From Stegostoma tigrinum (lineage: Eukaryota): 64,000 nucleotides of DNA. The translations under genes were made by a program, and so were the position numbers. The stretch lies in NCBI RefSeq assembly GCF_030684315.1, contig NC_081379.1:13091667-13155666 (forward strand). Direction: 5' to 3'. Below, one piece after another: positions 1 through 64,000 of this stretch (its first letter is position 1; every line of letters begins with the position of its first letter). The notes below the pieces were generated by a model that saw only the letters and a program-made list of their open reading frames with translations, did not search any database and had not been told where the DNA came from.

Positions 1-190
1 CCTAGCTTCACCCAGCCCTAACCCTCCTCCCTCTATTTGTTTCCCAGCTCCCTTCCTCTTCCCCAGTTCTGAAGAAACGTTCTGATCAGAAACATCAACT
101 TTCCTGGTCCTCTGATGCTGCCTGACCTGCTGTGTTCCTTCAGCTCCACACTGTGTTGGCTCTGACTGTAGCATCTGTGGTTCCTGCTTT
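1..190 (+). mobile_element. Degenerate Penelope-like pseudo-LTR
   Basis: ctccctctattt...ctgaagaa...gaaacatcaac...ctgctgtgttc...cagctccacac, similar to 34100-34247. Confidence 0.7.
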
Positions 191-1329
191 CTTCGAGTGA
201 CATAATCTCTCTTTTGTGTCTTGCAGCTTAGAGTGGGATGTCCACTATCTTGGCGATCAAATGGGTGACTCCATAACATAGAACATCAGCTCTTTTGAAG
301 AGATTAGTTTACAGCCCCTCAGTGGAAGCATCAGTAAGGCTGCCTTCTGCACTCCATACCAGCTTGACATGGATACCTCTGCTGGAACATCAGCCAGATT
401 AGAGGTGGGTGTACCTGGGTGAGAATGTGCTGCCATGACTCTACAGCTGTCTGACAGAGAAACTCCCCATTCCATAGGCACCTTAGAGATATGTGGGAGA
501 CAACAGCAGTCATAGATCAGTGGCTGCAGGTCTGCAGTTACACCATGGGGACCAAGGCCCCTCAGGCATGTGATCATCTGGCTGCCTCAATGAGCAGGAT
601 GTGCCATGGAAAACCACGTTCAGCACCCTCAGAGTCTACTGGCTATGCACACTGATCTGCACTCCATTGTTCTAACTATTGGTCCCCAACACAAATGGCA
701 AATGATAGGGCGATGTGGAACTTGGACCTCACACCAGTGCCCTACTAACAGAGACAAGACAGTGCCAGTTACCACCAAGATGGAGAAGGAACCATACCCA
801 GAATACTCAGATGTCTCCTCTCAGATCACTCCAGAAGTAGTAGGGCACTTCACCTGCAACCTGCCTGTGACCCAATATACATATGGGAGTTCAAGCTGAG
901 GAGGGTGCACTTAACTATGGCAAGGACACATTCACCATGTCTGGACTGTCCAGACAAAAATGACCCAACAAGCCTCCAACTCCAGTTGGCTCCACTGGAG
1001 GGCAGGCTTTCCCAATCCCAGCTGTAGATCGTGGGACTCGTTTTAGATATTGTCAGGGAAAAAGCAAAAAAGAATATATGTTGATTGTACATTGTGGGGA
1101 CTGGTGACACCTCACTGCAAATAAAGCCTACATTTGTTGAAATGAATTCCGAGTGCCCCGAATCTGTTTGCTCATGTACCTGTGTAGCCATTCCTGTAAC
1201 TTGTGCACTGTGAGGTCAGACATCAGTTCAGTTGCATGATGGTCCAAGGAGTTCAGCTGGATTTGAGAAGCTGCAGTATTGAATGTGGGCAACTTGGACA
1301 TAATGTTGGGAGGCACTACCAGAAACAGG

Positions 1330-2400
1330 GTACCAGTTCTCTAGGTTCATGAACATTGGTATGGCCACAATAGCCTCTTGTGGTCAAAGGTGTTAGTATT
1401 GCATGAAAATGTCTGGAAAGCTTGTGCCTGGAAGGACCCAATGAGGCAATGCATAAGGGTCACCAGGGATTTGGAGGCTGTAGGTGTGAGTCTATTTCAG
1501 TGAATCTGTGTCCAGTGTTGTTGAAAGGCCTAATATATCTGGTATTTGCAGCCTCTCCCTCACTGGTCAAGGCACCTACATTGCCCACTCCAGAGATGAT
1601 TATGATCATTTCCTTTCCCAATGTGCAGCTGTAGTTTCCAGGATGATGGAAGGTGACATCAAGTGCTCGTTGAATTTTAATTGCAAGGGTCCTGTTACAT
1701 GTTGGCAAGACCCTTCCTGGCAATCCTCCCATCAAACATATCATCTTTAAATGTCCACAGTCACTCATCCAACCCATCTATGTAAGACCATAAGACCATA
1801 AGACATAGGAGTGGAAGTAAGGCCATTTGGCCCATTGAGTCCACTCTGCCATTTAATCATGGCTGCTGGGCATTTCAACTCCACTTCCCTGCACTCTCCC
1901 CATAGCCCTTGATTCCTTGTGAGATCAAGAATTTATCAATCTCTGCCTTGAAGACATTTAATGTCCCGGCTTCCACTGTGCTCCATGGCAATGAATTCCA
2001 CAGGCCCACCCCTCTCTAGCTGAAGAAATTTCTCCTCATTTCCATTTTAAATTTAGCCCCTCTAATTCTAAGGCTATGCCCACGGGTCCTAGTCTCCCCA
2101 CCTAATGGAAACAACTTCCCAGTGTCCACCCTTTCTAAGCCATGCATTATCTTGTAAGTTTCTATTAGATCTTCCCTCAACCTTCTAAACTCTACTGAAT
2201 ACAATCCCAGGATCCCCAGCCATTCATCGTACATTAAACCCACATATGAGCTGCACTAGCCCAACATCCCCCCACAACCATTGGCACTGTAGGGTGTGTG
2301 CAACTGGTGACTTGGAGCATGCCCAGAGACATTGTTGCTGGGTGTTCAAAATGGTGGCCAGGAGGGGCAAGCAGTGAGCTGAAGTTGCCAAATACTTGCT
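1330..2400 (+). mobile_element. Possible highly decayed PIF/Harbinger (HARBI1-like) transposase remnant, split by the CR1 at 1783-2240
   Basis: Faint peptide echoes MEGDIKC (cf. QGAIDC), FNCKG (cf. NRKG) and LHVGKTLPG (cf. VCARFPG); weak. Confidence 0.3.
1783..2240 (-). mobile_element. CR1-type LINE 3' fragment
   Basis: ORF 2016-2243 [21 protein letters not shown]...TRGHSLRI is the CR1 ORF2 C-terminus; (TAAGACCA)n tail; possible TSD aacccatctatg / aacccacatatg. Confidence 0.92.
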
Positions 2401-2997
2401 CTGATTTTCCAATCAGGAATTGTTGATGTCTAGTTTCCTTGTGGTATGTGGTTACTTGAACCAGAATAATAATTAAGTGAAATTCATTGTTTATGAATAT
2501 GTTAACAAGCCAAAATTGCCCTTAAAAGGCATCTCAGCTCTCCCTAGTGAAAGTGTCATTTTGACCCCGGAGCTCAGTTTGAAAATGCAACGTATTACTC
2601 CTGCTATTGAGTAAGGTCTCACCTGAATTCTCACTCGATTCTCCCACATTCCTCACAATATTCCACAATTGTTCAGACCTTTACCAGTTTTCACCCTCTG
2701 CTTACATTTCAGCTGAAGATTCATGTTGGAATTGATACAGTGACTCCACAGATACTGTCAGACTGGCTGTGTTTCTCCAGCATTCTTCTGTTTACTGGAG
2801 TTAATGTCATACACGTTGTTGCTGGAGTCCATTTCTTTCACTGCTGTGAACATGAATTTGACTTCAACAGTGCTCGTGTCGTCTTATTGTGCTAATTAGT
2901 TCTGCACATGGCGCTGGATTCCAATGCTCTCAGTGTGGAGGTGCTAAACCCTGAGAATTATGACGCGCGATGAATGAGAACCCAGCTGATCAGTTCT

Positions 2998-3024
2998 GGC
3001 GCTGTCCACCCCTGTGGTGCTGAA
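2998..3024 (-). promoter_or_regulatory. Expanded-spacer RE1/NRSE (REST) site
   Basis: Reverse complement is TTCAGCACC-acaggggt-GGACAGCGCC: both consensus half-sites are perfect, with an 8-nt spacer instead of 2. Confidence 0.75.
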
Positions 3025-3059
3025 CCTAATGCTTATTGCAGCGTTTCTCTGCTCATCCT

Positions 3060-3086
3060 GTCTCTGTCCGGCGCTGCGGTGCTGAG
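3060..3086 (-). promoter_or_regulatory. Second expanded-spacer RE1/NRSE-like site
   Basis: Reverse complement is CTCAGCACC-gcagcgcc-GGACAGAGAC, 8-nt spacer. Confidence 0.6.
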
Positions 3087-3291
3087 TCCCTTCGCTGAAT
3101 CTTGGCGCTGTGCTGTTGAATACGGCCGCTATCCGGCGCTGTGGTGTCTCTGTTCGACCTGGAGCTGGCGTGGGTTCGGCGGTGTTTCTTTACCAATCTC
3201 CTGTTTCCAGTGAGAATGTAAACGGTGATTCTCTTCGCTACCACGCACTGAGCGATGAGACCGGGACATCCGGCATCTGCACCGCGGTACC

Positions 3292-3326
3292 ATGGACGAA
3301 GACCTCTTCCAGCTACGGCATCTACC
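3292..3326 (+). CDS. SVOP: SVOP coding exon 1 ([12 protein letters not shown])
   Basis: Strong Kozak context accATGg; donor CC|gtaagt. Confidence 0.93.
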
Positions 3327-6300
3327 GTAAGTAGAAGCCTCCCCCAAGCCACTCAAATGGATGCACATGAATAAGTCCGTGTCTGGAAACACGGACACTA
3401 GGCCTGTGCATGCCCCAGCCGCCGGAAACACGAAACCTTCATTTCAGATCCTAGTCACCGGCCACAACATCACCGGGATATACGTAAAATTGACCAAAAT
3501 CAAATGAATGATTACGTCGCGTAATGTATTTTATCTTTAACTATATTGGAACGTCTGCAATTTTATTTTTGGGAGAGGGTTGTCAGTGAATACATTCACA
3601 AGAAACAGAAAATGTTAAAATCTGAATGTTTTTTCAAGAAGTCAGGAAATTGAAAACGTAAATGGTTTGATGTTTGCCATGTTTGAAATATGATCTATCA
3701 CAATGAACCGCATTAACTTTGAAAATACGAATATGGACGGCGTCCGTTCCAACAAAAAAATGTCCAAATTGTTTTAAATTATCAGGTCCTATTTTAGTTT
3801 ATTTCATACTTTGCATAATTTTTTTATTTATTGGCACTTACGATGTGAGTTCATTGTGTATTTTAAATATTTTCACAGAAGCAACCTAATTGCAAAGCGC
3901 CAGCAGAATTAATTCAGATATTTACATTGTGATTAGGAAAGGGGCAACTTCAAAGCTTGTGGTTAGCTCTTGAATTAATAATAGTTGCAGTGGTTCAAAT
4001 CTTCGGTAAACCAAACATAGGCAAATCGAAACAAGCTTTGACTCTTTGAACGCCGAAATTAGGTGAAAAGTTAATTATTTAAATATTGGCATAAGCGGTG
4101 TATTTTATTAACATATTAACATGTATTAGTAAATTGAGACTCTGTAATTGCTTCAATATATAATTCAAAATATTTGTCTTAAAATTCAAGTTAAACGTGT
4201 ATTTTGCCGTGACAGTTTTAAAACCAGTGTCAAACGAACATTCAATGTTTTTCTCTAAGAAAGTAAACGCTAATTGGGTATGTTGCAGTCTGTGAAGACC
4301 ATGAATATGATATTGACCAGATGCCTTGCTGTATTCTCATTGTACTGGAAGTGGGTTATGAAATTGGAGTAGTGCCAAGATTTTCTATTTGGCTTTTAAG
4401 CTATACATTGATTTTGGTAATTTGCAAAAGTTAACATTTTTGAAAACCAAACAATTAAAAACGGAGACTAGCAGTGTGTTACAAATAGGAATTGAAGAAT
4501 ATATTTCATATTCACATTGTTAATTAAAAGATAGTATTCATTTGGAAATGAAACTAAAAAACATGCTATTTTTAAAAACTATAATAAAAAATTCCTGTTT
4601 TCAAGTGGTTAATATACACTGTTTTTGAACACCACAATTATTAACGAAAATGTCATTACAGAGGGACGCAACTCTGAACTATGACCTAATGTTGCTCAAT
4701 ATTGATACGAAATATTCTGAATGCAACCCAATTCATTTCTAAGTCAAACCAATACATTGGCACTACACAAGTGATCCTTCAATGAATTCCTGGCACTCTT
4801 CATTTATTCCATCATATGCTCATTCCTGTTATGTGCCTTTAATTGTTAGCCCTCTTGTGTGTTAAGTACAGATGAGTAGGTTTATTCATCAAGATAAGAA
4901 AAGGCTATCAGGTAGTTATATATTTGTTCCTGCTTTTCTTTGATCTCATCTCTAAAATAGAAGCCTGCATTGATTTGAGATCTACAACTATTGTAAAACA
5001 TCAGAAACACACATAGATTTCTATGGCCACCAATTATTATGCAGAAATAATTTATATTTACTTTTCCTAATTTCTCAGTAATCAATTTCATAATCAATTT
5101 TAGGATTTTTCCAATTGGGTATACATACAAAATATTGTTTATTCTTATCCACATTGATCTCACAATGAGGATTATTTTTATTTGTTTTCTCTGAATCTTC
5201 ACAGACACACAAAATTGTTATGATGCTGAAGAATGCTATTCAGCCTATCATGTTTGTAATGGTTCTCTGTTGAGCATTATGACTTAGTGCCATTTGCCTG
5301 CCTTTCCTCCACATCTTTGTGTATTATTTCTATTCAAATAATCATTTAATGCCACTTGAATGCTTCATTGACTCTGCCTACACCACACTTCTCAGCATTC
5401 CAGCTCTGACCCATTTGTATGTTTTTCTCAGGTCACAATTGGTAGGTTCACATTTAAATTTATGTCCACTCATTCTCAACCTTTGATGTGCAGAAAATGC
5501 TTCTCCCTATCTACTCTATACAACCTCACATTTGTACACTTACACTTCATCTGTCATACGTTTGTGTAGTCACTCAACGTGTCCAAATAACAGTGAGCAA
5601 CTTTTCATCCTCTTTACATTTCATCCTCTTACCTTGTTTTATGTCATCCGAAAGCTTGAAGATATGAATATATTATATATATTCATATATCTTGATCTCT
5701 CATCTCAATTATTAATTGGTATTGTCATTAGGAGATGTCCAACCACTGATCCCTGTGGTACCCTAGTCACTGCCTGCAACTCAGAAAAAGGCATGTTTAT
5801 TCCTACTCTGTTCACTGTCTGCCAACTAGTTCTCTATCCATGTCAGTACACTACCTCCCCAATCCCAAATACATTAATTTTACATGCTCATCAAAAGCCT
5901 TCCAGAAGTCCAAATGAACTACATTGACTTAGTCTTCCTTATCAACTCTACTAATTACATCCTTGAAAAATTTCTGTAGATTTGTAAAGTGTCATGATTT
6001 CACTTTTTTAGATCTATGCTGAATTTGTCCGATCCTGACGCTGTATTTCAAATTCTCTGCTAGTAATTCTTGAGAATCGAGTCTAGTATTTTCTTAACTG
6101 CTAATGTCAAACTTATCAGTCGATAATTTCCAGTTTCCTCCTGATCTCTGTTTTTAAATAGCCAGGTTGCATTAGCTACCCTCCAATCCATAGGAAGTGT
6201 TCAGAGTCTGTAATATCTTGAAAGTGCCTGAGATATCTACTATTTCTAGGGCCACATCTATGCATGTATACAGCAAATCTTCTTTTCCTACACCTCCATC

Positions 6301-9300
6301 CTCTGCTTATTGTTGTCTAACCTCATACCAAAATACATCACCCCACACTTCTCTGCATCACACTTCATCTGCTACTTACCTGCCCATTTCACAAACTGCT
6401 TTATGCCCTTTTGAGTCCTCCTCCCAATTTCGAATGCTTCTTAATTTTATGTCATCCACAAACTTTGAAATTGTTGCCTGCACACTATGATATAGAAAAT
6501 ATATATCAGGAAAAGCAAGGGTCTCAGTCACAGCACTTGGGTGATTCAACCTTAAGCCATCCTACAGTCAGAAAATAACTTTTGACCACTACTGTTTCCT
6601 ATCACACAGCCAATTTTGTATCCACATTGCTACCATCCCTTTTGTTTCAAGAGCTATAACTTTTCTCACCCATCTGTTGTGTAGCGCATATTAATTACCT
6701 TTTGAAATTCTATATACATCACATCAACTGCATAAAAAAAAAGAACTGCAGATGCTGTAAATCAGGAACAGAAACGAAGTTGCTGGAAAAACTCAACATG
6801 GCAGCATCTGTGAAGGAGAAAATAGAGTTAACGTTTCAGGTCCGGTGAACTTTCCTCGGAACTGCAACTGCATTAACTTCTATGGCCCTATCTGTTACTT
6901 CAGAAATCTCCAGAAACTTAGTCAAACATGAAATAGTAAGAACTGTAAATGCTGCAGAATCTGAGATAACAAGGTGTAGAGCTAGATGAATACAGCAGGC
7001 CAAGCAGCATCAGAGGAGCAGGAAGGCTGACATTTTGGGCCTAAGCCCTTCTTCTGAAGGGTCTTCTAAAAAAGGGTCTAGGCCTGAAACGTCAGCCTTC
7101 GTGCTCCTCTGTTGCTGCTTGGCCTGCTGTGATCATCCAGTTCTATACCCTGCTATCTTAGTTAAACGTGATTTCCCTTTAGAAATTGATACGGTATTCT
7201 CCAAACTCACTTCCTGTGACATTCACTGAAGCATTGAGCTCGAAACTTTACACATTGTTCCAAATGCTGTCTTCTGAAAAAGAAAATTCCATGAATCCAT
7301 TCACTACCTTATAAGCACTACATAGTAGTAAATTCTTGTTATATAACTCTTGTGTAATTGGTTAGTTGCATAATAAATGGTCTGGGCAAGACAAAAGGTT
7401 AGTTTTCCTTGACTTTGAACCTAAAATTTGAGTAAATGATCAATGCATGCTTCCAAACCACTCTCAGTCATTAGCTTAAAACCTATATCCTCTTCCAAAC
7501 CTCTCTCAGTCATTAGCTTAAAACCTATATCCCTGAGTGGATGGATGCACGGCAGATGCAGTTTAATGTGGATAAATGTGCAGTTATACACTTTGGTGGC
7601 AAGAACAGGAAGGCAAATTACTATCTCAATGGAGTCAAGTTAGGTAAAGGGGAAGTACGACGAGATCTAGGTGTTCTTGTACATCAGTCATTGAAAGCAA
7701 GCATGCAGGTACAGCAGGCAGTGAAGAAAGCTAATAGCATGCTGGCCTTCATAACAAGAGGAATTGAGTATAGGAGCAAAGAGGCCCTTCTGCAGCTGTA
7801 CAGGGCCCTGGTGAGACCGCACCTGGAGTATTGTGTGCAGTTTTGGTCTCCAAATTTGAGGAAGGACATTCTTGCTATTGAGGGAGTGCAGCGTAGGTTC
7901 ACGAAGTCAATTCCCAGAATAGCGGGACTATCATATGTTGAAAGATTGGAGCGACTGGGCTTGTACACGCTTGAGTTCAGAAAGATGAGAGGGGATCTGA
8001 TTGAGGCATATAAGATTGTTAAGGGATTGGACACTCTGTAGGTAGGAAGCATGTTTCCGCTGATGGGTGAGTCCAGAACCAGAGGACACAGTTTAAAAAT
8101 AAGGGGTAGGCCATTTAGAACAGAGTTGAGGAAAAACTTCTTCACCCAGAGAGTGGTGGATATATGGAATGCTCTGCCCCAGAAGGCAGTGGAGGCCAGC
8201 TCTCTGGATACTTTCAAGAAAGAGATAGATAGAGTTCTTAAAGATAGTGGAATCAAGGGTTATGGGGATAAGGCAGGAACAGGATACTGATTGGGGATGA
8301 TCAGCCATGATCATAATGAATGGTGGTGCTGGCTCGAAGGGCCAAATGGCCTACTCCAGGACCTATTGTCTATTGTCATATCATATTCAATGATCTTATA
8401 TGACTCTATGTGTAAAACTGTACACAAGTCTATATTAAAGTGCATTGTCCACTGTGTTTCCCCAATTTATCCCAATCCAGTTGTAATCTGTCTCCCTCTT
8501 GAGTTCCCAACCTCACAACTTTTGATCTCATCTGCAAATGTAATTACTGCATGTGAGAAGGCACTTCATGTAAAACCACCCTTTGTTTACTGTCACTTAA
8601 TCTATTTTTATGCATTCCATCACCAAATTGGAGTCTAGTGTTTTGCAAAAAGCCTTTTAAAAATCCAACTATCTGAAATTTACTAGGTTCTCTTGAGTCA
8701 CCATTCTAGTCAGTCTCTATAAATGATTAACTCTTTCCGAATCTTTGTTGAATGTTTATTGTAACATCTATACATACCTCTTTAAATATTTGCCATTAAC
8801 CTCCTCTGCTCAGATATTATATTTTTGAGTTCATAGTTCCCAGGTTTGACTTTAATCCTCCTTTGAATAAAGTGATCACATGTGCTTCTCTTCAAACCTC
8901 AGGATGCAGTGAGGCATTCTGAATAATGCCTGACAGTGTATGACACCAGGTCTCCATCATGCTTTTGACAAAAATCAAGTGTGGTCTTGCTGCATTTTCT
9001 ATTTCTAGCCTTTTGAGCCATTTGAAAGGATGAGTTATGGTAAGATCCTCGATTATAATGAAAAGAATGGGCAGAGCGTGTGGAAGCTTAGTGTAAGGTA
9101 TTAGTAACTTATCAAACAGCATTTCTTCCTTGTGTGCTACCATGATTTTGAAATAGATATTAAAAGAATTCAACCAGGAATTGGAGCAGTGTTCAAATTT
9201 TCAACAATATTGTGTTTTACAGAGTGGGGATTTGCAAACTTCAGTGATCACACAAAAAAGCGTGATTTATCCTCTCCATAATATGTTGCAGTATATTTGC

Positions 9301-12300
9301 AAATAAAAGAACTGTAATTCTTTGTGATGGAACTTTGCTTGCTTTATATCTATGTATTTACATTTGGAATCACATGACTGTGTAATGAGAAACGTGGGAT
9401 AAATGAACTTACATATCTGACATTAAAATTCCTAATTTATTGGCAGATTATGTGGTCTTAAGTTATGAATCCAAACAAAAGCCTAATTGGTTTGCTGTAG
9501 TATTGAGCATACATAGTAAACCCTAAGCCCTTGCAGGTGAAACTAAAGGATACTGATGTATCCAAATATAATTCAGTCATTCTTTAAAACTCATCCATCA
9601 ACTATTCTTGTTATGTCTTATTTAAATGTAAATTACTATTAGAAGCAAACAGTAGGGAAAAAGTGTGAGATTTCTAATATATTATACAGAGTCAGCAACA
9701 CAGCACCATGATGAAAAATAGTATCAAACAATTTTAACTAATTTCCTATAGCTATAAAACAATTAACATATTTCTTAGTTGAAGGCAGTTATGATTGTTA
9801 AATGGAATATAATAAATGGATATGCTTTCCAGGAGACATAAAGAAATAAAATACCTTGTTTTATGAGGCGACCTTCAATGACTTTTGAATCAGTCTCATT
9901 CTACTGGAAATATTTATTGTATCAAATTAACTCAGTTGTGAACACTGTCATGTCTGGGCCAGAAGATTGTAGGCTTAAGCTGAAAAGTATTGAAGGGTAT
10001 GGAGAAGCAGGAAGACAAGTAATTCAAAGATATTGTTCTTTGTAAGTAGGATTGCAGGTAGATATAAGAAGGGAAATGGCATTTTGCATTTTATAGCAAA
10101 TAGCACAAAGTTAAAAGGTAAATATAACTGCATAAATCATGGTTAACTCTACAGCTTCTGCTTAGCTTTGGAACTCCATTGTAGAAAGGTCTTCAGTGTT
10201 ATTGAGATAACAGGATGCTCCCAGTTGGATGATGAAGTGAAGTTATAGTTATGCTACTTAAAAGAATGACTATTTCTAATGGAGAGTGTCGGTTAATCAT
10301 GGCAGGATATGAACTTGCAAAGTGTGCAATCCACAGTATTTCTTCAACTTTGCTCCAATCAACACTGGATGCAAAAATTGCTTCTCACATTGCTATGAAC
10401 AATAGCTGTGACACCCTAGTCAAATAAGTTTGCTAAGAACTGTAAAGTATGAGCAGCAGATATTAGATTTCCTTTAAAAAGTATTTTAATATTTTATGTA
10501 CTTTGTATGAGTTGATATTTGCTGAGGACTAATGTTTGTACCTGGGCATGAGGATGTCAGCAATAGTACTGACTTCCAATGATTTTGTCTGAAATTAGTT
10601 CAGGACCCGAGGATGATAAAATGATGAGTTTAAATGCTGATCACCAGAAATTTTATAGAAGCAAACGCTTGCCTGGTACGCTGAGGTATCAACAACAGCT
10701 TTGCCTAGAACTGGGAGGTTTATGGCAGGAAGAGAAAAGAAAAAAACTGGTATGATATTTTGGAAGTCAAAAGTGATGAATTGATTCATTAAATATTTGT
10801 ATGTTAAACAAAGTAGTCCAATGAAAAGCAAAAAAGTTAAAAGTGTTGTTATGTGATTTTTGTTTCAGGGAGTAAGAACTAAGTTTGTTCTAAAGCAACT
10901 TAAAATAGGTCACATCACAGTGATGTCTGTGAGGACTATATTTCTCAACACAAGTAAAATAAGTTATAATTTCACTTTGGTCTGTGATGCATAGAAATAT
11001 TACAGCAATAGTCAAACCTCAATCATGTTTAGTCTTCCTGTTGAAATTGTATGACTGGAGCTTTAGTCCAGGTCTCTAGATTTCTAGTTAAATAAACTTA
11101 CCACAATTATACTGTTTTCATATTTACTCTTGGGTTGATTGGAGCAATCCCAGACATTAACCTTCAACTCCTCAAAACTCAAATGCTGGAAAGTTGGTAC
11201 TTACTCTCTGTGAAATGTTTCCCAGTCATGATAGTGTGGTGAGTAGAACTATCATTAGCCTCAGACAATCTCCACATTTCAATTTCTAGTGCCAGATGTG
11301 GTCAGTTTTGCTGTCCAATCCCCTTACTGATACCTCAGTAACAAAATATTAAAGCTAGTCATAATTACTTGCTAGCGAGTTTTGAGAAGATTTGTAGCTC
11401 AAGTTGAGGTTCTGGATGTAAGTTTGCTCGCTGAGCTGGAAGGTTCACAGGAAATGACATCACCAACCCAAGGAAACCCAAACACATAAATAGAAAGTGG
11501 GACATAGCACCAGCGCTTCACCAGAAGCTCACTGATGATGTTACCTAGAAGAGTGACGAAATGTCTGAAAACGAACCTTCCAGCTCACCTTACATCCATA
11601 ATTACTTGCGTTTTTGGTATGTTACCTTTCTTTCTCCCTGATTGCCATAGGACCTGCAGCTGAGCAGGCTGTTCATCACTACCTTCTCAATGCAAATTAG
11701 GAACAGGAAACAGTTTCTGGCCTTGTGAGTGATACCCTTTCACATCCTACTAGAGAATATAAAAATAAAACAACCAATGTTACAGGGCCACCAAAGATCG
11801 CACTCTCCTAGTTTTCCTGAACTTAAATCTGTAAGTCAGAAACAAAGACATCCAGTGCTGTCATGTCTCTATAATCAATTTGCAATCCAAAAATGGTGCT
11901 TTTCAAAGCCTTTATTCACTCATGTTCTTGCATGATAAAATAAATAGTTCACTAGGAATACAATAAAAACTATAGTCAAATCCTGTCACACTTTGCTTGT
12001 CTCTTTTATCTTTCTATGCTTTTATCTCACAGTGCTGTGTTAGGAGAATACTGGAGGTGCTCATTGCTTCCATATCAAAGTAATGCCTGGCAGCACCCAG
12101 GAATATCTAACTTTGAATACTTTACTGCATTAATGTTTGATAAATAAATCACCATTAAAGGCAATTAGTGGATAATGGAATGCAACTTATTAAATTTGAA
12201 ATAGAAGGTTTATTTTGATGGCAGAGTCACTACCTGATGTGGTTCTAAGCCATTCCAGTTTAGAAAGAGCAATGCCTAATTTCTGGTCTATGCTGAGTTA

Positions 12301-15300
12301 GCTGATGTCGAGCTGAAGAGCAGTAGGAGACCCCTGTGTTCATTTCATGTATGATTTATTCAAGTAAACAAATCTGACCAAAAGTGAAAGTATAAGGTAC
12401 AGTGCTCTGGAACAGAACAGCTTTACAGATTTTCCCTTCTGGCTTAATTAAAAATAATTGTATTCCATTTTAGTGTCTTCACATTTTATCTGTCCATCTT
12501 CCCCACAGTACCCTTCTTTAAGTTATAATTGGTGGTAACATGAAGGAGTCATCACCTTACAACTTAGATTTGGCTATACCTATTCAATAGAAATAAAACA
12601 AGGGCTTGAAGGATCAATATGACAGGCATTTCCATGAACTCTTTTTCATCTGACAGCATGAAGTTGCCATATTTGTAAAGGTTCCTTCATAGCTATCAAT
12701 AGCACAAGCTGTAAATAAGTGTCAAGCTGTAAACAAGTTGTATTTGCAAATTGTGGAACTGACCATATTTGAGGCCTCTTTGCAAGATTTGGTAGCTGTG
12801 ATCACAGAATGCCATTCATAGAACATAGAACATAGAAAAGTACAGAACAGTACAGGCCCTTCAGCCCACGATGTTGTGCCGTGGAATAATCCTAATCCAA
12901 AAATAAAATAACCTAACCTACATTCCCCTCAATTCACTGTTGTCCATGTGCATGTCCAGCAGTCGCTTAAATGTCACTAATGACTCCGCTTTCACGGCTA
13001 CCACTAGTAAACTATTCCATGCGCTCACAACTCTCTGGGTGAAGAACCTCCCTCTGACGTCTCCTCTATACCTTCCTCCTAACACCTTAAAACTATGACA
13101 CCTTGTGGCAGTCATGAAGACTATGGCCAATTTTGTCATATGTTGCCAGGTATGGGGGCAGGGGATGGTGGTGGTGAGGGGCATCCTTTAAAGGGTGAAT
13201 CTTTTATAACTCACCTTACTGCAGAGAATTCCAGCTCCTTCTGACTCAGATTAAATCTGAGTGCCATTGCTGCTAACTCTAAGCTCCTCCTCAGGATTGC
13301 CAAGCCATCTTTGTGAATTAGCCATACCCCAGGCTGACAAATCTTTCTGAAACCCAGGGCCATCAACCTGCCTTTGAGTCTGAAACTGGCATGTGGAGCT
13401 CACTAGTAATAAACCACTGAAACCAGCAGACCAATTTCCTGCAGTCCTGGCACCAGCCTTATTAAATTGTGCCAAGTTGGATTTTGATCCAATTTCAATT
13501 TGACTGCCTCAGAGAGATTAATTTTCATGGTAGCCATTTATCCAGACAGCTTCAGTGACTCAGTCTTCTGAGCTACATGTTGAATGAGCTCCATGGTTCA
13601 TCATTCTGAATAAATTGTCCTGGTCAATTCCCTGATCAACAGATATAATTTAGGCAAAAGTATTTAAACAAAACTAATTGATTTTTTTGAGTGATTAGGC
13701 TTGGATAAATCCCTCAGTAATAGTAATTATGGTGACAATGCACTGTCTGTATTTCAAGAGATTGAGTGATTCATGATTTAATAGTAGGTTTTAATAGTGA
13801 TATGGTCTATTTAAAAATGGACTCAGTGACTCCCTCTGGATAGAGGTCATAATGGTGAGACTCCCTTTTCCAGGGACTGATGTTGAGATCTGTGTGAATT
13901 CTTAATATGATGTGCTGTTGAATATATTCCCTTTTTAGGAGACAGATCAGATTTTAAGGCAGTTGATTCTTTGGTTGATTACTTCTTTCCAGTGTGGTGA
14001 AGTTCCGTCGCACCGGTGAAAGTACAAGGTCAGAAGATGACACCTGTTCTGGAGAGCTCGAGATTGAGATAGAAGGAGTGCGGTCTGAGCTAGAACCAGT
14101 TGAGCTGGATGATGCAGGCACTGTCCCCAAAGATTTTGCAAACCCTACAGATGGTAGAGTATATATTCTGATTATAAAAGGCTTATGTTATCTTAAAATG
14201 TGTGCAATATATAGAATGGAATGATGTGCAACATCACATACAATGAAAAATAATGTATTGCTTGAACATGGCATTGAAACTAGTCGGTGCTGATGATAAT
14301 GGAATTGTCTGTAACAGACCATCTGCACAAAAGATTCATAGCCGCAATTTCGAACCTGTATTAATTTGGCTGACCTCAGTCAATATAGATATGTCATTCA
14401 CAAATTATCTCCACTCCATTGAGAAGGATGACCAAAAGCAAATGGAGTGCTTACTCCTGGTCACTGTCTAGTAAATAAGTAGGTGCTGTTTAAGACAATG
14501 ATAGAAGCCTGGGGAGATATTTAGGCTCAAGAATGAAGGATAAAATTTTGATGAGGTACAATAGGAAAAAATATCCCTGCACTTACATAGCAATTTCCAC
14601 TACATCCTAAATTACTTATAGTTAATGCATTACATTTGAGTGTAGTCATAGTGGTAACACTGTAAGTCATTCTCCCCAAATGGTACAGCAATAATGATGG
14701 AGTAATAATTATCCCCTGGAATTAGAACATAGAACATTACAGCACAGTACAGGCCCTTCGGCCCTCGATGTTGTGCCGACCTGTCATACCGATCTCAAGC
14801 CCATCTAACCTACATTATTCCATGTACGTCCATATGCTTATCCAGTGACGACTTAAATGTACCTAAAGTTGGCGAATCTACTACCGTTGCAGGCAAAGAA
14901 TCACACCTCCTGATTGAAAATGAAGGATACTTTTCCCTGAACCAATTCTGATTGTTACACCAAGTAGTGTTGCTGTATCCCAACAAAGACAGCACTTCAG
15001 GATTAGATAAGACTGACAGGAATAGAATTAACCATTCCAAGGAAGGTGAGATAAAAGCGTACTTAAAATTACTATTAAAATTCCCTTACTACTCTCTGAG
15101 TAAAGAAACCACCTCTGACATCTGTCCTATATCTTTCACCCCTCAATTTAAAGCTATGCCCCCTCATGCTCGCCGTCCCCATCCTAGGAAAAAGGCTCTC
15201 CCTATCCACCCTATCTAAACCTCTGATTATTTTATATGTTTCAATTAAGTCACCTCTCAACCTTCTTCTCTCCAATGAAAACAGCCTCAAGTCCCTCAGC

Positions 15301-18300
15301 CTTTCCTCGTAAGACCTTCCCTCCATACCAGGCAACATCCTAGTAAATCTCCTCTGCACCCTTTCCAAAGCTTCCACATCCTTCTTATAATGCGGTGACC
15401 AGAACTGTACGCAATACTCCAAGTGTGGCCGGACCAGAGTTTTGTACAGCCGCAGCATAACCTCATGGTTCCAGAACTCGATCCCTCTATTAATAAAAGC
15501 TAAAACACTGTATGCGTTCTTAACAACCCTGTCAACCTGGGTGGCAACTTTCAAGGATCTGTGTACATGGACATCGAGATCTCTCTGCTCATCTACACTA
15601 CTAAGAATCTTACCATTAGCCCTGTACTTTGCCTTCCGGTTACTCCTACCAAAATGCATCACCTCACACTCGTCTGCATTAAACTCCATTCAAGAGAGAA
15701 ATTCCCTTTCTTCTTTGAAAAATGCCATGGGATCTTTCACAATCTACTTGCGAGGCCATACATTCCATCCAAAGGTGCGGCAATTCACTGGAGAGTCAGT
15801 CGAGACTTTTGTGATCCAATCTCTAGAGTCAGTCTTGAACTCACACCTCCTGATTGAAAATGAAGGATACTTTTCCCTGAACCAATTCTGATTGTTACAC
15901 CAAGTAGTGTTGCTGTATCCCAACAAAGACAGCACTTCAGGATTAGATAAGACTGACAGGAATAGAATTAACCATTCCAAGGAAGGTGAGATAAAAGCGT
16001 ACTTAAAATTAAATACGTAAAAAGAGTCAAGAGATTTGAAAAAAGATTGCTCAGTTTTCAACATTCTGTGTATTTTTCAGATGTGTTCATGGTGGAGGAT
16101 GCTGTGGAGGCCATTGGATTTGGGAAGTTTCAATGGAAACTCTCAGTCCTTACTGGACTGGCATGGGTAAGGTCCTGTTCACTCAACCAATTCTTTTTCC
16201 CTAAAGCCTCAGCTGTTTAGCCCATTGAGAAGTAAAAATTAGAGAATGGTGGTAGTCATTGCAAAATCATAATGCAGACACAGGAAATGAAACAAATTTG
16301 AAGGCTGGGTGTGAGTTTGCTTGCTGAGCTGGAAGGTATGTTTTCAGACGTTTCGTCACCATTCTAGGTAACATCATCAGTGAGCCTCCGACGAAGCGCT
16401 GGTGTTACGTCCCGCTTTCTGTTTATCTGGTTAGGTTTCCTTGGGTTGGTGATGTCATTTCTTGTGTTGATGATGTCAGTTCCTGTTCTTTTTCTCAGGG
16501 GATGGTAGATTGGCTCCAAATCAATGTGTTTGTTGATGGAGTTCCGGTTGGAATGCCATGCTTCTAGGAATTCTCGTGCGTGTCTCTGTTTGGCTTGTCC
16601 TAGGATGGATGTGTTGTCCCAATCAAAGTGGTGTCCTTCCTCATCTGTATGTAAGGATACGAGTGATAGTGGGTCATGTCGTTTTGCGGCTAGTTGATGT
16701 TCATGTATCCTGGTAGCTAGCTTTCTGCCAGTTTGTCCAATGTAGTGTTTGTCACAGTTCTTGCAAGGTATTTTGTAGATGACGTTTGTTTTGTTTGTTG
16801 TCTGTATAGGGTCTTTTAAGTTCATTAGCTGCTGTTTTAGTGTGTTGGTGGGTTTGTGGGCTACCCTGATGCCAAGAGGTCCGAGTAGTCAGGCAGTCAT
16901 TTCGGAAATGTCTTTGATGTAGGGGAGAGTGTTATGGTTTCTGAGTCGGTTTTGTCTGTTTGTTTGGGTTTATTGCTGAGGAATCAGCAGACTGTGTTCA
17001 TAGGGGAACATAACACCAGCGCTTCATCGGAGGCTCACTGGTGATGTTACCTAGAATGGTGACGAAACGTCTGAAAACTAACCTTCCAGCTCAGTGAGCA
17101 AACTCACATCCAGAACCTCAACCTGAGCTACAAACCTTCTCAAAACTTGCTAAATTTGAAGGCTGTATAAAAGTAAAGAGTCTTAAAATTTGAATTAGTT
17201 AAACTAAATGATAACATGTCAGCCAGCACCTTTAAAAAACATTTAAGATGAATACCATTTAAAAATAAGGAGAGAGATGAACAAATTGTTCCAAAGTAGT
17301 TGAGCTATCAGAATGTCTGGTCAGAAAGGTAATTAACCAAGACAATGAGATATAAGATTAGACAATAAGATTGTAACATGTAAGAGCAGAAATTGGCCAC
17401 TTGACCCTTTGCTTTTGTGCTGCTGTTCAATGAGATCATGACTGACCTGATAATCGTCAATGTCACTGTTTTATTCTAAATGTGCACAATATTCAGAGCA
17501 AAATAAATGAATTAATTACATAAACAGTGGTTAATGGGTATGGTCTTATAGCCATTCTAGAGACATGATCACAAGGACATCAAAGCTAGGAACTATATAT
17601 TCAAGGGTATGTGAGTTTTGAACTTGCAGGCAAGAAGGAAAAACTAGTCAGGTAGCTTCATTAATAGAATAAGTGTAATGGTAATAATTAATCCAGGATC
17701 AGATGATCTATGATTTCTGGTGCAGGTAAGAAATAGTAAACAAAATTTATTGATAATCCTCAACTCCACTTTCCCACCTTTTCCCTATAACCCTTGTCTG
17801 TCGATTTTAGACTTGAACCTGCTTAATGACTCAACCTCTAGTGTAGTGAAGGAATCCGTAAATTCACTACAATCTGAGAGAAAACGTCCTCCACATTACT
17901 GTCATAACTGGGTGACATCTTTCTCTGAGATTATGTCATCTGGTCCTAAACTCTCCTGCAAAAGGGCAATACTTCAGTATTCCCTGATTTCCAAATTCCC
18001 TAATATTCTTATCAGCTTTGCTGGCCTCATAGCTGACATAGCTTGTGCTGACCAAAGTACATGCCCCAATTGGCATGTTGTCATTGACCACCATGTGTGT
18101 AACACCAGAGTAGCTGTGCACTTGTGCAGCCGCATAGCTGAGAGGGAATGTTGCTCCATATCTACACTGTCAAGGCTCCCAACAATCTTGTAGGTTTAGG
18201 TAAGGTCATCTAGTGTTCTGCTAATCTCCAATGAAAACTGAGCCAACCTGCTCAATTTCCCCTCATAAAACAATCTCTCTATATGCCGGATCACCCTCGT

Positions 18301-21300
18301 CAACTTTCTCTGTACTGCCTCCAAATATAGTAAATCTTTCCTTAGATAAGAGAACCAAAACTGTTCATAGTATTTCAGCTTAACCTGTTGATTATTTAGC
18401 GTCCTCTACTATGAGGATTGATGCAAATTATTTCTTAAACTTCCCTGCCATTTCCTGGCACCCCATTATTATTTCCCCAGCCTCATCCTCTAAGGGTCCT
18501 ATGCTCACTTCAGCATCTGTCTTTTTTTTATAAATCTAAAGGAGCTCTTACTATCCATTTGTAAATTACTTGTTAGCTTACCCTCATAGTTCATTTTCCC
18601 CTTGTTTTTTTTTGTTTGCGGGCTTCTAACATTTTCCCAGTCTTCTGGTTTATCACTAATTGTTTGCCACAATTGTTTACTTTATCTTTCATTTTATTCA
18701 TATCCCTAAGTTCCTTAGTTAATCAGGATTGATTTATCCTTGTTTTAGAATCATACTTCCTCACTGGAATATATCTTTGCTATGGGTCATGAACTGTTTT
18801 CTCAAATGTCTGCCATTGTTCCTCAACCATTGCTAAATTCCTTTCCCAATCCACTGTTGCCAACTGTGCCCACATCCCTATGTAATTACCATTACTTAAG
18901 TTTAGTACAAGTGTTTCTGACATATGTAACTCATGCTCAAACTGAGATTGAAATTCTACTATGGTATGGTCGGGGTTCCCTAGGGGACATTTTACGTTGA
19001 GATAATTTATTAAACCTGCCTCATTACAGATTACCGATCCAAATAGCCTGATTCCTGGTTACATCCTCAACATCATGTTCTGGGAAACTGTCCTGAATAC
19101 ACGCTTTGAAATTCTCCTTCTTCTACCTCTGTCAACTTGATTTACCAAATCTACATGAAGATTAATCTACTGCCTTTTTAAATGCTCTTATTATCTCCTG
19201 ATATATTCCCTCTCCTACAGAATAACTATAGGTAGGAGACCTATAGACCACTCCCACCCCTTACTGTTTCTTACCTGCACCAGAGATTATAGATCATCTG
19301 ATCCTGGATTAGTTATTACCTTTGCACTTATTCTATTAATGAAGTTACCTGACTAGTTTTTCCTTCTTGCCTGAAAGTTCAAAACTCACATACCCCTGAA
19401 TGTATAGTTCCTAGCTTTGATCTCCTTGTTTGTGTAATTAATTAACTTACTTTGCTCTGAAGATTGTGCACATTTGGTAAAGGCTATTAATTTTTCTTTG
19501 TTTCTTACCATTTCTCCCCTTTGACGTTATTTGCCCTTATTTCCTTATCGCTTTCACATGGTGCTCTTTCTTGTCCCACACTAGTTAGCATTTTCAAAAT
19601 AATTGCCCTGCAATACCCTCTTGTCCTTTCATTTGGCAAGGCCCCTTCTGAATCCACCCTTGAATACTTTAAATCCTTTTTATAGCCTGAACTAATTGAT
19701 TCACCAGAACATTGGTCCCAGCACAGTTCAAGAGAAGCCCATTGCACTGACAGCTCCCTTCTACCTCAGGACTGGTGCCAATGCCCCAGTTGATAATTCT
19801 GTATTCATTTTCTAATTGAACATTTTTTTGTAGATGGCCGATGCCATGGAGATGATGATCCTCAGCATTCTTGCACCTCAGCTACACTGTGAGTGGAGAT
19901 TGCAGAGCTGGCAGGTTGCCCTCATATCCTCGGTATGAACACATCATTTGATTTGAATGAGTTGGTACACTCATTAGTCACTGAACATATGCTATTAAAT
20001 TGTACTGAGGTTTCATTTTGAACCTTTTTTCTCTCACCGTCAATCATCTGCCCTATTCTTTTCTGCTTTAGGTAGTGTTCATAGGAATGATGTCCAGCTC
20101 ATCGCTATGGGGAAATATATCCGACCAGTATGGTAGGAAGACAGTGAGTATCAATCACGCCTGACTTTCTGTTTTCTTCTCTCATGTTCTGAAAGTGTTA
20201 ACTCCGACTCTGGTATCTCAACTGAATGACTATTCTTCATGCCTGCACTTATACGGTGAATATTTGATTGCAAATTAGGAATGCGAGATCATAGATCAAC
20301 CCCATCCACCAAAATCCATCTTTCAGCAAGGTTCATCAGACAACACTAAATTTTCACTAACTAAGCGAGATTACGATAATATACAGTTTACCAACACCAC
20401 CTTGAGTGAGATAACTAACTCCATAAACTGCACGAGTTCAGCCTACAGAGTCAACTCCATCATTTAACAAAATCATGGCTGATCTGACAATCCTCAACTC
20501 CACTTTCCTGCTTTTTCCCCATTATCCTTGATCTCCTTATGGATCAAACAGCTGTCTGTCTCAGCCTTGAATATACCTAGTAATCCAGCCTTATCAGCTC
20601 ACTGTGTTAAAACAATTGCATGAATTCAATCTGAGAGAAGATATTTCTCTTCAACTCTGCCTTAATTGTGTGACCATTTACTCTGAAATTACACCCTCTG
20701 GTCCTAGACTGTTCCATGAAGGGAAATAACATCTCCACATGTATTCTGTCCAGCCCCCCTGAGAATCTGATATGTTTCAATAAGTTCTCATCTCATTCTT
20801 CTAAACTCCAATGACTACAAACTCAATTTTTAAAACTTCACTTCATAACAAAATTCTTCTATATCTGGAATCAATCTCGTGAACATTTCCTGCCTCCTAG
20901 GCTAATATGTCTTTCCTTAAGAAAGGGAACAAAACTGATCACAATATTCTATGTGTAGTTCAGCTAGAGTTTTAACCAGACTCCTCTATTTTCATACTCC
21001 ATTACTTTTGAAATAAATGCCAGCACTCCATCTGTCTTTCTTAATACCTGATGAACTTCGTTGCCAGTTTGTTTGTGATTTATGCATCAGGATCCCCATG
21101 TGCATAATTTATGCATTTCATTTGCTTGAAAACATTTTGGGACCTCCTGAAGTAATTAAAGATATTGCATAAATAGAGCCTCTGTAGTGGGTAGCCCTCC
21201 TCCTGACTCCCTCTTCACTATCTATAGGGCACAGGGCGAAAATACAATGGATACTCCCCGTTTACTTGGCTGTGACAATATTCGGGGCATTTGATTTATC

Positions 21301-24300
21301 CAGTAAAACACAGGATGGAATTCCATCCATCACTGAGGGGAGGTGGTGACCTTGTGGTATTATCGCTAAACTGTTAATCCAGACACCCAGATAATGTTCT
21401 GGGGACCCGGGTTTGAATCCCACCATGGCAGATGGTGGAATGTGAATTCAACAAATATCTGGAATTAAGAGTCTTATGATGACCATGAAACCATTGTCAA
21501 TTGTTAGGGGAGGGGGGAAGCCTCATCTGACTCACTTATGTCAAAGAACAACAAAGAGAACAAAGAAAATTACAGCACAGGAACAGGCCCTTCGGCCCGC
21601 CAAGCCTGTGCCGATCGAGATCCTCTGTCTAAACCTGTCATCTATTTTCTAAGGGTCTGTATCCCTTTGCTCCCTCCCCATCCATATACCTGTCCAGTTA
21701 CATCTTAAAAGACACTATCGTGTCTGCGTCTCCCACTTCCGCTGGCAACACGTTCCAGGCACCCACCACCCTCTGCGTAAAGAACTTTCCACACATATCT
21801 CCCTTAAACTTTCCTCCTCTCACTTTGAACTCATGACCCCAAGTAATTGAGCCCCCCACTCTGGGAAAAAGCTCCTTGCTATCCACCTTGTCTATACCCC
21901 TCATGATTTTATAGACCTCAATCAAGTCCCCCCTCAATCTCAGTCTTTCTAATGAAAGTAATCCTACCCAACCTTTCTTCATAGCTAGTGCCCTCCATAC
22001 CAGGCAACATCCTGGTGAACCTCCTCTGCACCCTCTCCAAAGCATGCACATCCTTTTGTTAATGTGGCAACCAGAACTGTACGCAGTACTCTTAATGTGG
22101 CCGAACCAAAGTCTTATACAACTGTAACGTGACTGCCAACTCTTGTACTCAATACCCCGTCCGATGAAGGAAAGCATGCCGTACGCCTTCTTGACCACTC
22201 TATTGACCTGTGTTGCCACCTTCGGGGAACAATGGAACTGAACACCCAGATCTCTCTGTACATCAATTTTCCCCAGGAGTTTTCCATTTACTGTATAGTT
22301 TGCTCATGAATTAGATCTTCCAAAATGCATCACTTCTTGAACTCCATCTGCCATTTATCTGCCCAACTCTCCAATCTATCTATGTTCTGCTGTAATCTCT
22401 GACAGTCCCCGTCACTATCTGCTACTCCACCAATGTTTGTGTCACCTGCAAACTTGCTAATCATATCCCTCTGTTCTTTAGCTTTCTGCAGTCTCTCTTC
22501 ATTTAAATAATATTCACCTCTTCAATTGTTCTTGCCAAAGTGCATAATCTCACATTTTCTCACATTACATTACATCTGTCAAGTTTATATCCATTCACTT
22601 AACCTGTCTGTATCCCTCTGTAGATTCCTTGTGTCATCTACACGATATGCCTTCCCACCTATTTTTGGGTGCTCTGCAAACTTGGTGTAGTGCATTCACT
22701 TTTGCCATTCAAGTCATTTATGTATCTATAAAATAGTAAATAATTGTGGCCCCAGCCCTGATTCCTGTGCCACTCCATTAGTTACCAGTGTTACGGCTAA
22801 TTCTCTGGTCACTGCTAGAGTCTAGTATTTACCACCTATATTTCTATGTGTTGAATCCAGGGTCTGAAAGTTAGTGTACTCTGGACATTGTACTATGGAG
22901 TACTGAGTGCCTTTTCACCAATCTACAGCTGGATCCTCGTACTTAGAGGCTTAGTGGGCTTTGGGATTGGAGGTGTTCCACAATCGTGAGTACATCACAT
23001 ACGATTATTGTAACTTCTTCATTCTAAATGAATCAATAGTCAAATCTTTCCGGTCTTTGTTGCTCATGCAGGGTAACACTATATGCAGAATTCCTTCCAA
23101 TGAAGTCGAGAGCAAAGTGTATTTTACTAATAGAGGTGAGTGGGATATGATCACTGTCTTGAAATGAATATTATCACCTATTATCTGTGCGATGAATAGT
23201 GAAATTTTCTTGATTGATCACACCGTTACTTGATTAGTGAAGTGTACTGATTAAACTGAGGGATTTCCCGGCTGGGAAAATTCGACTTAACATTGGGCCT
23301 CAGTGACAAGTGCTTCAAGGCCAGGTTCAGCAAAATTTAGACTCAGGGAAATGTTGTATCCTCTATGTTCCATCAATCTCTCCATAATCAAGCAATACAA
23401 GCTATATCTATGGAATATAGCTTCATTTATATAGCCCTTTCAAGCTTTCCCAAAGTCTTGTGTGCATTGAAGAAGAAGTAAAGATTATCTTTATACAATC
23501 CTTCCATAGGTAAAATGCAAATTAAAGCTCCCCCTTCAGTTAACTGAAGCTAAATAATAACCTCCTGAGATGCATAAAGAAAATGTGCCTTTTTAATAAA
23601 TGCCTCCAGTGTATGCTCTGCTGTGTGTTCTGAGTTCCAGTATATAATCCAGTAAACATCACCACAGCCACTGCTCCCCAACTCCTTGCCACCTCTGGGC
23701 TCCACAGTAACACAGGACAAAGGTATCTAAGGACTTAAAAGGAATTGAAAAATCAGTCTATCAATAATTAATTTGAGTCTCTTGGTTTTCTCAACATCTG
23801 TGATTCATGCTCAACTGTAGCTGTCTTCACTTTCAGGTATTCTGGGCCTTTGGAACAGTATTCGAGGTGTTGCTGGCAGTGATGGTGATGCCTACGCTGG
23901 GCTGGCGCTGGTTACTCATTCTTTCTGCAGTGCCTCTTATGATTTTCGCCATTTTGTGTTTTGTAGGTACCTTCTATGAAAGTAAAACTTGAAACAGAAA
24001 ATGTTGGAAATGCATGAACCTACTGCAAGAGGATATAGAAAAGTCACTACATTCAGTTTACATTATGTGTAAAGTCCAGGACATTATAAGTCTTCACATA
24101 GTGATAACAAGGTGTAGAGCTGGATGAACACAGCAGGCCAAGCAGTATGAGAGCAGCAGGAAAGCTGACATTTTGGGCCTAGACTGTTCATCAGGCAATA
24201 AGTCTGCTGTTAGGAGGAAGTTGAATGGATGCATGAAAAAAGACAAAATCTAAAGATGGTGATGGAAGGTATATGTTACATGGGCATTTTGGCAGGTCCT

Positions 24301-27300
24301 TTGCCTATGTTTTGGTTAATGATGGCAAGCTTTGAGGATAGCAAATGAGGGCTGGAGGGGAAGGAAGAAAATATAGTGGGGAGAATGACTTTCACCTCAC
24401 ACAATGAGGGGACAATGAGGGGGCAGTAGATCACAGGATAACTAAAAGACATCCTTTTTCAATCTTCTGTTACCTCATTGAACTGGTGTCAAAAATTCTC
24501 AGTCTGGCAATCTGAGTCTAATCATTGACAAAGGAAATGCTCTTACAGCAGATTCAAATCTCTGAACATTATAGAGTATCATCGAACATGGAGCATAGAA
24601 TATAGAATGGTACAACAAGGAACAGGTCCATGATGTTGTGCTGAACATGACACTAAATCAAACTACTCCCTTCTGCCTGCCCATGGTCCATATCCCCCCA
24701 TTCCTCGGTTATTCATGTGCTTATCTGAAAGCCCCTTAAAATGACCTTATCATGTCTACCTCCACCACTACCCCGGGTAGTGTGTTCCAGGCTCCTACCA
24801 ATTTCTGTGTAAAAAACTTTCCCCTTACATCTCCTTGCAACTTTCCCCCCTTTCACCTTAAATGCATGTACTCTGGTATTTGACATTTCAACCTTGGGAA
24901 AAAGATTCTGACTGTCAACCCTATTTACGCCTCTCATAATTTTACAAACTTCCATCAGGTCTCCTCTCAGCCTCTGCCACTCCAAAGAAAACAACCCTGG
25001 TTTGTCCAGCCTTTCCTTATAGCTCATACCCTTCTAAACCAGGCAGTATCCTGGTAAACCTCTTCTGCACCCTCTCCAAAGCCTCCACATCCTTCCTGTA
25101 ATGTGGCAACCAGAATTGAATGCAATACTCTAAGTGCGGCCAAACCAAAGTTTTATAAAGCTGCAACATCAATTCCTGACACTTGTACTCAGTGCCCAAA
25201 CCAATAAAGGCAAGCATGCCATACGCCTTCTTTACCACCCTACCTACTCATGTGGCCACTTTCAGGGAGCTCTGGGCTAGGACCCCAAGATCCCTCTGTA
25301 CATCACTGCTGTTATGTGTCCTGCCATTAACTGTATACAGTTCCTTAACATTTCATCTCCCAAAGTGCAGCACCTCACACTTACACAGGTTAAACCCCAG
25401 CTGCCATTTCTCCACCCATATCTATATTTTGCTGTATTCTTTGATAACCTTCTATGCTATCCACAACTCCCCCGATTTTGTGTCATCTGCAAATTTACTA
25501 ACCCTCACATCTATGTTTCCATTTAAGTCATTTACATAAATCACAAACAGCAGAGGTCCCAGTACGTATCCTTGCAGAACACCACTACCCATGGACCTCC
25601 ACAAGTACCATCTGTCCTCTATGGGTAAGCCAATTCCAAATCCAAATGGCCAAGTCACTATGGATCCCATACTTCTTAATCTTCTTGATGAGTGTACCAT
25701 GAAGGAACTTGTTAGAAGCCTTACTAAAATCTATGTAAAAAAACATCCACTGTTCTACCCTCATCGATCACCCTCATCACCTCCTCAAAAAAAATCACTC
25801 AAGTTAATAACAACATGATCCGCCCCAAATTCATATTGACTGTCCCTAATTAGGCCATGCTTTTCCAAATATGTGTAAATCCTATCCTTAAGACTTCTCT
25901 TCAATAGCCTCCCAACCACATATGTGAGACTCACCAGCCTATAATTTCCTGGATTATCTCTACTTCCCTTCTTGAACATAGGAACAATATTAGCTACTCA
26001 CCAGTCTTCGGGACCTCTTGAGGGGCCCCAGTCTCCGCATCGTAGATTCTTTATAAAAACTATTGAACAGCCTGGAAAATATCTGGATGTATTAAAATTC
26101 TGTGCAGAGAAGTTATCAGGAAAGGACTTAATCAACTAGGCTTCTGTAATACTGGGAAACTGGATTGCAGGTTACATTTATAAACTCGCCTGATGAGAAA
26201 GCTGGGAAGGTTTAACCAACCTTAACCCCATCATTGTTGTGTGTTAAAGTTAATGCTATCATTAGTGCTATCATGCTCTATTTCTCATTTCTAGTGGCTT
26301 CCAGAAAGTGCACGTTACGATGTATTATCTGGGAACCAAGAAAAAGCGATTGCCACATTAAAACGCATTGCTACAGAAAATGGAGCACCAATGCCACTTG
26401 GAAAATTGATAGTTGCCAGACAGGTAAGGGATGGCAGTTACTTTTTATTAAAATATTACTTCTGTTAATACAGAACATGATTTTTGTACAGCAGATTGTG
26501 TATTAAACATTATATTAAACAAGAATATCTTTTTAGATCTCAACCCCACCCCTCGCATTACTTTCTTCAATCCATTCTCCCTTCAGATCTGTATCCTATT
26601 GCTTTTCAAATCATTTAACCAGTTTCCAAAGCCTTTGTTTATAACTTTTTCCTTGTGTGACTTAAGGGAAGGGGATGTTTGGAGCCCTTTTCTCGTTGCC
26701 TCACATATCTTGGTTGTGTGCAACAGGAGGTATATTTTAAAGGGGATATTTTGAAATCTTTTTGGCATTCTGACTTTGGTAATAGAAATGAAGCAAGATT
26801 TCAGGTCAGAAGGACAATTAGGGATTATTCACCCAACACCATTGTAGGAGCATTTATCCCGAATGGGGGCAAAGACCTGGGAGACAGGCAAGTGGAAGAT
26901 GTTTATACAGCAGAAACCAGTTTATACAGGTGGTTTATACAGTGGTCCATCAATGTGTTGTGTTACCCTTCAGTTTCTTGCCAGGTGGGTTTCATAGCTT
27001 GGTCATTATAGGGCACTTACTTCTCTGGGGGACCAGGTAAATGAATGAATGAATGAAAAAGCCAAGAACCAATTTATCTGCAACACTGTGTGTACTATCT
27101 GGAAATCAGTTTGGAACCAGAAAAGGCAGCCAATTTATAATGATTTTGCCAGTCTGCTGTCTTAGCCTGGAACTTAAACAGAAGTTGCTGGAAAAGCTGA
27201 GCAGGTTTGGCAGCGCCTGTGAAGAAAAAAATCAGGGTTAACGTTTCAAGTCTGGTGACCCTTCCTCAGAGAAGCTTTCCCAACGTTAACCCTGATTTTT

Positions 27301-30300
27301 TTCTTCACAGGCGCTGCCAAACCTGCTCAGCTTTCCCAGCAACTTCTGTTTTTCTTCCTGATATACAACATCCGCAGTTCTTTCGGTTTTTATTTAGCCT
27401 GGAACTTGGTTGAGATTGTTGGTTGTAGTTGGCTTGTGAGAAGGGAGAAAAAAAATGAATGGAAACAACAGCAGAAAGTAGTGAAACTGCCTCGAGTGAG
27501 ACCAACCACTACAGATTAGGATGATTCTGACAATGAGTCCTGATGGATTGGCTGGTGTTTGTTAGTAGCATCGTTGACCTCCTTGTCCACAGACAAAGAA
27601 GAAGAGATGTCAGTCAGTGTTTCTTCTCCTGGTCGCTAATCCAGTGACTCTTGCTGGAAAATACACTCACATAGATGTCAGGTAAGGTCAGAATTGAACT
27701 TTGCTATGATGTTCTTTGTAGTCAACTATCTTGTCAGAACTCACTATCCAAGTCATGCATGATAAACTACCATTTGGCTGTCAAATAACAGGCTCTATGT
27801 CAAAAACAGAAATTGCTGGAGAAACTCAGCAGGTCTGGCAGGGTCTATGAAGAGATGCTACATGTGACTTTTTGTCTAGTTCTGCGATACTGCTTTGTAA
27901 ATTGTTAGTAAAAGGCTTAAATATGCATATTGTTAATAATGTGCAGGTCCATTATCAATCCCTTCATCATTGACCTTAGATTTTGGCTCTCTTTCTCTTT
28001 CAGACATTGCCTGACCTGGAAAATACTGTATTTTTCTGTTCTTATTTCAGGTTTCTAGTATCTGCAGTATTTGAGAAGATAAATGAGCTGGAACTAAATC
28101 TTAAAAACAATATATTATTTCAAGATTTAACAGCTCCCATTGCTTCAAAATGTTGATACTCATTGCTGGTTGTTTGTGAAATAACTTTTGAATTTCTTTG
28201 TCAGCCTGCACTGAACTAAACTTGCTAAATGCTTGTTTGAGACAGGAGGACCGTGGACGAATTTGGGACCTCTTCACACCACAGTTTCGAATAACCACTG
28301 TCCTTTTATGGTTCATTTGGTAAGTGTATTGTTTAAGATCAAATTAATACAATTTTATTGTTTTCAAATTGGTTTGTCCTAACTACCTTTTAACAATCAA
28401 TTAATTATTTATTTTATTCAGCGCACCCAGTGATTAAACCAAGAGTTTTGTTTTACTCTGAAATCTCCGTCAAAGATGAAGAGACGTTCTAACATTAGTT
28501 TATCCATCTGCATTTGCACTGAGTATAAATAATAAACAAGGTGCGAAGTTGAAGTGAGCTCAGTATTATTTCAGGACACAGAGATACGAAGCACCATGGT
28601 CACTCCTTTTTGATGGCTACTATCTCAGCTCCTTTGGCCCTGGAGTAATCACACCACCTTCCCATCCATTGCTTTTTGTATCCACAATAGCTGTATTGTT
28701 GTAAGCCACAGCTGGCTAGTCAAGTAATCCATAAAATGCACGGTCAATAAAAATAAATGTTCACTCTCTCATCCTCCCCTGCTGCCAGCACTTAACAAAA
28801 ATGTGTTGATTTAAATGGGAGCACATATATTCTGAATGGATCAGTTCAGACTATTTGCCTGTGTCAAAATTTGGAAAATAACACAGAGCACCCTATTTCT
28901 CATATCCTTCAATCTCATGTAGAGCTTCTCAGGTTGCTGGTTTCCCCTGTGACATTGATGTATTATGTGCTCACTTTCACAAATCTTGGTTTTTTTTGTA
29001 TTGGTTGACAATTTGGATGCAGAATTTTTTTTTGTCCCCGTTAGCCCTCTCATTGCTTTCACTGTATAGTTTTTTGGCTGAAGAGAGAAATAACACAATT
29101 ACTGAGTTTCCAAAGGCTGACGGGAAATAGAGAAAATTTTGGCTTTCTGATTAAAAATGCAGAAAGGTGTGAACATTATGCTTGTAACAGAAATTGAAAG
29201 TTGGAAAGAATCTATCAGTTTGATGGATATATTTTAATCCTTTTATCTGGAGTAATTTTAACTAATGCTATTCTAGACAACATCCCTGAAAAGAGACAAG
29301 ATATGGAGAACACAAGGTTACATTGCTCAGTGGTTGTGAATAACAATACACAGTTTATGTTTTTAGGTTTTCCAATGCTTTCTCCTATTATGGACTGGTT
29401 CTATTAACCACAGAGCTTTTCCAGGCAGGTGATGTGTGTAGCAGTAAGTACACCTCCTGATTATTCCAGTGTTGTAATGGGGGAGTAGTGGGAAAATCTC
29501 ATTGATCCGTGTTTGGCTGTAGTTCTGAAAGCTGCTCTAATGACTTATAAATTAAATGAGGAAATATTAAAATAACCACACTGGCTACATAATCATGTTG
29601 GAATCAGCTTAACTTCAATAACTAAATTCCCCAAACAGAATACTGTGTGGAGTGAATTGTCATCTGTACCAGTGAATCAGATTGCTCACTCGTTCTACTG
29701 TGCTATATTGATATATTGTGTGGGAATCTCAGTCAAGACATTCATATTGCTTATTCAAGTAAGGAGTCCATGTAGAAAGTGAATAAGCAATGCCACTCCT
29801 GTGATGAATTTTAAAGGATGCTGCAGCCAGAAGCAGCTTTAAAAGTAATCTTTAGTACAACTGCACTTCAATTTACAATCTCATTTTAACCTTTCAGCTA
29901 AGTTTTATATGGACAAATTATAGTTTGTCATCTGCTAAGTAATGCTTCTGTCAGCTCCTACACCCAGTCCTTTTTCTTCTTGGTTGTCTTTTTGGTTTAT
30001 TTTTAATTGCCGTTACTTTTTTGACCTGTTTTTGCAGCTTCAAACTGAACTGAATATAAACTTTTCCTCCCTTATGTCACTTACATGTTGATACCAAGAC
30101 TTTTAGCAGCATTTCCCATTCTGCGTTTGTTTGCTCAGGGCCTCAAGTGTGTGGAAATCCTTACCTTGCTCCTTCCATTGACTTTGAAGCTCAATCACGA
30201 CATCACCTAACTTCTTGACTGAGAACTTCTTGCATTTTCAGTCATAACACTGCATTTAACTTTATACCAGAAAGAAACCAAGTCAACAATTATTCAATGA

Positions 30301-33300
30301 CACATTTCTGCTGTTGTTAAATTACAAGTTATGGGGGATGATGGCTGTAAGGAAGATGATGACTCTGTAGAGTAAAATCAAGAACACATTTCTTTTGAAT
30401 ATTACATGTGAATCTCTTCAAGAGATAAAGGAGATAAAGTTGGCAAGCGAAATAATCTGTGAGAATAATATTCATTTGGCATGAGTACATGGATGGAAGA
30501 TAATGTTCCTTCATTTTTTTAGTGTCGACAAGTGGCAAGAAACCTGAGGGAAGGTGTACACTGGAATGTAAATACTTAAATGCTACTGACTACACAGACC
30601 TTCTTTGGACCACATTGTCAGAATTTCCAGGTGAGAATTTTGGGGATGTTCTATTTCTGTATTCTTGCTGGGGAGTACTGAATGGATTTATCAGTGGGTG
30701 GTGGAAAGGGGAAGAAAATTAGGAGATTAGCCTAATATAAGCTTGACATCATCTACAACAAAGCAGTTTACTTCAGTGGCAGTGTACAGTAATGTATACC
30801 ATTCATAAGATGCACTGCTGTAACTCAACAAGGTTCCTTAGACAGAGCCTTCCTAATCTATGACCACTACCACATAGAAGGACAAGGGCATTAAATACTT
30901 TGGAAAATTATCACCTGCAAGTTTCCAACCAAGTCACACATTTTCTTGACTTGGAAATATATAGCTGTTCCTTCTGGGTCAAAATCCTAGAACTTCCTTT
31001 TGACTGGCACTGTGTGCATGACTCCACCAAGGCTGCAGCAGCTCAAGAAGGCAGCACATCACCGTTTTCTCAAAAGCAACTAGGGCTGTGCAAGAAATGC
31101 TTGATAAGCTAGTGATGTCCATATTCTTTGAATGAATGTAGAAACAAAAGACATGAGTAAACTCTGCCTGGAAGTCCCATGGTCGTGGAGCGTGTGGATT
31201 TCACAGTGTCGAGTCAAAGTAGTTGGCGATAACTTTTTAAAAATCATGTAGAAAAGAATAATTTGTGCCAATTAAGTCAAACTCCATGAGTCGGCATCTG
31301 GGTTCATCATTCACATGGGCACATTAATCTTTCCGCAGGTGTCTTAATAACATTATGGATTATTGACCGGATTGGACGAAAGAAGACAATGGCAGTGTCT
31401 TTCCTTATCTTTTCATTTTTCTCTCTGCTGTTGTTCGCATGTGTTGGGAGGTAATTTTCTTATTCCTCTTTAACTTCCTTTGTATTATCAACAAGGGCAA
31501 ATAATAATGCACATGATGAACAGTTCTCCCAAAATAGTGATCTTATACCATTTAACTGATAATCTGTCATTATGACTATGAGTGCTGCATTGAATATTCC
31601 CACTTTATGGCCTGTTAGAAGATAATTGGCTCTTTTCTAAGGTCAGAAAATGGTTGACCATTTTTTAAAGATTGTTTTTCCCCTTTAAATTTACAGTTTG
31701 AAGTTTAACAGACAGGTGCCTGAGCACCTGAAGATCAGTATTTGAGTTTGACCCAGAGCAAACCAATCATTTAATTTTGTATTGCAAGGCTTCAACGGCA
31801 GAAAAAATGCAAAGTTATGTTTTCCTTAAGTGTTCCCAGAGAATTGGAATGTTGTTTTTAATTACATTCTTGCTGTTGCTAAGAAGCACTGATGTCGGAG
31901 CTAGAATAAAGTGTCAGTTTCAGACAGTCATGATTGGTCTCAAATTGTGGGGTTGGTCACTGGTGACTTGACAATGGGAAAAATTACCTAAAAAATTGTA
32001 TATAAAAACATTGAAATGCATTTTGGTTGGTGATAGCTTTTGCAATCATACACACAACAGAGAAGAGGGGATAATTTTATATTAGAAATAGGACCGATTC
32101 AGAGGTTTTGAAAGGGAATAAAGCAACTTGAGTAAACTAAATAAATAAGGTAGACATTATTACAAAGTTATACATTTTAATTTCAGAAAAGAAGTCTTTT
32201 TTACCAGATGATATGTAATTTCAGCACATTTTTTCTTTTACAATGACAGCCTGTGTTGTTTATACTTCAGGATAAGCATGAAAAATTGCACTCCAAATCT
32301 GCGACTACAATCTTGAGCAACACTGTGTGTGAACTACTTTAATGTTATGTTAATACGCTATTTACAAAAAATCCTTAAATTGTCCCAGCCATCTTTGACA
32401 AAAGTTAATAGGGCTAGGTAATTTTAAAATACCCTTTACAGACACAACCTAAGTCTGAAGAGAAGCATCAGTGTACTACACCTTTGCTGACTTTTAAACA
32501 TGAACATTTCTCACACTTGTCGTTACTTTTTAGCTTGTTATGAAAAAGTAGTTTACATGAAAATTTCACAAGGCCAAAACTTCAGTGTACAAAATCAGTC
32601 CTTGTGACAAAACTAATTGGGTTTTAGGCTACTTTAGGCTACCAAATACCCAGTTGTAGATATTCCTAACGGTGAACTTCACTGGAGACCGCACCTCCTC
32701 TGAATTGTTGCTGGGTTCAAGTGACAATGTGAGGTATCACATTGGTTGCAGAGAAACATTTTATTAGGAATGAAAGAACCTGAACCCCTAGGTCTCTCTG
32801 TTTGACAACACTACCCAAAACCCTACCATTTAACTGTATAAGTCCTGCACTTGTATGTTTTGCCAAAATGCAATACCTTGCACCTATCCAAATTGAACTT
32901 CATCTGCCACTTCTCAGCCCATTGGTCCAATTGATCAAGAACTCTTTGTAATCTTAGATAACCTTCTTCACTGTTGACTATACTACCAAAGTTTCTAACT
33001 ATGCCTCCTAAATTCTCATCCAAATTGTTTATATAAATGACAAAGGTGGACCCAACACTGATACTTGTGAAACACCACTGAACACGGGCCTCCAGTCCAA
33101 CCCTCCACCACCATATTCTGTCTCCTACTGAATTTTGTATTCAATTGGCAAGATCTCCCAGAATCCCATGTGATCTAACTTTATCAATCAGTCTACATGC
33201 AAAACTTTATCAAAGGCTTTACCAAATTCATGTAGACATTTTCTACCACTCTGCCCTCATCAACCTTTTTGTTTACATCCTGAAAAAACTCAATCAAATT

Positions 33301-36300
33301 TATGAGACATGATTTCACATGCACAAAGCAGTGCTGACGATCCCTAATCAGTCTTTGCCTTTCCAAATGCATGTGAATCTTACCGATTGGAATCCCCATC
33401 AACAACAACCTACACCACACCCGGCACTTTTCCCTGCAGCCGCAGGAAATGCTACACCTGCTCCCCCCTCATCCCCATCCCAGGCCCCAAGAAGACTTTC
33501 CATATCAAGCAGATGTTCACCTGCACATCTGCCAATGTGGTATACTGCATCCACTGTTCCTATTGTGGCCTCCTCTACATCAGGGAAACCAAGCGGAGGT
33601 TTGGGGACCACTTTGCAGAACACCTACGCTCGGTTCTCATGAAACAACAGCACCTCCCAGTCACAAACCCTTTCAACTCCCCCTCCCATTCCTCAAACAA
33701 CATGTCCATCCTGGGCCTCCTGCACTGCCACAATGATGCTACCTGAAGGGTGCAGGAACAGCAACTCATATTCCACTTGGGAACCCTGCAGCCCAATGGT
33801 ATCAATGTGGACTTCACAAGCTTCAAAATCCCCTCTCCCCCTGCTGCATCCCAAAATCAGCCCAGCTCATCCCCGCCTCCCTAACATGTCCTTCCTTCCA
33901 CCTATCACCTCCTCCCACCTCAGGCCCTACCCCCATCTCCTACCTACTAACCTCATCCTGCCCGCTTGACCTGTCAGTCCTCCCTGGACTGACCTATCTC
34001 CTCTCTACCTCCCAACCGACACTCACTTTACTGGCTCCATCCCCGCCTCTTTGACCTGTCTGTCTCCTCTCCACCTGTCTGCTCCTCTATCCATCTTCTA
34101 TCCGCCTCCCCTCTCTCCCTATTTATTTCAGAACCCCCTTCACCTCCCCCATTTCTGAAGGAGGGTCTAGGCCCGAAACGTCAGCCTTCCTGCACCTCTG
34201 ATACTGCTTGGCCTGATGTGTTCATCCAGCTCGACACCTTGTTATCTACACACCACTGATATCTGATTTACTGATCTATTGTTCCGAGACTTCTCCTTCT
34301 GGCCTTTCTTAAATAAAGACACTTCTTTTCCACCTTCCAGTCCTCCAGCATCTCACTCATGGCTGTAGATGATACCTATTCCTCTGCTAGAGAGTTCTGC
34401 AATTTCTTGCCTAACTTCCCACAATGTCCTGGAATACATCTGATCAGGTCCTGGAGACTTACCCATCTTTATGTTTTTTAAGGCCTCCACCATCTCCTCT
34501 TCTGTAATGTGGACTGTTTTCAAGACATCAATATTTAATTCTCCGAATTCCCTAGCCTCCACTTCTTGCTTCAGAGTAAGAATTAACGCAAAAAAATTTG
34601 TTTAGTACCTCATCCATCTCCTATGGTTCTCTAAACAAAAGACCTTGTGTCTGTGTGGTTGCTTCCAATTCATTTCGTATTTTCAGGATTCTTTATCTCA
34701 GTTCTAAGAAGTCATACTGGACTCAAAATACTAACTCTCTCTCTACTGTTGCTGCCAGACTTGCTGAGTTTCTCCAGCACTCTGTTTGCTTCTCTCTTTA
34801 TCAGACGGGATGACTGTTTCTCTGCTTCTTTTCTGCAGGTTGGCTCTCACTGTATTCCTCTTTATTGCCAGAGCTTTCATATCCGGTGGTTTTCAGGCTG
34901 CATATGTTTATACTCCTGAGGTAAGATCAATATACAGTTACATGAAAATATTCTAAAGCCAAGGTATTCACTTCCTATGAGTACAACAATGTAACGGTGA
35001 GGTTATGTGACGAGCAATCCAGAAAGTGGCAATTCATGAAGCAGTTTTTAAATTATTCAATAAAAACAAATGTAAAACTGTTGGACTGTCATACTGTCAA
35101 TCTAACTGCTTCACTGATGTCCTTTTATAGGAGTAAATTGGAGGACTTTGTCTAACCAGACCCAAACATTGTTGTATCTTTAACTGCATTTTAATGTGGA
35201 CTAACAAGATAATCAGTTCTCTGAAGCCACCACGGTGATTCAAGAAAACTCACTATCATCTTTTCAAGAATGGGCAATACATGTGGCTTTGCCAGTGATG
35301 CTCATGTTCTGAGGATGCATAAAGAAAGGCTCACAGTTGATGAAATTGGGAGAGTTGAGTACATTTCACTGCTCGGAATTTACAGTATTAGATTGACAGA
35401 TTTTTATAAAACTATCTTCACCTGAGAGTGGCAATTAAAGTTAGAATAAAGATTCTGAGAACAAGAGTTAAATTCAGATTCCCTCAAACAATTTGCATCT
35501 GTGAAGAGGGAGGGGTACACTAAGCACAAATGAACTGTAAGGTGACAAGGATTTTGGGCTAAATGTGCATGAAATTTGTAATGTAAGTATAAAATGGTTG
35601 GCAACTATTAAGTTTAGCTTTCTCCTCCAAGTTCACACACTGCCTGCTGATTTACCACTGCATCATCCACTACCTTTATAACTGTCTCTTACCCCCTGAT
35701 GCCAAAACCCCAGTCCATAACTAAGTATACAAAGGGCCTAGACCCTCGAAACGTTAGCTTTTGTGCTCGTAAGATGCTGCTTGGCCTGCTGTGTTCATCC
35801 AGCTCCACACTTTGTTATCGCGGATTCTCCAGCATCTGCAGTTCCCATTATCTCTAGTATACAAAGGTCTTGTTTTACGGTCTTGTGACTGCACCCTGCC
35901 TCCAATAACTCACACTCCCATATAGCCAATTCATTCAAGACATTGCAACTTGGGTTTGCACCTGCACTGAACCCTGATTTACACCACCAATCTTCTCCAT
36001 GCTGCACTGGCTCTCAATTCTCTGATGAGGTCTCTACAAAATTCTTGTTTTTTTTCCAATTCCCTTCATTGTCTATCACTCCACTGTACTTTAATGATAT
36101 CTTCTTGGTTTAATTCCCCAAATGAATGTTTGCTTTACTAACATTCTCACTTTGTTCCTTATTTCTTGTACCCTACCAGTAGTGGCTGCAAGTTCAATCA
36201 CCTTCTTGCTGGTTTGTGGAGCGTCTGCCCAGTTTCTTCCCCCTTGCAACCTCTGTTCTTAAGAAAATGTCATTTCCAACAAATGTTTAGCTCCACCACT

Positions 36301-37985
36301 CTAAACCTCTCCATTTCTTACTCTTTCCTCCTCTGGTTGTAATTCCTGCTTTAGATTCCTTTTATAGAGGCTGTGAGCAGTAAAGATGCAATACAAAATG
36401 GCTTAGACCAGCTCCAATTATCATCCTTCACTTTATTACCTCATTGGTTTTTCTTTTCTCCCAGGTTTACCCAACTGCAACCCGTGCATTAGGATTAGGA
36501 ACGTGTAGTGGGATGGCACGAGTGGGGGCTCTCATCACTCCTTTCATTGCACAGGTAAAGATGAATATGAATCCCATCCTTCATCTAATTCATTCCAGCC
36601 ACAATGTTCTCATTGGACTGGACTCTACTGGCCCTCCTACAATGAGGTCTGAAGTGACAGGGCCCATTACAAGATGGGAGAATAAGGGTTTGCGTTCCTC
36701 TCACCTTTCCTTCACTATAACACTTCAGAAGTGGCAGAGTCCCTCTTGTATAAAGGCCAATTAGTCCATTTAAGTAGCCAATTATGGGTCTCCTACAGCT
36801 GCTGCTGCCACTTTACCAGCAGTGGAGCGACCACCTGCCACAAGGGCTAACCTGGTGAAATCTGACCACTTCCCCGTTGCCAAGAGTAACGTCTGCCCCT
36901 GCTAACAAACTCAACACTGGGGAGGGCAATTGCTGTTCCCAAACTGGACAAAATCTTTCAAAGTTCTTGCTCCTGAACATTACTCAGTAACTGTTGTTAG
37001 AAAGCAGTTATGTGGATGCCTGCCAAGGACAAGATCATGCTCTGCTGTAATTTGCAAAGTGTCTTTTTACTGCTCACATTCAAACATGAAAATGACCACT
37101 TATAAAGTCTGAAGGTGCATTGCCTTCAACAGTGGAAGTATGCTTCACAATGTGTCACCCAATATATAAACCAACATGTAGCATGAGTGGGCCACTGGGC
37201 CCTTTGAGCTTGCTCTATCATAAGATCATGGCTGATTTGATTACTCCACATTCCCATCTACCTCCGATAACTTTTTATCTTCTTGCTTATCAAGTACTTT
37301 GGTCTGAAAAATATCCAAAATCGCTGCATCCACCATCATCTCTTGGAGGAGGGGGAATGGAGATTAAATACTGTTAATAAAGTGTCTATTGCTCCAGAGT
37401 TGTATTGATGACTGCCATGTCATGATGGCAAAGATGCAAAGTTGTCATCTAATGCCCTGTGCCAGAGAGCAGTGAGATGTAGAGATTTCCACCCATTTTA
37501 CTTTTCCAGCTCTGCCACCAGACTGAATGGGATTGCAGGCTTCCAGACAGTAAAGAAATTTAGACAGTGTTATCCACTACAAAAGCCCATATGCTCATCC
37601 TAGAGGCTGACTTCAGTGAGGTGGCAAAGACTTGAAAGCAGTTTGAGCTTTCAGCTAATGATGACATCTACTGCAAAGAAATAAGGTTGAAATCAAACAA
37701 AGCACTGTCCAGAATCTCTTGCAAAATGTTAACATTTTTATAGCGGAGTGAAGAAAGATGTTTTAGTTTACGAAACCTGTTTTTCCCAACCAGGTTATGT
37801 TGGAATCCTCAATCTACCTGACACTTTCCGTATATAGTGGATGCTGCCTATTGGCAGCCCTTGCTTCCTGTTTCCTACCAATTGAGACGATGGGGCGAGG
37901 CCTGCAAGAGTCCAGCCAGCGGGAATGGGGCCAGGAAATGGTGGGCAGGACACATTGCTCAAGCAGCTCAACCAGGAGCACCTAG
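3292..37985 (+). CDS. SVOP: SVOP, synaptic vesicle 2-related protein (MFS transporter); complete spliced CDS, 16 exons, 1632 nt = 543 aa + stop
   Basis: Manually spliced exons: 3292-3326, 13993-14153, 16081-16166, 19834-19932, 20072-20143, 22861-22985, 23072-23135, 23837-23962, 26295-26423, 28246-28319, 29367-29443, 30523-30630, 31339-31450, 34839-34920, 36465-36554, 37794-37985. All introns are GT-AG with consistent phases. The translation [22 protein letters not shown]...[11 protein letters not shown]...WLPESARY...IDRIGRKKT...[12 protein letters not shown]...[25 protein letters not shown] matches vertebrate SVOP and carries the MFS/sugar-porter motifs. Confidence 0.97.
5690..6720 (-). mobile_element. 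Old degenerate CR1 LINE fragments
   Basis: ccactgatccctgtggtacc...tcaaaagccttcc...aagtccaaat, typical of CR1 RT read antisense. Confidence 0.7.
6734..6864 (-). mobile_element. Penelope-like pseudo-LTR fragment (third family)
   Basis: aagaactgcagatgctg...gttaacgtttcaggtccggtga, same family as 27176-27393; flanked by a caactgcat direct repeat. Confidence 0.7.
6932..7156. mobile_element. Short inverted Penelope-like (Neptune family) insertion
   Basis: Head-to-head pseudo-LTR copies; 15-bp TSD cttagtcaaacatga / cttagttaaacgtga. Confidence 0.8.
7450..7532 (+). repeat. 42-bp tandem duplication at a LINE 5' junction
   Basis: cttccaaacc(a/t)ctctcagtcattagcttaaaacctatatcc twice, one mismatch. Confidence 0.95.
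7533..8377 (+). mobile_element. Young CR1-type LINE 3' fragment
   Basis: ORFs 7541-8041 and 8051-8290 lie in one frame with a single TAG (QMQFNVDKC...[15 protein letters not shown]...RGDLIE...FFTQRVV); (CTATTGT)n tail. Confidence 0.95.
11373..11596. mobile_element. Short inverted Penelope-like (Poseidon family) insertion
   Basis: Same terminal sequence as the 16308-17151 element; 13-bp TSD cataattacttgc at 11360-11372 and 11597-11609. Confidence 0.85.
11529..11568 (+). ncRNA. Hammerhead-like motif, partly decayed
   Basis: UCA-CUGAUGA-U-GUUAC...GUGAC-GAAAU-GUC-UGA; stem III palindrome changed from ACGU to AUGU. Confidence 0.5.
12817..13115 (-). mobile_element. CR1 LINE extreme 3' fragment
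   Basis: (CATAGAA)n tail; [25 protein letters not shown]. Confidence 0.9.
13993..14153 (+). CDS. SVOP: SVOP coding exon 2 ([16 protein letters not shown]...DFANPTD)
   Basis: tttccag acceptor, G|gtagag donor, 161 nt. Confidence 0.95.
14724..15690 (-). mobile_element. Young CR1 LINE 3' fragment interrupted by a 171-bp templated insertion
   Basis: ORF 15075-15689 (204 aa, [14 protein letters not shown]...FFTQRVVRE) continues at 14810-14898 ([23 protein letters not shown]); agaacatagaacat tail. Confidence 0.95.
14901..16011 (+). repeat. Exact 171-bp direct duplication (14901-15071 = 15841-16011)
   Basis: Base-by-base identical from tcacacctcc to acttaaaatta; offset 940 bp. Confidence 0.97.
15700..15870 (-). 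mobile_element. Degenerate Deu-domain SINE (SacSINE1/AmnSINE1-like)
   Basis: aatgccatgggatcttt...ctggagagtcagtcgaga...tctctagagt...cttgaactcacacctcctga resembles the recalled Deu-SINE consensus; a plus-strand relative is likely at about 46570-46690. Confidence 0.5.
16081..16166 (+). CDS. SVOP: SVOP coding exon 3 ([29 protein letters not shown])
   Basis: tttttcag acceptor, gtaagg donor, 86 nt. Confidence 0.96.
16308..17151 (-). mobile_element. Penelope-like element (Poseidon-type), 5'-truncated, with inverted pseudo-LTR
   Basis: ORF 16364-16825(-) encodes a GIY-YIG endonuclease ([19 protein letters not shown]...RIHEH...REFLEAWHS...IN). Inverted terminal copy at about 17007-17151. 14-bp TSD aaatttgaaggctg at 16294-16307 and 17152-17165. 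Confidence 0.92.
16344..16383 (-). ncRNA. Minimal type I hammerhead ribozyme motif (PLE-associated)
   Basis: UCA-CUGAUGA-U-GUUACC-UAGAAU-GGUGAC-GAAAC-GUC-UGA: intact core, 6-bp stem II, 3-bp stem I, palindromic ACGU stem III. Confidence 0.75.
17360..19790 (-). mobile_element. Patchwork of old CR1 LINE fragments
   Basis: gagatcatgactgacctgataat 3' UTR, ctcaactccactttccc, aaccaaaactgttcatagtat and upstream ORF2/ORF1-like antisense sequence. Confidence 0.65.
19834..19932 (+). CDS. SVOP: SVOP coding exon 4 ([33 protein letters not shown])
   Basis: ttttgtag acceptor, gtatga donor, 99 nt. Confidence 0.96.
20072..20143 (+). CDS. SVOP: SVOP coding exon 5 ([24 protein letters not shown])
   Basis: ctttag acceptor, gtgagt donor, 72 nt; MFS motif A. 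Confidence 0.96.
20440..21100 (-). mobile_element. Old CR1 LINE 3' fragment
   Basis: atcatggctgatctg...ctctggtcctagac...cttctaaactccaatga. Confidence 0.8.
21337..21542 (+). mobile_element. tRNA-derived SINE (second family), 5' half
   Basis: gggaggtggtgaccttgtggt...gggtttgaatcccaccatggcagatggtggaat; truncated by a CR1 insertion. Confidence 0.85.
21543..22790 (-). mobile_element. CR1 LINE fragments (young 21543-22462, older to 22790)
   Basis: ORF 21698-22219 with frameshifts; (GAACAAA)n-type tail; cacctgcaaactt (KFADD-like motif antisense). Confidence 0.9.
22861..22985 (+). CDS. SVOP: SVOP coding exon 6 ([42 protein letters not shown])
   Basis: atccag acceptor, TC|gtgagt donor, 125 nt. Confidence 0.96.
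23072..23135 (+). CDS. SVOP: SVOP coding exon 7 ([21 protein letters not shown])
   Basis: atgcag acceptor, gtgagt donor, 64 nt; preceded by an 86-nt intron. Confidence 0.96.
23837..23962 (+). CDS. SVOP: SVOP coding exon 8 ([42 protein letters not shown])
   Basis: ctttcag acceptor, gtaggt donor, 126 nt. Confidence 0.96.
24103..24195 (-). mobile_element. Penelope-like pseudo-LTR fragment (Neptune family)
   Basis: gataacaaggtgtagagctggatgaacacagcaggccaagcag...gggcctagac. Confidence 0.75.
24590..26020 (-). mobile_element. CR1 LINE ORF2 fragment
   Basis: ORFs 25785-25979 ([18 protein letters not shown]), 25452-25700 ([13 protein letters not shown]...SKFADDTK), 25017-25238 and 24713-25027. Confidence 0.93.
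26295..26423 (+). CDS. SVOP: SVOP coding exon 9 ([43 protein letters not shown])
   Basis: tttctag acceptor, gtaagg donor, 129 nt; PES motif. Confidence 0.96.
27176..27393. mobile_element. Short inverted Penelope-like insertion (third family)
   Basis: Near-perfect inverted arms of about 70 bp; 14-bp TSD ttagcctggaactt at 27162-27175 and 27394-27407. Confidence 0.8.
27240..27269 (-). ncRNA. Minimal hammerhead-like motif (third PLE family)
   Basis: CUGAGGA-A-GGGUC-ACCA-GACUU-GAAAC-GUU; stem II has G-U pairs and stem I is weak. Confidence 0.55.
27540..27780 (+). mobile_element. Degenerate AmnSINE2-like element
   Basis: ctcctggtcgctaatccagtgactcttgctggaaa...gatgtcaggtaagg...actcactatc resembles the recalled AmnSINE2 consensus; a 5' piece tgctgagttagctgat lies at about 12290. 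Confidence 0.4.
28246..28319 (+). CDS. SVOP: SVOP coding exon 10 ([25 protein letters not shown])
   Basis: gacag acceptor, TG|gtaagt donor, 74 nt. Confidence 0.95.
29367..29443 (+). CDS. SVOP: SVOP coding exon 11 ([25 protein letters not shown])
   Basis: tttttag acceptor, A|gtaagt donor, 77 nt. Confidence 0.96.
30523..30630 (+). CDS. SVOP: SVOP coding exon 12 ([37 protein letters not shown])
   Basis: tttttttag acceptor, G|gtgaga donor, 108 nt. Confidence 0.95.
30740..31140 (+). mobile_element. 3' end of a second LINE family sharing its tail with the tRNA-SINEs
   Basis: aagatgcactgc...caccacct..gaaggacaagggca...gcagctcaagaaggcag...caactagggc...atgaatg; tail resembles 43600-43670 and 60390-60433. 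Confidence 0.6.
31339..31450 (+). CDS. SVOP: SVOP coding exon 13 ([37 protein letters not shown])
   Basis: ttccgcag acceptor, AG|gtaatt donor, 112 nt; second DRxGRK motif. Confidence 0.96.
32780..34630 (-). mobile_element. CR1 LINE ORF2 fragment, interrupted by a PLE at 33419-34247
   Basis: ORFs 34353-34562 (KSPGPDQMY), 33193-33420 ([11 protein letters not shown]) and 32823-33023 ([16 protein letters not shown]). Confidence 0.9.
33419..34247 (+). mobile_element. Penelope-like element (Neptune-type) 3' fragment nested in a CR1 LINE
   Basis: Cys-rich linker CSRRKCYTC followed by GIY-YIG ([21 protein letters not shown]...F.EH), a C-rich 3' UTR and a pseudo-LTR; CR1 sequence resumes after 34250. 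Confidence 0.9.
34839..34920 (+). CDS. SVOP: SVOP coding exon 14 ([27 protein letters not shown])
   Basis: ttctgcag acceptor, gtaaga donor, 82 nt. Confidence 0.96.
35736..35855 (+). mobile_element. Penelope-like pseudo-LTR plus tail (Neptune family)
   Basis: Same sequence family as 51203-51422; 12-bp TSD agtatacaaagg at 35724-35735 and 35856-35867. Confidence 0.8.
36465..36554 (+). CDS. SVOP: SVOP coding exon 15 ([30 protein letters not shown])
   Basis: ctcccag acceptor, gtaaag donor, 90 nt. Confidence 0.96.
37794..37985 (+). CDS. SVOP: SVOP coding exon 16, terminal ([63 protein letters not shown])
   Basis: aaccag acceptor; TAG at 37983-37985. Confidence 0.96.
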
Positions 37986-38410
37986 AATGAATTTGTCACA
38001 ACAGCAACCAGACCAAAAATGGCCTCACAGGAAGCAGACAGCATCAAAATCATTACTAATATACACTTATTCTTCTGGTTAATAAGAAATGGTGTGAGTA
38101 TTAAGATGGGAAACAAATGTAGTATTCTGCAGGCGCATATATAAGCTAAAGGAAACCACAACCTTCCCGTGCCCCATCAGTTTTGTGATGTCAAACTAAA
38201 GGGCACGTATAAAGGATTGGAAAGTAATGGTAGGATTTAATGTAGAATGTAAGGGGTGAGCCCTGTCGTTCATACCTTGCCATTTACCCAACCATAGTAC
38301 AGACAAGCTTTTTTACTACAAACTGCTATGGCATAATCCTTTCCCTTACTGTGAATCAACCCCATTCACTGATAATGCAAATATTTGCAATAGAAAATAC
38401 AATGTTTATG

Positions 38411-38794
38411 AATAAATGAATTGAAAACTATTATGGGAATCCATTAAAGCTCAAGAGGCTGAATTAAACAATCTCCTACAGCAGCTATACAGGCTCATTT
38501 TCAATGATTCATAACTCTTTTACACCAAAGTAGAAAATAGGCACTGACAGTGCACTATTCAAATAAGAACTCAGCTGATGTGATGCCAAGTGGGAACAAA
38601 CTGGTGCACATGGATTTGTCTTTAACATTGCATAGAGCATCAAACTAACAAGAAGAAGTTTCTACGAGACAGGTAAAACAGCAAGCCATAGTAATCTTTG
38701 CAATAGAAAGATTAGTTTGTATTATCGAGGTTTGTCTGTCATGCTGTACTATGTAGTGGGATTGCTTAATAAACTTGTAACTTTAAACAATAAA
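38411..38794 (+). terminator. Candidate SVOP polyadenylation signals
   Basis: AATAAA at 38411-38416, 38768-38773 and 38789-38794, the last followed by GT-rich tgtgtttgaggttg; usage unknown. Confidence 0.4.
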
Positions 38795-41147
38795 AATGTG
38801 TTTGAGGTTGCGCCTCTTTGTGGAAAACTCAGTTATGTACTGAGAAACTAAATATTTTCAACAGGAAATGTATTTATGTTAACATTTATATGCCACAACT
38901 ATGGCAACCTACTAAACTTCAATGAGCTGGAAGTGCATCAAGTGTATTGCTAAGCAGGTGATATCTTAAATATGAATCTCTTGCTGGAAAGAAAATCAAT
39001 ATCTAAGGTGCCATCTCCTGTTGCTTATGCTAATAGACAGTATCCTGTTCTAAGTGGTCACAGTAAGTCATTTCTTATTGCAAATATTAGACTTGATTAT
39101 TCCTTTTCATTAATCATTAATGAGATTATAAAAGGACCTTCATTGGTAAATGCTGATGGGGTTATAGGGATAGAAGAGGTTAGAATTATGAAGGAGTCAT
39201 CAATGGTTTTTAAGATGTGGTAAAGAATGCTAAATTGGAAATGTTAAAAGAACTGAGTCAACATTGCTCAGCAAGAACAAGAGTGATAAATACGTTGGAG
39301 ATGAACAATGGGCTGCAGTAATTTGGATGAGCTGTAATTTACCGAGGATGGGAAGCCATTCAGGAGAACATTTGTGTGTTTGGATTTAGAGGGGACAAGA
39401 AAATGGATGTAAATTCCAGCAGCAGATGTTCTGAGGCACAGGAAGACATGATGTCACAAAGCAACATTCTGTCAAAGTGGTGTGGCTTGCATGTGGGCAG
39501 ATGCTGCAATGATCTATGATTTGCCATCAATTGTGGCAATCACTTCCACTGGCTGAAGTCATTGCCAGGTACCGGCCTTGAAAGCTTGTCCAGACAGTAA
39601 GAAAATTACAGGATACACTGTTACAGAGGTGAAAGTAGATGGTTCTTCGAGTGAAAGGATCACAAGAACAGTGCAGGACTAAATAACATGCTGACCTTGT
39701 AAACATTGGTTCAATCTGAGGTCGTGTCTAAAAAGGGGATAGAATTTTCAGCAAGAGTACAGAATTGACCTGAAACTGATGTCTTCTGAGAGAACTGATT
39801 AGTGTACCAAGCCCATGGAGTGGTTGAACATTTGGTTAATGCTCTAGTACTGACCTTAGATTCTAGCTAGTTGGAAATGGTCAATTAGCCAGGTTTGGCT
39901 GATGAGCAATTAACCTTTCAGGCACAACTTACAGGAGATCTAACAATGAATAAAAAACTTGCCATGGCAATACAATGTCAATAGTAGTTTTAGCTAGAAT
40001 TGGAAATGCATGGACGCGGTTAAAAAGTTGTCTAATCATACAAGTAACCACTGAAGAAGGAATATAAATAATTTACCTGCATTGGGAGTAAAAAAAAATG
40101 ACGGTAGAAGATAGGGGAAAACAATCAGATTAATTTTGTATAGTACTAGTTAACAATACAACAAACATTTTGTTTACATAGTGTGTGTCTTTCCTAACAG
40201 TTAGATTATTGTGGCAAATTGACTGTATCATGCTGTAAGTTAATAACTGTTGCTGATTCTGAAGCAGTACAGTGATAAACATCAGGTCCTGGATTACTCA
40301 TGAGCATCACCACAAGAGATCTATTAGTTTAAACTATATTAAAAACTCAGAATATTTGGGTGGTGGTTGTAAACTGTTCAACTTTGAGATTCAGGTCAGC
40401 TCTCATATCCTCAATAAATTTTAGCCTAAAACACACTCTTGGTCAAGTTGTCATAAACCATGCCAAATCCTTGGCTGCTACCCAGCCTTCAATTTTCTCT
40501 TGGTCATGTTACTTCATGCATCAACCAACTGAATCGGTCAAATGGATGATACTTGTAACTTGCACTAACAATTGGAACATGCTCCTTGATTAGGCTTCAG
40601 CCTGTTATTCACTCCAAAGAATTATTTTTGCTGATTTAATTGCTAAGGGCACTTATTAACAGTGATACTGCACATTCTTTTCTTAACCATGTTAGCAAGC
40701 TCAAAGTTCATTGTACTGAAACTGTGTAATATTAGTTATAGTACACAAAACAGGACATACAAATTAGTTTTAGTTCTGTTACTAATACCATTGTACAATT
40801 ATGACCAAAACATTTATGCAAATCTATGAAAGTCAAGTGGAAATAGGCACATATCTAGGAAACATTCATTTATTTGCAAATTTCATTCTGTTCAAGTCTA
40901 CAACCTTTGCCAAATATATTCTGGGAAAGGAGGGCAGCTTGGAGCCAATGTCCTTGGTTTCCTTTCTGCTTACTACTAAGCAGGAAGCAATAGAATTTCT
41001 CAAACAAACTCCATTGCATTATTAGAGGGGGCTTGGGTCTCTCTATGCATTGGGGTTAAGGTGAGTTTGTGTTGCAGGTATCACTTTGTTCTTGTTTCAA
41101 ACTGTGTTTGTGAATACCAGTTCTCAAATAATCTGGCTTTCCTGTGA

Positions 41148-41287
41148 TAATGGGGACTGTTATCTTGGATTCTCCAGCATCTGCAAAGTGTGGAGCTGGA
41201 TGAACACAGCAGGCCAAGCAGCATCGCAGGAGCTCCTGAGATGCTGCCTGGCCTGCTGTGTACATCCAGCTCCACACTTTGTTATCT
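41148..41287. mobile_element. Rearranged palindromic Penelope-like insertion
   Basis: Loopless hairpin of about 98 nt at 41184-41281; 14-bp TSD tggctttcctgtga at 41134-41147 and 41288-41301. Confidence 0.8.
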
Positions 41288-43275
41288 TGGCTTTCCTGTG
41301 AGGTCTTTTTATTCCAAACAATAAGAATGTGTTCAACGTAAATTCAAATGTGAACTTCATAGCATATTAATAAATTAATGCTGTGCTTCGATAGTCATTG
41401 TGCACCTACAGATTGGGTTTATCAGGTGAGTACTGTCTCGTGTTTGAATGTATTTTACTTGTTCTCGAAGCATTGAACTGGAGCATTTTACTGTTTACAA
41501 AATATATGCAGTGCTTGCATGACAGCCTGTCACTGGTTAACTTTTTTTTGATTTGATGTAAATAAGCTACTTCATAGCAATGGAACAAAAATATACTTAA
41601 TGATATTAATGTTTGCATTGCAATATCTAAAGATAATTTTATTAAATAAAGATTCTTTTTGTATTTCATTTAGGTTTTATTGAGATCTTTTGTAATAAAT
41701 TTTAAAATTTTTTTACAGGTGAGCAAGTTGAATTAATAAGTTCATTATTCCACATTAATATGTCAACAATATCAATTCACAATTTTTTTTGTTGCTAAGA
41801 ACAATATTATACTACACTATTCTGTTTGGTTGAATCAACTATGTTAAAAAGATTAGTTGCTTTTATCAAATAACTGTCCTGTTAATTCATTCCATATTGC
41901 TAAGGTGATGATGTAATGTCACAGCTTCATTCTTCATTCTTTTAGTTCTCATTGCATGAAGACTGCGCATTTTTTAAGTTTAATATAACAATTGCTATAA
42001 CGCTTTGTGAAAAATCAAAAATACAGTGAATATATTATTTTTGAGTTACATTCACATTAATTTGTCTTATTATTTGTCTTTAGTTCACAAATCAATTCAA
42101 GGTGTCTTCAACACTGAAGTGTTTATTGACTGGACGGATTATGCGCAACCATTGCAGATCCCATTAAAAACACTTTATTCCTACTTGATAAGATTCAGTT
42201 AAATGACAGAGTCATTAGAATTGTACAGCACAGAAAAAGACCTTTCAGTCTAGCTCATCCCTGCCGATCAGATATCCCAAATTGATCTAGTCCCATTTGC
42301 TACGAATCACAGCAAATAAAATTCACAGTAGCACAATTTAAATGCAAAAAATTCTGCAAGATAATTCCGGTTATGGTCACTGCTCCATGTGTAAATTGCA
42401 GATTCTTAAAAAAAATAAATTGATTAACATGATTAAAGAATTTAAATACTAATCTTTCCTCCTATCATTTGTCAGGGTAGTTAATCAGGACAGGCCAAAA
42501 CAAACTGGGATATCCAGACAGCCTAAGTTAGTTATAAAGAGCAGTGCTCTGGTCCACCTATCAAGTCTAAAATGTAGACTAGAAAGAAACAAAAATCACA
42601 ATTTATAAAGAGTTAAAAGAAGGAACAAAATCACATTAATATGAATTTGTACCACTGCATTGTGCCACAGAGTGAGTGGTACATCGATTCCCTACTGCAA
42701 ATTTCTAAAGCTCACCAGCGAGTATCTGCCATGAATCATATGCACATTTCGCAACAATTTAAGTCCCAAATGGGGTCACAATTGGGAAGCACTATGTCAA
42801 TGATTTAAAGCTTATTTGCATAACATTTGGGGATATGATATGCTGAATCCATTGTATTTTATGCTTTAATAATCTGTCTCATTGAACCTTTTATAGGTTG
42901 CAGAACAGGAGTTTCCCTTTCATAAACAGTTGTGAATGGGTTTTTTTTCTGAGTAGCGTTACCCTTGCCATTGTTACCATATAGTTCATTCATTCTGCCC
43001 ATAGTGTATACGTGGCAAATGAGCAGAGAAGGGCAATAGGTTTTCATGAAGTGGATGGGTAGGAACAGTAGTAGGCACTGAGGCTATAAGGGACCAGGAA
43101 GTTGGGTAGCAACATAAGATGGCACCAAATTGAAATGGAGAGGGGACAGAAGGCACGGAACTGGTATTGGTTGAAAAGATTCCCAAATCCAGACTACTAT
43201 TCTTGACACCTCCTCAACAAGCCAGCCCAATTACATGAAAATCGCTGTTGCTAGGAGATGACTATCTTCAAACAG

Positions 43276-43670
43276 GGGAGGCAATGGCCTTGTAGTATGA
43301 TCCTTTGACTATTAGTCCAGAAACTCAGCTAATGTACCAGGGACTTGAGTTCACATTGTACTGCTGCAGATGGTGGAACTGAATTCAATCACTGAATTCA
43401 AGGGAAAAATAGGTGGAATTAAGAATCTACTGATAACCGTGAAAGAACAGCTGATTATTGAAAACTCCATCTGGTTCACTCATGTCATTCAGGGAAGGAA
43501 GTCTTCTATCCTCACCTGGTCTGGCCTACATGTGACTCCTTGCACACAGCAATATGCTTTACTCTCAAGTGCCCCCTGAAATGGCCTAGCAAGTCACTTA
43601 TTTCAAGGGAAGCTAGGAACAGGAAATAAATACTGGCCAGATAGTGTTGCCCACGTTGCACAAATTAATA
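43276..43670 (+). mobile_element. tRNA-derived SINE (second family)
   Basis: Homologous to 59806-60433 (gggaggcaatggccttgtagt...ccatctggttcactcatgtc...cctggtctggcctacatgtgactcc). Confidence 0.85.
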
Positions 43671-43920
43671 ATTAAGAAAAAACAAAATGCGGTGTAAAGA
43701 TTCACCACTCATATCATGATCCTAAGCCAGCTAAATTTGGGAGCACCAACAATGAGGGCAGAATCTGCCTGCCATTTTTAAATGGCTTGGGAAGCTTTTC
43801 AACTCATGAAAATGTGGGTTGACAAGTAAAAGTTTCTTTTTGTTTTGGGGCCATTTATCATCAGCATTTGAAAAAGCGGAAGTGACAGTCTGGCAGAAAG
43901 GTAAGTGTAACTTTGAATCA

Positions 43921-44046
43921 TTACAACTGGGATCTCCAGCTGGGTTTCTTCTCTTGAAGGATCCTTCCAAAGATGTTTGCTACTTCCATGGCACAGCCCC
44001 AGTGAATAGTCAGGCCATAACCCCCATGGCCATAGTTGTGGATCAC
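43921..44046 (-). CDS. DAO: DAO terminal exon ([41 protein letters not shown])
   Basis: cttgcag acceptor; DAO signature HNYGHGGYG; PTS1-like SQL then TAA. Confidence 0.97.
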
Positions 44047-47000
44047 CTGCAAGATCAAGAGACCATGACTGAACTTGAAAATTTTGGTCCTTCTATGCAT
44101 CAAATCAAGACATAATATGATTGGAGATCACTAAATTAGATACCGAAAGAAAAAAAATTGCAAACTGGAAATTTACAATACAACAGAAGATGCATACAGG
44201 TAGTCCTCCTATAACACAATAGTTGCATTCTTGCGTGACCTCGCGCTATAGAAAAATCGCACTGTAGAAAATAGTCATACAAAATCACATTATAGGGAAA
44301 TTGATAGAGAAAAGTCACTATCCTGTATAGGAGAAAGTTTGTATTACCCAAACAGCGTCCACTATTCATCAATCACATTACAGCCAATTCACAGTAACGA
44401 AACATGCGTTATAGCAGAAATACCTGAACATACATTTGACCGTGCATTTAGGCAACACAGGTTAAAATTCTGATGAAGGGTCCCCTCTATTTTCAAGCTT
44501 AATTTGCAGTTCCTTCTTTTAAAGGTTGTAATGGTCCCACTTCACACTTGCACTAATTTGAAATAATGAAATGCACACTGCTATATTATTGTGTTCCTCT
44601 TTGGCAAAACCTAGTCAAAATAATTTCAGCTGTCGGTGCCTACTTGGTACTATTTCAGTGATGTGCTACCAAGAGACAATAATCTTCAGGCACAATCAAA
44701 ATAACTCAAGGTAGTTTGCAGGCATCATTGCCACAGTTTGCTTGTCTGCACCTTAAGAATTTTGGATCACACTAAAGCTCAGAGATAATATTCTGAGACT
44801 AGTGGATGAATTGCATTTGTCTGAAATCAGGAGGAGCATTCAGCTCTGCAAAATAAAAATGTTAGACTATTTTTCCCATTGCAAGCTCTGACTAAAACAG
44901 ATGCGTTGAGGAGTCCATGTCTACAATGAGGAACCTATTTCAATATGAAAGTGAGTCTGCATCCACTTCAGGTAGAGACCAACTCCCCAATTTAGCAGCG
45001 GCTTAAACCACCAGGAAAAATCAAGCATGGGAGTCTGCACTACAAAACATGTTAGTGTGCCTATTTCAGGCCCATAACACAAGTACATGACACCTAACAC
45101 TCCATTCTGTTTTGTGGAAATTCTGGCAAGTATTTGTACATGAAGTAATCTAATTTTACCAGCAGATGGTGATGTTGTGTTTTATTGCAGTGACTCCTGC
45201 TGTGGTAGCCTGTCATTTATCTATGTGATTTAAGCCATAGGCAGCTTTCTGAACAGTCTGCAGGATGACCAAATCTGACGAAATAAAGCAAGGGACACTT
45301 CAATCAGGAGACAGGCAGGAAAAATCCAGTTGAGGCCACAATCAAATTAACCATGATCATCTTGAATGGGCTCAATGGGCTGAAATGCTCCTATTTTTAA
45401 TGATCACCCAGCTGTGTGGGAAGGGGATATTATTTAAATGTAGCACATCCCTCACACCATTCTTCAAAAAATTCTATTTATCTTAATTGTCTTCAACCAG
45501 GCTGTCAGAAAAATTACAAATGTTCTTCTGTGTCAAGAGCCCGCAGGTCAGTCTCTCCGACAAAAGCTAACATCCCTGTTAACTGATATTGACACCAGAT
45601 CTTTCACCACAGCAATACTAACTGGTATTCCCTATTCCAAATAAAAGAACTACAGAATGATTTTAAAATTCATAATCTACTGGTACTCACCCTCTACAAG
45701 GATGTTTCATTCCCAAAGGAAAGTAAGTTCATTTGAATCTTTGTATTGCCATATATGCTGGGGCTCCAGAGGGCTGAATTTTCCCTCTGGGATCAGGAAA
45801 CAGAGATTGAGATTGTTTCCACGTCCTGAAACATCTTCTAGGAGAAACAGTCATTTGTAATTTTGCCTATGGTAGTGAATGGATACTCCATCTAATTAAG
45901 GAAGGTGGATGGGCTCACAAAGCTGGAGGGGTAATTACAGGCCTACCAGCTTGAAACAAGCAGTGTGCTACAATGGTAGTAAGAAAGCGAGGGGCCTCTT
46001 CAAGATGGAGGCAACATCTCTAACATTTTGTATCTTTAAATGGCAATATAGATTTAGCACAAGATGACACTGTGATTGAGCAGTGATGGGTAGGTGGAAT
46101 CCTTCTACAAGGCTTCTCCTGGACTCGGGAGGCAGGGTCTTTTAGGACTAGCTGGAGCATTGGCCTCCTGGCATGTTGCTGGAAGGCTGTGTCCACCTAA
46201 ATTGGGTTCCACCCAATGTAAACTGTGAATTGCAATCTTACTGAGTCTACTCAGCACAGTGCAGGATAACTCTCCGGCCCACAAATACATCTCTGCAAAA
46301 TTATGTCGGAAATGAGGTAAAGCTCACACACAGACTAGCAGGGTTTATTCTTGCTCCCCCCAACTTCTGAATCCAACCTTGACATTCATACTCATTTTTC
46401 AACCTTTCAGAATATTGATCAGGATGAATTTGCAATAGAATGATGAAACTCTCATTCCATCATCAGAATTAAGTAGTGTTGCACCTAACCTACAATAATT
46501 AGGTAAAGTTCCAAGTTAGTTTAACGGGATTGACGGCTGTGTCACATTTCTCTTTATAATAATCAGCTTGTACCACTGTTGCCTCCGAATCAGATGAGTG
46601 CAGCACAAACTCCATTGAAAATGTAACCTAGGCTAATACTTCAGTGCAGCTCTGAGGATGTGCTACCTTTTCAGAGAGGCTTACTTTCAGATAATTGTAC
46701 AGAAATTCCTCAGGTGTTGTGTCAGGTGATATCAGATCAATAGAATATCAGATATTGAGTCCCATTGCAGTCAATAGAATTAAATATCAAGCTCTGAGTA
46801 GAATAAGTAGCTAAATCCTCACTTGTCTATTCAGAGGAAAGAAGAAACTTGCTTTACAGTGTTTTAAGAAAGCAGACACTTTGATCAACACCATTTAAAA
46901 TCAATATTTAATTAGTGATCCCTCGGCCTTTTGTGACCCTTTGCCATAAACATAAATTATCGTGTTTGGAAACAAAATTACAACTCTTAGTGATTCATTG

Positions 47001-50000
47001 TCTTTGAATTGTTTTTGGTGTGTGGCAGAGGGAACGTGTATATTTTTGGGAGTTGTTTATGATGGATGTATTTGTATTTATTTTGTTATATAAATAAAGA
47101 GCTAGGTTTTGCTTATTTCTAATTTTTTGTTACTGTCACAGTGACTGTGCTGGGCAGTGTTTGTTGATTGGATGATTTGGTAGAAATAAAAAGAACTCAG
47201 CTAGTCTTCTTGGGATAGAGAAGCACCACGGGGATTGCAATGCATAGTTTCTCTGATCTATGCCATTTTAATTTGCACCCTTGGTTCCTCCTTTTTGAAT
47301 TTTGTTCCTGTTATATTAGCAACTTGTTCACTGGGCGATTTGTAAATTTAGCAGTGGGGTTTCTTTGATCCATTGCCCCTGGTCATCAGCATTTGTTGTG
47401 TGTCAACTGGGTAATTTTGTAAAATGAAAAGGAGAAAAACAGTGAGGTTTCTTGAATAGGTGGGCAGCAAGAGCTGGGGTGAATAATTTGCTACTCCAAA
47501 GACATTTTGAATTAGTTTCCCCACTCCCTTTGTTTTTCCCCTTTTTGTCTTTGAATTTTATTTCTTCTAACACTGCCTCTGATAAGCAGGACTTGTAAAT
47601 TGGGTGATTTATTACACTGGTGATTCATTTTTTAATCAGAGAGATTAGTTTCTCCCAAATGGGATAGGATGGTGGCAGCAGCTGTAGCTTCTGAATAAAG
47701 GATCGAGAAGGAACAGACAGAAACTGGTGTTTGTAGTAAGATAAAACTCACAATAAAATTTATAATAAAATTCTTGAGAATCTCTGAAAATCTTTTGCTG
47801 CCTAATTCAACCTATGAATATCAATCTGTTAAACAATGAAGGGAGTGAATGTTAAAGGTAATGGATGAGTGCCAAACAAGCAGACTATTCATCTCTGGTC
47901 TCAAGCTTCCTGAATGTAACTGGAAATGCAACCAGCTGGGTAAAAAAAAGAGAGAATTTCTCACACTCCTGGTTGTGCCTTGTAGATGGTGGGGACAAGA
48001 GTTACTCCACGCAGAATTCATGGTGTTGAATACACAGAATTTATATGGCTTGTCCAATTTGGTTAACAGTCATCCCCAGGATGTTGACAGTAGGGGATTC
48101 AGCCATAGTAAAGCCACTGCATGGCACAAGATCATTAGATTCTCTCCAGTTGAAATAGGTCATTTCCTTCCAACAGCAAATTTTACTTGCATCTTATTAG
48201 CCCATGCCTAGATGATGTGCAGGTCTTGCTCATATGGACATGGAGCGCTTCAGTAATGATGAATGGTGCTGAACATTATTCAATTATCAGCCAACATCCT
48301 CAATTCTGCCCTTGTGATGAAGGGTGTTCTTGATCACGCAGCTGAAAATGGTTGGGCCGATTACATTACTCTGATGAATTGCTGTTGTGATGTCCTGGGA
48401 TAAGATTATTTACCTCTGGCAACCAGCAACATTTTCTTTTGTGTTTTGGTATAATGCCAACTAGCAGACAGTTTTATTGATTCCAGTTCTGCTAGGAGTC
48501 CTTGATGCCACACATGGTCAAATTTATGTAAACAGCAGAAATTTATGTAAACAGCAGACACTCTTGCTTCACATCAGAGTTCAACTCTTTTATCCATGTT
48601 TGGGCCACCATTTTTAAAATTTATTCTTTCTGATTTGGTGTCATACCTCAAATTTCTTCGGTCCTGCGTTAAAGATTTGTCGCTCTATTCGAATCCTGTT
48701 CCGGGTAGGTCGAAGTCCAGTCCAGTCTTCAACAATCCTGGCACTCTGCAATAAGTAATTTTCTTAATGAATTAATCGACACTCATACAGATGGCTTCTA
48801 TGTACAGTGGAATAGAACTCTTAGAACCAACCTTCAAACTAGGTACAAGCTTGCAGGCACCTTCCCACACTATGTTGTGGTCTTTGGGGTCATTCTCCTC
48901 ATTCCAATTCCCAAGCTGGAAGATTCCTCCCAAGGTTACTAACTTGCTTCTAAAATTAAAAAAAAAAGCAAAACTGACAGCAAGGCAGTTTTCAAGTTTA
49001 AGGTGTCACTCAACCTTGTTAAATGCCAACAGCTAAAATGTTAGTTCCAGTCCAGCATATATTTTCTAGTCCATGTTTTATGCCACTTCACAAATCACAG
49101 AACTCTGAAAATACTGAATACTTGGTCACCCACATACAAGTTATCTCATCAAGTGCTTGCCAAATTATCACCTTCTCTCGTTTCATTTGATCTCTGCATC
49201 CCTGCCGAATCCTACTTAATAATTAGGTCCTTTTTGAAGTAAATTAATATATAAATAATTAACAACAATCGAAGCAAAAATCAAAATGCAAAGATTTATT
49301 ACTGTTTACTTTTTAAAGTGTCCATTACAGTTCTAAATATCGTTTTTCTAGTTTTTCTAATATTTTTTGGAGCTTGCTCCTTCCTTTGTGAAACAAATCA
49401 GAAGCTGACGAATGCTACCCACCAATATCAATGTGGGGATTTCTCTGTTCTTTAGCATCTATTTTAAAGTTGTAATCTCAATATGCAGTCTTTTTAAATT
49501 CATGCAGTTTGGTGCAGTTTTGTTGCCACATCCTTTTTTAAGAGTTCCTTCCAACATTTTCAATAAGGAAAACACCACATCTACCACCTTGTCAACAGCA
49601 AGAGTTCCTGCTGCTAGGTACTTCTCAAAACTCTTCCAATTTGTTTAGCTTCTCAAACTAAAGGACAGTGCTCAAACTTTACTTCCCTTTTCCAAAGGAA
49701 AAAAAATATAAACTCTTGTACTGGAGAATCCATCAACGAGATTTGCATAAGCAGCATCAGTAAAACAAAAAGGTTTAATATTGCTGGCATCTTCCAATGT
49801 CAGAAATTTAAATATACCATGTTGCAATTTAAATTTTTTTGGAAACGTTTTGTTCACCCGAATATCATCTACATGAGGTTTTTCATAGTTGTACTTAAAT
49901 AAAAAAAACCATAAAACTGTCATCTGGCCTTGTTTGGTTGCTAAAGTAATTCAGCTGCCCAATTAGTTTTTTCAATTCTTACAGATCAATTATGCAAGCC

Positions 50001-53000
50001 ACTGCATCTTTACAGGAGGCACTACTTTGACTAATTGCAATGGGGCTAACATTTTCTAAATCAGATTGCTAAGAGACACTTGATCATTCTGCCCAATAGC
50101 CAGTCTGTGTATTTAAAAGCCATTGAAGTCTGACTTCAAATTCTGAATTATGTTTTACGCATATTTATGACAATATTTACAAATTCACTACTCCCACACC
50201 ATAGAGTTACACAGCATGAAAATAGACCCTTTGGTCCAACTCATCCGCATTGACTGCCATCCCAATCTAACCTACTCCCATTTGCCAGCATTTGGCCTAA
50301 CTCCCTCTAAACCCTTCCAATTCACTTACACATCCAGATGCCTTTTAAATGTTGTTATTGTATTCACTTCCAGCACGTCCTCTCGCAGCTCATTCGGACA
50401 TGCGCCATCCTCTAAATAAAGGTACCCCTCAAGCCCCTTTAAATCTTTTCCCTCTGACCTTAAGTCTATGCTCTCTAGTTTTGGATTTCCTGACCCTGGG
50501 GAAAAGACCTTGGCTATTCACCCTTTCCATGACCACCGTGATTTTATAAACTACTATAAGGTCACTCCTCTATGTCTGACACTCCAGGGAAAATTGCCCA
50601 GACCATTCAGGCCCTCCCTATAGATCAAAACCTCCTGTCCCAACAACCATCTTATAAATCTTTTCTGCACCCTTTCAAGCTTTAACAATATCCTTCCTAT
50701 AAAAGGGCAAAGAGAATTGTACACAGTATTCCAAAAGCGGCCTCACCAATATCCTGTGCAGCCACAAAACTGTCAACACTCAATGTTATGACCAAAGAAG
50801 GCAAGCTTGCCAAACACCTTCTTCACAACCCCATCTACCTGTGACTCCAGTTTCACGGAATTATGCTCCTGCACACCTAGGTCTCTTTGTTCACCAACAC
50901 ACCCCAGTGTCCTACCACCTACCGTGCAAGTCCTGACCTGGTTTGCCTTACCAAAATGTAACACCTCACAGTTATCTGAATTAAACTCCATCTGCCACTC
51001 CTCAGCACATTGGCCATCTGATCAAGGTCCCATTGTACCCTGAGATACTCTTTTTCACTGTCCATTACACCACCTATTTTGGTGTCATCTGAAAAACTAC
51101 TAACCAAACCTCCTTTATTCACATCCAAAACATTGTTATAAATGACAAAAAAAATCAACATGCATCATAAAGATCTCTGAAAGCTGCCTCTTATAGTAAG
51201 GTAACAAAGTGTGGAGCTGGATGAACACAGCAGACCAAGCAGCATCTTAGGAGCACAAAAGCTGACGATTCGGGCCTAGACCCTTCATCATTTTCTGAAG
51301 AAGGGTCTAGGCCCGTAACGTCAGCTTTTGTGCTCCTAAGGTGCTGCTTGGCCTGCTGTGTTCATCCAGCTCCACACTTTGTTATCTTGGATTCTCCAGC
51401 ATCTGCAGTTCCCATTATCTCTCCTCTCATGGTAAGGTCTAGTTTCAACAGAAGATATCTGGATTTTAATAAGAAAAGCCTTCCTGAAAAGTACCAACTC
51501 TAGAGGCAGCATTTAAGACATAAATTAATTAATTTAACTTAGGGAAAGGCTGTCCCTTCTGCATATGATGTCTCTTTAGAAGCTTGAAGAACTTTTCCAA
51601 CAGAAGAACTCTTCCCTTTTGAGCTGATCTCCCCGCAGAAAAGCAGTTTTGATGTTAATTGACCTCCATCACTAAATATCGGTTTTTGACAAACTAAGAA
51701 AATTTTTTAAATTGCTGGGTGAAACTGTAATGAATCTACTCTTCCATCTTGGTCCCCCAATTTGTCTTCAAACCATCATGCCACTATCCTTGCTTTAACC
51801 TCATATGTCCATAAGGATGTAAATATTCCTCCATATCATTTATGCAATAGAAATGGCTGTCCCCTATATGGCACATCTGTGTACACCCCAAATACTGCTG
51901 TTTGGCAGTTTTTATGAATGCTTCCTAGTTTGTTTGGTGGCAATCACACCTATACTCCAAAACATCAGCCTGAAGGTCTAGGTTATCAGGACAGTGATAT
52001 TACCACATTCTCACCATCTTTGCTATATGGGTTTCGGCACCTGGTGAAACCCCTGGTATGCAATATATTCTTTGACTTTAAGATAGGTCTTCTATCATTC
52101 ACTTACCTGTTTCCTTGTGACATCACACTTTGCTGCTTTCTCTCAAATGGATCACTTCACAGACTGAGACCTTGCTCCAGTTAACTAGTTAACTCTAATC
52201 CTTGTCACAAAAGTTTAGTTGATAGACAGATCATTATATGGGAAGTGACAAAGCAATCCTGAGTCTTTATTCATCAAATACCCCAGCTTTTATGAAGGTA
52301 ACATGAACCGTAAAAAGGTACAAAAGATACAAGAGGACTGACACTTCCCTGCAGGGAAGAAAGGAGCCGTAAAAAAATCTATTCATCCTGTTTTTTCATA
52401 TCTCATAGCTTGATTGCATCCACCAACACTGGTACAGGGGTGGACATCTAAAAAAAAAGGGGCTCATCCTGAAATAAAGGAAGGCTACTTTGTCACTGTT
52501 TTGTCCTGTGAACAAAATTCTTTCTGGATTAGTATGCTTACAGACAGAAGAATGGCGAGTTTATAAAGCTCTGACACAGCCCATTTTACCTGCATATTCA
52601 AATAAATTGTGCAAAAATAAATTTAGGGAAGTCAGTAGAGCCAAGGTGATGCGGGGGGCGGGGAAGAAGGACAGAAACAATCAAAATCAACAATGATGAT
52701 ACCTGACAAGAAACAAAAGCAAGGAACAAAATTCCAGAGGACTGATAATCGGAGCATTTAACTGCTCTCCAATCAACATTCATAATTGTTACCTTTGTGG
52801 CTTTCAGTCCTTTAGGTGATTTGTTTATACTTACCCTGGTATAATATATGGTTCGGTATAAATTCCAGCCTTTTGATCATGTGAGAGAATGAAGTGCTTT
52901 ATCCATGGTGCATAAACCTGATAATTTTAAGTAAATGAGATATGAAATGACTGAAATATTGGGTAACTTGAAACAAGTGAAATATATTGTACAACAGTAT

Positions 53001-56000
53001 TTCAAATATATCGGGAGCAAATACGAGGAGTATGGTAAATTATTTGCCAAATTATTACTACACAAAAATAGCTATCGAATATTCAGATATTTTCAGCAAT
53101 GTTACTGCAGGATACATTCTTTACTAAGTTTTAAATCATGTTTCAATGGAATAAAATTCCAATTAACCCAACTGTAATGGGTGAATTCAAGTAACTTAAA
53201 TTATAAAAGGAATATTTTGCTAATTTGCTAGCATTGGTTCCCACACATCAGGTCATTTCAGATTAGCATTTATGCCAAACCTGATTTGTCACTCACATTG
53301 CTTTCAGTACAGACACTCAAATAATTATTCTGTTGTGATAATTTGCATTTTAACACAACTATCACACGTGGTCTATTATGTGCAAGGGTGATAAACACCA
53401 AGAAGTTCATGGAGCTTCTGCATTCTAGTTACAGATACACATTAAGAAACGTCTTAGTGAAAGCGTTTGGCTCTCTCTTGGTATCTGCGGTGAAGAACAT
53501 GAAATGGGAAAAGAAGAATAATCATTTATTCTTCTGATTCTCCGAAGATTATAAGATGTAAAGTAAACTCACTTACCCTCATGATCTGTCCTCGAGCAGG
53601 TATCAGTTGTGGGTCTGGCTGCAGCTCTTGTGCTCGGATGCCTGTACAATTCACTATCACATCAAACTCTGGAGAAAGCTGCCAAAGATATGTGTATAAA
53701 ACAAACAGTATGTGTGGGGGAAAAAAAACTGATATCCAGAAACATACACATTCAAGCAGCATAATGTTGCATAAAAACATACCCCAGAGATTATACATCG
53801 TAAAATTAATAAAGAATACCTCTTGGAAGGAAGAGACTTTCTTTTGAACAAACTGGACTCCGTGTTCTTTTAACCTTAAATAAATGAAAAATGCCTATGA
53901 AGTCTTTACTGGAATTTCTACCATCATTTCAAATTATATTTCTCGATACTTCTAGAATACACATAGCACAAGAGTAAACTTTATACTATCTCCACAAAAA
54001 ATTAACCGTCTCACATTTTCTTTGTTATTCAATGCTTTCTAGCTGCAATGGGACTCAAGTGAAAATTCACTGTTGAGCCATTACAGTCACTGAACCCAGG
54101 ACATTACAGCACAAGGACAGACCCTTTGGTCCTCCAAGCCAGCGCCAACACATTCTGCCCTTCCACACTACGACTGTCTTCACTTACAGGATCTATATCC
54201 CTCTATTCCCTTCCTATTCATGCATTCATCCAGGCACTTCTTGAATGCTGTTATTGCATCTGCTTCCACCATCTCCTCTGGCAGCGCATTCCAGGTACTC
54301 ACCACCCCTTGTGTGAAAACTTGCCTCGTGCATCTCTTTTAAATTCCACATCGCTCCCATACTCCCCAATTTGAACGTTTGCCCCCGAGTAATTGTTCCC
54401 TCCACCCTGGAAAAATGCCTCAAACTTTCCATTCTATAAGATTGCAAATGGCAAGGATAAACATCTATCAAATCATCCCTCAATCTCCTGTGTTCCAGTG
54501 AAAACAAATCCAGTCTATCCAACCATTCTTCATAGCTAAATTCCCCCATATCAGGCAACATCCTGGTAAACCTTTTCAGTACGCTCTCTAAAGTATCCAC
54601 ATCCTTCTGTGGCCTAACTAAAGTTCTATAAAGAGGCAGCATAATTTGCTTAACCTTATACTCAATGCCTCTTTGACTGAAGGGAAGCATGCCATAAAGG
54701 CCTTCTGACTACCTTATTTACCTGCGCTGCCATCTTTAGTGATTTGTGGACCTGAACAACCAGATCCCTCTGCATATCAATACTCCTAAGGATTCTACCA
54801 TTCACTGTATAATTTCCACCTGTACTCGTCCTTCCAAAATGGATCACTTCATATTTGTCCAGGTTAAACACTATCTGACATTTTTCTGCCCATGCCTCCA
54901 ACTGATTTATATTTTGCTGTATCCTCTGAAAATTTTCATCATTATCTGAAAGTCCACCAATCTTTGTATCATCAATCAACTTACCAATTAGACCATTTTC
55001 CTCCAAATCATTTATGCAGAACACAATCAGCAGAGGTCCTAGCACTGATCACTGCAGAACATACTAGTCACAACCATTTCGAAAAGCACCCTTCAACCAC
55101 TACCCTCTGTCTCCTACAACTAAGCCAGTTCTACATCCATCTTGCCAGCTCACCACTGATAACACATAACTTCACCTTTTGTTACCAGTCTGCCATGAGG
55201 GACCTTGTCAAAGGCTTTACTGAAATCCATGTGGACAACATCCACTGCTTTTCCCTCAATCATCTTCATCATCTCCTCAAAAAATCTTGATCAAGTTAGT
55301 GAGGCACGATGTCTCCTACACAAAACCACGCTGACTATTGCTAGAAGTCCATTTGCTTCTAAATGCATATAGATCTTGTCTTTGAGAATCTTTTGCAATA
55401 ATTTCCCTATCATTGACGTGAGGGTCATAGGCAGCCAATCTTGGGCCTCTACAGCAGTGGTTCCCAACTCAGAAATGGGACTAGAAGAATTCCCCGTTAG
55501 ATGAAACTTTAGATGAAGGCTTAATTTTATTTTACTACATATACTGTCATTATCAAAAAAATGGATATACTCAAGCAAGAATTGGAAGCTGGTCAAATAT
55601 GAGCAGAAATAATACGGATAAAAAGGATTACATCTTACCTTGCCATCAACCAGGGTAAGTAGCTCTTTCCTTCCAACATTACTGCAGTGTTAAACCACCC
55701 ATGGCTGCAAAACAGAGAACATCCCTAAGTCATCAGCTAATTTTCTGGTTTTAGATTTGATCCAAAACCCAGTAGTAGGCATGGCTTATTCTGTGTATGA
55801 AGTCTAAAGAAAACTGTAGACCTCATGTTTTATGAAACCGTTGCAATTTCATTACACGCAGGAAACAAAAGACATCTTCCCTCAATTTGTTTCACTGTAT
55901 TTTTTCTTATATTGAGACACTAAACTTACATATTTAAAATGGCATGTACAATTTTAAGAAGAATGCCATGTTCAAATCCCTCCATGTTGTCATTCCTCTT

Positions 56001-57309
56001 CTCCGTAATCACTTCCTGCCCTTAAGCTTTTGGAGATTCCAGTTCCTTTACAGCTGGTGTCTTGTGCATGCCCAATTTTCATCACTCACTGCTGGCATCC
56101 TGGTGTTCTGGTCCTGACTTCTGGAATTTCATTTCTAAAACTCTCTGCATAGGTTCTTATTTTTCTAATTATATCTTAGCTCTTCGGTTAACTTTTTTGG
56201 GCCACTTATTCTAACGTATCTCAATGTAACTTAGTATTAGATTTTCTCTGATAATACTTCTGTGAAGCTTCTTGGGATAATTTACTACAAAAAGATACTT
56301 ATAGTTTGAAATATTTGTTGTGATATCTGGGAGGCCTGAAAAGACATTCCCATCTTTAAAAAAAAGATAAAACAAAGAACTGCGGAGCTGGAAATCTGAA
56401 ACAAAATGAACAGAAACTGATGGAAAAACTCAGCAGGTCTGGCAACATCTATGAAAGGAAGACAGAGTTTATATTTTGAGTCCTACGACCCTTCTTCAGT
56501 ATTTATAATATATAGGAAAAAGTTGCTTTTATGTTTATGAATGGCGAGTTGGAGCATGATTTAGAGCGGTAGGTAGGAGAATACTTCTTCAACTATGACT
56601 ATTATCAGGATATAGGAGGAGGATTAATTATTAAAATTGATATTTTGTCTTGTAATGAAGAAATCCTGGTTCCAAAAGTACTAACACTGAAGTATGTTGA
56701 AAGTTTAATGTTTATTGAAGAGGGAGCACAATTTTGCACACAACTGATTACTCTGATTTGGTTAGGTATGAAAGGGCCCAAAATACAAATCAATTTCTCA
56801 TCTGGAAGCAGATGCTTTAAAACATTGAATTCAACGGGAACTCTGGCAGAGTGGCTGTAAATTACTGTTCCTTAGAACAGCAACTGCTGCATCATCTGTA
56901 CCAGCAATGATAATGGCCCATCTACATGAACTGGAGTTTAGCACTATCAGCATGGACAGCTGGCAGGTATTTGGAAACAGGGTCACTGATAATCCTACAC
57001 GTTACAAAATTGAAAAGAAGTATTTTTGTTCACTTGGATTAATAGTTTTAACTTTCTTTACTGATCAACTGCATGCAAGGATTGTCCATTAACCTAGAGT
57101 GCAAATCAATGCCTATGGATAAATGAGAGATGGTTTATCTCTGGATTCAATTTCTACTTTCCAGGAATGCAACCTTTGGTGATACCACTGTCTGCAAAAA
57201 TATTTTAGGATGTCTTTCGGAAAAATAAATACCTAAATCCAGGAAACAGTCTGAGTTCTTCTTCTGTCAAATGTCTAAACCCCCAAACAGCATCTTTCCA
57301 GGATGGGTC
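43921..57309 (-). CDS. DAO: DAO, D-amino-acid oxidase; 5'-partial, last 8 coding exons (726 nt = 241 aa + stop)
   Basis: Minus-strand exons: 57233-57309, 55639-55704, 53820-53874, 53577-53678, 52835-52917, 48832-48949, 48647-48745, 43921-44046. All GT-AG and phase-consistent. Motifs include [28 protein letters not shown] (Tyr224/Tyr228 equivalents), GLRP (Arg283 equivalent), HNYGHGGYG and the C-terminal SQL. Lies tail-to-tail with SVOP, as in human. Confidence 0.96.
44197..44426. mobile_element. Tc1/mariner-superfamily (pogo/Tigger-like) MITE
   Basis: TIRs CAGGTAGTCCTCCTATAAC ... GTTATAGCAGAAATACCTG; TA on the left flank, AA on the right; 230 bp. Confidence 0.75.
47830..48600 (-). mobile_element. 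Degenerate LINE RT fragment (non-CR1 family)
   Basis: gaatggtgctgaacatt...agctgaaaatggttgggcc...gagtccttgatgccacac, RT-region antisense sequence. Confidence 0.55.
48647..48745 (-). CDS. DAO: DAO exon ([33 protein letters not shown])
   Basis: ttgcag acceptor, gtatga donor, 99 nt. Confidence 0.95.
48832..48949 (-). CDS. DAO: DAO exon ([39 protein letters not shown])
   Basis: ttttag acceptor, gttggt donor, 118 nt. Confidence 0.95.
49330..50190 (-). mobile_element. Decayed Copia-like LTR retrotransposon RT/RNase H fragment
   Basis: Minus-strand peptides in Copia order: [41 protein letters not shown] and Q(LLI)CFTK. Confidence 0.7.
50200..51160 (-). mobile_element. CR1 LINE 3' fragment
   Basis: ORFs 50919-51161 ([10 protein letters not shown]) and 50773-50991 ([14 protein letters not shown]); catagagttacacagc 3' end. 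Confidence 0.9.
51203..51422. mobile_element. Short inverted Penelope-like (Neptune family) insertion
   Basis: Inverted arms of about 88 bp; imperfect TSD cctcttatagtaagg / cctctcatggtaagg. Confidence 0.8.
52835..52917 (-). CDS. DAO: DAO exon ([28 protein letters not shown]), active-site lid
   Basis: ttatcag acceptor, GG|gtaagt donor, 83 nt. Confidence 0.95.
53577..53678 (-). CDS. DAO: DAO exon ([34 protein letters not shown])
   Basis: ttggcag acceptor, gtaagt donor, 102 nt. Confidence 0.95.
53820..53874 (-). CDS. DAO: DAO exon ([18 protein letters not shown])
   Basis: tttaag acceptor, gtattc donor, 55 nt. Confidence 0.92.
54095..55430 (-). mobile_element. CR1 LINE ORF2 fragment
   Basis: ORFs 54662-55045 (LGPLL...DDTKIGG) and 54226-54690 ([14 protein letters not shown]). 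Confidence 0.9.
55639..55704 (-). CDS. DAO: DAO exon ([23 protein letters not shown])
   Basis: ttttgcag acceptor, AG|gtaaga donor, 66 nt. Confidence 0.95.
56368..56500 (-). mobile_element. Penelope-like pseudo-LTR fragment (third family, degenerate)
   Basis: aaaacaaagaactgcggagctggaaatctgaa...actcagcaggtctggca...gacccttcttcag. Confidence 0.65.
57233..57309 (-). CDS. DAO: DAO exon ([25 protein letters not shown])
   Basis: ttcacag acceptor, AG|gtattt donor, 77 nt. Confidence 0.95.
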
Positions 57310-57894
57310 CTGTGAAGAAAAACGAACAAAGAATGTTGGATTAATTTTCCTCAAGTTCTGAAATATTACAACCATACAAATTAATTTTTTTTTTCCTTGC
57401 CATAATCTCAATTGCATACAGGTAAGACTTGAGTTTCAGTAAACAAAACTATATTCCATTCGGCTATCTTTCTGTTTACCTAGCTATCTGAGATTAGTGG
57501 TATATATGTCCTTGGGGACAGTCCACTGACATTTAGTTATCTGATTTCGAACGATACTAAGAAGGAACCAATAAGTTTCCTGTATGAACTCAGATCAATG
57601 CTTATACTTAGAAAGAGCAGGCTGCGCTGTACTGAGATAGTCAGGGCCAAATCTATCCAAAAGTATCATTGTGTAGGAAAACATCTTTAGAAATTAGTGT
57701 CACAACTTAAACTCAGCATTGGTCAGTAAAGTCAGCTTACAAGCATCACAATCTAGAAATCACTGCAAACAATATTGACACGTAAATGCTTAACATGGTA
57801 AGATTAAATTGGTCTGTTCACTACTTTAGCTGATATATTAGTTCACCAAATAAAACTGTATAATGCCAAAGTTAACATGAAGCATTTTTTAAAT

Positions 57895-58228
57895 ACAGAG
57901 TCCCTACAGTGTGAAAACAGGCCACTTGGCCAAATAAGTCCACATTGACATCCCAACCAGACTCACCCCCTTAACCAATCCTTGCACTTCCCACAGCTAA
58001 TCCAGCTAACTTACATATCTCTGGACACTCTGGGCATTTTAGCATGGCCAAACCACCTAACCTACACATCTTTGGACTGTGGGAGGAAACCAGAGCACCC
58101 AGAGAAAACCACGCAGACACAGGGAGAATGTATTAACTCTACACAGGCAGTCACCCAAGGATAGAATCCAGCCTGGGTCCCTAGTGCTGTGAGGCAACAG
58201 CGCTAATCAGTGAGTCATCATGCCAGCC
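57895..58228 (-). mobile_element. HE1-type tRNA-derived (V-domain) SINE
   Basis: gggaggaaaccagagcacccagagaaaaccacgcagacacagggagaatgt V-SINE core; tRNA-like head at the right end; CR1-like tail ccctacagtgtgaaaacaggcc. Confidence 0.85.
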
Positions 58229-59055
58229 CCCTTTTTTTTGCTCTGTTTTATGTGCCCAAACTCCATCAGAACTCTATCAGGGGAGTGAGATTGCTAAAAT
58301 CTAGGTCAAACAGTGCAAGTGTCAGAATATATATCATGTTCTTAGACTCTGAAATGGAAATAATTTAGAGATCAGCAAGTGGATCAAACTATTTTTAAAG
58401 TTAAAATGGCAAGACATTAAAAGGAGATGTAGCAACAATGATGAATTATAATGTATTTTAAGCATAGAAGAGATTCCAAATGAATTGGCACAGTTGTCTA
58501 TCGCTCACTGTCTCATATCAACTCCTTTTCTGCATTTAGTGAAAATTTTACAATGGTCTGCAGCACATGACACTAATTTTGTGGATCTTCACAAAATATA
58601 AAGAAATAGGAGGCCACATTGTTTGTGAACTCTCCAAACTATGTCTCCTTTAAACATAGCTCCCAGCTTTGGATATAATATTAATACAGTCATCCTATAT
58701 TGTGCTCCATACGTACGCTGAGCTTTTCATGTTTAGGTAAACTTTTCAAGTTCTGAGCTGCTTTGCAGCATTTCATCGTAGGCAAGTGCTGAAAGCATTT
58801 CACATTTGCCCTATAAAACCTGAAAACATGTTTGGTTCTGCCACTGAATAAAATGAAGTAATCACTTGCTGGCAATGCTCATCTCAATGGCAGCAAAAAG
58901 CAGACATTCGACTACCATCAGCTCAATTCATACAAATAATCTAAATTCCCAGTTCAAAATGCATAATTGCTGAATGAAACATACCGTGAAAGTAGATATA
59001 TAAAATTAGTTCAAAATCATGATGCCGAACAAAATGTCAAAAGGATCCATGGTGT

Positions 59056-59282
59056 GTCCTGAAGCAAACCAGGTTCTTCCCTGGACTGACCTATCCCCTC
59101 CCTACCTCCCCACCTATCTTCTTTTCTCTCCATCTTCGGTCTGCCTCCCCCTCTCTCCCTATTTATTCCAGAACCCTCACCCCATCCCCCTCTCTGATGA
59201 AGGGTCTAGGCCCGAAACGTCAGCTTTTGTGCTCCTGAGATACTGCTGGGCCTGCTGTGTTCATCCAGCCTCACATTTCGTT
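59056..59282 (+). mobile_element. Penelope-like 3' UTR / pseudo-LTR (Neptune family)
   Basis: Homologous to 33975-34247; 11-bp TSD atccatggtgt at 59045-59055 and 59283-59293. Confidence 0.8.
59192..59223 (+). ncRNA. Minimal type I hammerhead ribozyme motif (PLE-associated)
   Basis: CU-CUGAUGA-A-GGGU-CUAG-GCCC-GAAAC-GUC-AG: intact core, 4-bp stem II, palindromic ACGU stem III. Confidence 0.7.
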
Positions 59283-59805
59283 ATCCATGGTGTAATATGC
59301 TTTTCAGTCAGAAAGAACATGGGTTCAAGTACTACGTCAGGACTCAAACACATATTCAGGATTATATTTCAGTGTGGTTCTGACAGAATGCTGCCTTGCT
59401 GTTGAAGGCAATAACAACTTACATTTTTACAGCACCTTAATAGAGTAGACAATTATCAAAGTATGTCAAAAAAGGTTTATCAAAAACAGACATTAAAATT
59501 CAATTTATCCGTTCTGCCACGTTTATATGAAATTCATGATACCATCTAAAGATCAGTATGTCTGGCTTCATAATGTGAATAACATTTCTCCATCGATTGA
59601 TACCATGGAAAAGAAACAAATTGTCTCATTTGCTGTTGGCAAGATCTTACAGTGGGGTACTTGTCTGCCCTATGTGCCTACATTATCAATGATTATACCT
59701 CAAAAGGTTATTCTTTCTTACTGCAGAGCCTCAAAAGACATCTTAAGTTTACAGCATTTCAGTTCCACTTAACAGTCTCTGATTTCTGGTTATTTGATGC
59801 GTGAA

Positions 59806-60433
59806 TGGGAAACAATGGCCTAATGCTATTATTGGTGAACTGTTAATCCAAAGACCCAGGTAATGTTCGGGGGATCTAGGATCGATTCCCGCTACGACAG
59901 CTGGTGCAATTTGAATTCAGGAAATATCTGGAATTAAGAGTCTAATGATGATCATGAATCCATTGCCCGTTGTTGAGGAAAAACCCATTTGGTTAGGTTA
60001 GATTAGATTCCCTACAATGTTGGAACAGGCCCTTCGGCCCAACAAGTCCACACCGCCCCTTGGAGCATCCCACCTAGACCCATCCTCCTATAACCCACAC
60101 ACCCCTGAACACTATGGGCAATTTAGCATGGCCGATACACATCTTTGCACTGTGGGAGGAAACCCACGCAAACATGGGGGGAATGTGCAAACTCCGCACA
60201 GACAGTTACACAAGGCTGGAATCGAACCTGGGCCCCTGATGCTGTGAGGTTGCAGTGCTAACCACTGAGCCACCATGCCGCCCCAAATGTTCACTAATGT
60301 CCCTTAGGGAAGGAAACTGCCACCCTTACCTGGTCTGGTCTACGTTGACTCCAGACCCACAGTAATGTGGTTGACTCATAATTGCCCTCTGGGCAATCAG
60401 GGACAGGCAACGCTCTCAACCCATGAATGAATA
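59806..60433 (+). mobile_element. tRNA-derived SINE (second family), interrupted at 59993-60284
   Basis: Head tggcctaatg...ggatcgattccc; body aaaacccat.tggtt/cactaatgtccc split by the HE1 SINE; atgaatgaataaa tail. Confidence 0.85.
59993..60284 (-). mobile_element. HE1-type SINE nested inside another SINE
   Basis: A box tggctcagtggttagc and B box ggttcgattcc on the minus strand; V domain gtctgtgcggagtttgcacattc; (TTAGA)n tail. Confidence 0.9.
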
Positions 60434-62719
60434 AAGGAAAAAGTTGATGACTATGCTCTGACAGTCAATAAGCTTTCAATAAGCATTCACTTTAGAACAA
60501 TTGTACTTCTGAATATGTTGCATCTCACTTCCATTTTATAATTAATATGGTCAACAATTACTCCACATTGTGGGAGAATGCAGTTTTACAATTCATTCAC
60601 AATATTTGGACAGCTTTTATTGCCCAAATCCAATTGCCTTTCTTCAACTGCCACAGTATGTGTGCTGAACGCACTCTCAAAATTCTGTTAGATGGGGAGT
60701 TCAAGGATTTGAACCCAGCAACAATGAAAAGAAAGGTGATATATCTTTCAGTCATTATGCAGTCTAACGTGAAGGACAACTTTGAGGTGGTAGATTTCTT
60801 TTCACCTGCTACCCTCTTTATTTCAGTTGGTAGAGGTCACAAGTTTCTGATGCGCTGATGTTCATCCAGTTATTTACCAAGTTCAGTTTTGAGGCACATA
60901 AAGTCTGTATTTCAATTCATCTGCAACCTGAGAATTAAGCCAATGTTTGACTTTTATAAGGGAGACACTGACATGGACTCCTTCCCCAAGGACTATCTGC
61001 ACAAGTCAGATGTCACAAACATCTGCGAGCAAGGATTGAAGTGACAAGCCTCAACCACAATTTTAAATTTAAACAAAACAAAATTCTATTTTATGGTTAT
61101 ATCTCTATACAGAGACAGCAACTTGACAATGCAAACTAATAATTTAAATTGAAAACAGCAGGTAGTTAACATAAGTAAGTCATGACCATGTGCATTGTCC
61201 CTTTTGTTTCAAAAAAAGGGCAAGAACCACTGAACTAAAAATCATTTTGTAATGAAAAGGAGAATGGGTCATTTAGAATTGCTTTAATTTCCAAGGATTG
61301 TTGGCCATTTGCTCAATTGGCAGTGCATGCCAAGAACAGTTTCCAATGGCAACAATATATTTCTGAAGCACACACACAATGGCAAACACAATGGAACATT
61401 TAATCACAGAAAAATTCAAATTTTTGTATGAGATGTACAAGAACTTTAAGATGATTTAATTTATGACCTGTCAAAACTAATCAGCAAAAACTGCAATCAA
61501 ATTTCATTATTTACCTGCATCACTCATTTTATAATTTTCAGAATTTCTCTCTGCAATCTGCTGCTGTTATCAAGTAAAGATCTTTGACAACGAATAAGAA
61601 TGAAGTATTGACACCATGAAAAACCCTACAGTTTTATTTTTAGGATTGACACAGCATGGTAAGAACTAAGCAAAATGTTGGTTGATTTGTTAATTACCAT
61701 ACCCCAATCACAAATTTATAATTTATTCTTAGCTGATTTTCTTTTGATTTGCAGTCAGTTACGATGGCCAAGTCTACCAATCCACTCCAGTAGATGTATG
61801 TTTTTTACTTTTCTAATATACAAATGTCGAGAAAATGAACTGAAGTGAGTAAATACATAGCCTTAATCAAACCCTAATTTATGGTACAGCATTCAGTTTT
61901 AAGGAATGCAACACAGGAAATATCGGCTATGCATGGGTGTTGTGGAAAATCTTGGCTTCTTTTTCCCTTCGTGTTTAGAAAATTGAGGATCATTTATTAG
62001 GAATAGTTAAAATGATATGGAATTCAATAAAATTGAATGGACCTTTCTGGTCCCAAAGGTGGAAAACTTTGAAGGAGGAGATGCATTTAATTAGGAGCTG
62101 CATACCCATATCCCACCAACTCTTGCTTCCGCCAATTTAAGTTCTTGTTCTGAAGATCCATGGTTGATCTTATCTCTTTCTGTCGCTGGGACTTTTATGT
62201 GACCAATTAAGGATCACTTAAGAGCTGCAGCCCCTTGTCACTCTGACTACTTTGGGTGTAGCCCTCATGATAACTAATATCAGCTTGGCATTTCATCGTG
62301 GGGGTGTGGGCACAACTTGAACAAAGGCAATCAGTGCCTTATCAAGGGACTAGGCCATCAGGCTAGGATTACCTTCCTAATGCTCTCTCCCTGCAGATTC
62401 TAACCCTAACTCAGTCGGAAGAACCATCTGAACACCTCATTTACCTGGATCCTCTATGATGTTGGGACTTCAGAGATGCTCTTTTGGCAGTAGCCATGGC
62501 ATGCTTGTTGGTGCTACTAAGTGCAAGGGATCCTAGTCTCTGATTACCTAGCAGCTTGTGCTGTGTGTGATGTCTGCCCCAAGTATCTTGATTCCAGGAA
62601 AAGACCTGCCAGTGCTTCACTCTTGCTTGACTGGCATTTGTTAAAAGGGTCTCCCCTGGAAAGAGCAGCACAGGGCTCTTGTTCACTCTCCAACTGTCAG
62701 TTTGAAATAAAAGGAGGCA

Positions 62720-64000
62720 ATGGGAGGCTTTTAAAAGTGCGATATCAAGAGTCCAGGGACAGTATGTCCCTGTTAGGGTGAAGGGAAAAGCTGGCAGGTT
62801 TAGGGATACCTGCTGATGAGGGATATTGAGGCTCTGGTCAGGAAAAAGAAGAAGGCATACATTGGGTTTAAGCTATTGGCCACAAGTGAATCCCTAGATG
62901 CTTTAAGGGGGAAATTAGAAGTGCAAAAAGTGGGTATGAGATGGATCTGGCAGATAAGGTTAAAGATAATCTCAAGAGGTTCTATAGCTATATTATGAGT
63001 AAAAGGGTGGCTAGGGAGAGAATAGGTCCCCTCAAAGATCAGCATGGCTTTCTGCACGTGCAGCCACAGGAGATTTGGGTGGGGGTGGGGTTTCTTTAAT
63101 ATTTCTCCTCGGTGTTTACTGATGAGAGAATCACGGATGCTAAGGAAATAAGAGAAACAAGTGGGGATGTTTTGATCCACGTATATATTATTGGAGAGGA
63201 GGTGTTTGCAGACTTAAATCGTATTAAGGTGGATAAATCTCCTGGGCCTGTTCAAGTCCATCCTTGGACATTATAGGAGGCTAGGGAAGAAATTGCAGAG
63301 GCTCTTCCTGAGATTTTTGCTTCACCTTTAGCCACTGGTGAAGTTCAGGAAGACTGGAGGGTGGCTAATGTTTAAGAAATTGCTTAAGAAAAGTAGCAAA
63401 GACAAGCCAGGAAACTATAGATCCATGGGCCTGACATCTGTGGTAGGCAAGATGCCAGATAAGATATGGCGGGACAGGATCAAGCAACATTTGGATATCA
63501 AGGTCTAATTAGGGATAGTCAGCATGGAGGTGTGTACAGTAAATCATGTCTGGCAAATCTTTTAGAGTTTTTTTTGAAGAGGTAACCAAGAGGATAGATG
63601 AGGGTAGGGCAGTGGATGTTATCTGTACAGATGTTAGTTGGGCCTCTGAGAAGATCCTGCATGGCAGGTTAGTCATGATGGTTGGGTTGCATGGCACCCA
63701 GGAACAGCTAGCTAATTGGATTCAAAACTGGATCAACGGTCGGCAGCAGAAGGTGATAGTTGAAGGTTGTTTTCTGGACTGGAGACCTGTGACTAGTGGT
63801 GTATCACAGTAATCGTGCTGGGGCCTTTGTTATTTCTTATTTACAAAATTGATCTGGGTGTGAATGTACAAGGCATGATTAGTACGTTTGTGGATGATAT
63901 AAAAGTAGGAGGTATAGTTGATAGCGAGGAAATCAAAAATTACAGAGGAATCTCGAATAGAAGGAGAAGTCGGCTGAGGACTGGCAAATACAATTCAATA
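62720..64000 (+). mobile_element. CR1 LINE ORF2 fragment running off the window
   Basis: gataaatctcctgggcctg, ccaggaaactatag, WRPVTSGVSQ, tttgtggatgatataaaa. Confidence 0.92.

Follow-up and report, generated by a model that had tools for sequence, protein, structure and literature searches.

The hammerhead-bearing repeats of the shark Stegostoma tigrinum are, as judged from their sequences, terminal repeats of Penelope-like elements (PLEs) that carry a minimal type I hammerhead motif (min-HHR). The motif appears to belong to two PLE lineages, and the short copies are very probably dead by-products of reverse transcription. The window analysed is a stretch of 64,000 nt (NC_081379.1, positions 13,091,667-13,155,666; assembly GCF_030684315.1). 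An initial annotation of this window had interpreted the repeats as PLE termini with hammerhead motifs, present in very large number. This part was borne out, whereas its further proposals of three unrelated families, a reservoir of working ribozymes and retrozyme-like amplification were not.

The PLE assignment is supported by GIY-YIG or RT-GIY-YIG frames that lie directly upstream of the motif on the same strand in families A, B and C. The long RT and GIY-YIG frames stop at the core or about 230 nt upstream of it. In loci L052 (family B) and L059 (family A), RT is followed by a C-terminal GIY-YIG domain with CCHH in one frame, which is the layout of EN+ PLEs, and RVT_1 was matched in both (E = 3.2e-06 and E = 7.2e-11, respectively). 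Family C is represented by remnants of the GIY-YIG side only, found ahead of C cores in L137, L075 and L158 and showing 43-66% identity to the B protein. In the full-length relatives P0007, P0009 and P0017, the N-terminus is homologous to the sequence that follows the B tail. The motif is flanked on one side by the GIY-YIG end of a unit and on the other by the beginning of the following unit.

A CX2-5CXXC linker between RT and EN is the marker of Neptune/Nematis and is absent from Poseidon. The B protein contains the linker CNRRKCYTC, whereas the A protein contains none. Family A is classified as Poseidon-type and families B and C as Neptune-type with homologous tails, although these putative clade calls rest on motifs and not on a tree, C is placed by its likeness to B, and Neptune and Nematis are not separated. 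An alignment of B with C spans both core and tail and scores 39 (shuffle maximum 28), and the tail alone scored 29 against 25; family A has only the core in common with them, which makes two lineages rather than three. Many copies are short, as had been described, but in 31 of the 89 young B copies the element sequence continues upstream for over 40 nt.

A recognisable core is present at all 14 positions named in the initial annotation, and that observation was in part confirmed: four cores are intact, with both boxes, a stem II of at least 4 bp and the 15.2-16.2 pair, and ten are mutated. No intact core was found in 50 shuffles of the window. An Rfam search of the window at E<=1 returned no hammerhead family and four chance-level matches to other families. 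The stem II sequences that had been quoted match the family consensuses but fail in some of the copies listed.

Two of the intact cores belong to family A. The copy at 11373-11587 begins on the plus strand at -85 (positions counted from C3 of the core) and contains the core 11532-11565 with intact boxes, and its inverted, tail-only partner occupies 11445-11373 on the minus strand. A 5'-truncated Poseidon-type PLE at 16302-17005 (minus strand) consists of a GIY-YIG frame (16888-16364), the intact core 16380-16347 and the tail. The stop codon of this frame lies inside loop II of the core, and its match to PF01541 (E=0.0012) is below the curated cut-off. An inverted 5'-truncated partner with a longer tail follows at 17005-17152 (plus strand), with A6 altered in its core (17038-17071).

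Family B and its relatives are represented by several forms in the window. The old Neptune-type (B-like) 3' end at 22-184 (plus strand) begins at -45, shows 70% identity to young B and has lost stem II from its decayed core (69-96). The short copies at 6930-7161 form a head-to-head pair, of which both arms begin near -2 and both cores (7056-7029, minus; 7066-7093, plus) carry changes in the boxes. Another short copy (24103-24194, minus strand) begins at its core (24194-24167), in which G12 is altered and stem II is disrupted. A 5'-truncated Neptune-type PLE at 33381-34250 (plus strand) includes a CX4CXXC linker, a degraded GIY-YIG frame (33348-33746), a pyrimidine-rich UTR, a core with altered A9 (34155-34182) and a tail; a Pfam search of this remnant itself gave no match. 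The copy at 35732-35855 (plus strand) is broken within stem II and lacks the first box, and the head-to-head tails at 41185-41290 both begin at +37 without a core. The head-to-head pair at 51198-51422 has arms that begin at +1 and -1 and tails that end at +93 and +127; C3 and A15.1 are altered in its minus-strand core (51291-51264) and A13 in its plus-strand core (51295-51322). The young copy at 59055-59285 (plus strand) has an intact core (59194-59221) and a tail to +91, and a 20-nt stretch from the 5' ORF region of the element itself (59055-59074) is fused to UTR position -134.

Family C includes a short copy at 6739-6864 (minus strand) that begins at -5 and has an altered U4 in its core (6859-6830), and a hairpin insertion at 27170-27395 of which the minus arm starts at -1 with the intact core 27269-27240 and the plus arm, which has no core, starts at +24. 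A tail without a core lies at 27801-27853 (minus strand). Two decayed C-like copies were also detected: one at 34698-34787 (plus strand), absent from the initial annotation, and a short one at 56409-56499 (minus strand; core 56499-56470, G12 altered), missed by BLAST.

The strict core occurs 191,930 times in the genome as an exact match, compared with 1,051 occurrences of the reversed pattern (183-fold). In a 1-Mb sample composed of 100 evenly spaced 10-kb stretches, 57 strict cores were found against none reversed, and the full descriptor gave 57 matches against none in the reversed sample and none in three shuffles. Sampled PLE-end copies number 316 per Mb, i.e., about one per 3 kb, or by extrapolation about a million. 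A chance pattern or a palindrome artefact of abundant repeats would be compatible with the lack of an Rfam hammerhead match, with within-family identity that reflects descent, and with the MAFFT alignment, in which A is out of register with B and C except at the second box. Such an origin is refuted by the reversed-pattern, reversed-sample and shuffle controls, and its probability is negligible: equal boxes, equal spacing and a paired stem II recur in two lineages that share nothing else, and the motif sits where PLE hammerheads are described (PMC4209133, PMC11167929).

The boxes CUGANGA, GAAA and UH are kept in type I order in the consensuses of all three families, as are an unpaired base after A9, the G10.1-C11.1 pair and the palindromic 15.2-16.2 pair. 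The two distant lineages retain all catalytic positions in their consensuses, with G12 as a CpG-decay variant in one four-copy cluster. Loop III is lacking, and 15.2-16.2 is CG in 49 of 87 relaxed matches with stem II and the CpG-decay form CA or TG in 34. Stem II comprises at least 4 bp in 46 of the 57 strict matches and 4 bp in family B; loop II differs between subfamilies and the stem II pairing is retained. The covariation of stem II that had been cited as evidence of structure is real between family consensuses only, and formal significance is out of reach because only two lineages are independent. Copy number adds no structural evidence because identity within a family reflects descent.

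Stem I contains 4 bp in family C, 3 bp with a distal 5-bp helix in family A, and 2 bp in family B, which makes up the bulk of the copies. Stem I has at least 3 bp in 11 of the 57 full-descriptor matches in the sample and at least 4 bp in seven, the latter corresponding to 7 per Mb or, by extrapolation, about 22,000 genome-wide. The hammerhead was the lowest-energy fold in none of four representatives folded, and in the predicted lowest-energy monomer fold of family B the first box is paired with the cleavage triplet, hiding the core. Cleavage after GUC/GUU is predicted to require either dimerisation via the ACGU palindrome or the assistance of the element's protein. The chances of cleavage in vivo are judged to be about even for families A and C, and such cleavage is doubtful for family B.

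The motif, above all in family B, may alternatively have ceased to cut and persist in the element RNA as a structure that binds protein or marks a boundary. The 2-bp stem I of family B, its competing core-hiding hairpin and the position of breakpoints at the fold edge instead of the scissile bond are in line with this reading, as is work on Anolis in which hammerhead mutants left in vitro insertion unimpaired and no RNA-seq reads started or ended at the cut site (PMC11167929). The retention of all catalytic positions in two distant consensuses argues against it, as do the cleavage of the Anolis motif after protein addition (PMC11167929) and the 2-bp helix I of a Drosophila virilis variant (PMC4209133). 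On balance, a purely structural role is considered unlikely.

Dispersed copies decay neutrally. Changes affected 36 of 1142 core positions and 164 of 4696 tail positions (p=0.65), and G12 was changed in 25% of 114 copies. The proposed reservoir of working ribozymes is unsupported because core and tail decay at the same rate; selection on the fold would have acted on master elements and not on dispersed copies.

Most copies are 5'-truncated, and a head-to-head partner accompanies 144 of the 316 sampled. Among 35 B pairs, 27 combine one short and one long tail, none have tails alike, and eight have one end outside both classes. Genome-wide, 5,666 family B breakpoints were counted at -2, the 5' edge of the ribozyme, against 81 at -10. 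Likewise, the starts of 31 of the 89 young B copies fall at -5 to +9, against two at -40 to -6 (p=1.6e-14). A hot spot common to families A and B was ruled out, as 0 of 30 family A copies start at -16 to -1; because an intact core was the basis on which these copies were picked, any start inside the core would have been missed. Three further readings were discarded. None of the 89 young B copies begins at -40 to -11, contrary to a stall at a G-quadruplex in the C-rich UTR; the boundary shows neither the AG of a 3' splice site nor a common upstream exon; and a type III permutation is contradicted by the lack of an upstream ACGUH in the B UTR.

Pattern counts at the predicted cut site gave 4,172 matches at +28, compared with 117 at +26 and 376 at +30, under flank filters that differ. 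Judged by eye, 77 of the first 100 matches at +28 come from a subfamily that carries an additional base, and the rest mainly resemble indel variants; these counts neither demonstrate nor exclude a breakpoint peak at the cleavage site. With a common-base reference, 1 of the 12 back-joints listed went to +28 and 5 to -4 to +2, in contigs of unknown kind that cannot reveal RNA ends.

The favoured origin of the short copies is reverse transcription that would begin just downstream of the motif and stop early. By analogy with the Anolis PLE (PMC11167929), both strands of the target would be nicked by the element's protein, and reverse transcription would start at two tail sites about 36 nt apart (+92 and +128 from C3 in family B), so that the two arms of a hairpin insertion would end in a short and a long tail, respectively. 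In Neptune-type families B and C, the 5' margin of the ribozyme fold may be the point at which many templates end or the enzyme drops off, which would yield "core plus tail" copies of 95-135 nt. This edge stop is not general because family A has no such hot spot.

A more specific proposal, held tentatively, is that the 5' end of Neptune PLE RNA is fixed at the edge of the hammerhead fold as a start site or as a protein-protected trimming point. If so, reverse transcription from the tail would run out of template after about 100-135 nt, as in the formation of a strong-stop product, and "ribozyme plus tail" insertions would be mass-produced in their hundreds of thousands. Template jumps or one-off RNA circles could then give single-locus tandem arrays as a birth stage of retrozymes, and the genome would be a fossil map of PLE RNA ends that marks the ribozyme boundary and not the cut site.

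Independent non-autonomous elements, either retrozymes or SINE-like masters amplified via ribozyme-cut circular RNAs, have also been considered as the source of the short copies. The sharp 5' boundary resembles the start of a discrete element, and the 1-Mb sample contains two tandem arrays with a complete core per unit (L133, about 440-nt unit; L151, 301-nt unit), of the form termed non-LTR retrozymes by Li et al. (bioRxiv 10.64898/2026.07.22.740005). Both arrays satisfy the working definition in that preprint of at least two tandem units with complete motifs, and retrozymes are reported there from its sole chondrichthyan. However, each array junction is confined to its own locus (four and three exact matches) and lies off the cleavage site, so that neither unit of the two arrays tested is dispersed as a family, and the window contains no tandem array of the motif. 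The start points of the short copies fall within a range of about 15 nt; the flanks are unrelated, and there is a continuous gradation to long copies extending to RT. No SINE-type 5' head from an RNA gene was found, the copies beginning at the core next to unrelated sequence or an inverted copy. Independent retrozyme amplification is unsupported because both arrays are confined to one locus each, and this origin is considered highly improbable. The shark repeats resemble non-LTR retrozymes (PMC7229834; 10.64898/2026.07.22.740005) in being PLE-derived hammerhead repeats, but their motifs are minimal and not canonical.

The association of PLEs and hammerheads is known from other animals, so the present finding itself adds a taxon and a large number. 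Min-HHRs spread massively as single motifs from truncated PLEs were described by Cervera and De la Peña in 2014 (PMC4209133), including those of Poseidon and Neptune PLEs of fishes. The shark motifs share with these metazoan min-HHRs a type I core without loop III, the unpaired base after A9, G10.1-C11.1 and the palindromic 15.2-16.2 pair, as well as their location in a terminal repeat, mostly as single dispersed motifs with some close opposite-strand pairs and several families per genome. The number of strict cores exceeds the roughly 4,000 of coelacanth and 9,000 of Xenopus tropicalis (PMC4209133), although the descriptors differ. Helix I comprises 4-5 bp in Schistosoma and 2 bp in the D. 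virilis variant (PMC4209133); family B, with its 2-bp stem I and 4-bp stem II, fits only the latter. No shark example is named in the portion of the main text examined or in two of the three supplementary files of that report. No paper on shark PLE hammerheads was found by title or opening of the abstract; the work of Lunse et al. (PMC5785218) and the supplements of the preprint may hold shark examples.

For repeat annotation, this means that a PLE end, not a SINE, accounts for about one short repeat in every 3 kb of the genome. The role of PLE hammerheads has been called unclear (PMC8557442). Both the breakpoint profile, with its peak at the 5' edge of the fold, none shown at the cut site and none in the Poseidon-type family, and the short-plus-long tail rule of hairpin insertions provide testable in vivo footprints of the mechanism.

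As in EN+ PLEs (PMC8557442), the shark copies show 5' truncation, an inverted partner and a 30-40-nt tail at one end only, the last seen as the short and long tails of the B pairs. Another close parallel is PAc, a Poseidon element from Anolis carolinensis (Frangieh et al. 2024, PMC11167929), in which the hammerhead overlaps the ORF start; in family A a stop codon and an ATG lie in loop II. PAc was tested in vitro, whereas the shark elements are known here from sequence alone, and the truncation hot spot at the ribozyme edge of family B is not mentioned for PAc in the available part of that report. Two tail end points, the use of both strands and AT-rich flanks are common to PAc and the shark elements, the AT content of the 10 nt after the 89 young B copies being 65% compared with 58% in the background.

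All 14 hammerhead cores named in the initial annotation are present in the window, but just four are intact (11532, 16380 on the minus strand, 27269 on the minus strand and 59194), having both boxes, a stem II of at least 4 bp and the 15.2-16.2 pair; intact cores were absent from 50 shuffles of the window. Within the window, BLAST with five references identified 20 copies bearing a tail, some of which lack a core entirely, and overlooked a decayed copy at 56499. In the 3.2-Gb Stegostoma tigrinum assembly, the strict pattern CTGANGA-N10-24-GAAACGTY has 191,930 matches (one per 16.7 kb) versus 1,051 for the reversed pattern, a density far in excess of the control. A single family B 30-mer and a family A 34-mer have 94,491 and 6,988 matches genome-wide, respectively, with none for their controls. 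A sample of 100 evenly spaced 10-kb stretches contains 57 strict and no reversed patterns, and 316 tail-bearing copies (222 of family B, 82 of family C and 12 of family A).

These repeats represent two lineages rather than three unrelated families, because the similarity between families B and C extends over both core and tail, whereas family A shows no alignment above chance with either. According to the available part of PMC8557442, the linker between the RT and the endonuclease is a clade criterion, by which family A would be Penelope/Poseidon-type and families B and C Neptune-type. One family A core in the window is preceded by a GIY-YIG frame (16888-16364; PF01541, E=0.0012, under the cut-off), and longer family A copies elsewhere (L059) carry RT and GIY-YIG motifs within one frame. 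This frame has a stop codon inside loop II, and an ATG one base later opens a frame through the tail, similar to the Anolis Poseidon element, in which the ORF begins at stem II (PMC11167929). At both 16367-16361 (-) and 17052-17058 (+), a single base in loop II separates the stop of one family A unit from the candidate start of the next.

Family B is preceded in the window by a degraded GIY-YIG frame (33348-33746), and its long copies elsewhere (L049-L058) contain RT, DKG, a CX4CXXC linker and GIY-YIG; in the best of them, the RT/GIY-YIG frame is separated from the downstream core by about 230 nt. The nearest named relatives of the protein are from the carpet sharks Rhincodon, Stegostoma and Chiloscyllium (78-94% identity). 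From about +165, counted as all repeat positions from C3 of the core, the sequence past the B tail shows homology to full-length relatives at their N-terminus; the motif therefore lies in a repeat that serves one unit as 3' UTR and the following unit as 5' UTR. GIY-YIG-side remnants with 43-66% identity to the B protein are located upstream of family C cores at three loci (L137, L075 and L158). In the family C tail, e.g., 6829-6808 (-), the predicted cleavage site is followed by a pyrimidine tract with CAG, which reads like a 3' splice site, and then ATG.

Cluster consensuses were built from 169 sampled copies covering the core. Stem I is UCA/UGA with a distal GGAGG/CUUCC helix in family A, CU/AG in young family B, UU/AG or UU/AA in older family B, and AGUU/AACU in family C; the corresponding stems II are GUUACC/GGUGAC, GGGU/GCCC, GGGU/GCCC or GGGU/ACCC, and GGGUC/GACCC, respectively. 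Every consensus has a single unpaired base after A9, G10.1-C11.1 and CG at 15.2-16.2, traits shared with the minimal hammerheads of PMC4209133. Compared with B/C, family A has both bases changed in six pairs, in a register imposed by the structure and not recovered by MAFFT. Within the Neptune group, C-G gives way to U-G and then to U-A at pair 2.2-1.2, and U-G gives way to U-A at pair 10.4-11.4. The support that these changes lend to the proposed structure is qualitative only.

Activity of family B is disfavoured by a stem I of only 2 bp and by a predicted monomer fold in which the first box would pair with the cleavage triplet. The hammerhead was the lowest-energy predicted fold in none of four representatives. 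Stem I has at least 3 bp in 11 of the 57 full-descriptor hits and at least 4 bp in 7. Across 115 B copies compared with the reference, non-CpG core sites (36/1142 changed) and stable tail sites (164/4696) decay alike (p=0.65), so the dispersed copies show no detectable selection. G12 is changed in 25% of B copies because it lies within a CpG.

A head-to-head partner accompanies 144 of the 316 sampled copies. Among 35 B pairs, a tail end near +92 is joined with one near +128 in 27, the remaining 8 have one tail end outside these classes, and none has two tails alike. The shark elements may proceed as the Anolis PLE, with reverse transcription started at two tail sites. The 5' starts of 89 young B copies (identity at least 90%, edge copies left out) fall upstream of -40 in 31 cases, at -40 to -6 in 2, at -5 to +9 in 31 and downstream in 25 (31 versus 2, p=1.6e-14). 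Genome-wide patterns with equal flank filters gave 5,666 starts at -2 versus 81 at -10. Family C peaks alike (31/81 at -5 to +4, although old UTRs align worse), and no ribozyme-edge peak is present among 30 family A copies. A peak at the cut site, predicted before +28 in family B, was not demonstrable, as pattern counts are confounded by indel variants. The breakpoints could reflect a defined RNA 5' end at the ribozyme edge or stalling of the enzyme through RNA refolding. The former is slightly favoured, because an enzyme that runs off the RNA 5' end and then jumps would be expected to join 5' ORF pieces to the UTR; such pieces are joined straight to it at positions that include -5 and about -1 (L060 and L091), and -134 in the window (59055-59074). 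Stalling is the less favoured explanation. This truncation hot spot is the sole aspect deserving follow-up.

Tandem family B units with complete cores, internally joined within inverted structures, occur at two sampled loci, L133 (6760-8434, unit about 440 nt) and L151 (4982-6183, 301 nt). Each unit combines the end of the UTR, the core, the tail and the beginning of the ORF, and each junction is identical in both arms, confined to its own locus in the genome, and not coincident with the cut site. The arrays resemble multimers that arose once, from a template that was circular or used again, rather than amplifying families; this suggests that reverse transcription rolled or jumped on a single template, and the retrozyme-like amplification proposed initially is not borne out by these single-locus junctions. 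They nevertheless fall within the working definition of non-LTR retrozymes in the available text of a 2026 preprint (10.64898/2026.07.22.740005), which reports retrozymes in the sole chondrichthyan it examined and cleavage in one of nine Xenopus dimers.

The shark repeats are PLE hammerheads, an already known kind; their copy number is high and most are dead. The accessible parts of PMC4209133 describe such motifs in fish PLEs of the Poseidon and Neptune types, and thousands of single copies derived from truncated PLEs; those of the review PMC6765202 describe cleavage as weak and dimer-dependent, and those of PMC7229834 report up to 120,000 axolotl retrozyme copies. No paper on shark PLE hammerheads was found in the literature search, with Lunse et al. 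and some supplements outside its coverage.

Several other features are present in the window. Two same-frame stretches at 53529-53894 (-) correspond to residues 150-170 and 175-215 of D-amino-acid oxidase (E=1.4e-09), and are likely two DAO-family exons separated by a short intron that is stop-free in this frame. A short frame at about 36462-36557 (+), with no Pfam match, resembles an SVOP-type transporter exon. Together they suggest a convergent SVOP-DAO gene pair, and many repeat copies may therefore be intronic. Related frames at 7517-8041, 15075-15689, 21698-22303, 24713-25033 and 54226-55048 resemble CR1-type LINE 3' parts. A perfect 171-nt direct repeat (14901-15071 and 15841-16011), longish for a target-site duplication, surrounds a LINE-like fragment. 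Inverted repeats of 169 nt (17571-17739 and 19261-19429), 93% complementary and 1.5 kb apart, possibly mark a non-autonomous DNA transposon.

Follow-up and report, generated by a model that had tools for sequence, protein, structure and literature searches.

Within the 64,000-nucleotide stretch of Stegostoma tigrinum DNA that we analysed (the window), an 844-bp insertion occupies positions 17151-16308 between identical 14-bp target-site duplications (16294-16307 and 17152-17165). It consists of an inverted pseudo-LTR with a tail of ~41 bp (copy B; 17002-17151, plus strand), the end of a 5′-truncated ORF, and a direct pseudo-LTR that carries a hammerhead motif (copy A). The ORF end is made up of a degenerate remnant with a stop and a frameshift that reaches the 5′ truncation point (16889-17001, minus strand) and an open 3′ part encoding a GIY-YIG endonuclease and a low-complexity tail (16888-16364, minus strand; 174 aa from stop to stop). 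Copies A and B are 91% complementary over 112 nt, with 10 of these positions differing. The insertion has no reverse transcriptase core; it is a dead, 5′-truncated copy of a Penelope/Poseidon-type element.

A second insertion of the same family (11373-11598, plus strand; target duplication of ~13 bp) shares this inverted design and comprises an inverted tail (segment D, 11373-11445) and a further copy of the motif (copy C, 11446-11598). The two insertions also share two end points, ~67 and 108-109 nt past an AUG at 16374, and the tail contains a 7-bp stem around an AC-rich loop (17088-17128, plus strand), with the proximal insertion end inside that loop. These shared ends match the tail between two reverse transcription start sites described in the available text of PMC11167929. 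Direct or inverted pseudo-LTRs, a 30-40 bp tail (here ~41 bp) and a target duplication, the features that define Penelope/Poseidon insertions, are all present, and the inverted pseudo-LTR, the tail and the 14-bp duplication bear out the original prediction that the motif is the minimal hammerhead of a Penelope-like pseudo-LTR. A non-LTR retrozyme was considered and rejected: the copies are dispersed, inverted and attached to a coding fragment, and are not non-coding tandem repeats.

The 844-bp insertion lies ~140 nt into the intron that follows a host-like exon with canonical splice signals (16082-16167, plus strand); other host-like exons lie at ~13996-14153 and ~36459-36557 (both plus strand). 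Searches gave no name for the exon peptides, which we take to resemble SVOP. A second PLE-like family is present at 33348-34248 and 59090-59285 (both plus strand), with a Cys-rich stretch before a GIY-YIG-like motif; it appears Neptune-like by eye, and Pfam returned no match to it. Its minimal hammerhead is mutated at ~34155 (A9G) and intact at 59194 with a 2-bp stem I, lies several hundred bases beyond the end of the ORF remnant, and has no stop codon in loop II. There are also LINE 3′ fragments at 15075-15689 (minus), 7517-8041 (plus) and 21698-22303 (minus), which are presumably CR1-like; the two of the three that were scanned with Pfam gave no match.

The motif in copy A, found by reading the sequence and by a descriptor scan, is a minimal type I hammerhead of 40 bases (16383-16344, minus strand). 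A 3-bp stem I, UCA/UGA (16383-16381 with 16346-16344), is followed by CUGAUGA (16380-16374), and the sequence contains the complete CUGANGA...GAAA...NUH core. A single extra U at 16373 stands between positions 9 and 10.1, that is, after A9, and next to it is the G10.1-C11.1 pair that minimal hammerheads require (G16372-C16355). Stem II has 6 bp, including one U-G pair (16372-16367 with 16360-16355), and closes on a 6-nt loop II (16366-16361). GAAAC-GUC follows stem II, with the predicted cut 3′ of C16347. Positions 15.1-16.1 are the palindrome ACGU; the helix III loop is absent and the ends meet in helix I. Each of these elements (all core positions, the extra base, the 6-bp stem II, the 3-bp stem I and the ACGU) had been named in the original prediction and is confirmed at these positions.

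A strict descriptor requiring a stem I of at least 3 bp gave two matches in the window, copy A and a sister copy, against one in 300 dinucleotide-shuffled versions of the full window; relaxing stem I to at least 2 bp gave three real matches against three in 300 shuffles. At the Rfam gathering score the window had no match, so none to a curated hammerhead family, and the seven weak local matches (snoRNAs and others, E 1.9-9.4), none of them to a hammerhead family, were taken as chance. Across the three window copies, 41 of 42 stem cells are paired with no two-sided changes, in a comparison that has only three copies. A 5-bp hairpin immediately 5′ of stem I (16397-16384, minus strand) keeps its pairing in all three, with one U-G/U-A change among them. 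The core of copy B, at 17038, carries A6G; that of copy C, at 11532, carries C15.2U and one stem II mismatch. Core changes thus occur in both copies that are sense to the host-like exons, and the antisense core at 16380 is intact, an anecdote with n=3 in a window that also holds the intact plus-strand hammerhead of another family at 59194. Taken together, the anatomy and the motif support the identification of copy A as a PLE pseudo-LTR minimal hammerhead that lacks the ability to form helix III alone. Copies A and B were rejected as partners in a dimer because they lie on opposite strands.

The endonuclease reading frame and its stop codon

The ORF at 16888-16364 begins after an in-frame TGA (16891-16889), runs through the hammerhead core and ends ...LTDDVT* at a TAG (16366-16364) that forms the first three bases of loop II, as had been claimed from the sequence. 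Its GIY-YIG match in Pfam scores 19.5 bits (E 0.0012), below the cut-off of 22.6. The translation shares 89-94% identity with Stegostoma proteins and 60-69% with those of a second group, found in Chiloscyllium and Hemiscyllium. Several of the relatives at 62-94% identity carry the reverse transcriptase domain PF00078; the order that characterizes Penelope/Poseidon elements, a C-terminal GIY-YIG after the reverse transcriptase in one ORF, is therefore present, with the reverse transcriptase seen in relatives only. Unlike Neptune, the translations of 17010-16364 and of the proteins P0001 and P0003 have no Cys-rich linker between the two domains. The closeness of the ORF to liver-fluke proteins offers a lead toward the Cercyon/Perere subclade, to which the family may belong.

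The TAG lies in loop II in all three window copies, and a Stegostoma protein terminates at the same place. Of 163 relatives for which the end of the endonuclease served as an anchor, seven terminate five residues after a T/S/A/P-D/E-D/E motif, as copy A does, one ends six residues past it, three read through the loop II stop site, and ~150 end elsewhere or do not show the motif, all of this in database C-termini that are noisy and biased, many coming from dead copies or spliced gene models. P0075 stops 28 residues past the anchor, outside the ribozyme, and in P0059 and P0054 the +1 frame leads into the ribozyme without a stop. The expectation that the stop would stay in loop II thus holds for the window copies and the Stegostoma protein, but most of the 163 relatives stop elsewhere. 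The suggestion that translation termination is coupled to ribozyme folding found no support: on reaching the ribozyme, some relatives stop, some read through and some are in the +1 frame, and loop II is free of stop codons in the fluke hammerheads with this layout (PMC4209133, available part).

In an endonuclease tree, the proteins that end in loop II are distributed over three supported groups, and their tails measure 39-81 residues. The tree holds 71 of 186 matching proteins over 132 columns (coverage of at least 95 aa and identity of at least 50%, or a ribozyme-like end; P0019 excluded), contains no named reference elements, and does not tell whether the overlap in the two shark groups comes by descent. 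Such a motif would occur at a C-terminus by chance with a probability of 2.5e-4 per protein. A shuffled tail of the same composition stays open 18% of the time, and since arrival falls in one of three frames, ~6% of lineages would reach the ribozyme open in the stop frame unaided. In the putative start frame described below, the T of the TAG is the third base of a Pro codon, and its A and G open an Arg codon; two Clonorchis motifs, compared by eye in the available supplement of PMC4209133, keep Pro-Arg with other Arg codons and have no stop. The overlap of stop and ribozyme is real and recurrent, not general, and the loop II stop can be explained as a by-product of the Pro-Arg codons, with no need for selection.

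Two sets of relatives deserve mention in their own right. In P0054 and P0059, the endonuclease runs into the ribozyme in the start frame, in P0059 only 14 residues past the anchor, and tandem units of this kind would make one continuous ORF; these proteins may be gene-model artefacts or deleted derivatives. P0028, P0019, P0005, P0014 and P0020 are models of shark host genes in which a fragment of these elements makes up the final exon, and P0028 ends at the loop II stop, so that the annotated host isoform would bear a ribozyme at its stop codon.

A second reading frame through the ribozyme

The +1 frame (16308-16377, minus strand), absent from the original prediction, also passes through the ribozyme; it is the most likely start of the element's ORF and is able to explain the TAG. 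Its ATGs are at 16377 (A6), 16374 (A9-U-G10.1) and 16362 (one base past the TAG), which places in-frame AUGs 11 and 8 nt before the TAG and 1 nt after it. In segment D, the +1 frame is the sole frame open to the end of the tail; the copy B segment has one stop in this frame and copy C an 8-nt deletion.

Comparison with P0075 points to this frame as the N-terminus of the ORF. This protein of 832 aa contains Pfam RVT_1, has a complete-looking N-terminal region and is 48-53% identical to close relatives over ~700 aa; its N-terminus is identical to the +1 reading at 10 of 18 residues (pairwise E 2e-4). Scored against 54,904 windows from 187 proteins, the +1 reading gave three leading scores, 52, 52 and 43. 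The score of 43 belongs to the window at residue 1 of P0075; the next best window, which is unrelated, scored 28 and the next N-terminal window 11. Any hammerhead of this core gives a similar +1 peptide, and for this reason the weight lies on P0075 starting there, not on the similarity. A homolog search with the +1 peptide gave eight candidates, none at E up to 10, and no longer or full-length shark protein. From these sequence comparisons, with one full-length relative behind them, we infer that the ORF of the shark family starts inside the ribozyme in the +1 frame. The published elements of the anole and a rotifer, compared below, point the same way. The family may lack a UTR, its stop and start overlapping within the ribozyme.

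Could this overlap have been selected? The three AUGs close to the TAG on either side, the TAG kept in every window copy, and the same end reached in three tree groups with differing tail lengths all favor such an origin, given the low chance of the motif per protein, as do the circles proposed for PLE RNA (PMC4209133, available text) and the UGAUGA signal of a hammerhead-bearing satellite RNA (PMC4488728, available text). The shark family and a few related lineages would then be UTR-less, a 38-nt ribozyme would contain both the stop codon of one unit and the start codon of the unit after it, and the ORF would be 11 nt longer than the unit. We regard this as unlikely. It is equally doubtful that, as this would imply, the ORF is complete only in a tandem transcript or a ligated unit-length circle. 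Nor do we expect that termination in loop II drives re-initiation, whether on the next tandem unit or on a circle that cleavage and ligation produce, or that translation gates cleavage, a scheme in which P0054 and P0059 would be the limiting case of a cross-unit polyprotein. The ~150 of 163 relatives that end elsewhere, P0075 among them, argue against selection, as do the Clonorchis motifs that lack the stop (PMC4209133, available part), the loss of the third AUG from copy C and of the first from copy B, and the anole element, for which the available text of PMC11167929 reports no reads at the cut site and insertion of ribozyme mutants in vitro. The ascertainment of proteins, moreover, favors tails that keep the frame.

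Folding, cleavage and the preferred interpretation

When copy A is folded in its local context, stem II has a probability of 0.90-0.94 and stem I of 0.18-0.21; within the whole insertion, the probability of stem II is 0. The description of the ribozyme as intact therefore holds for its sequence but not for its predicted folding. The ACGU duplex contributes -1.7 kcal/mol, the hammerhead-like fold stands at -7.0 against -11.5 for the minimum free energy structure, and co-folding of two copies gains ~1 kcal/mol. Dimer co-folding did not return a double-hammerhead fold, which is weak evidence either way in a nearest-neighbour calculation that does not model hammerhead cores. The low stem I probability and the poor dimer folding fit the published behavior of these motifs: the available text of PMC4209133 gives no monomer cleavage and low dimer cleavage for PLE minimal hammerheads, and the anole Poseidon hammerhead cleaved only when the element protein was added (PMC11167929, available text). 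The earlier view that the motif could cleave only as a dimer is right in that helix III cannot form alone, but too narrow given this protein-assisted cleavage.

The same calculations bear on the idea that the motif is a structural or coding relic, which would encode the N-terminus, act as a landmark for protein binding or initiation, and cleave seldom or never in vivo. A stem I at about 0.2, a weak ACGU duplex and a hammerhead-like fold above the minimum all agree with this idea, as do the poor cleavage of published dimers (PMC4209133, available part) and the finding that cleavage of the anole hammerhead is dispensable for insertion in vitro (PMC11167929, available part). We nonetheless consider it improbable, because the full core is common to flukes through vertebrates in the published alignment (PMC4209133, available part) and the anole motif did cleave with protein, with C3/G8 rescue shown (PMC11167929, available part); the folding values themselves leave the hammerhead core unmodelled.

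The location of copy A raises a different question, that of a domesticated ribozyme active in the intron of a host transcript. The core of copy A is perfect despite the 10 differences in 112 positions from copy B, and it lies ~140 nt from a host-like exon. It is, however, antisense to that exon, the core changes sit in the two sense-strand copies, and in a transcript of its own strand it is base-paired to the complement of copy B, with a stem II probability of 0; we regard domestication as very improbable. Folding predicts that, in its own-strand transcript, the ribozyme of copy A is trapped in a hairpin formed with the inverted copy, and because it is both antisense to the exon and paired in this way, cleavage by copy A itself is moot.

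We judge it probable that copy A derives from an ordinary PLE junction ribozyme lying over the ORF start, weak and dependent on a partner or a protein, and that the stop in loop II is a by-product. To the anatomy, copies, ends and frames described above, this interpretation adds a putative start codon, cleavage, its dependence on protein or dimer, and two initiation sites in the shark family. In active tandem elements, the pseudo-LTR would be the junction between units, and the ribozyme would overlie the ORF start, with an AUG at A9-U-G10.1 in the +1 frame. Reverse transcription would initiate at two sites ~67 and 108 nt downstream and so produce the 41-bp tail. Cleavage would be weak and would need either a second copy to supply helix III or the element protein to hold the fold. 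By cutting after 16347, the ribozyme would separate the units, leaving the upstream one complete, 17 nt past its stop, and stripping the start codons off the downstream one. The low-complexity tail of the upstream ORF would run on into the ribozyme and end at the first stop met, the UAG across the Pro-Arg codons, whose position would then be a by-product of compaction and not a switch. Against the by-product view, the occurrence in three tree groups and the frame-keeping indels in the tails could reflect selection.

The role of PLE hammerheads has been called unclear (PMC8557442, available text). In the shark family the stop, the putative start and the cut site lie within 31 nt, and because cleavage would leave the upstream unit whole and take the start from the downstream unit, the role of the ribozyme could be tested by a few point changes. 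If the overlap were functional, it would connect translation with circular RNA and with ribozyme cleavage within an autonomous retrotransposon.

Comparison with known systems

The motif class is already known, and the shark example is an addition to it. Cervera and de la Pena (2014; PMC4209133, cited here from its available text) defined the minimal hammerhead motif of PLE pseudo-LTRs, described opposite-strand pairs 100-700 bp apart, and proposed a circular form of PLE RNA. Copy A resembles these metazoan motifs in its extra base after A9, its G10.1-C11.1 pair, long stem II and short stem I, its palindromic 15.2-16.2 without a loop, its pseudo-LTR location, and a second copy on the opposite strand. 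The closest likeness is to two motifs of Clonorchis sinensis, of Cercyon type, which share with copy A its core, its extra U, a stem II of 6 bp and a loop of 6 nt; unlike in copy A, their loop II contains no stop codon. The available text of Fig. S3 of that paper has no shark row, and the available text of the paper makes no mention of overlap with ORF ends. Since the motif was defined in PLE pseudo-LTRs and two Clonorchis rows are alike, the presence of a ribozyme here is expected. The combined overlap with a stop and a start was not found described in the literature searched, which consisted of open-access text.

A likeness in anatomy is also seen with the Penelope element Pen2a of Adineta vaga (Arkhipova et al. 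2013; PMC3846280, available text), which has an inverted pseudo-LTR, an optional tail of ~30 bp and a target duplication. Its pseudo-LTR and tail encode the first 12 and 22 residues of the ORF, compared with ~22 and 36 here; hammerheads are mentioned nowhere in the available text of that paper. Further afield, the hammerhead-bearing satellite RNA of Rice yellow mottle virus uses a combined UGAUGA initiation-termination signal (review PMC4488728, available text). Its start and stop are likewise packed together in an ORF that overruns the unit length; in contrast to the shark family, for which circularisation and translation of a circle are hypothetical, it is an unrelated 220-nt plant circle.

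The overlap of a ribozyme with an ORF start has already been published for the Poseidon element PAc of Anolis carolinensis (Frangieh et al. 2024; PMC11167929, available text), whose ORF begins where stem II begins and whose cut lies 26 nt further downstream; in the shark family, the cut would fall 25 nt after the putative start codon. PAc likewise has a tail between two reverse transcription start sites, in an AC-rich stem-loop, and protein-assisted cleavage is the likely mode in the shark family as well. The two differ in that PAc has pseudo-LTR sequence upstream of its start (templates from -145), whereas the upstream shark ORF ends inside the ribozyme; no stop inside the ribozyme is reported for PAc in the available text, and PAc has been assayed, whereas the shark copy is truncated and dead. 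Coming from another lineage, the shark family lends support to two results on the anole element: an ORF start overlapped by the ribozyme, and a tail bounded by two initiation sites.
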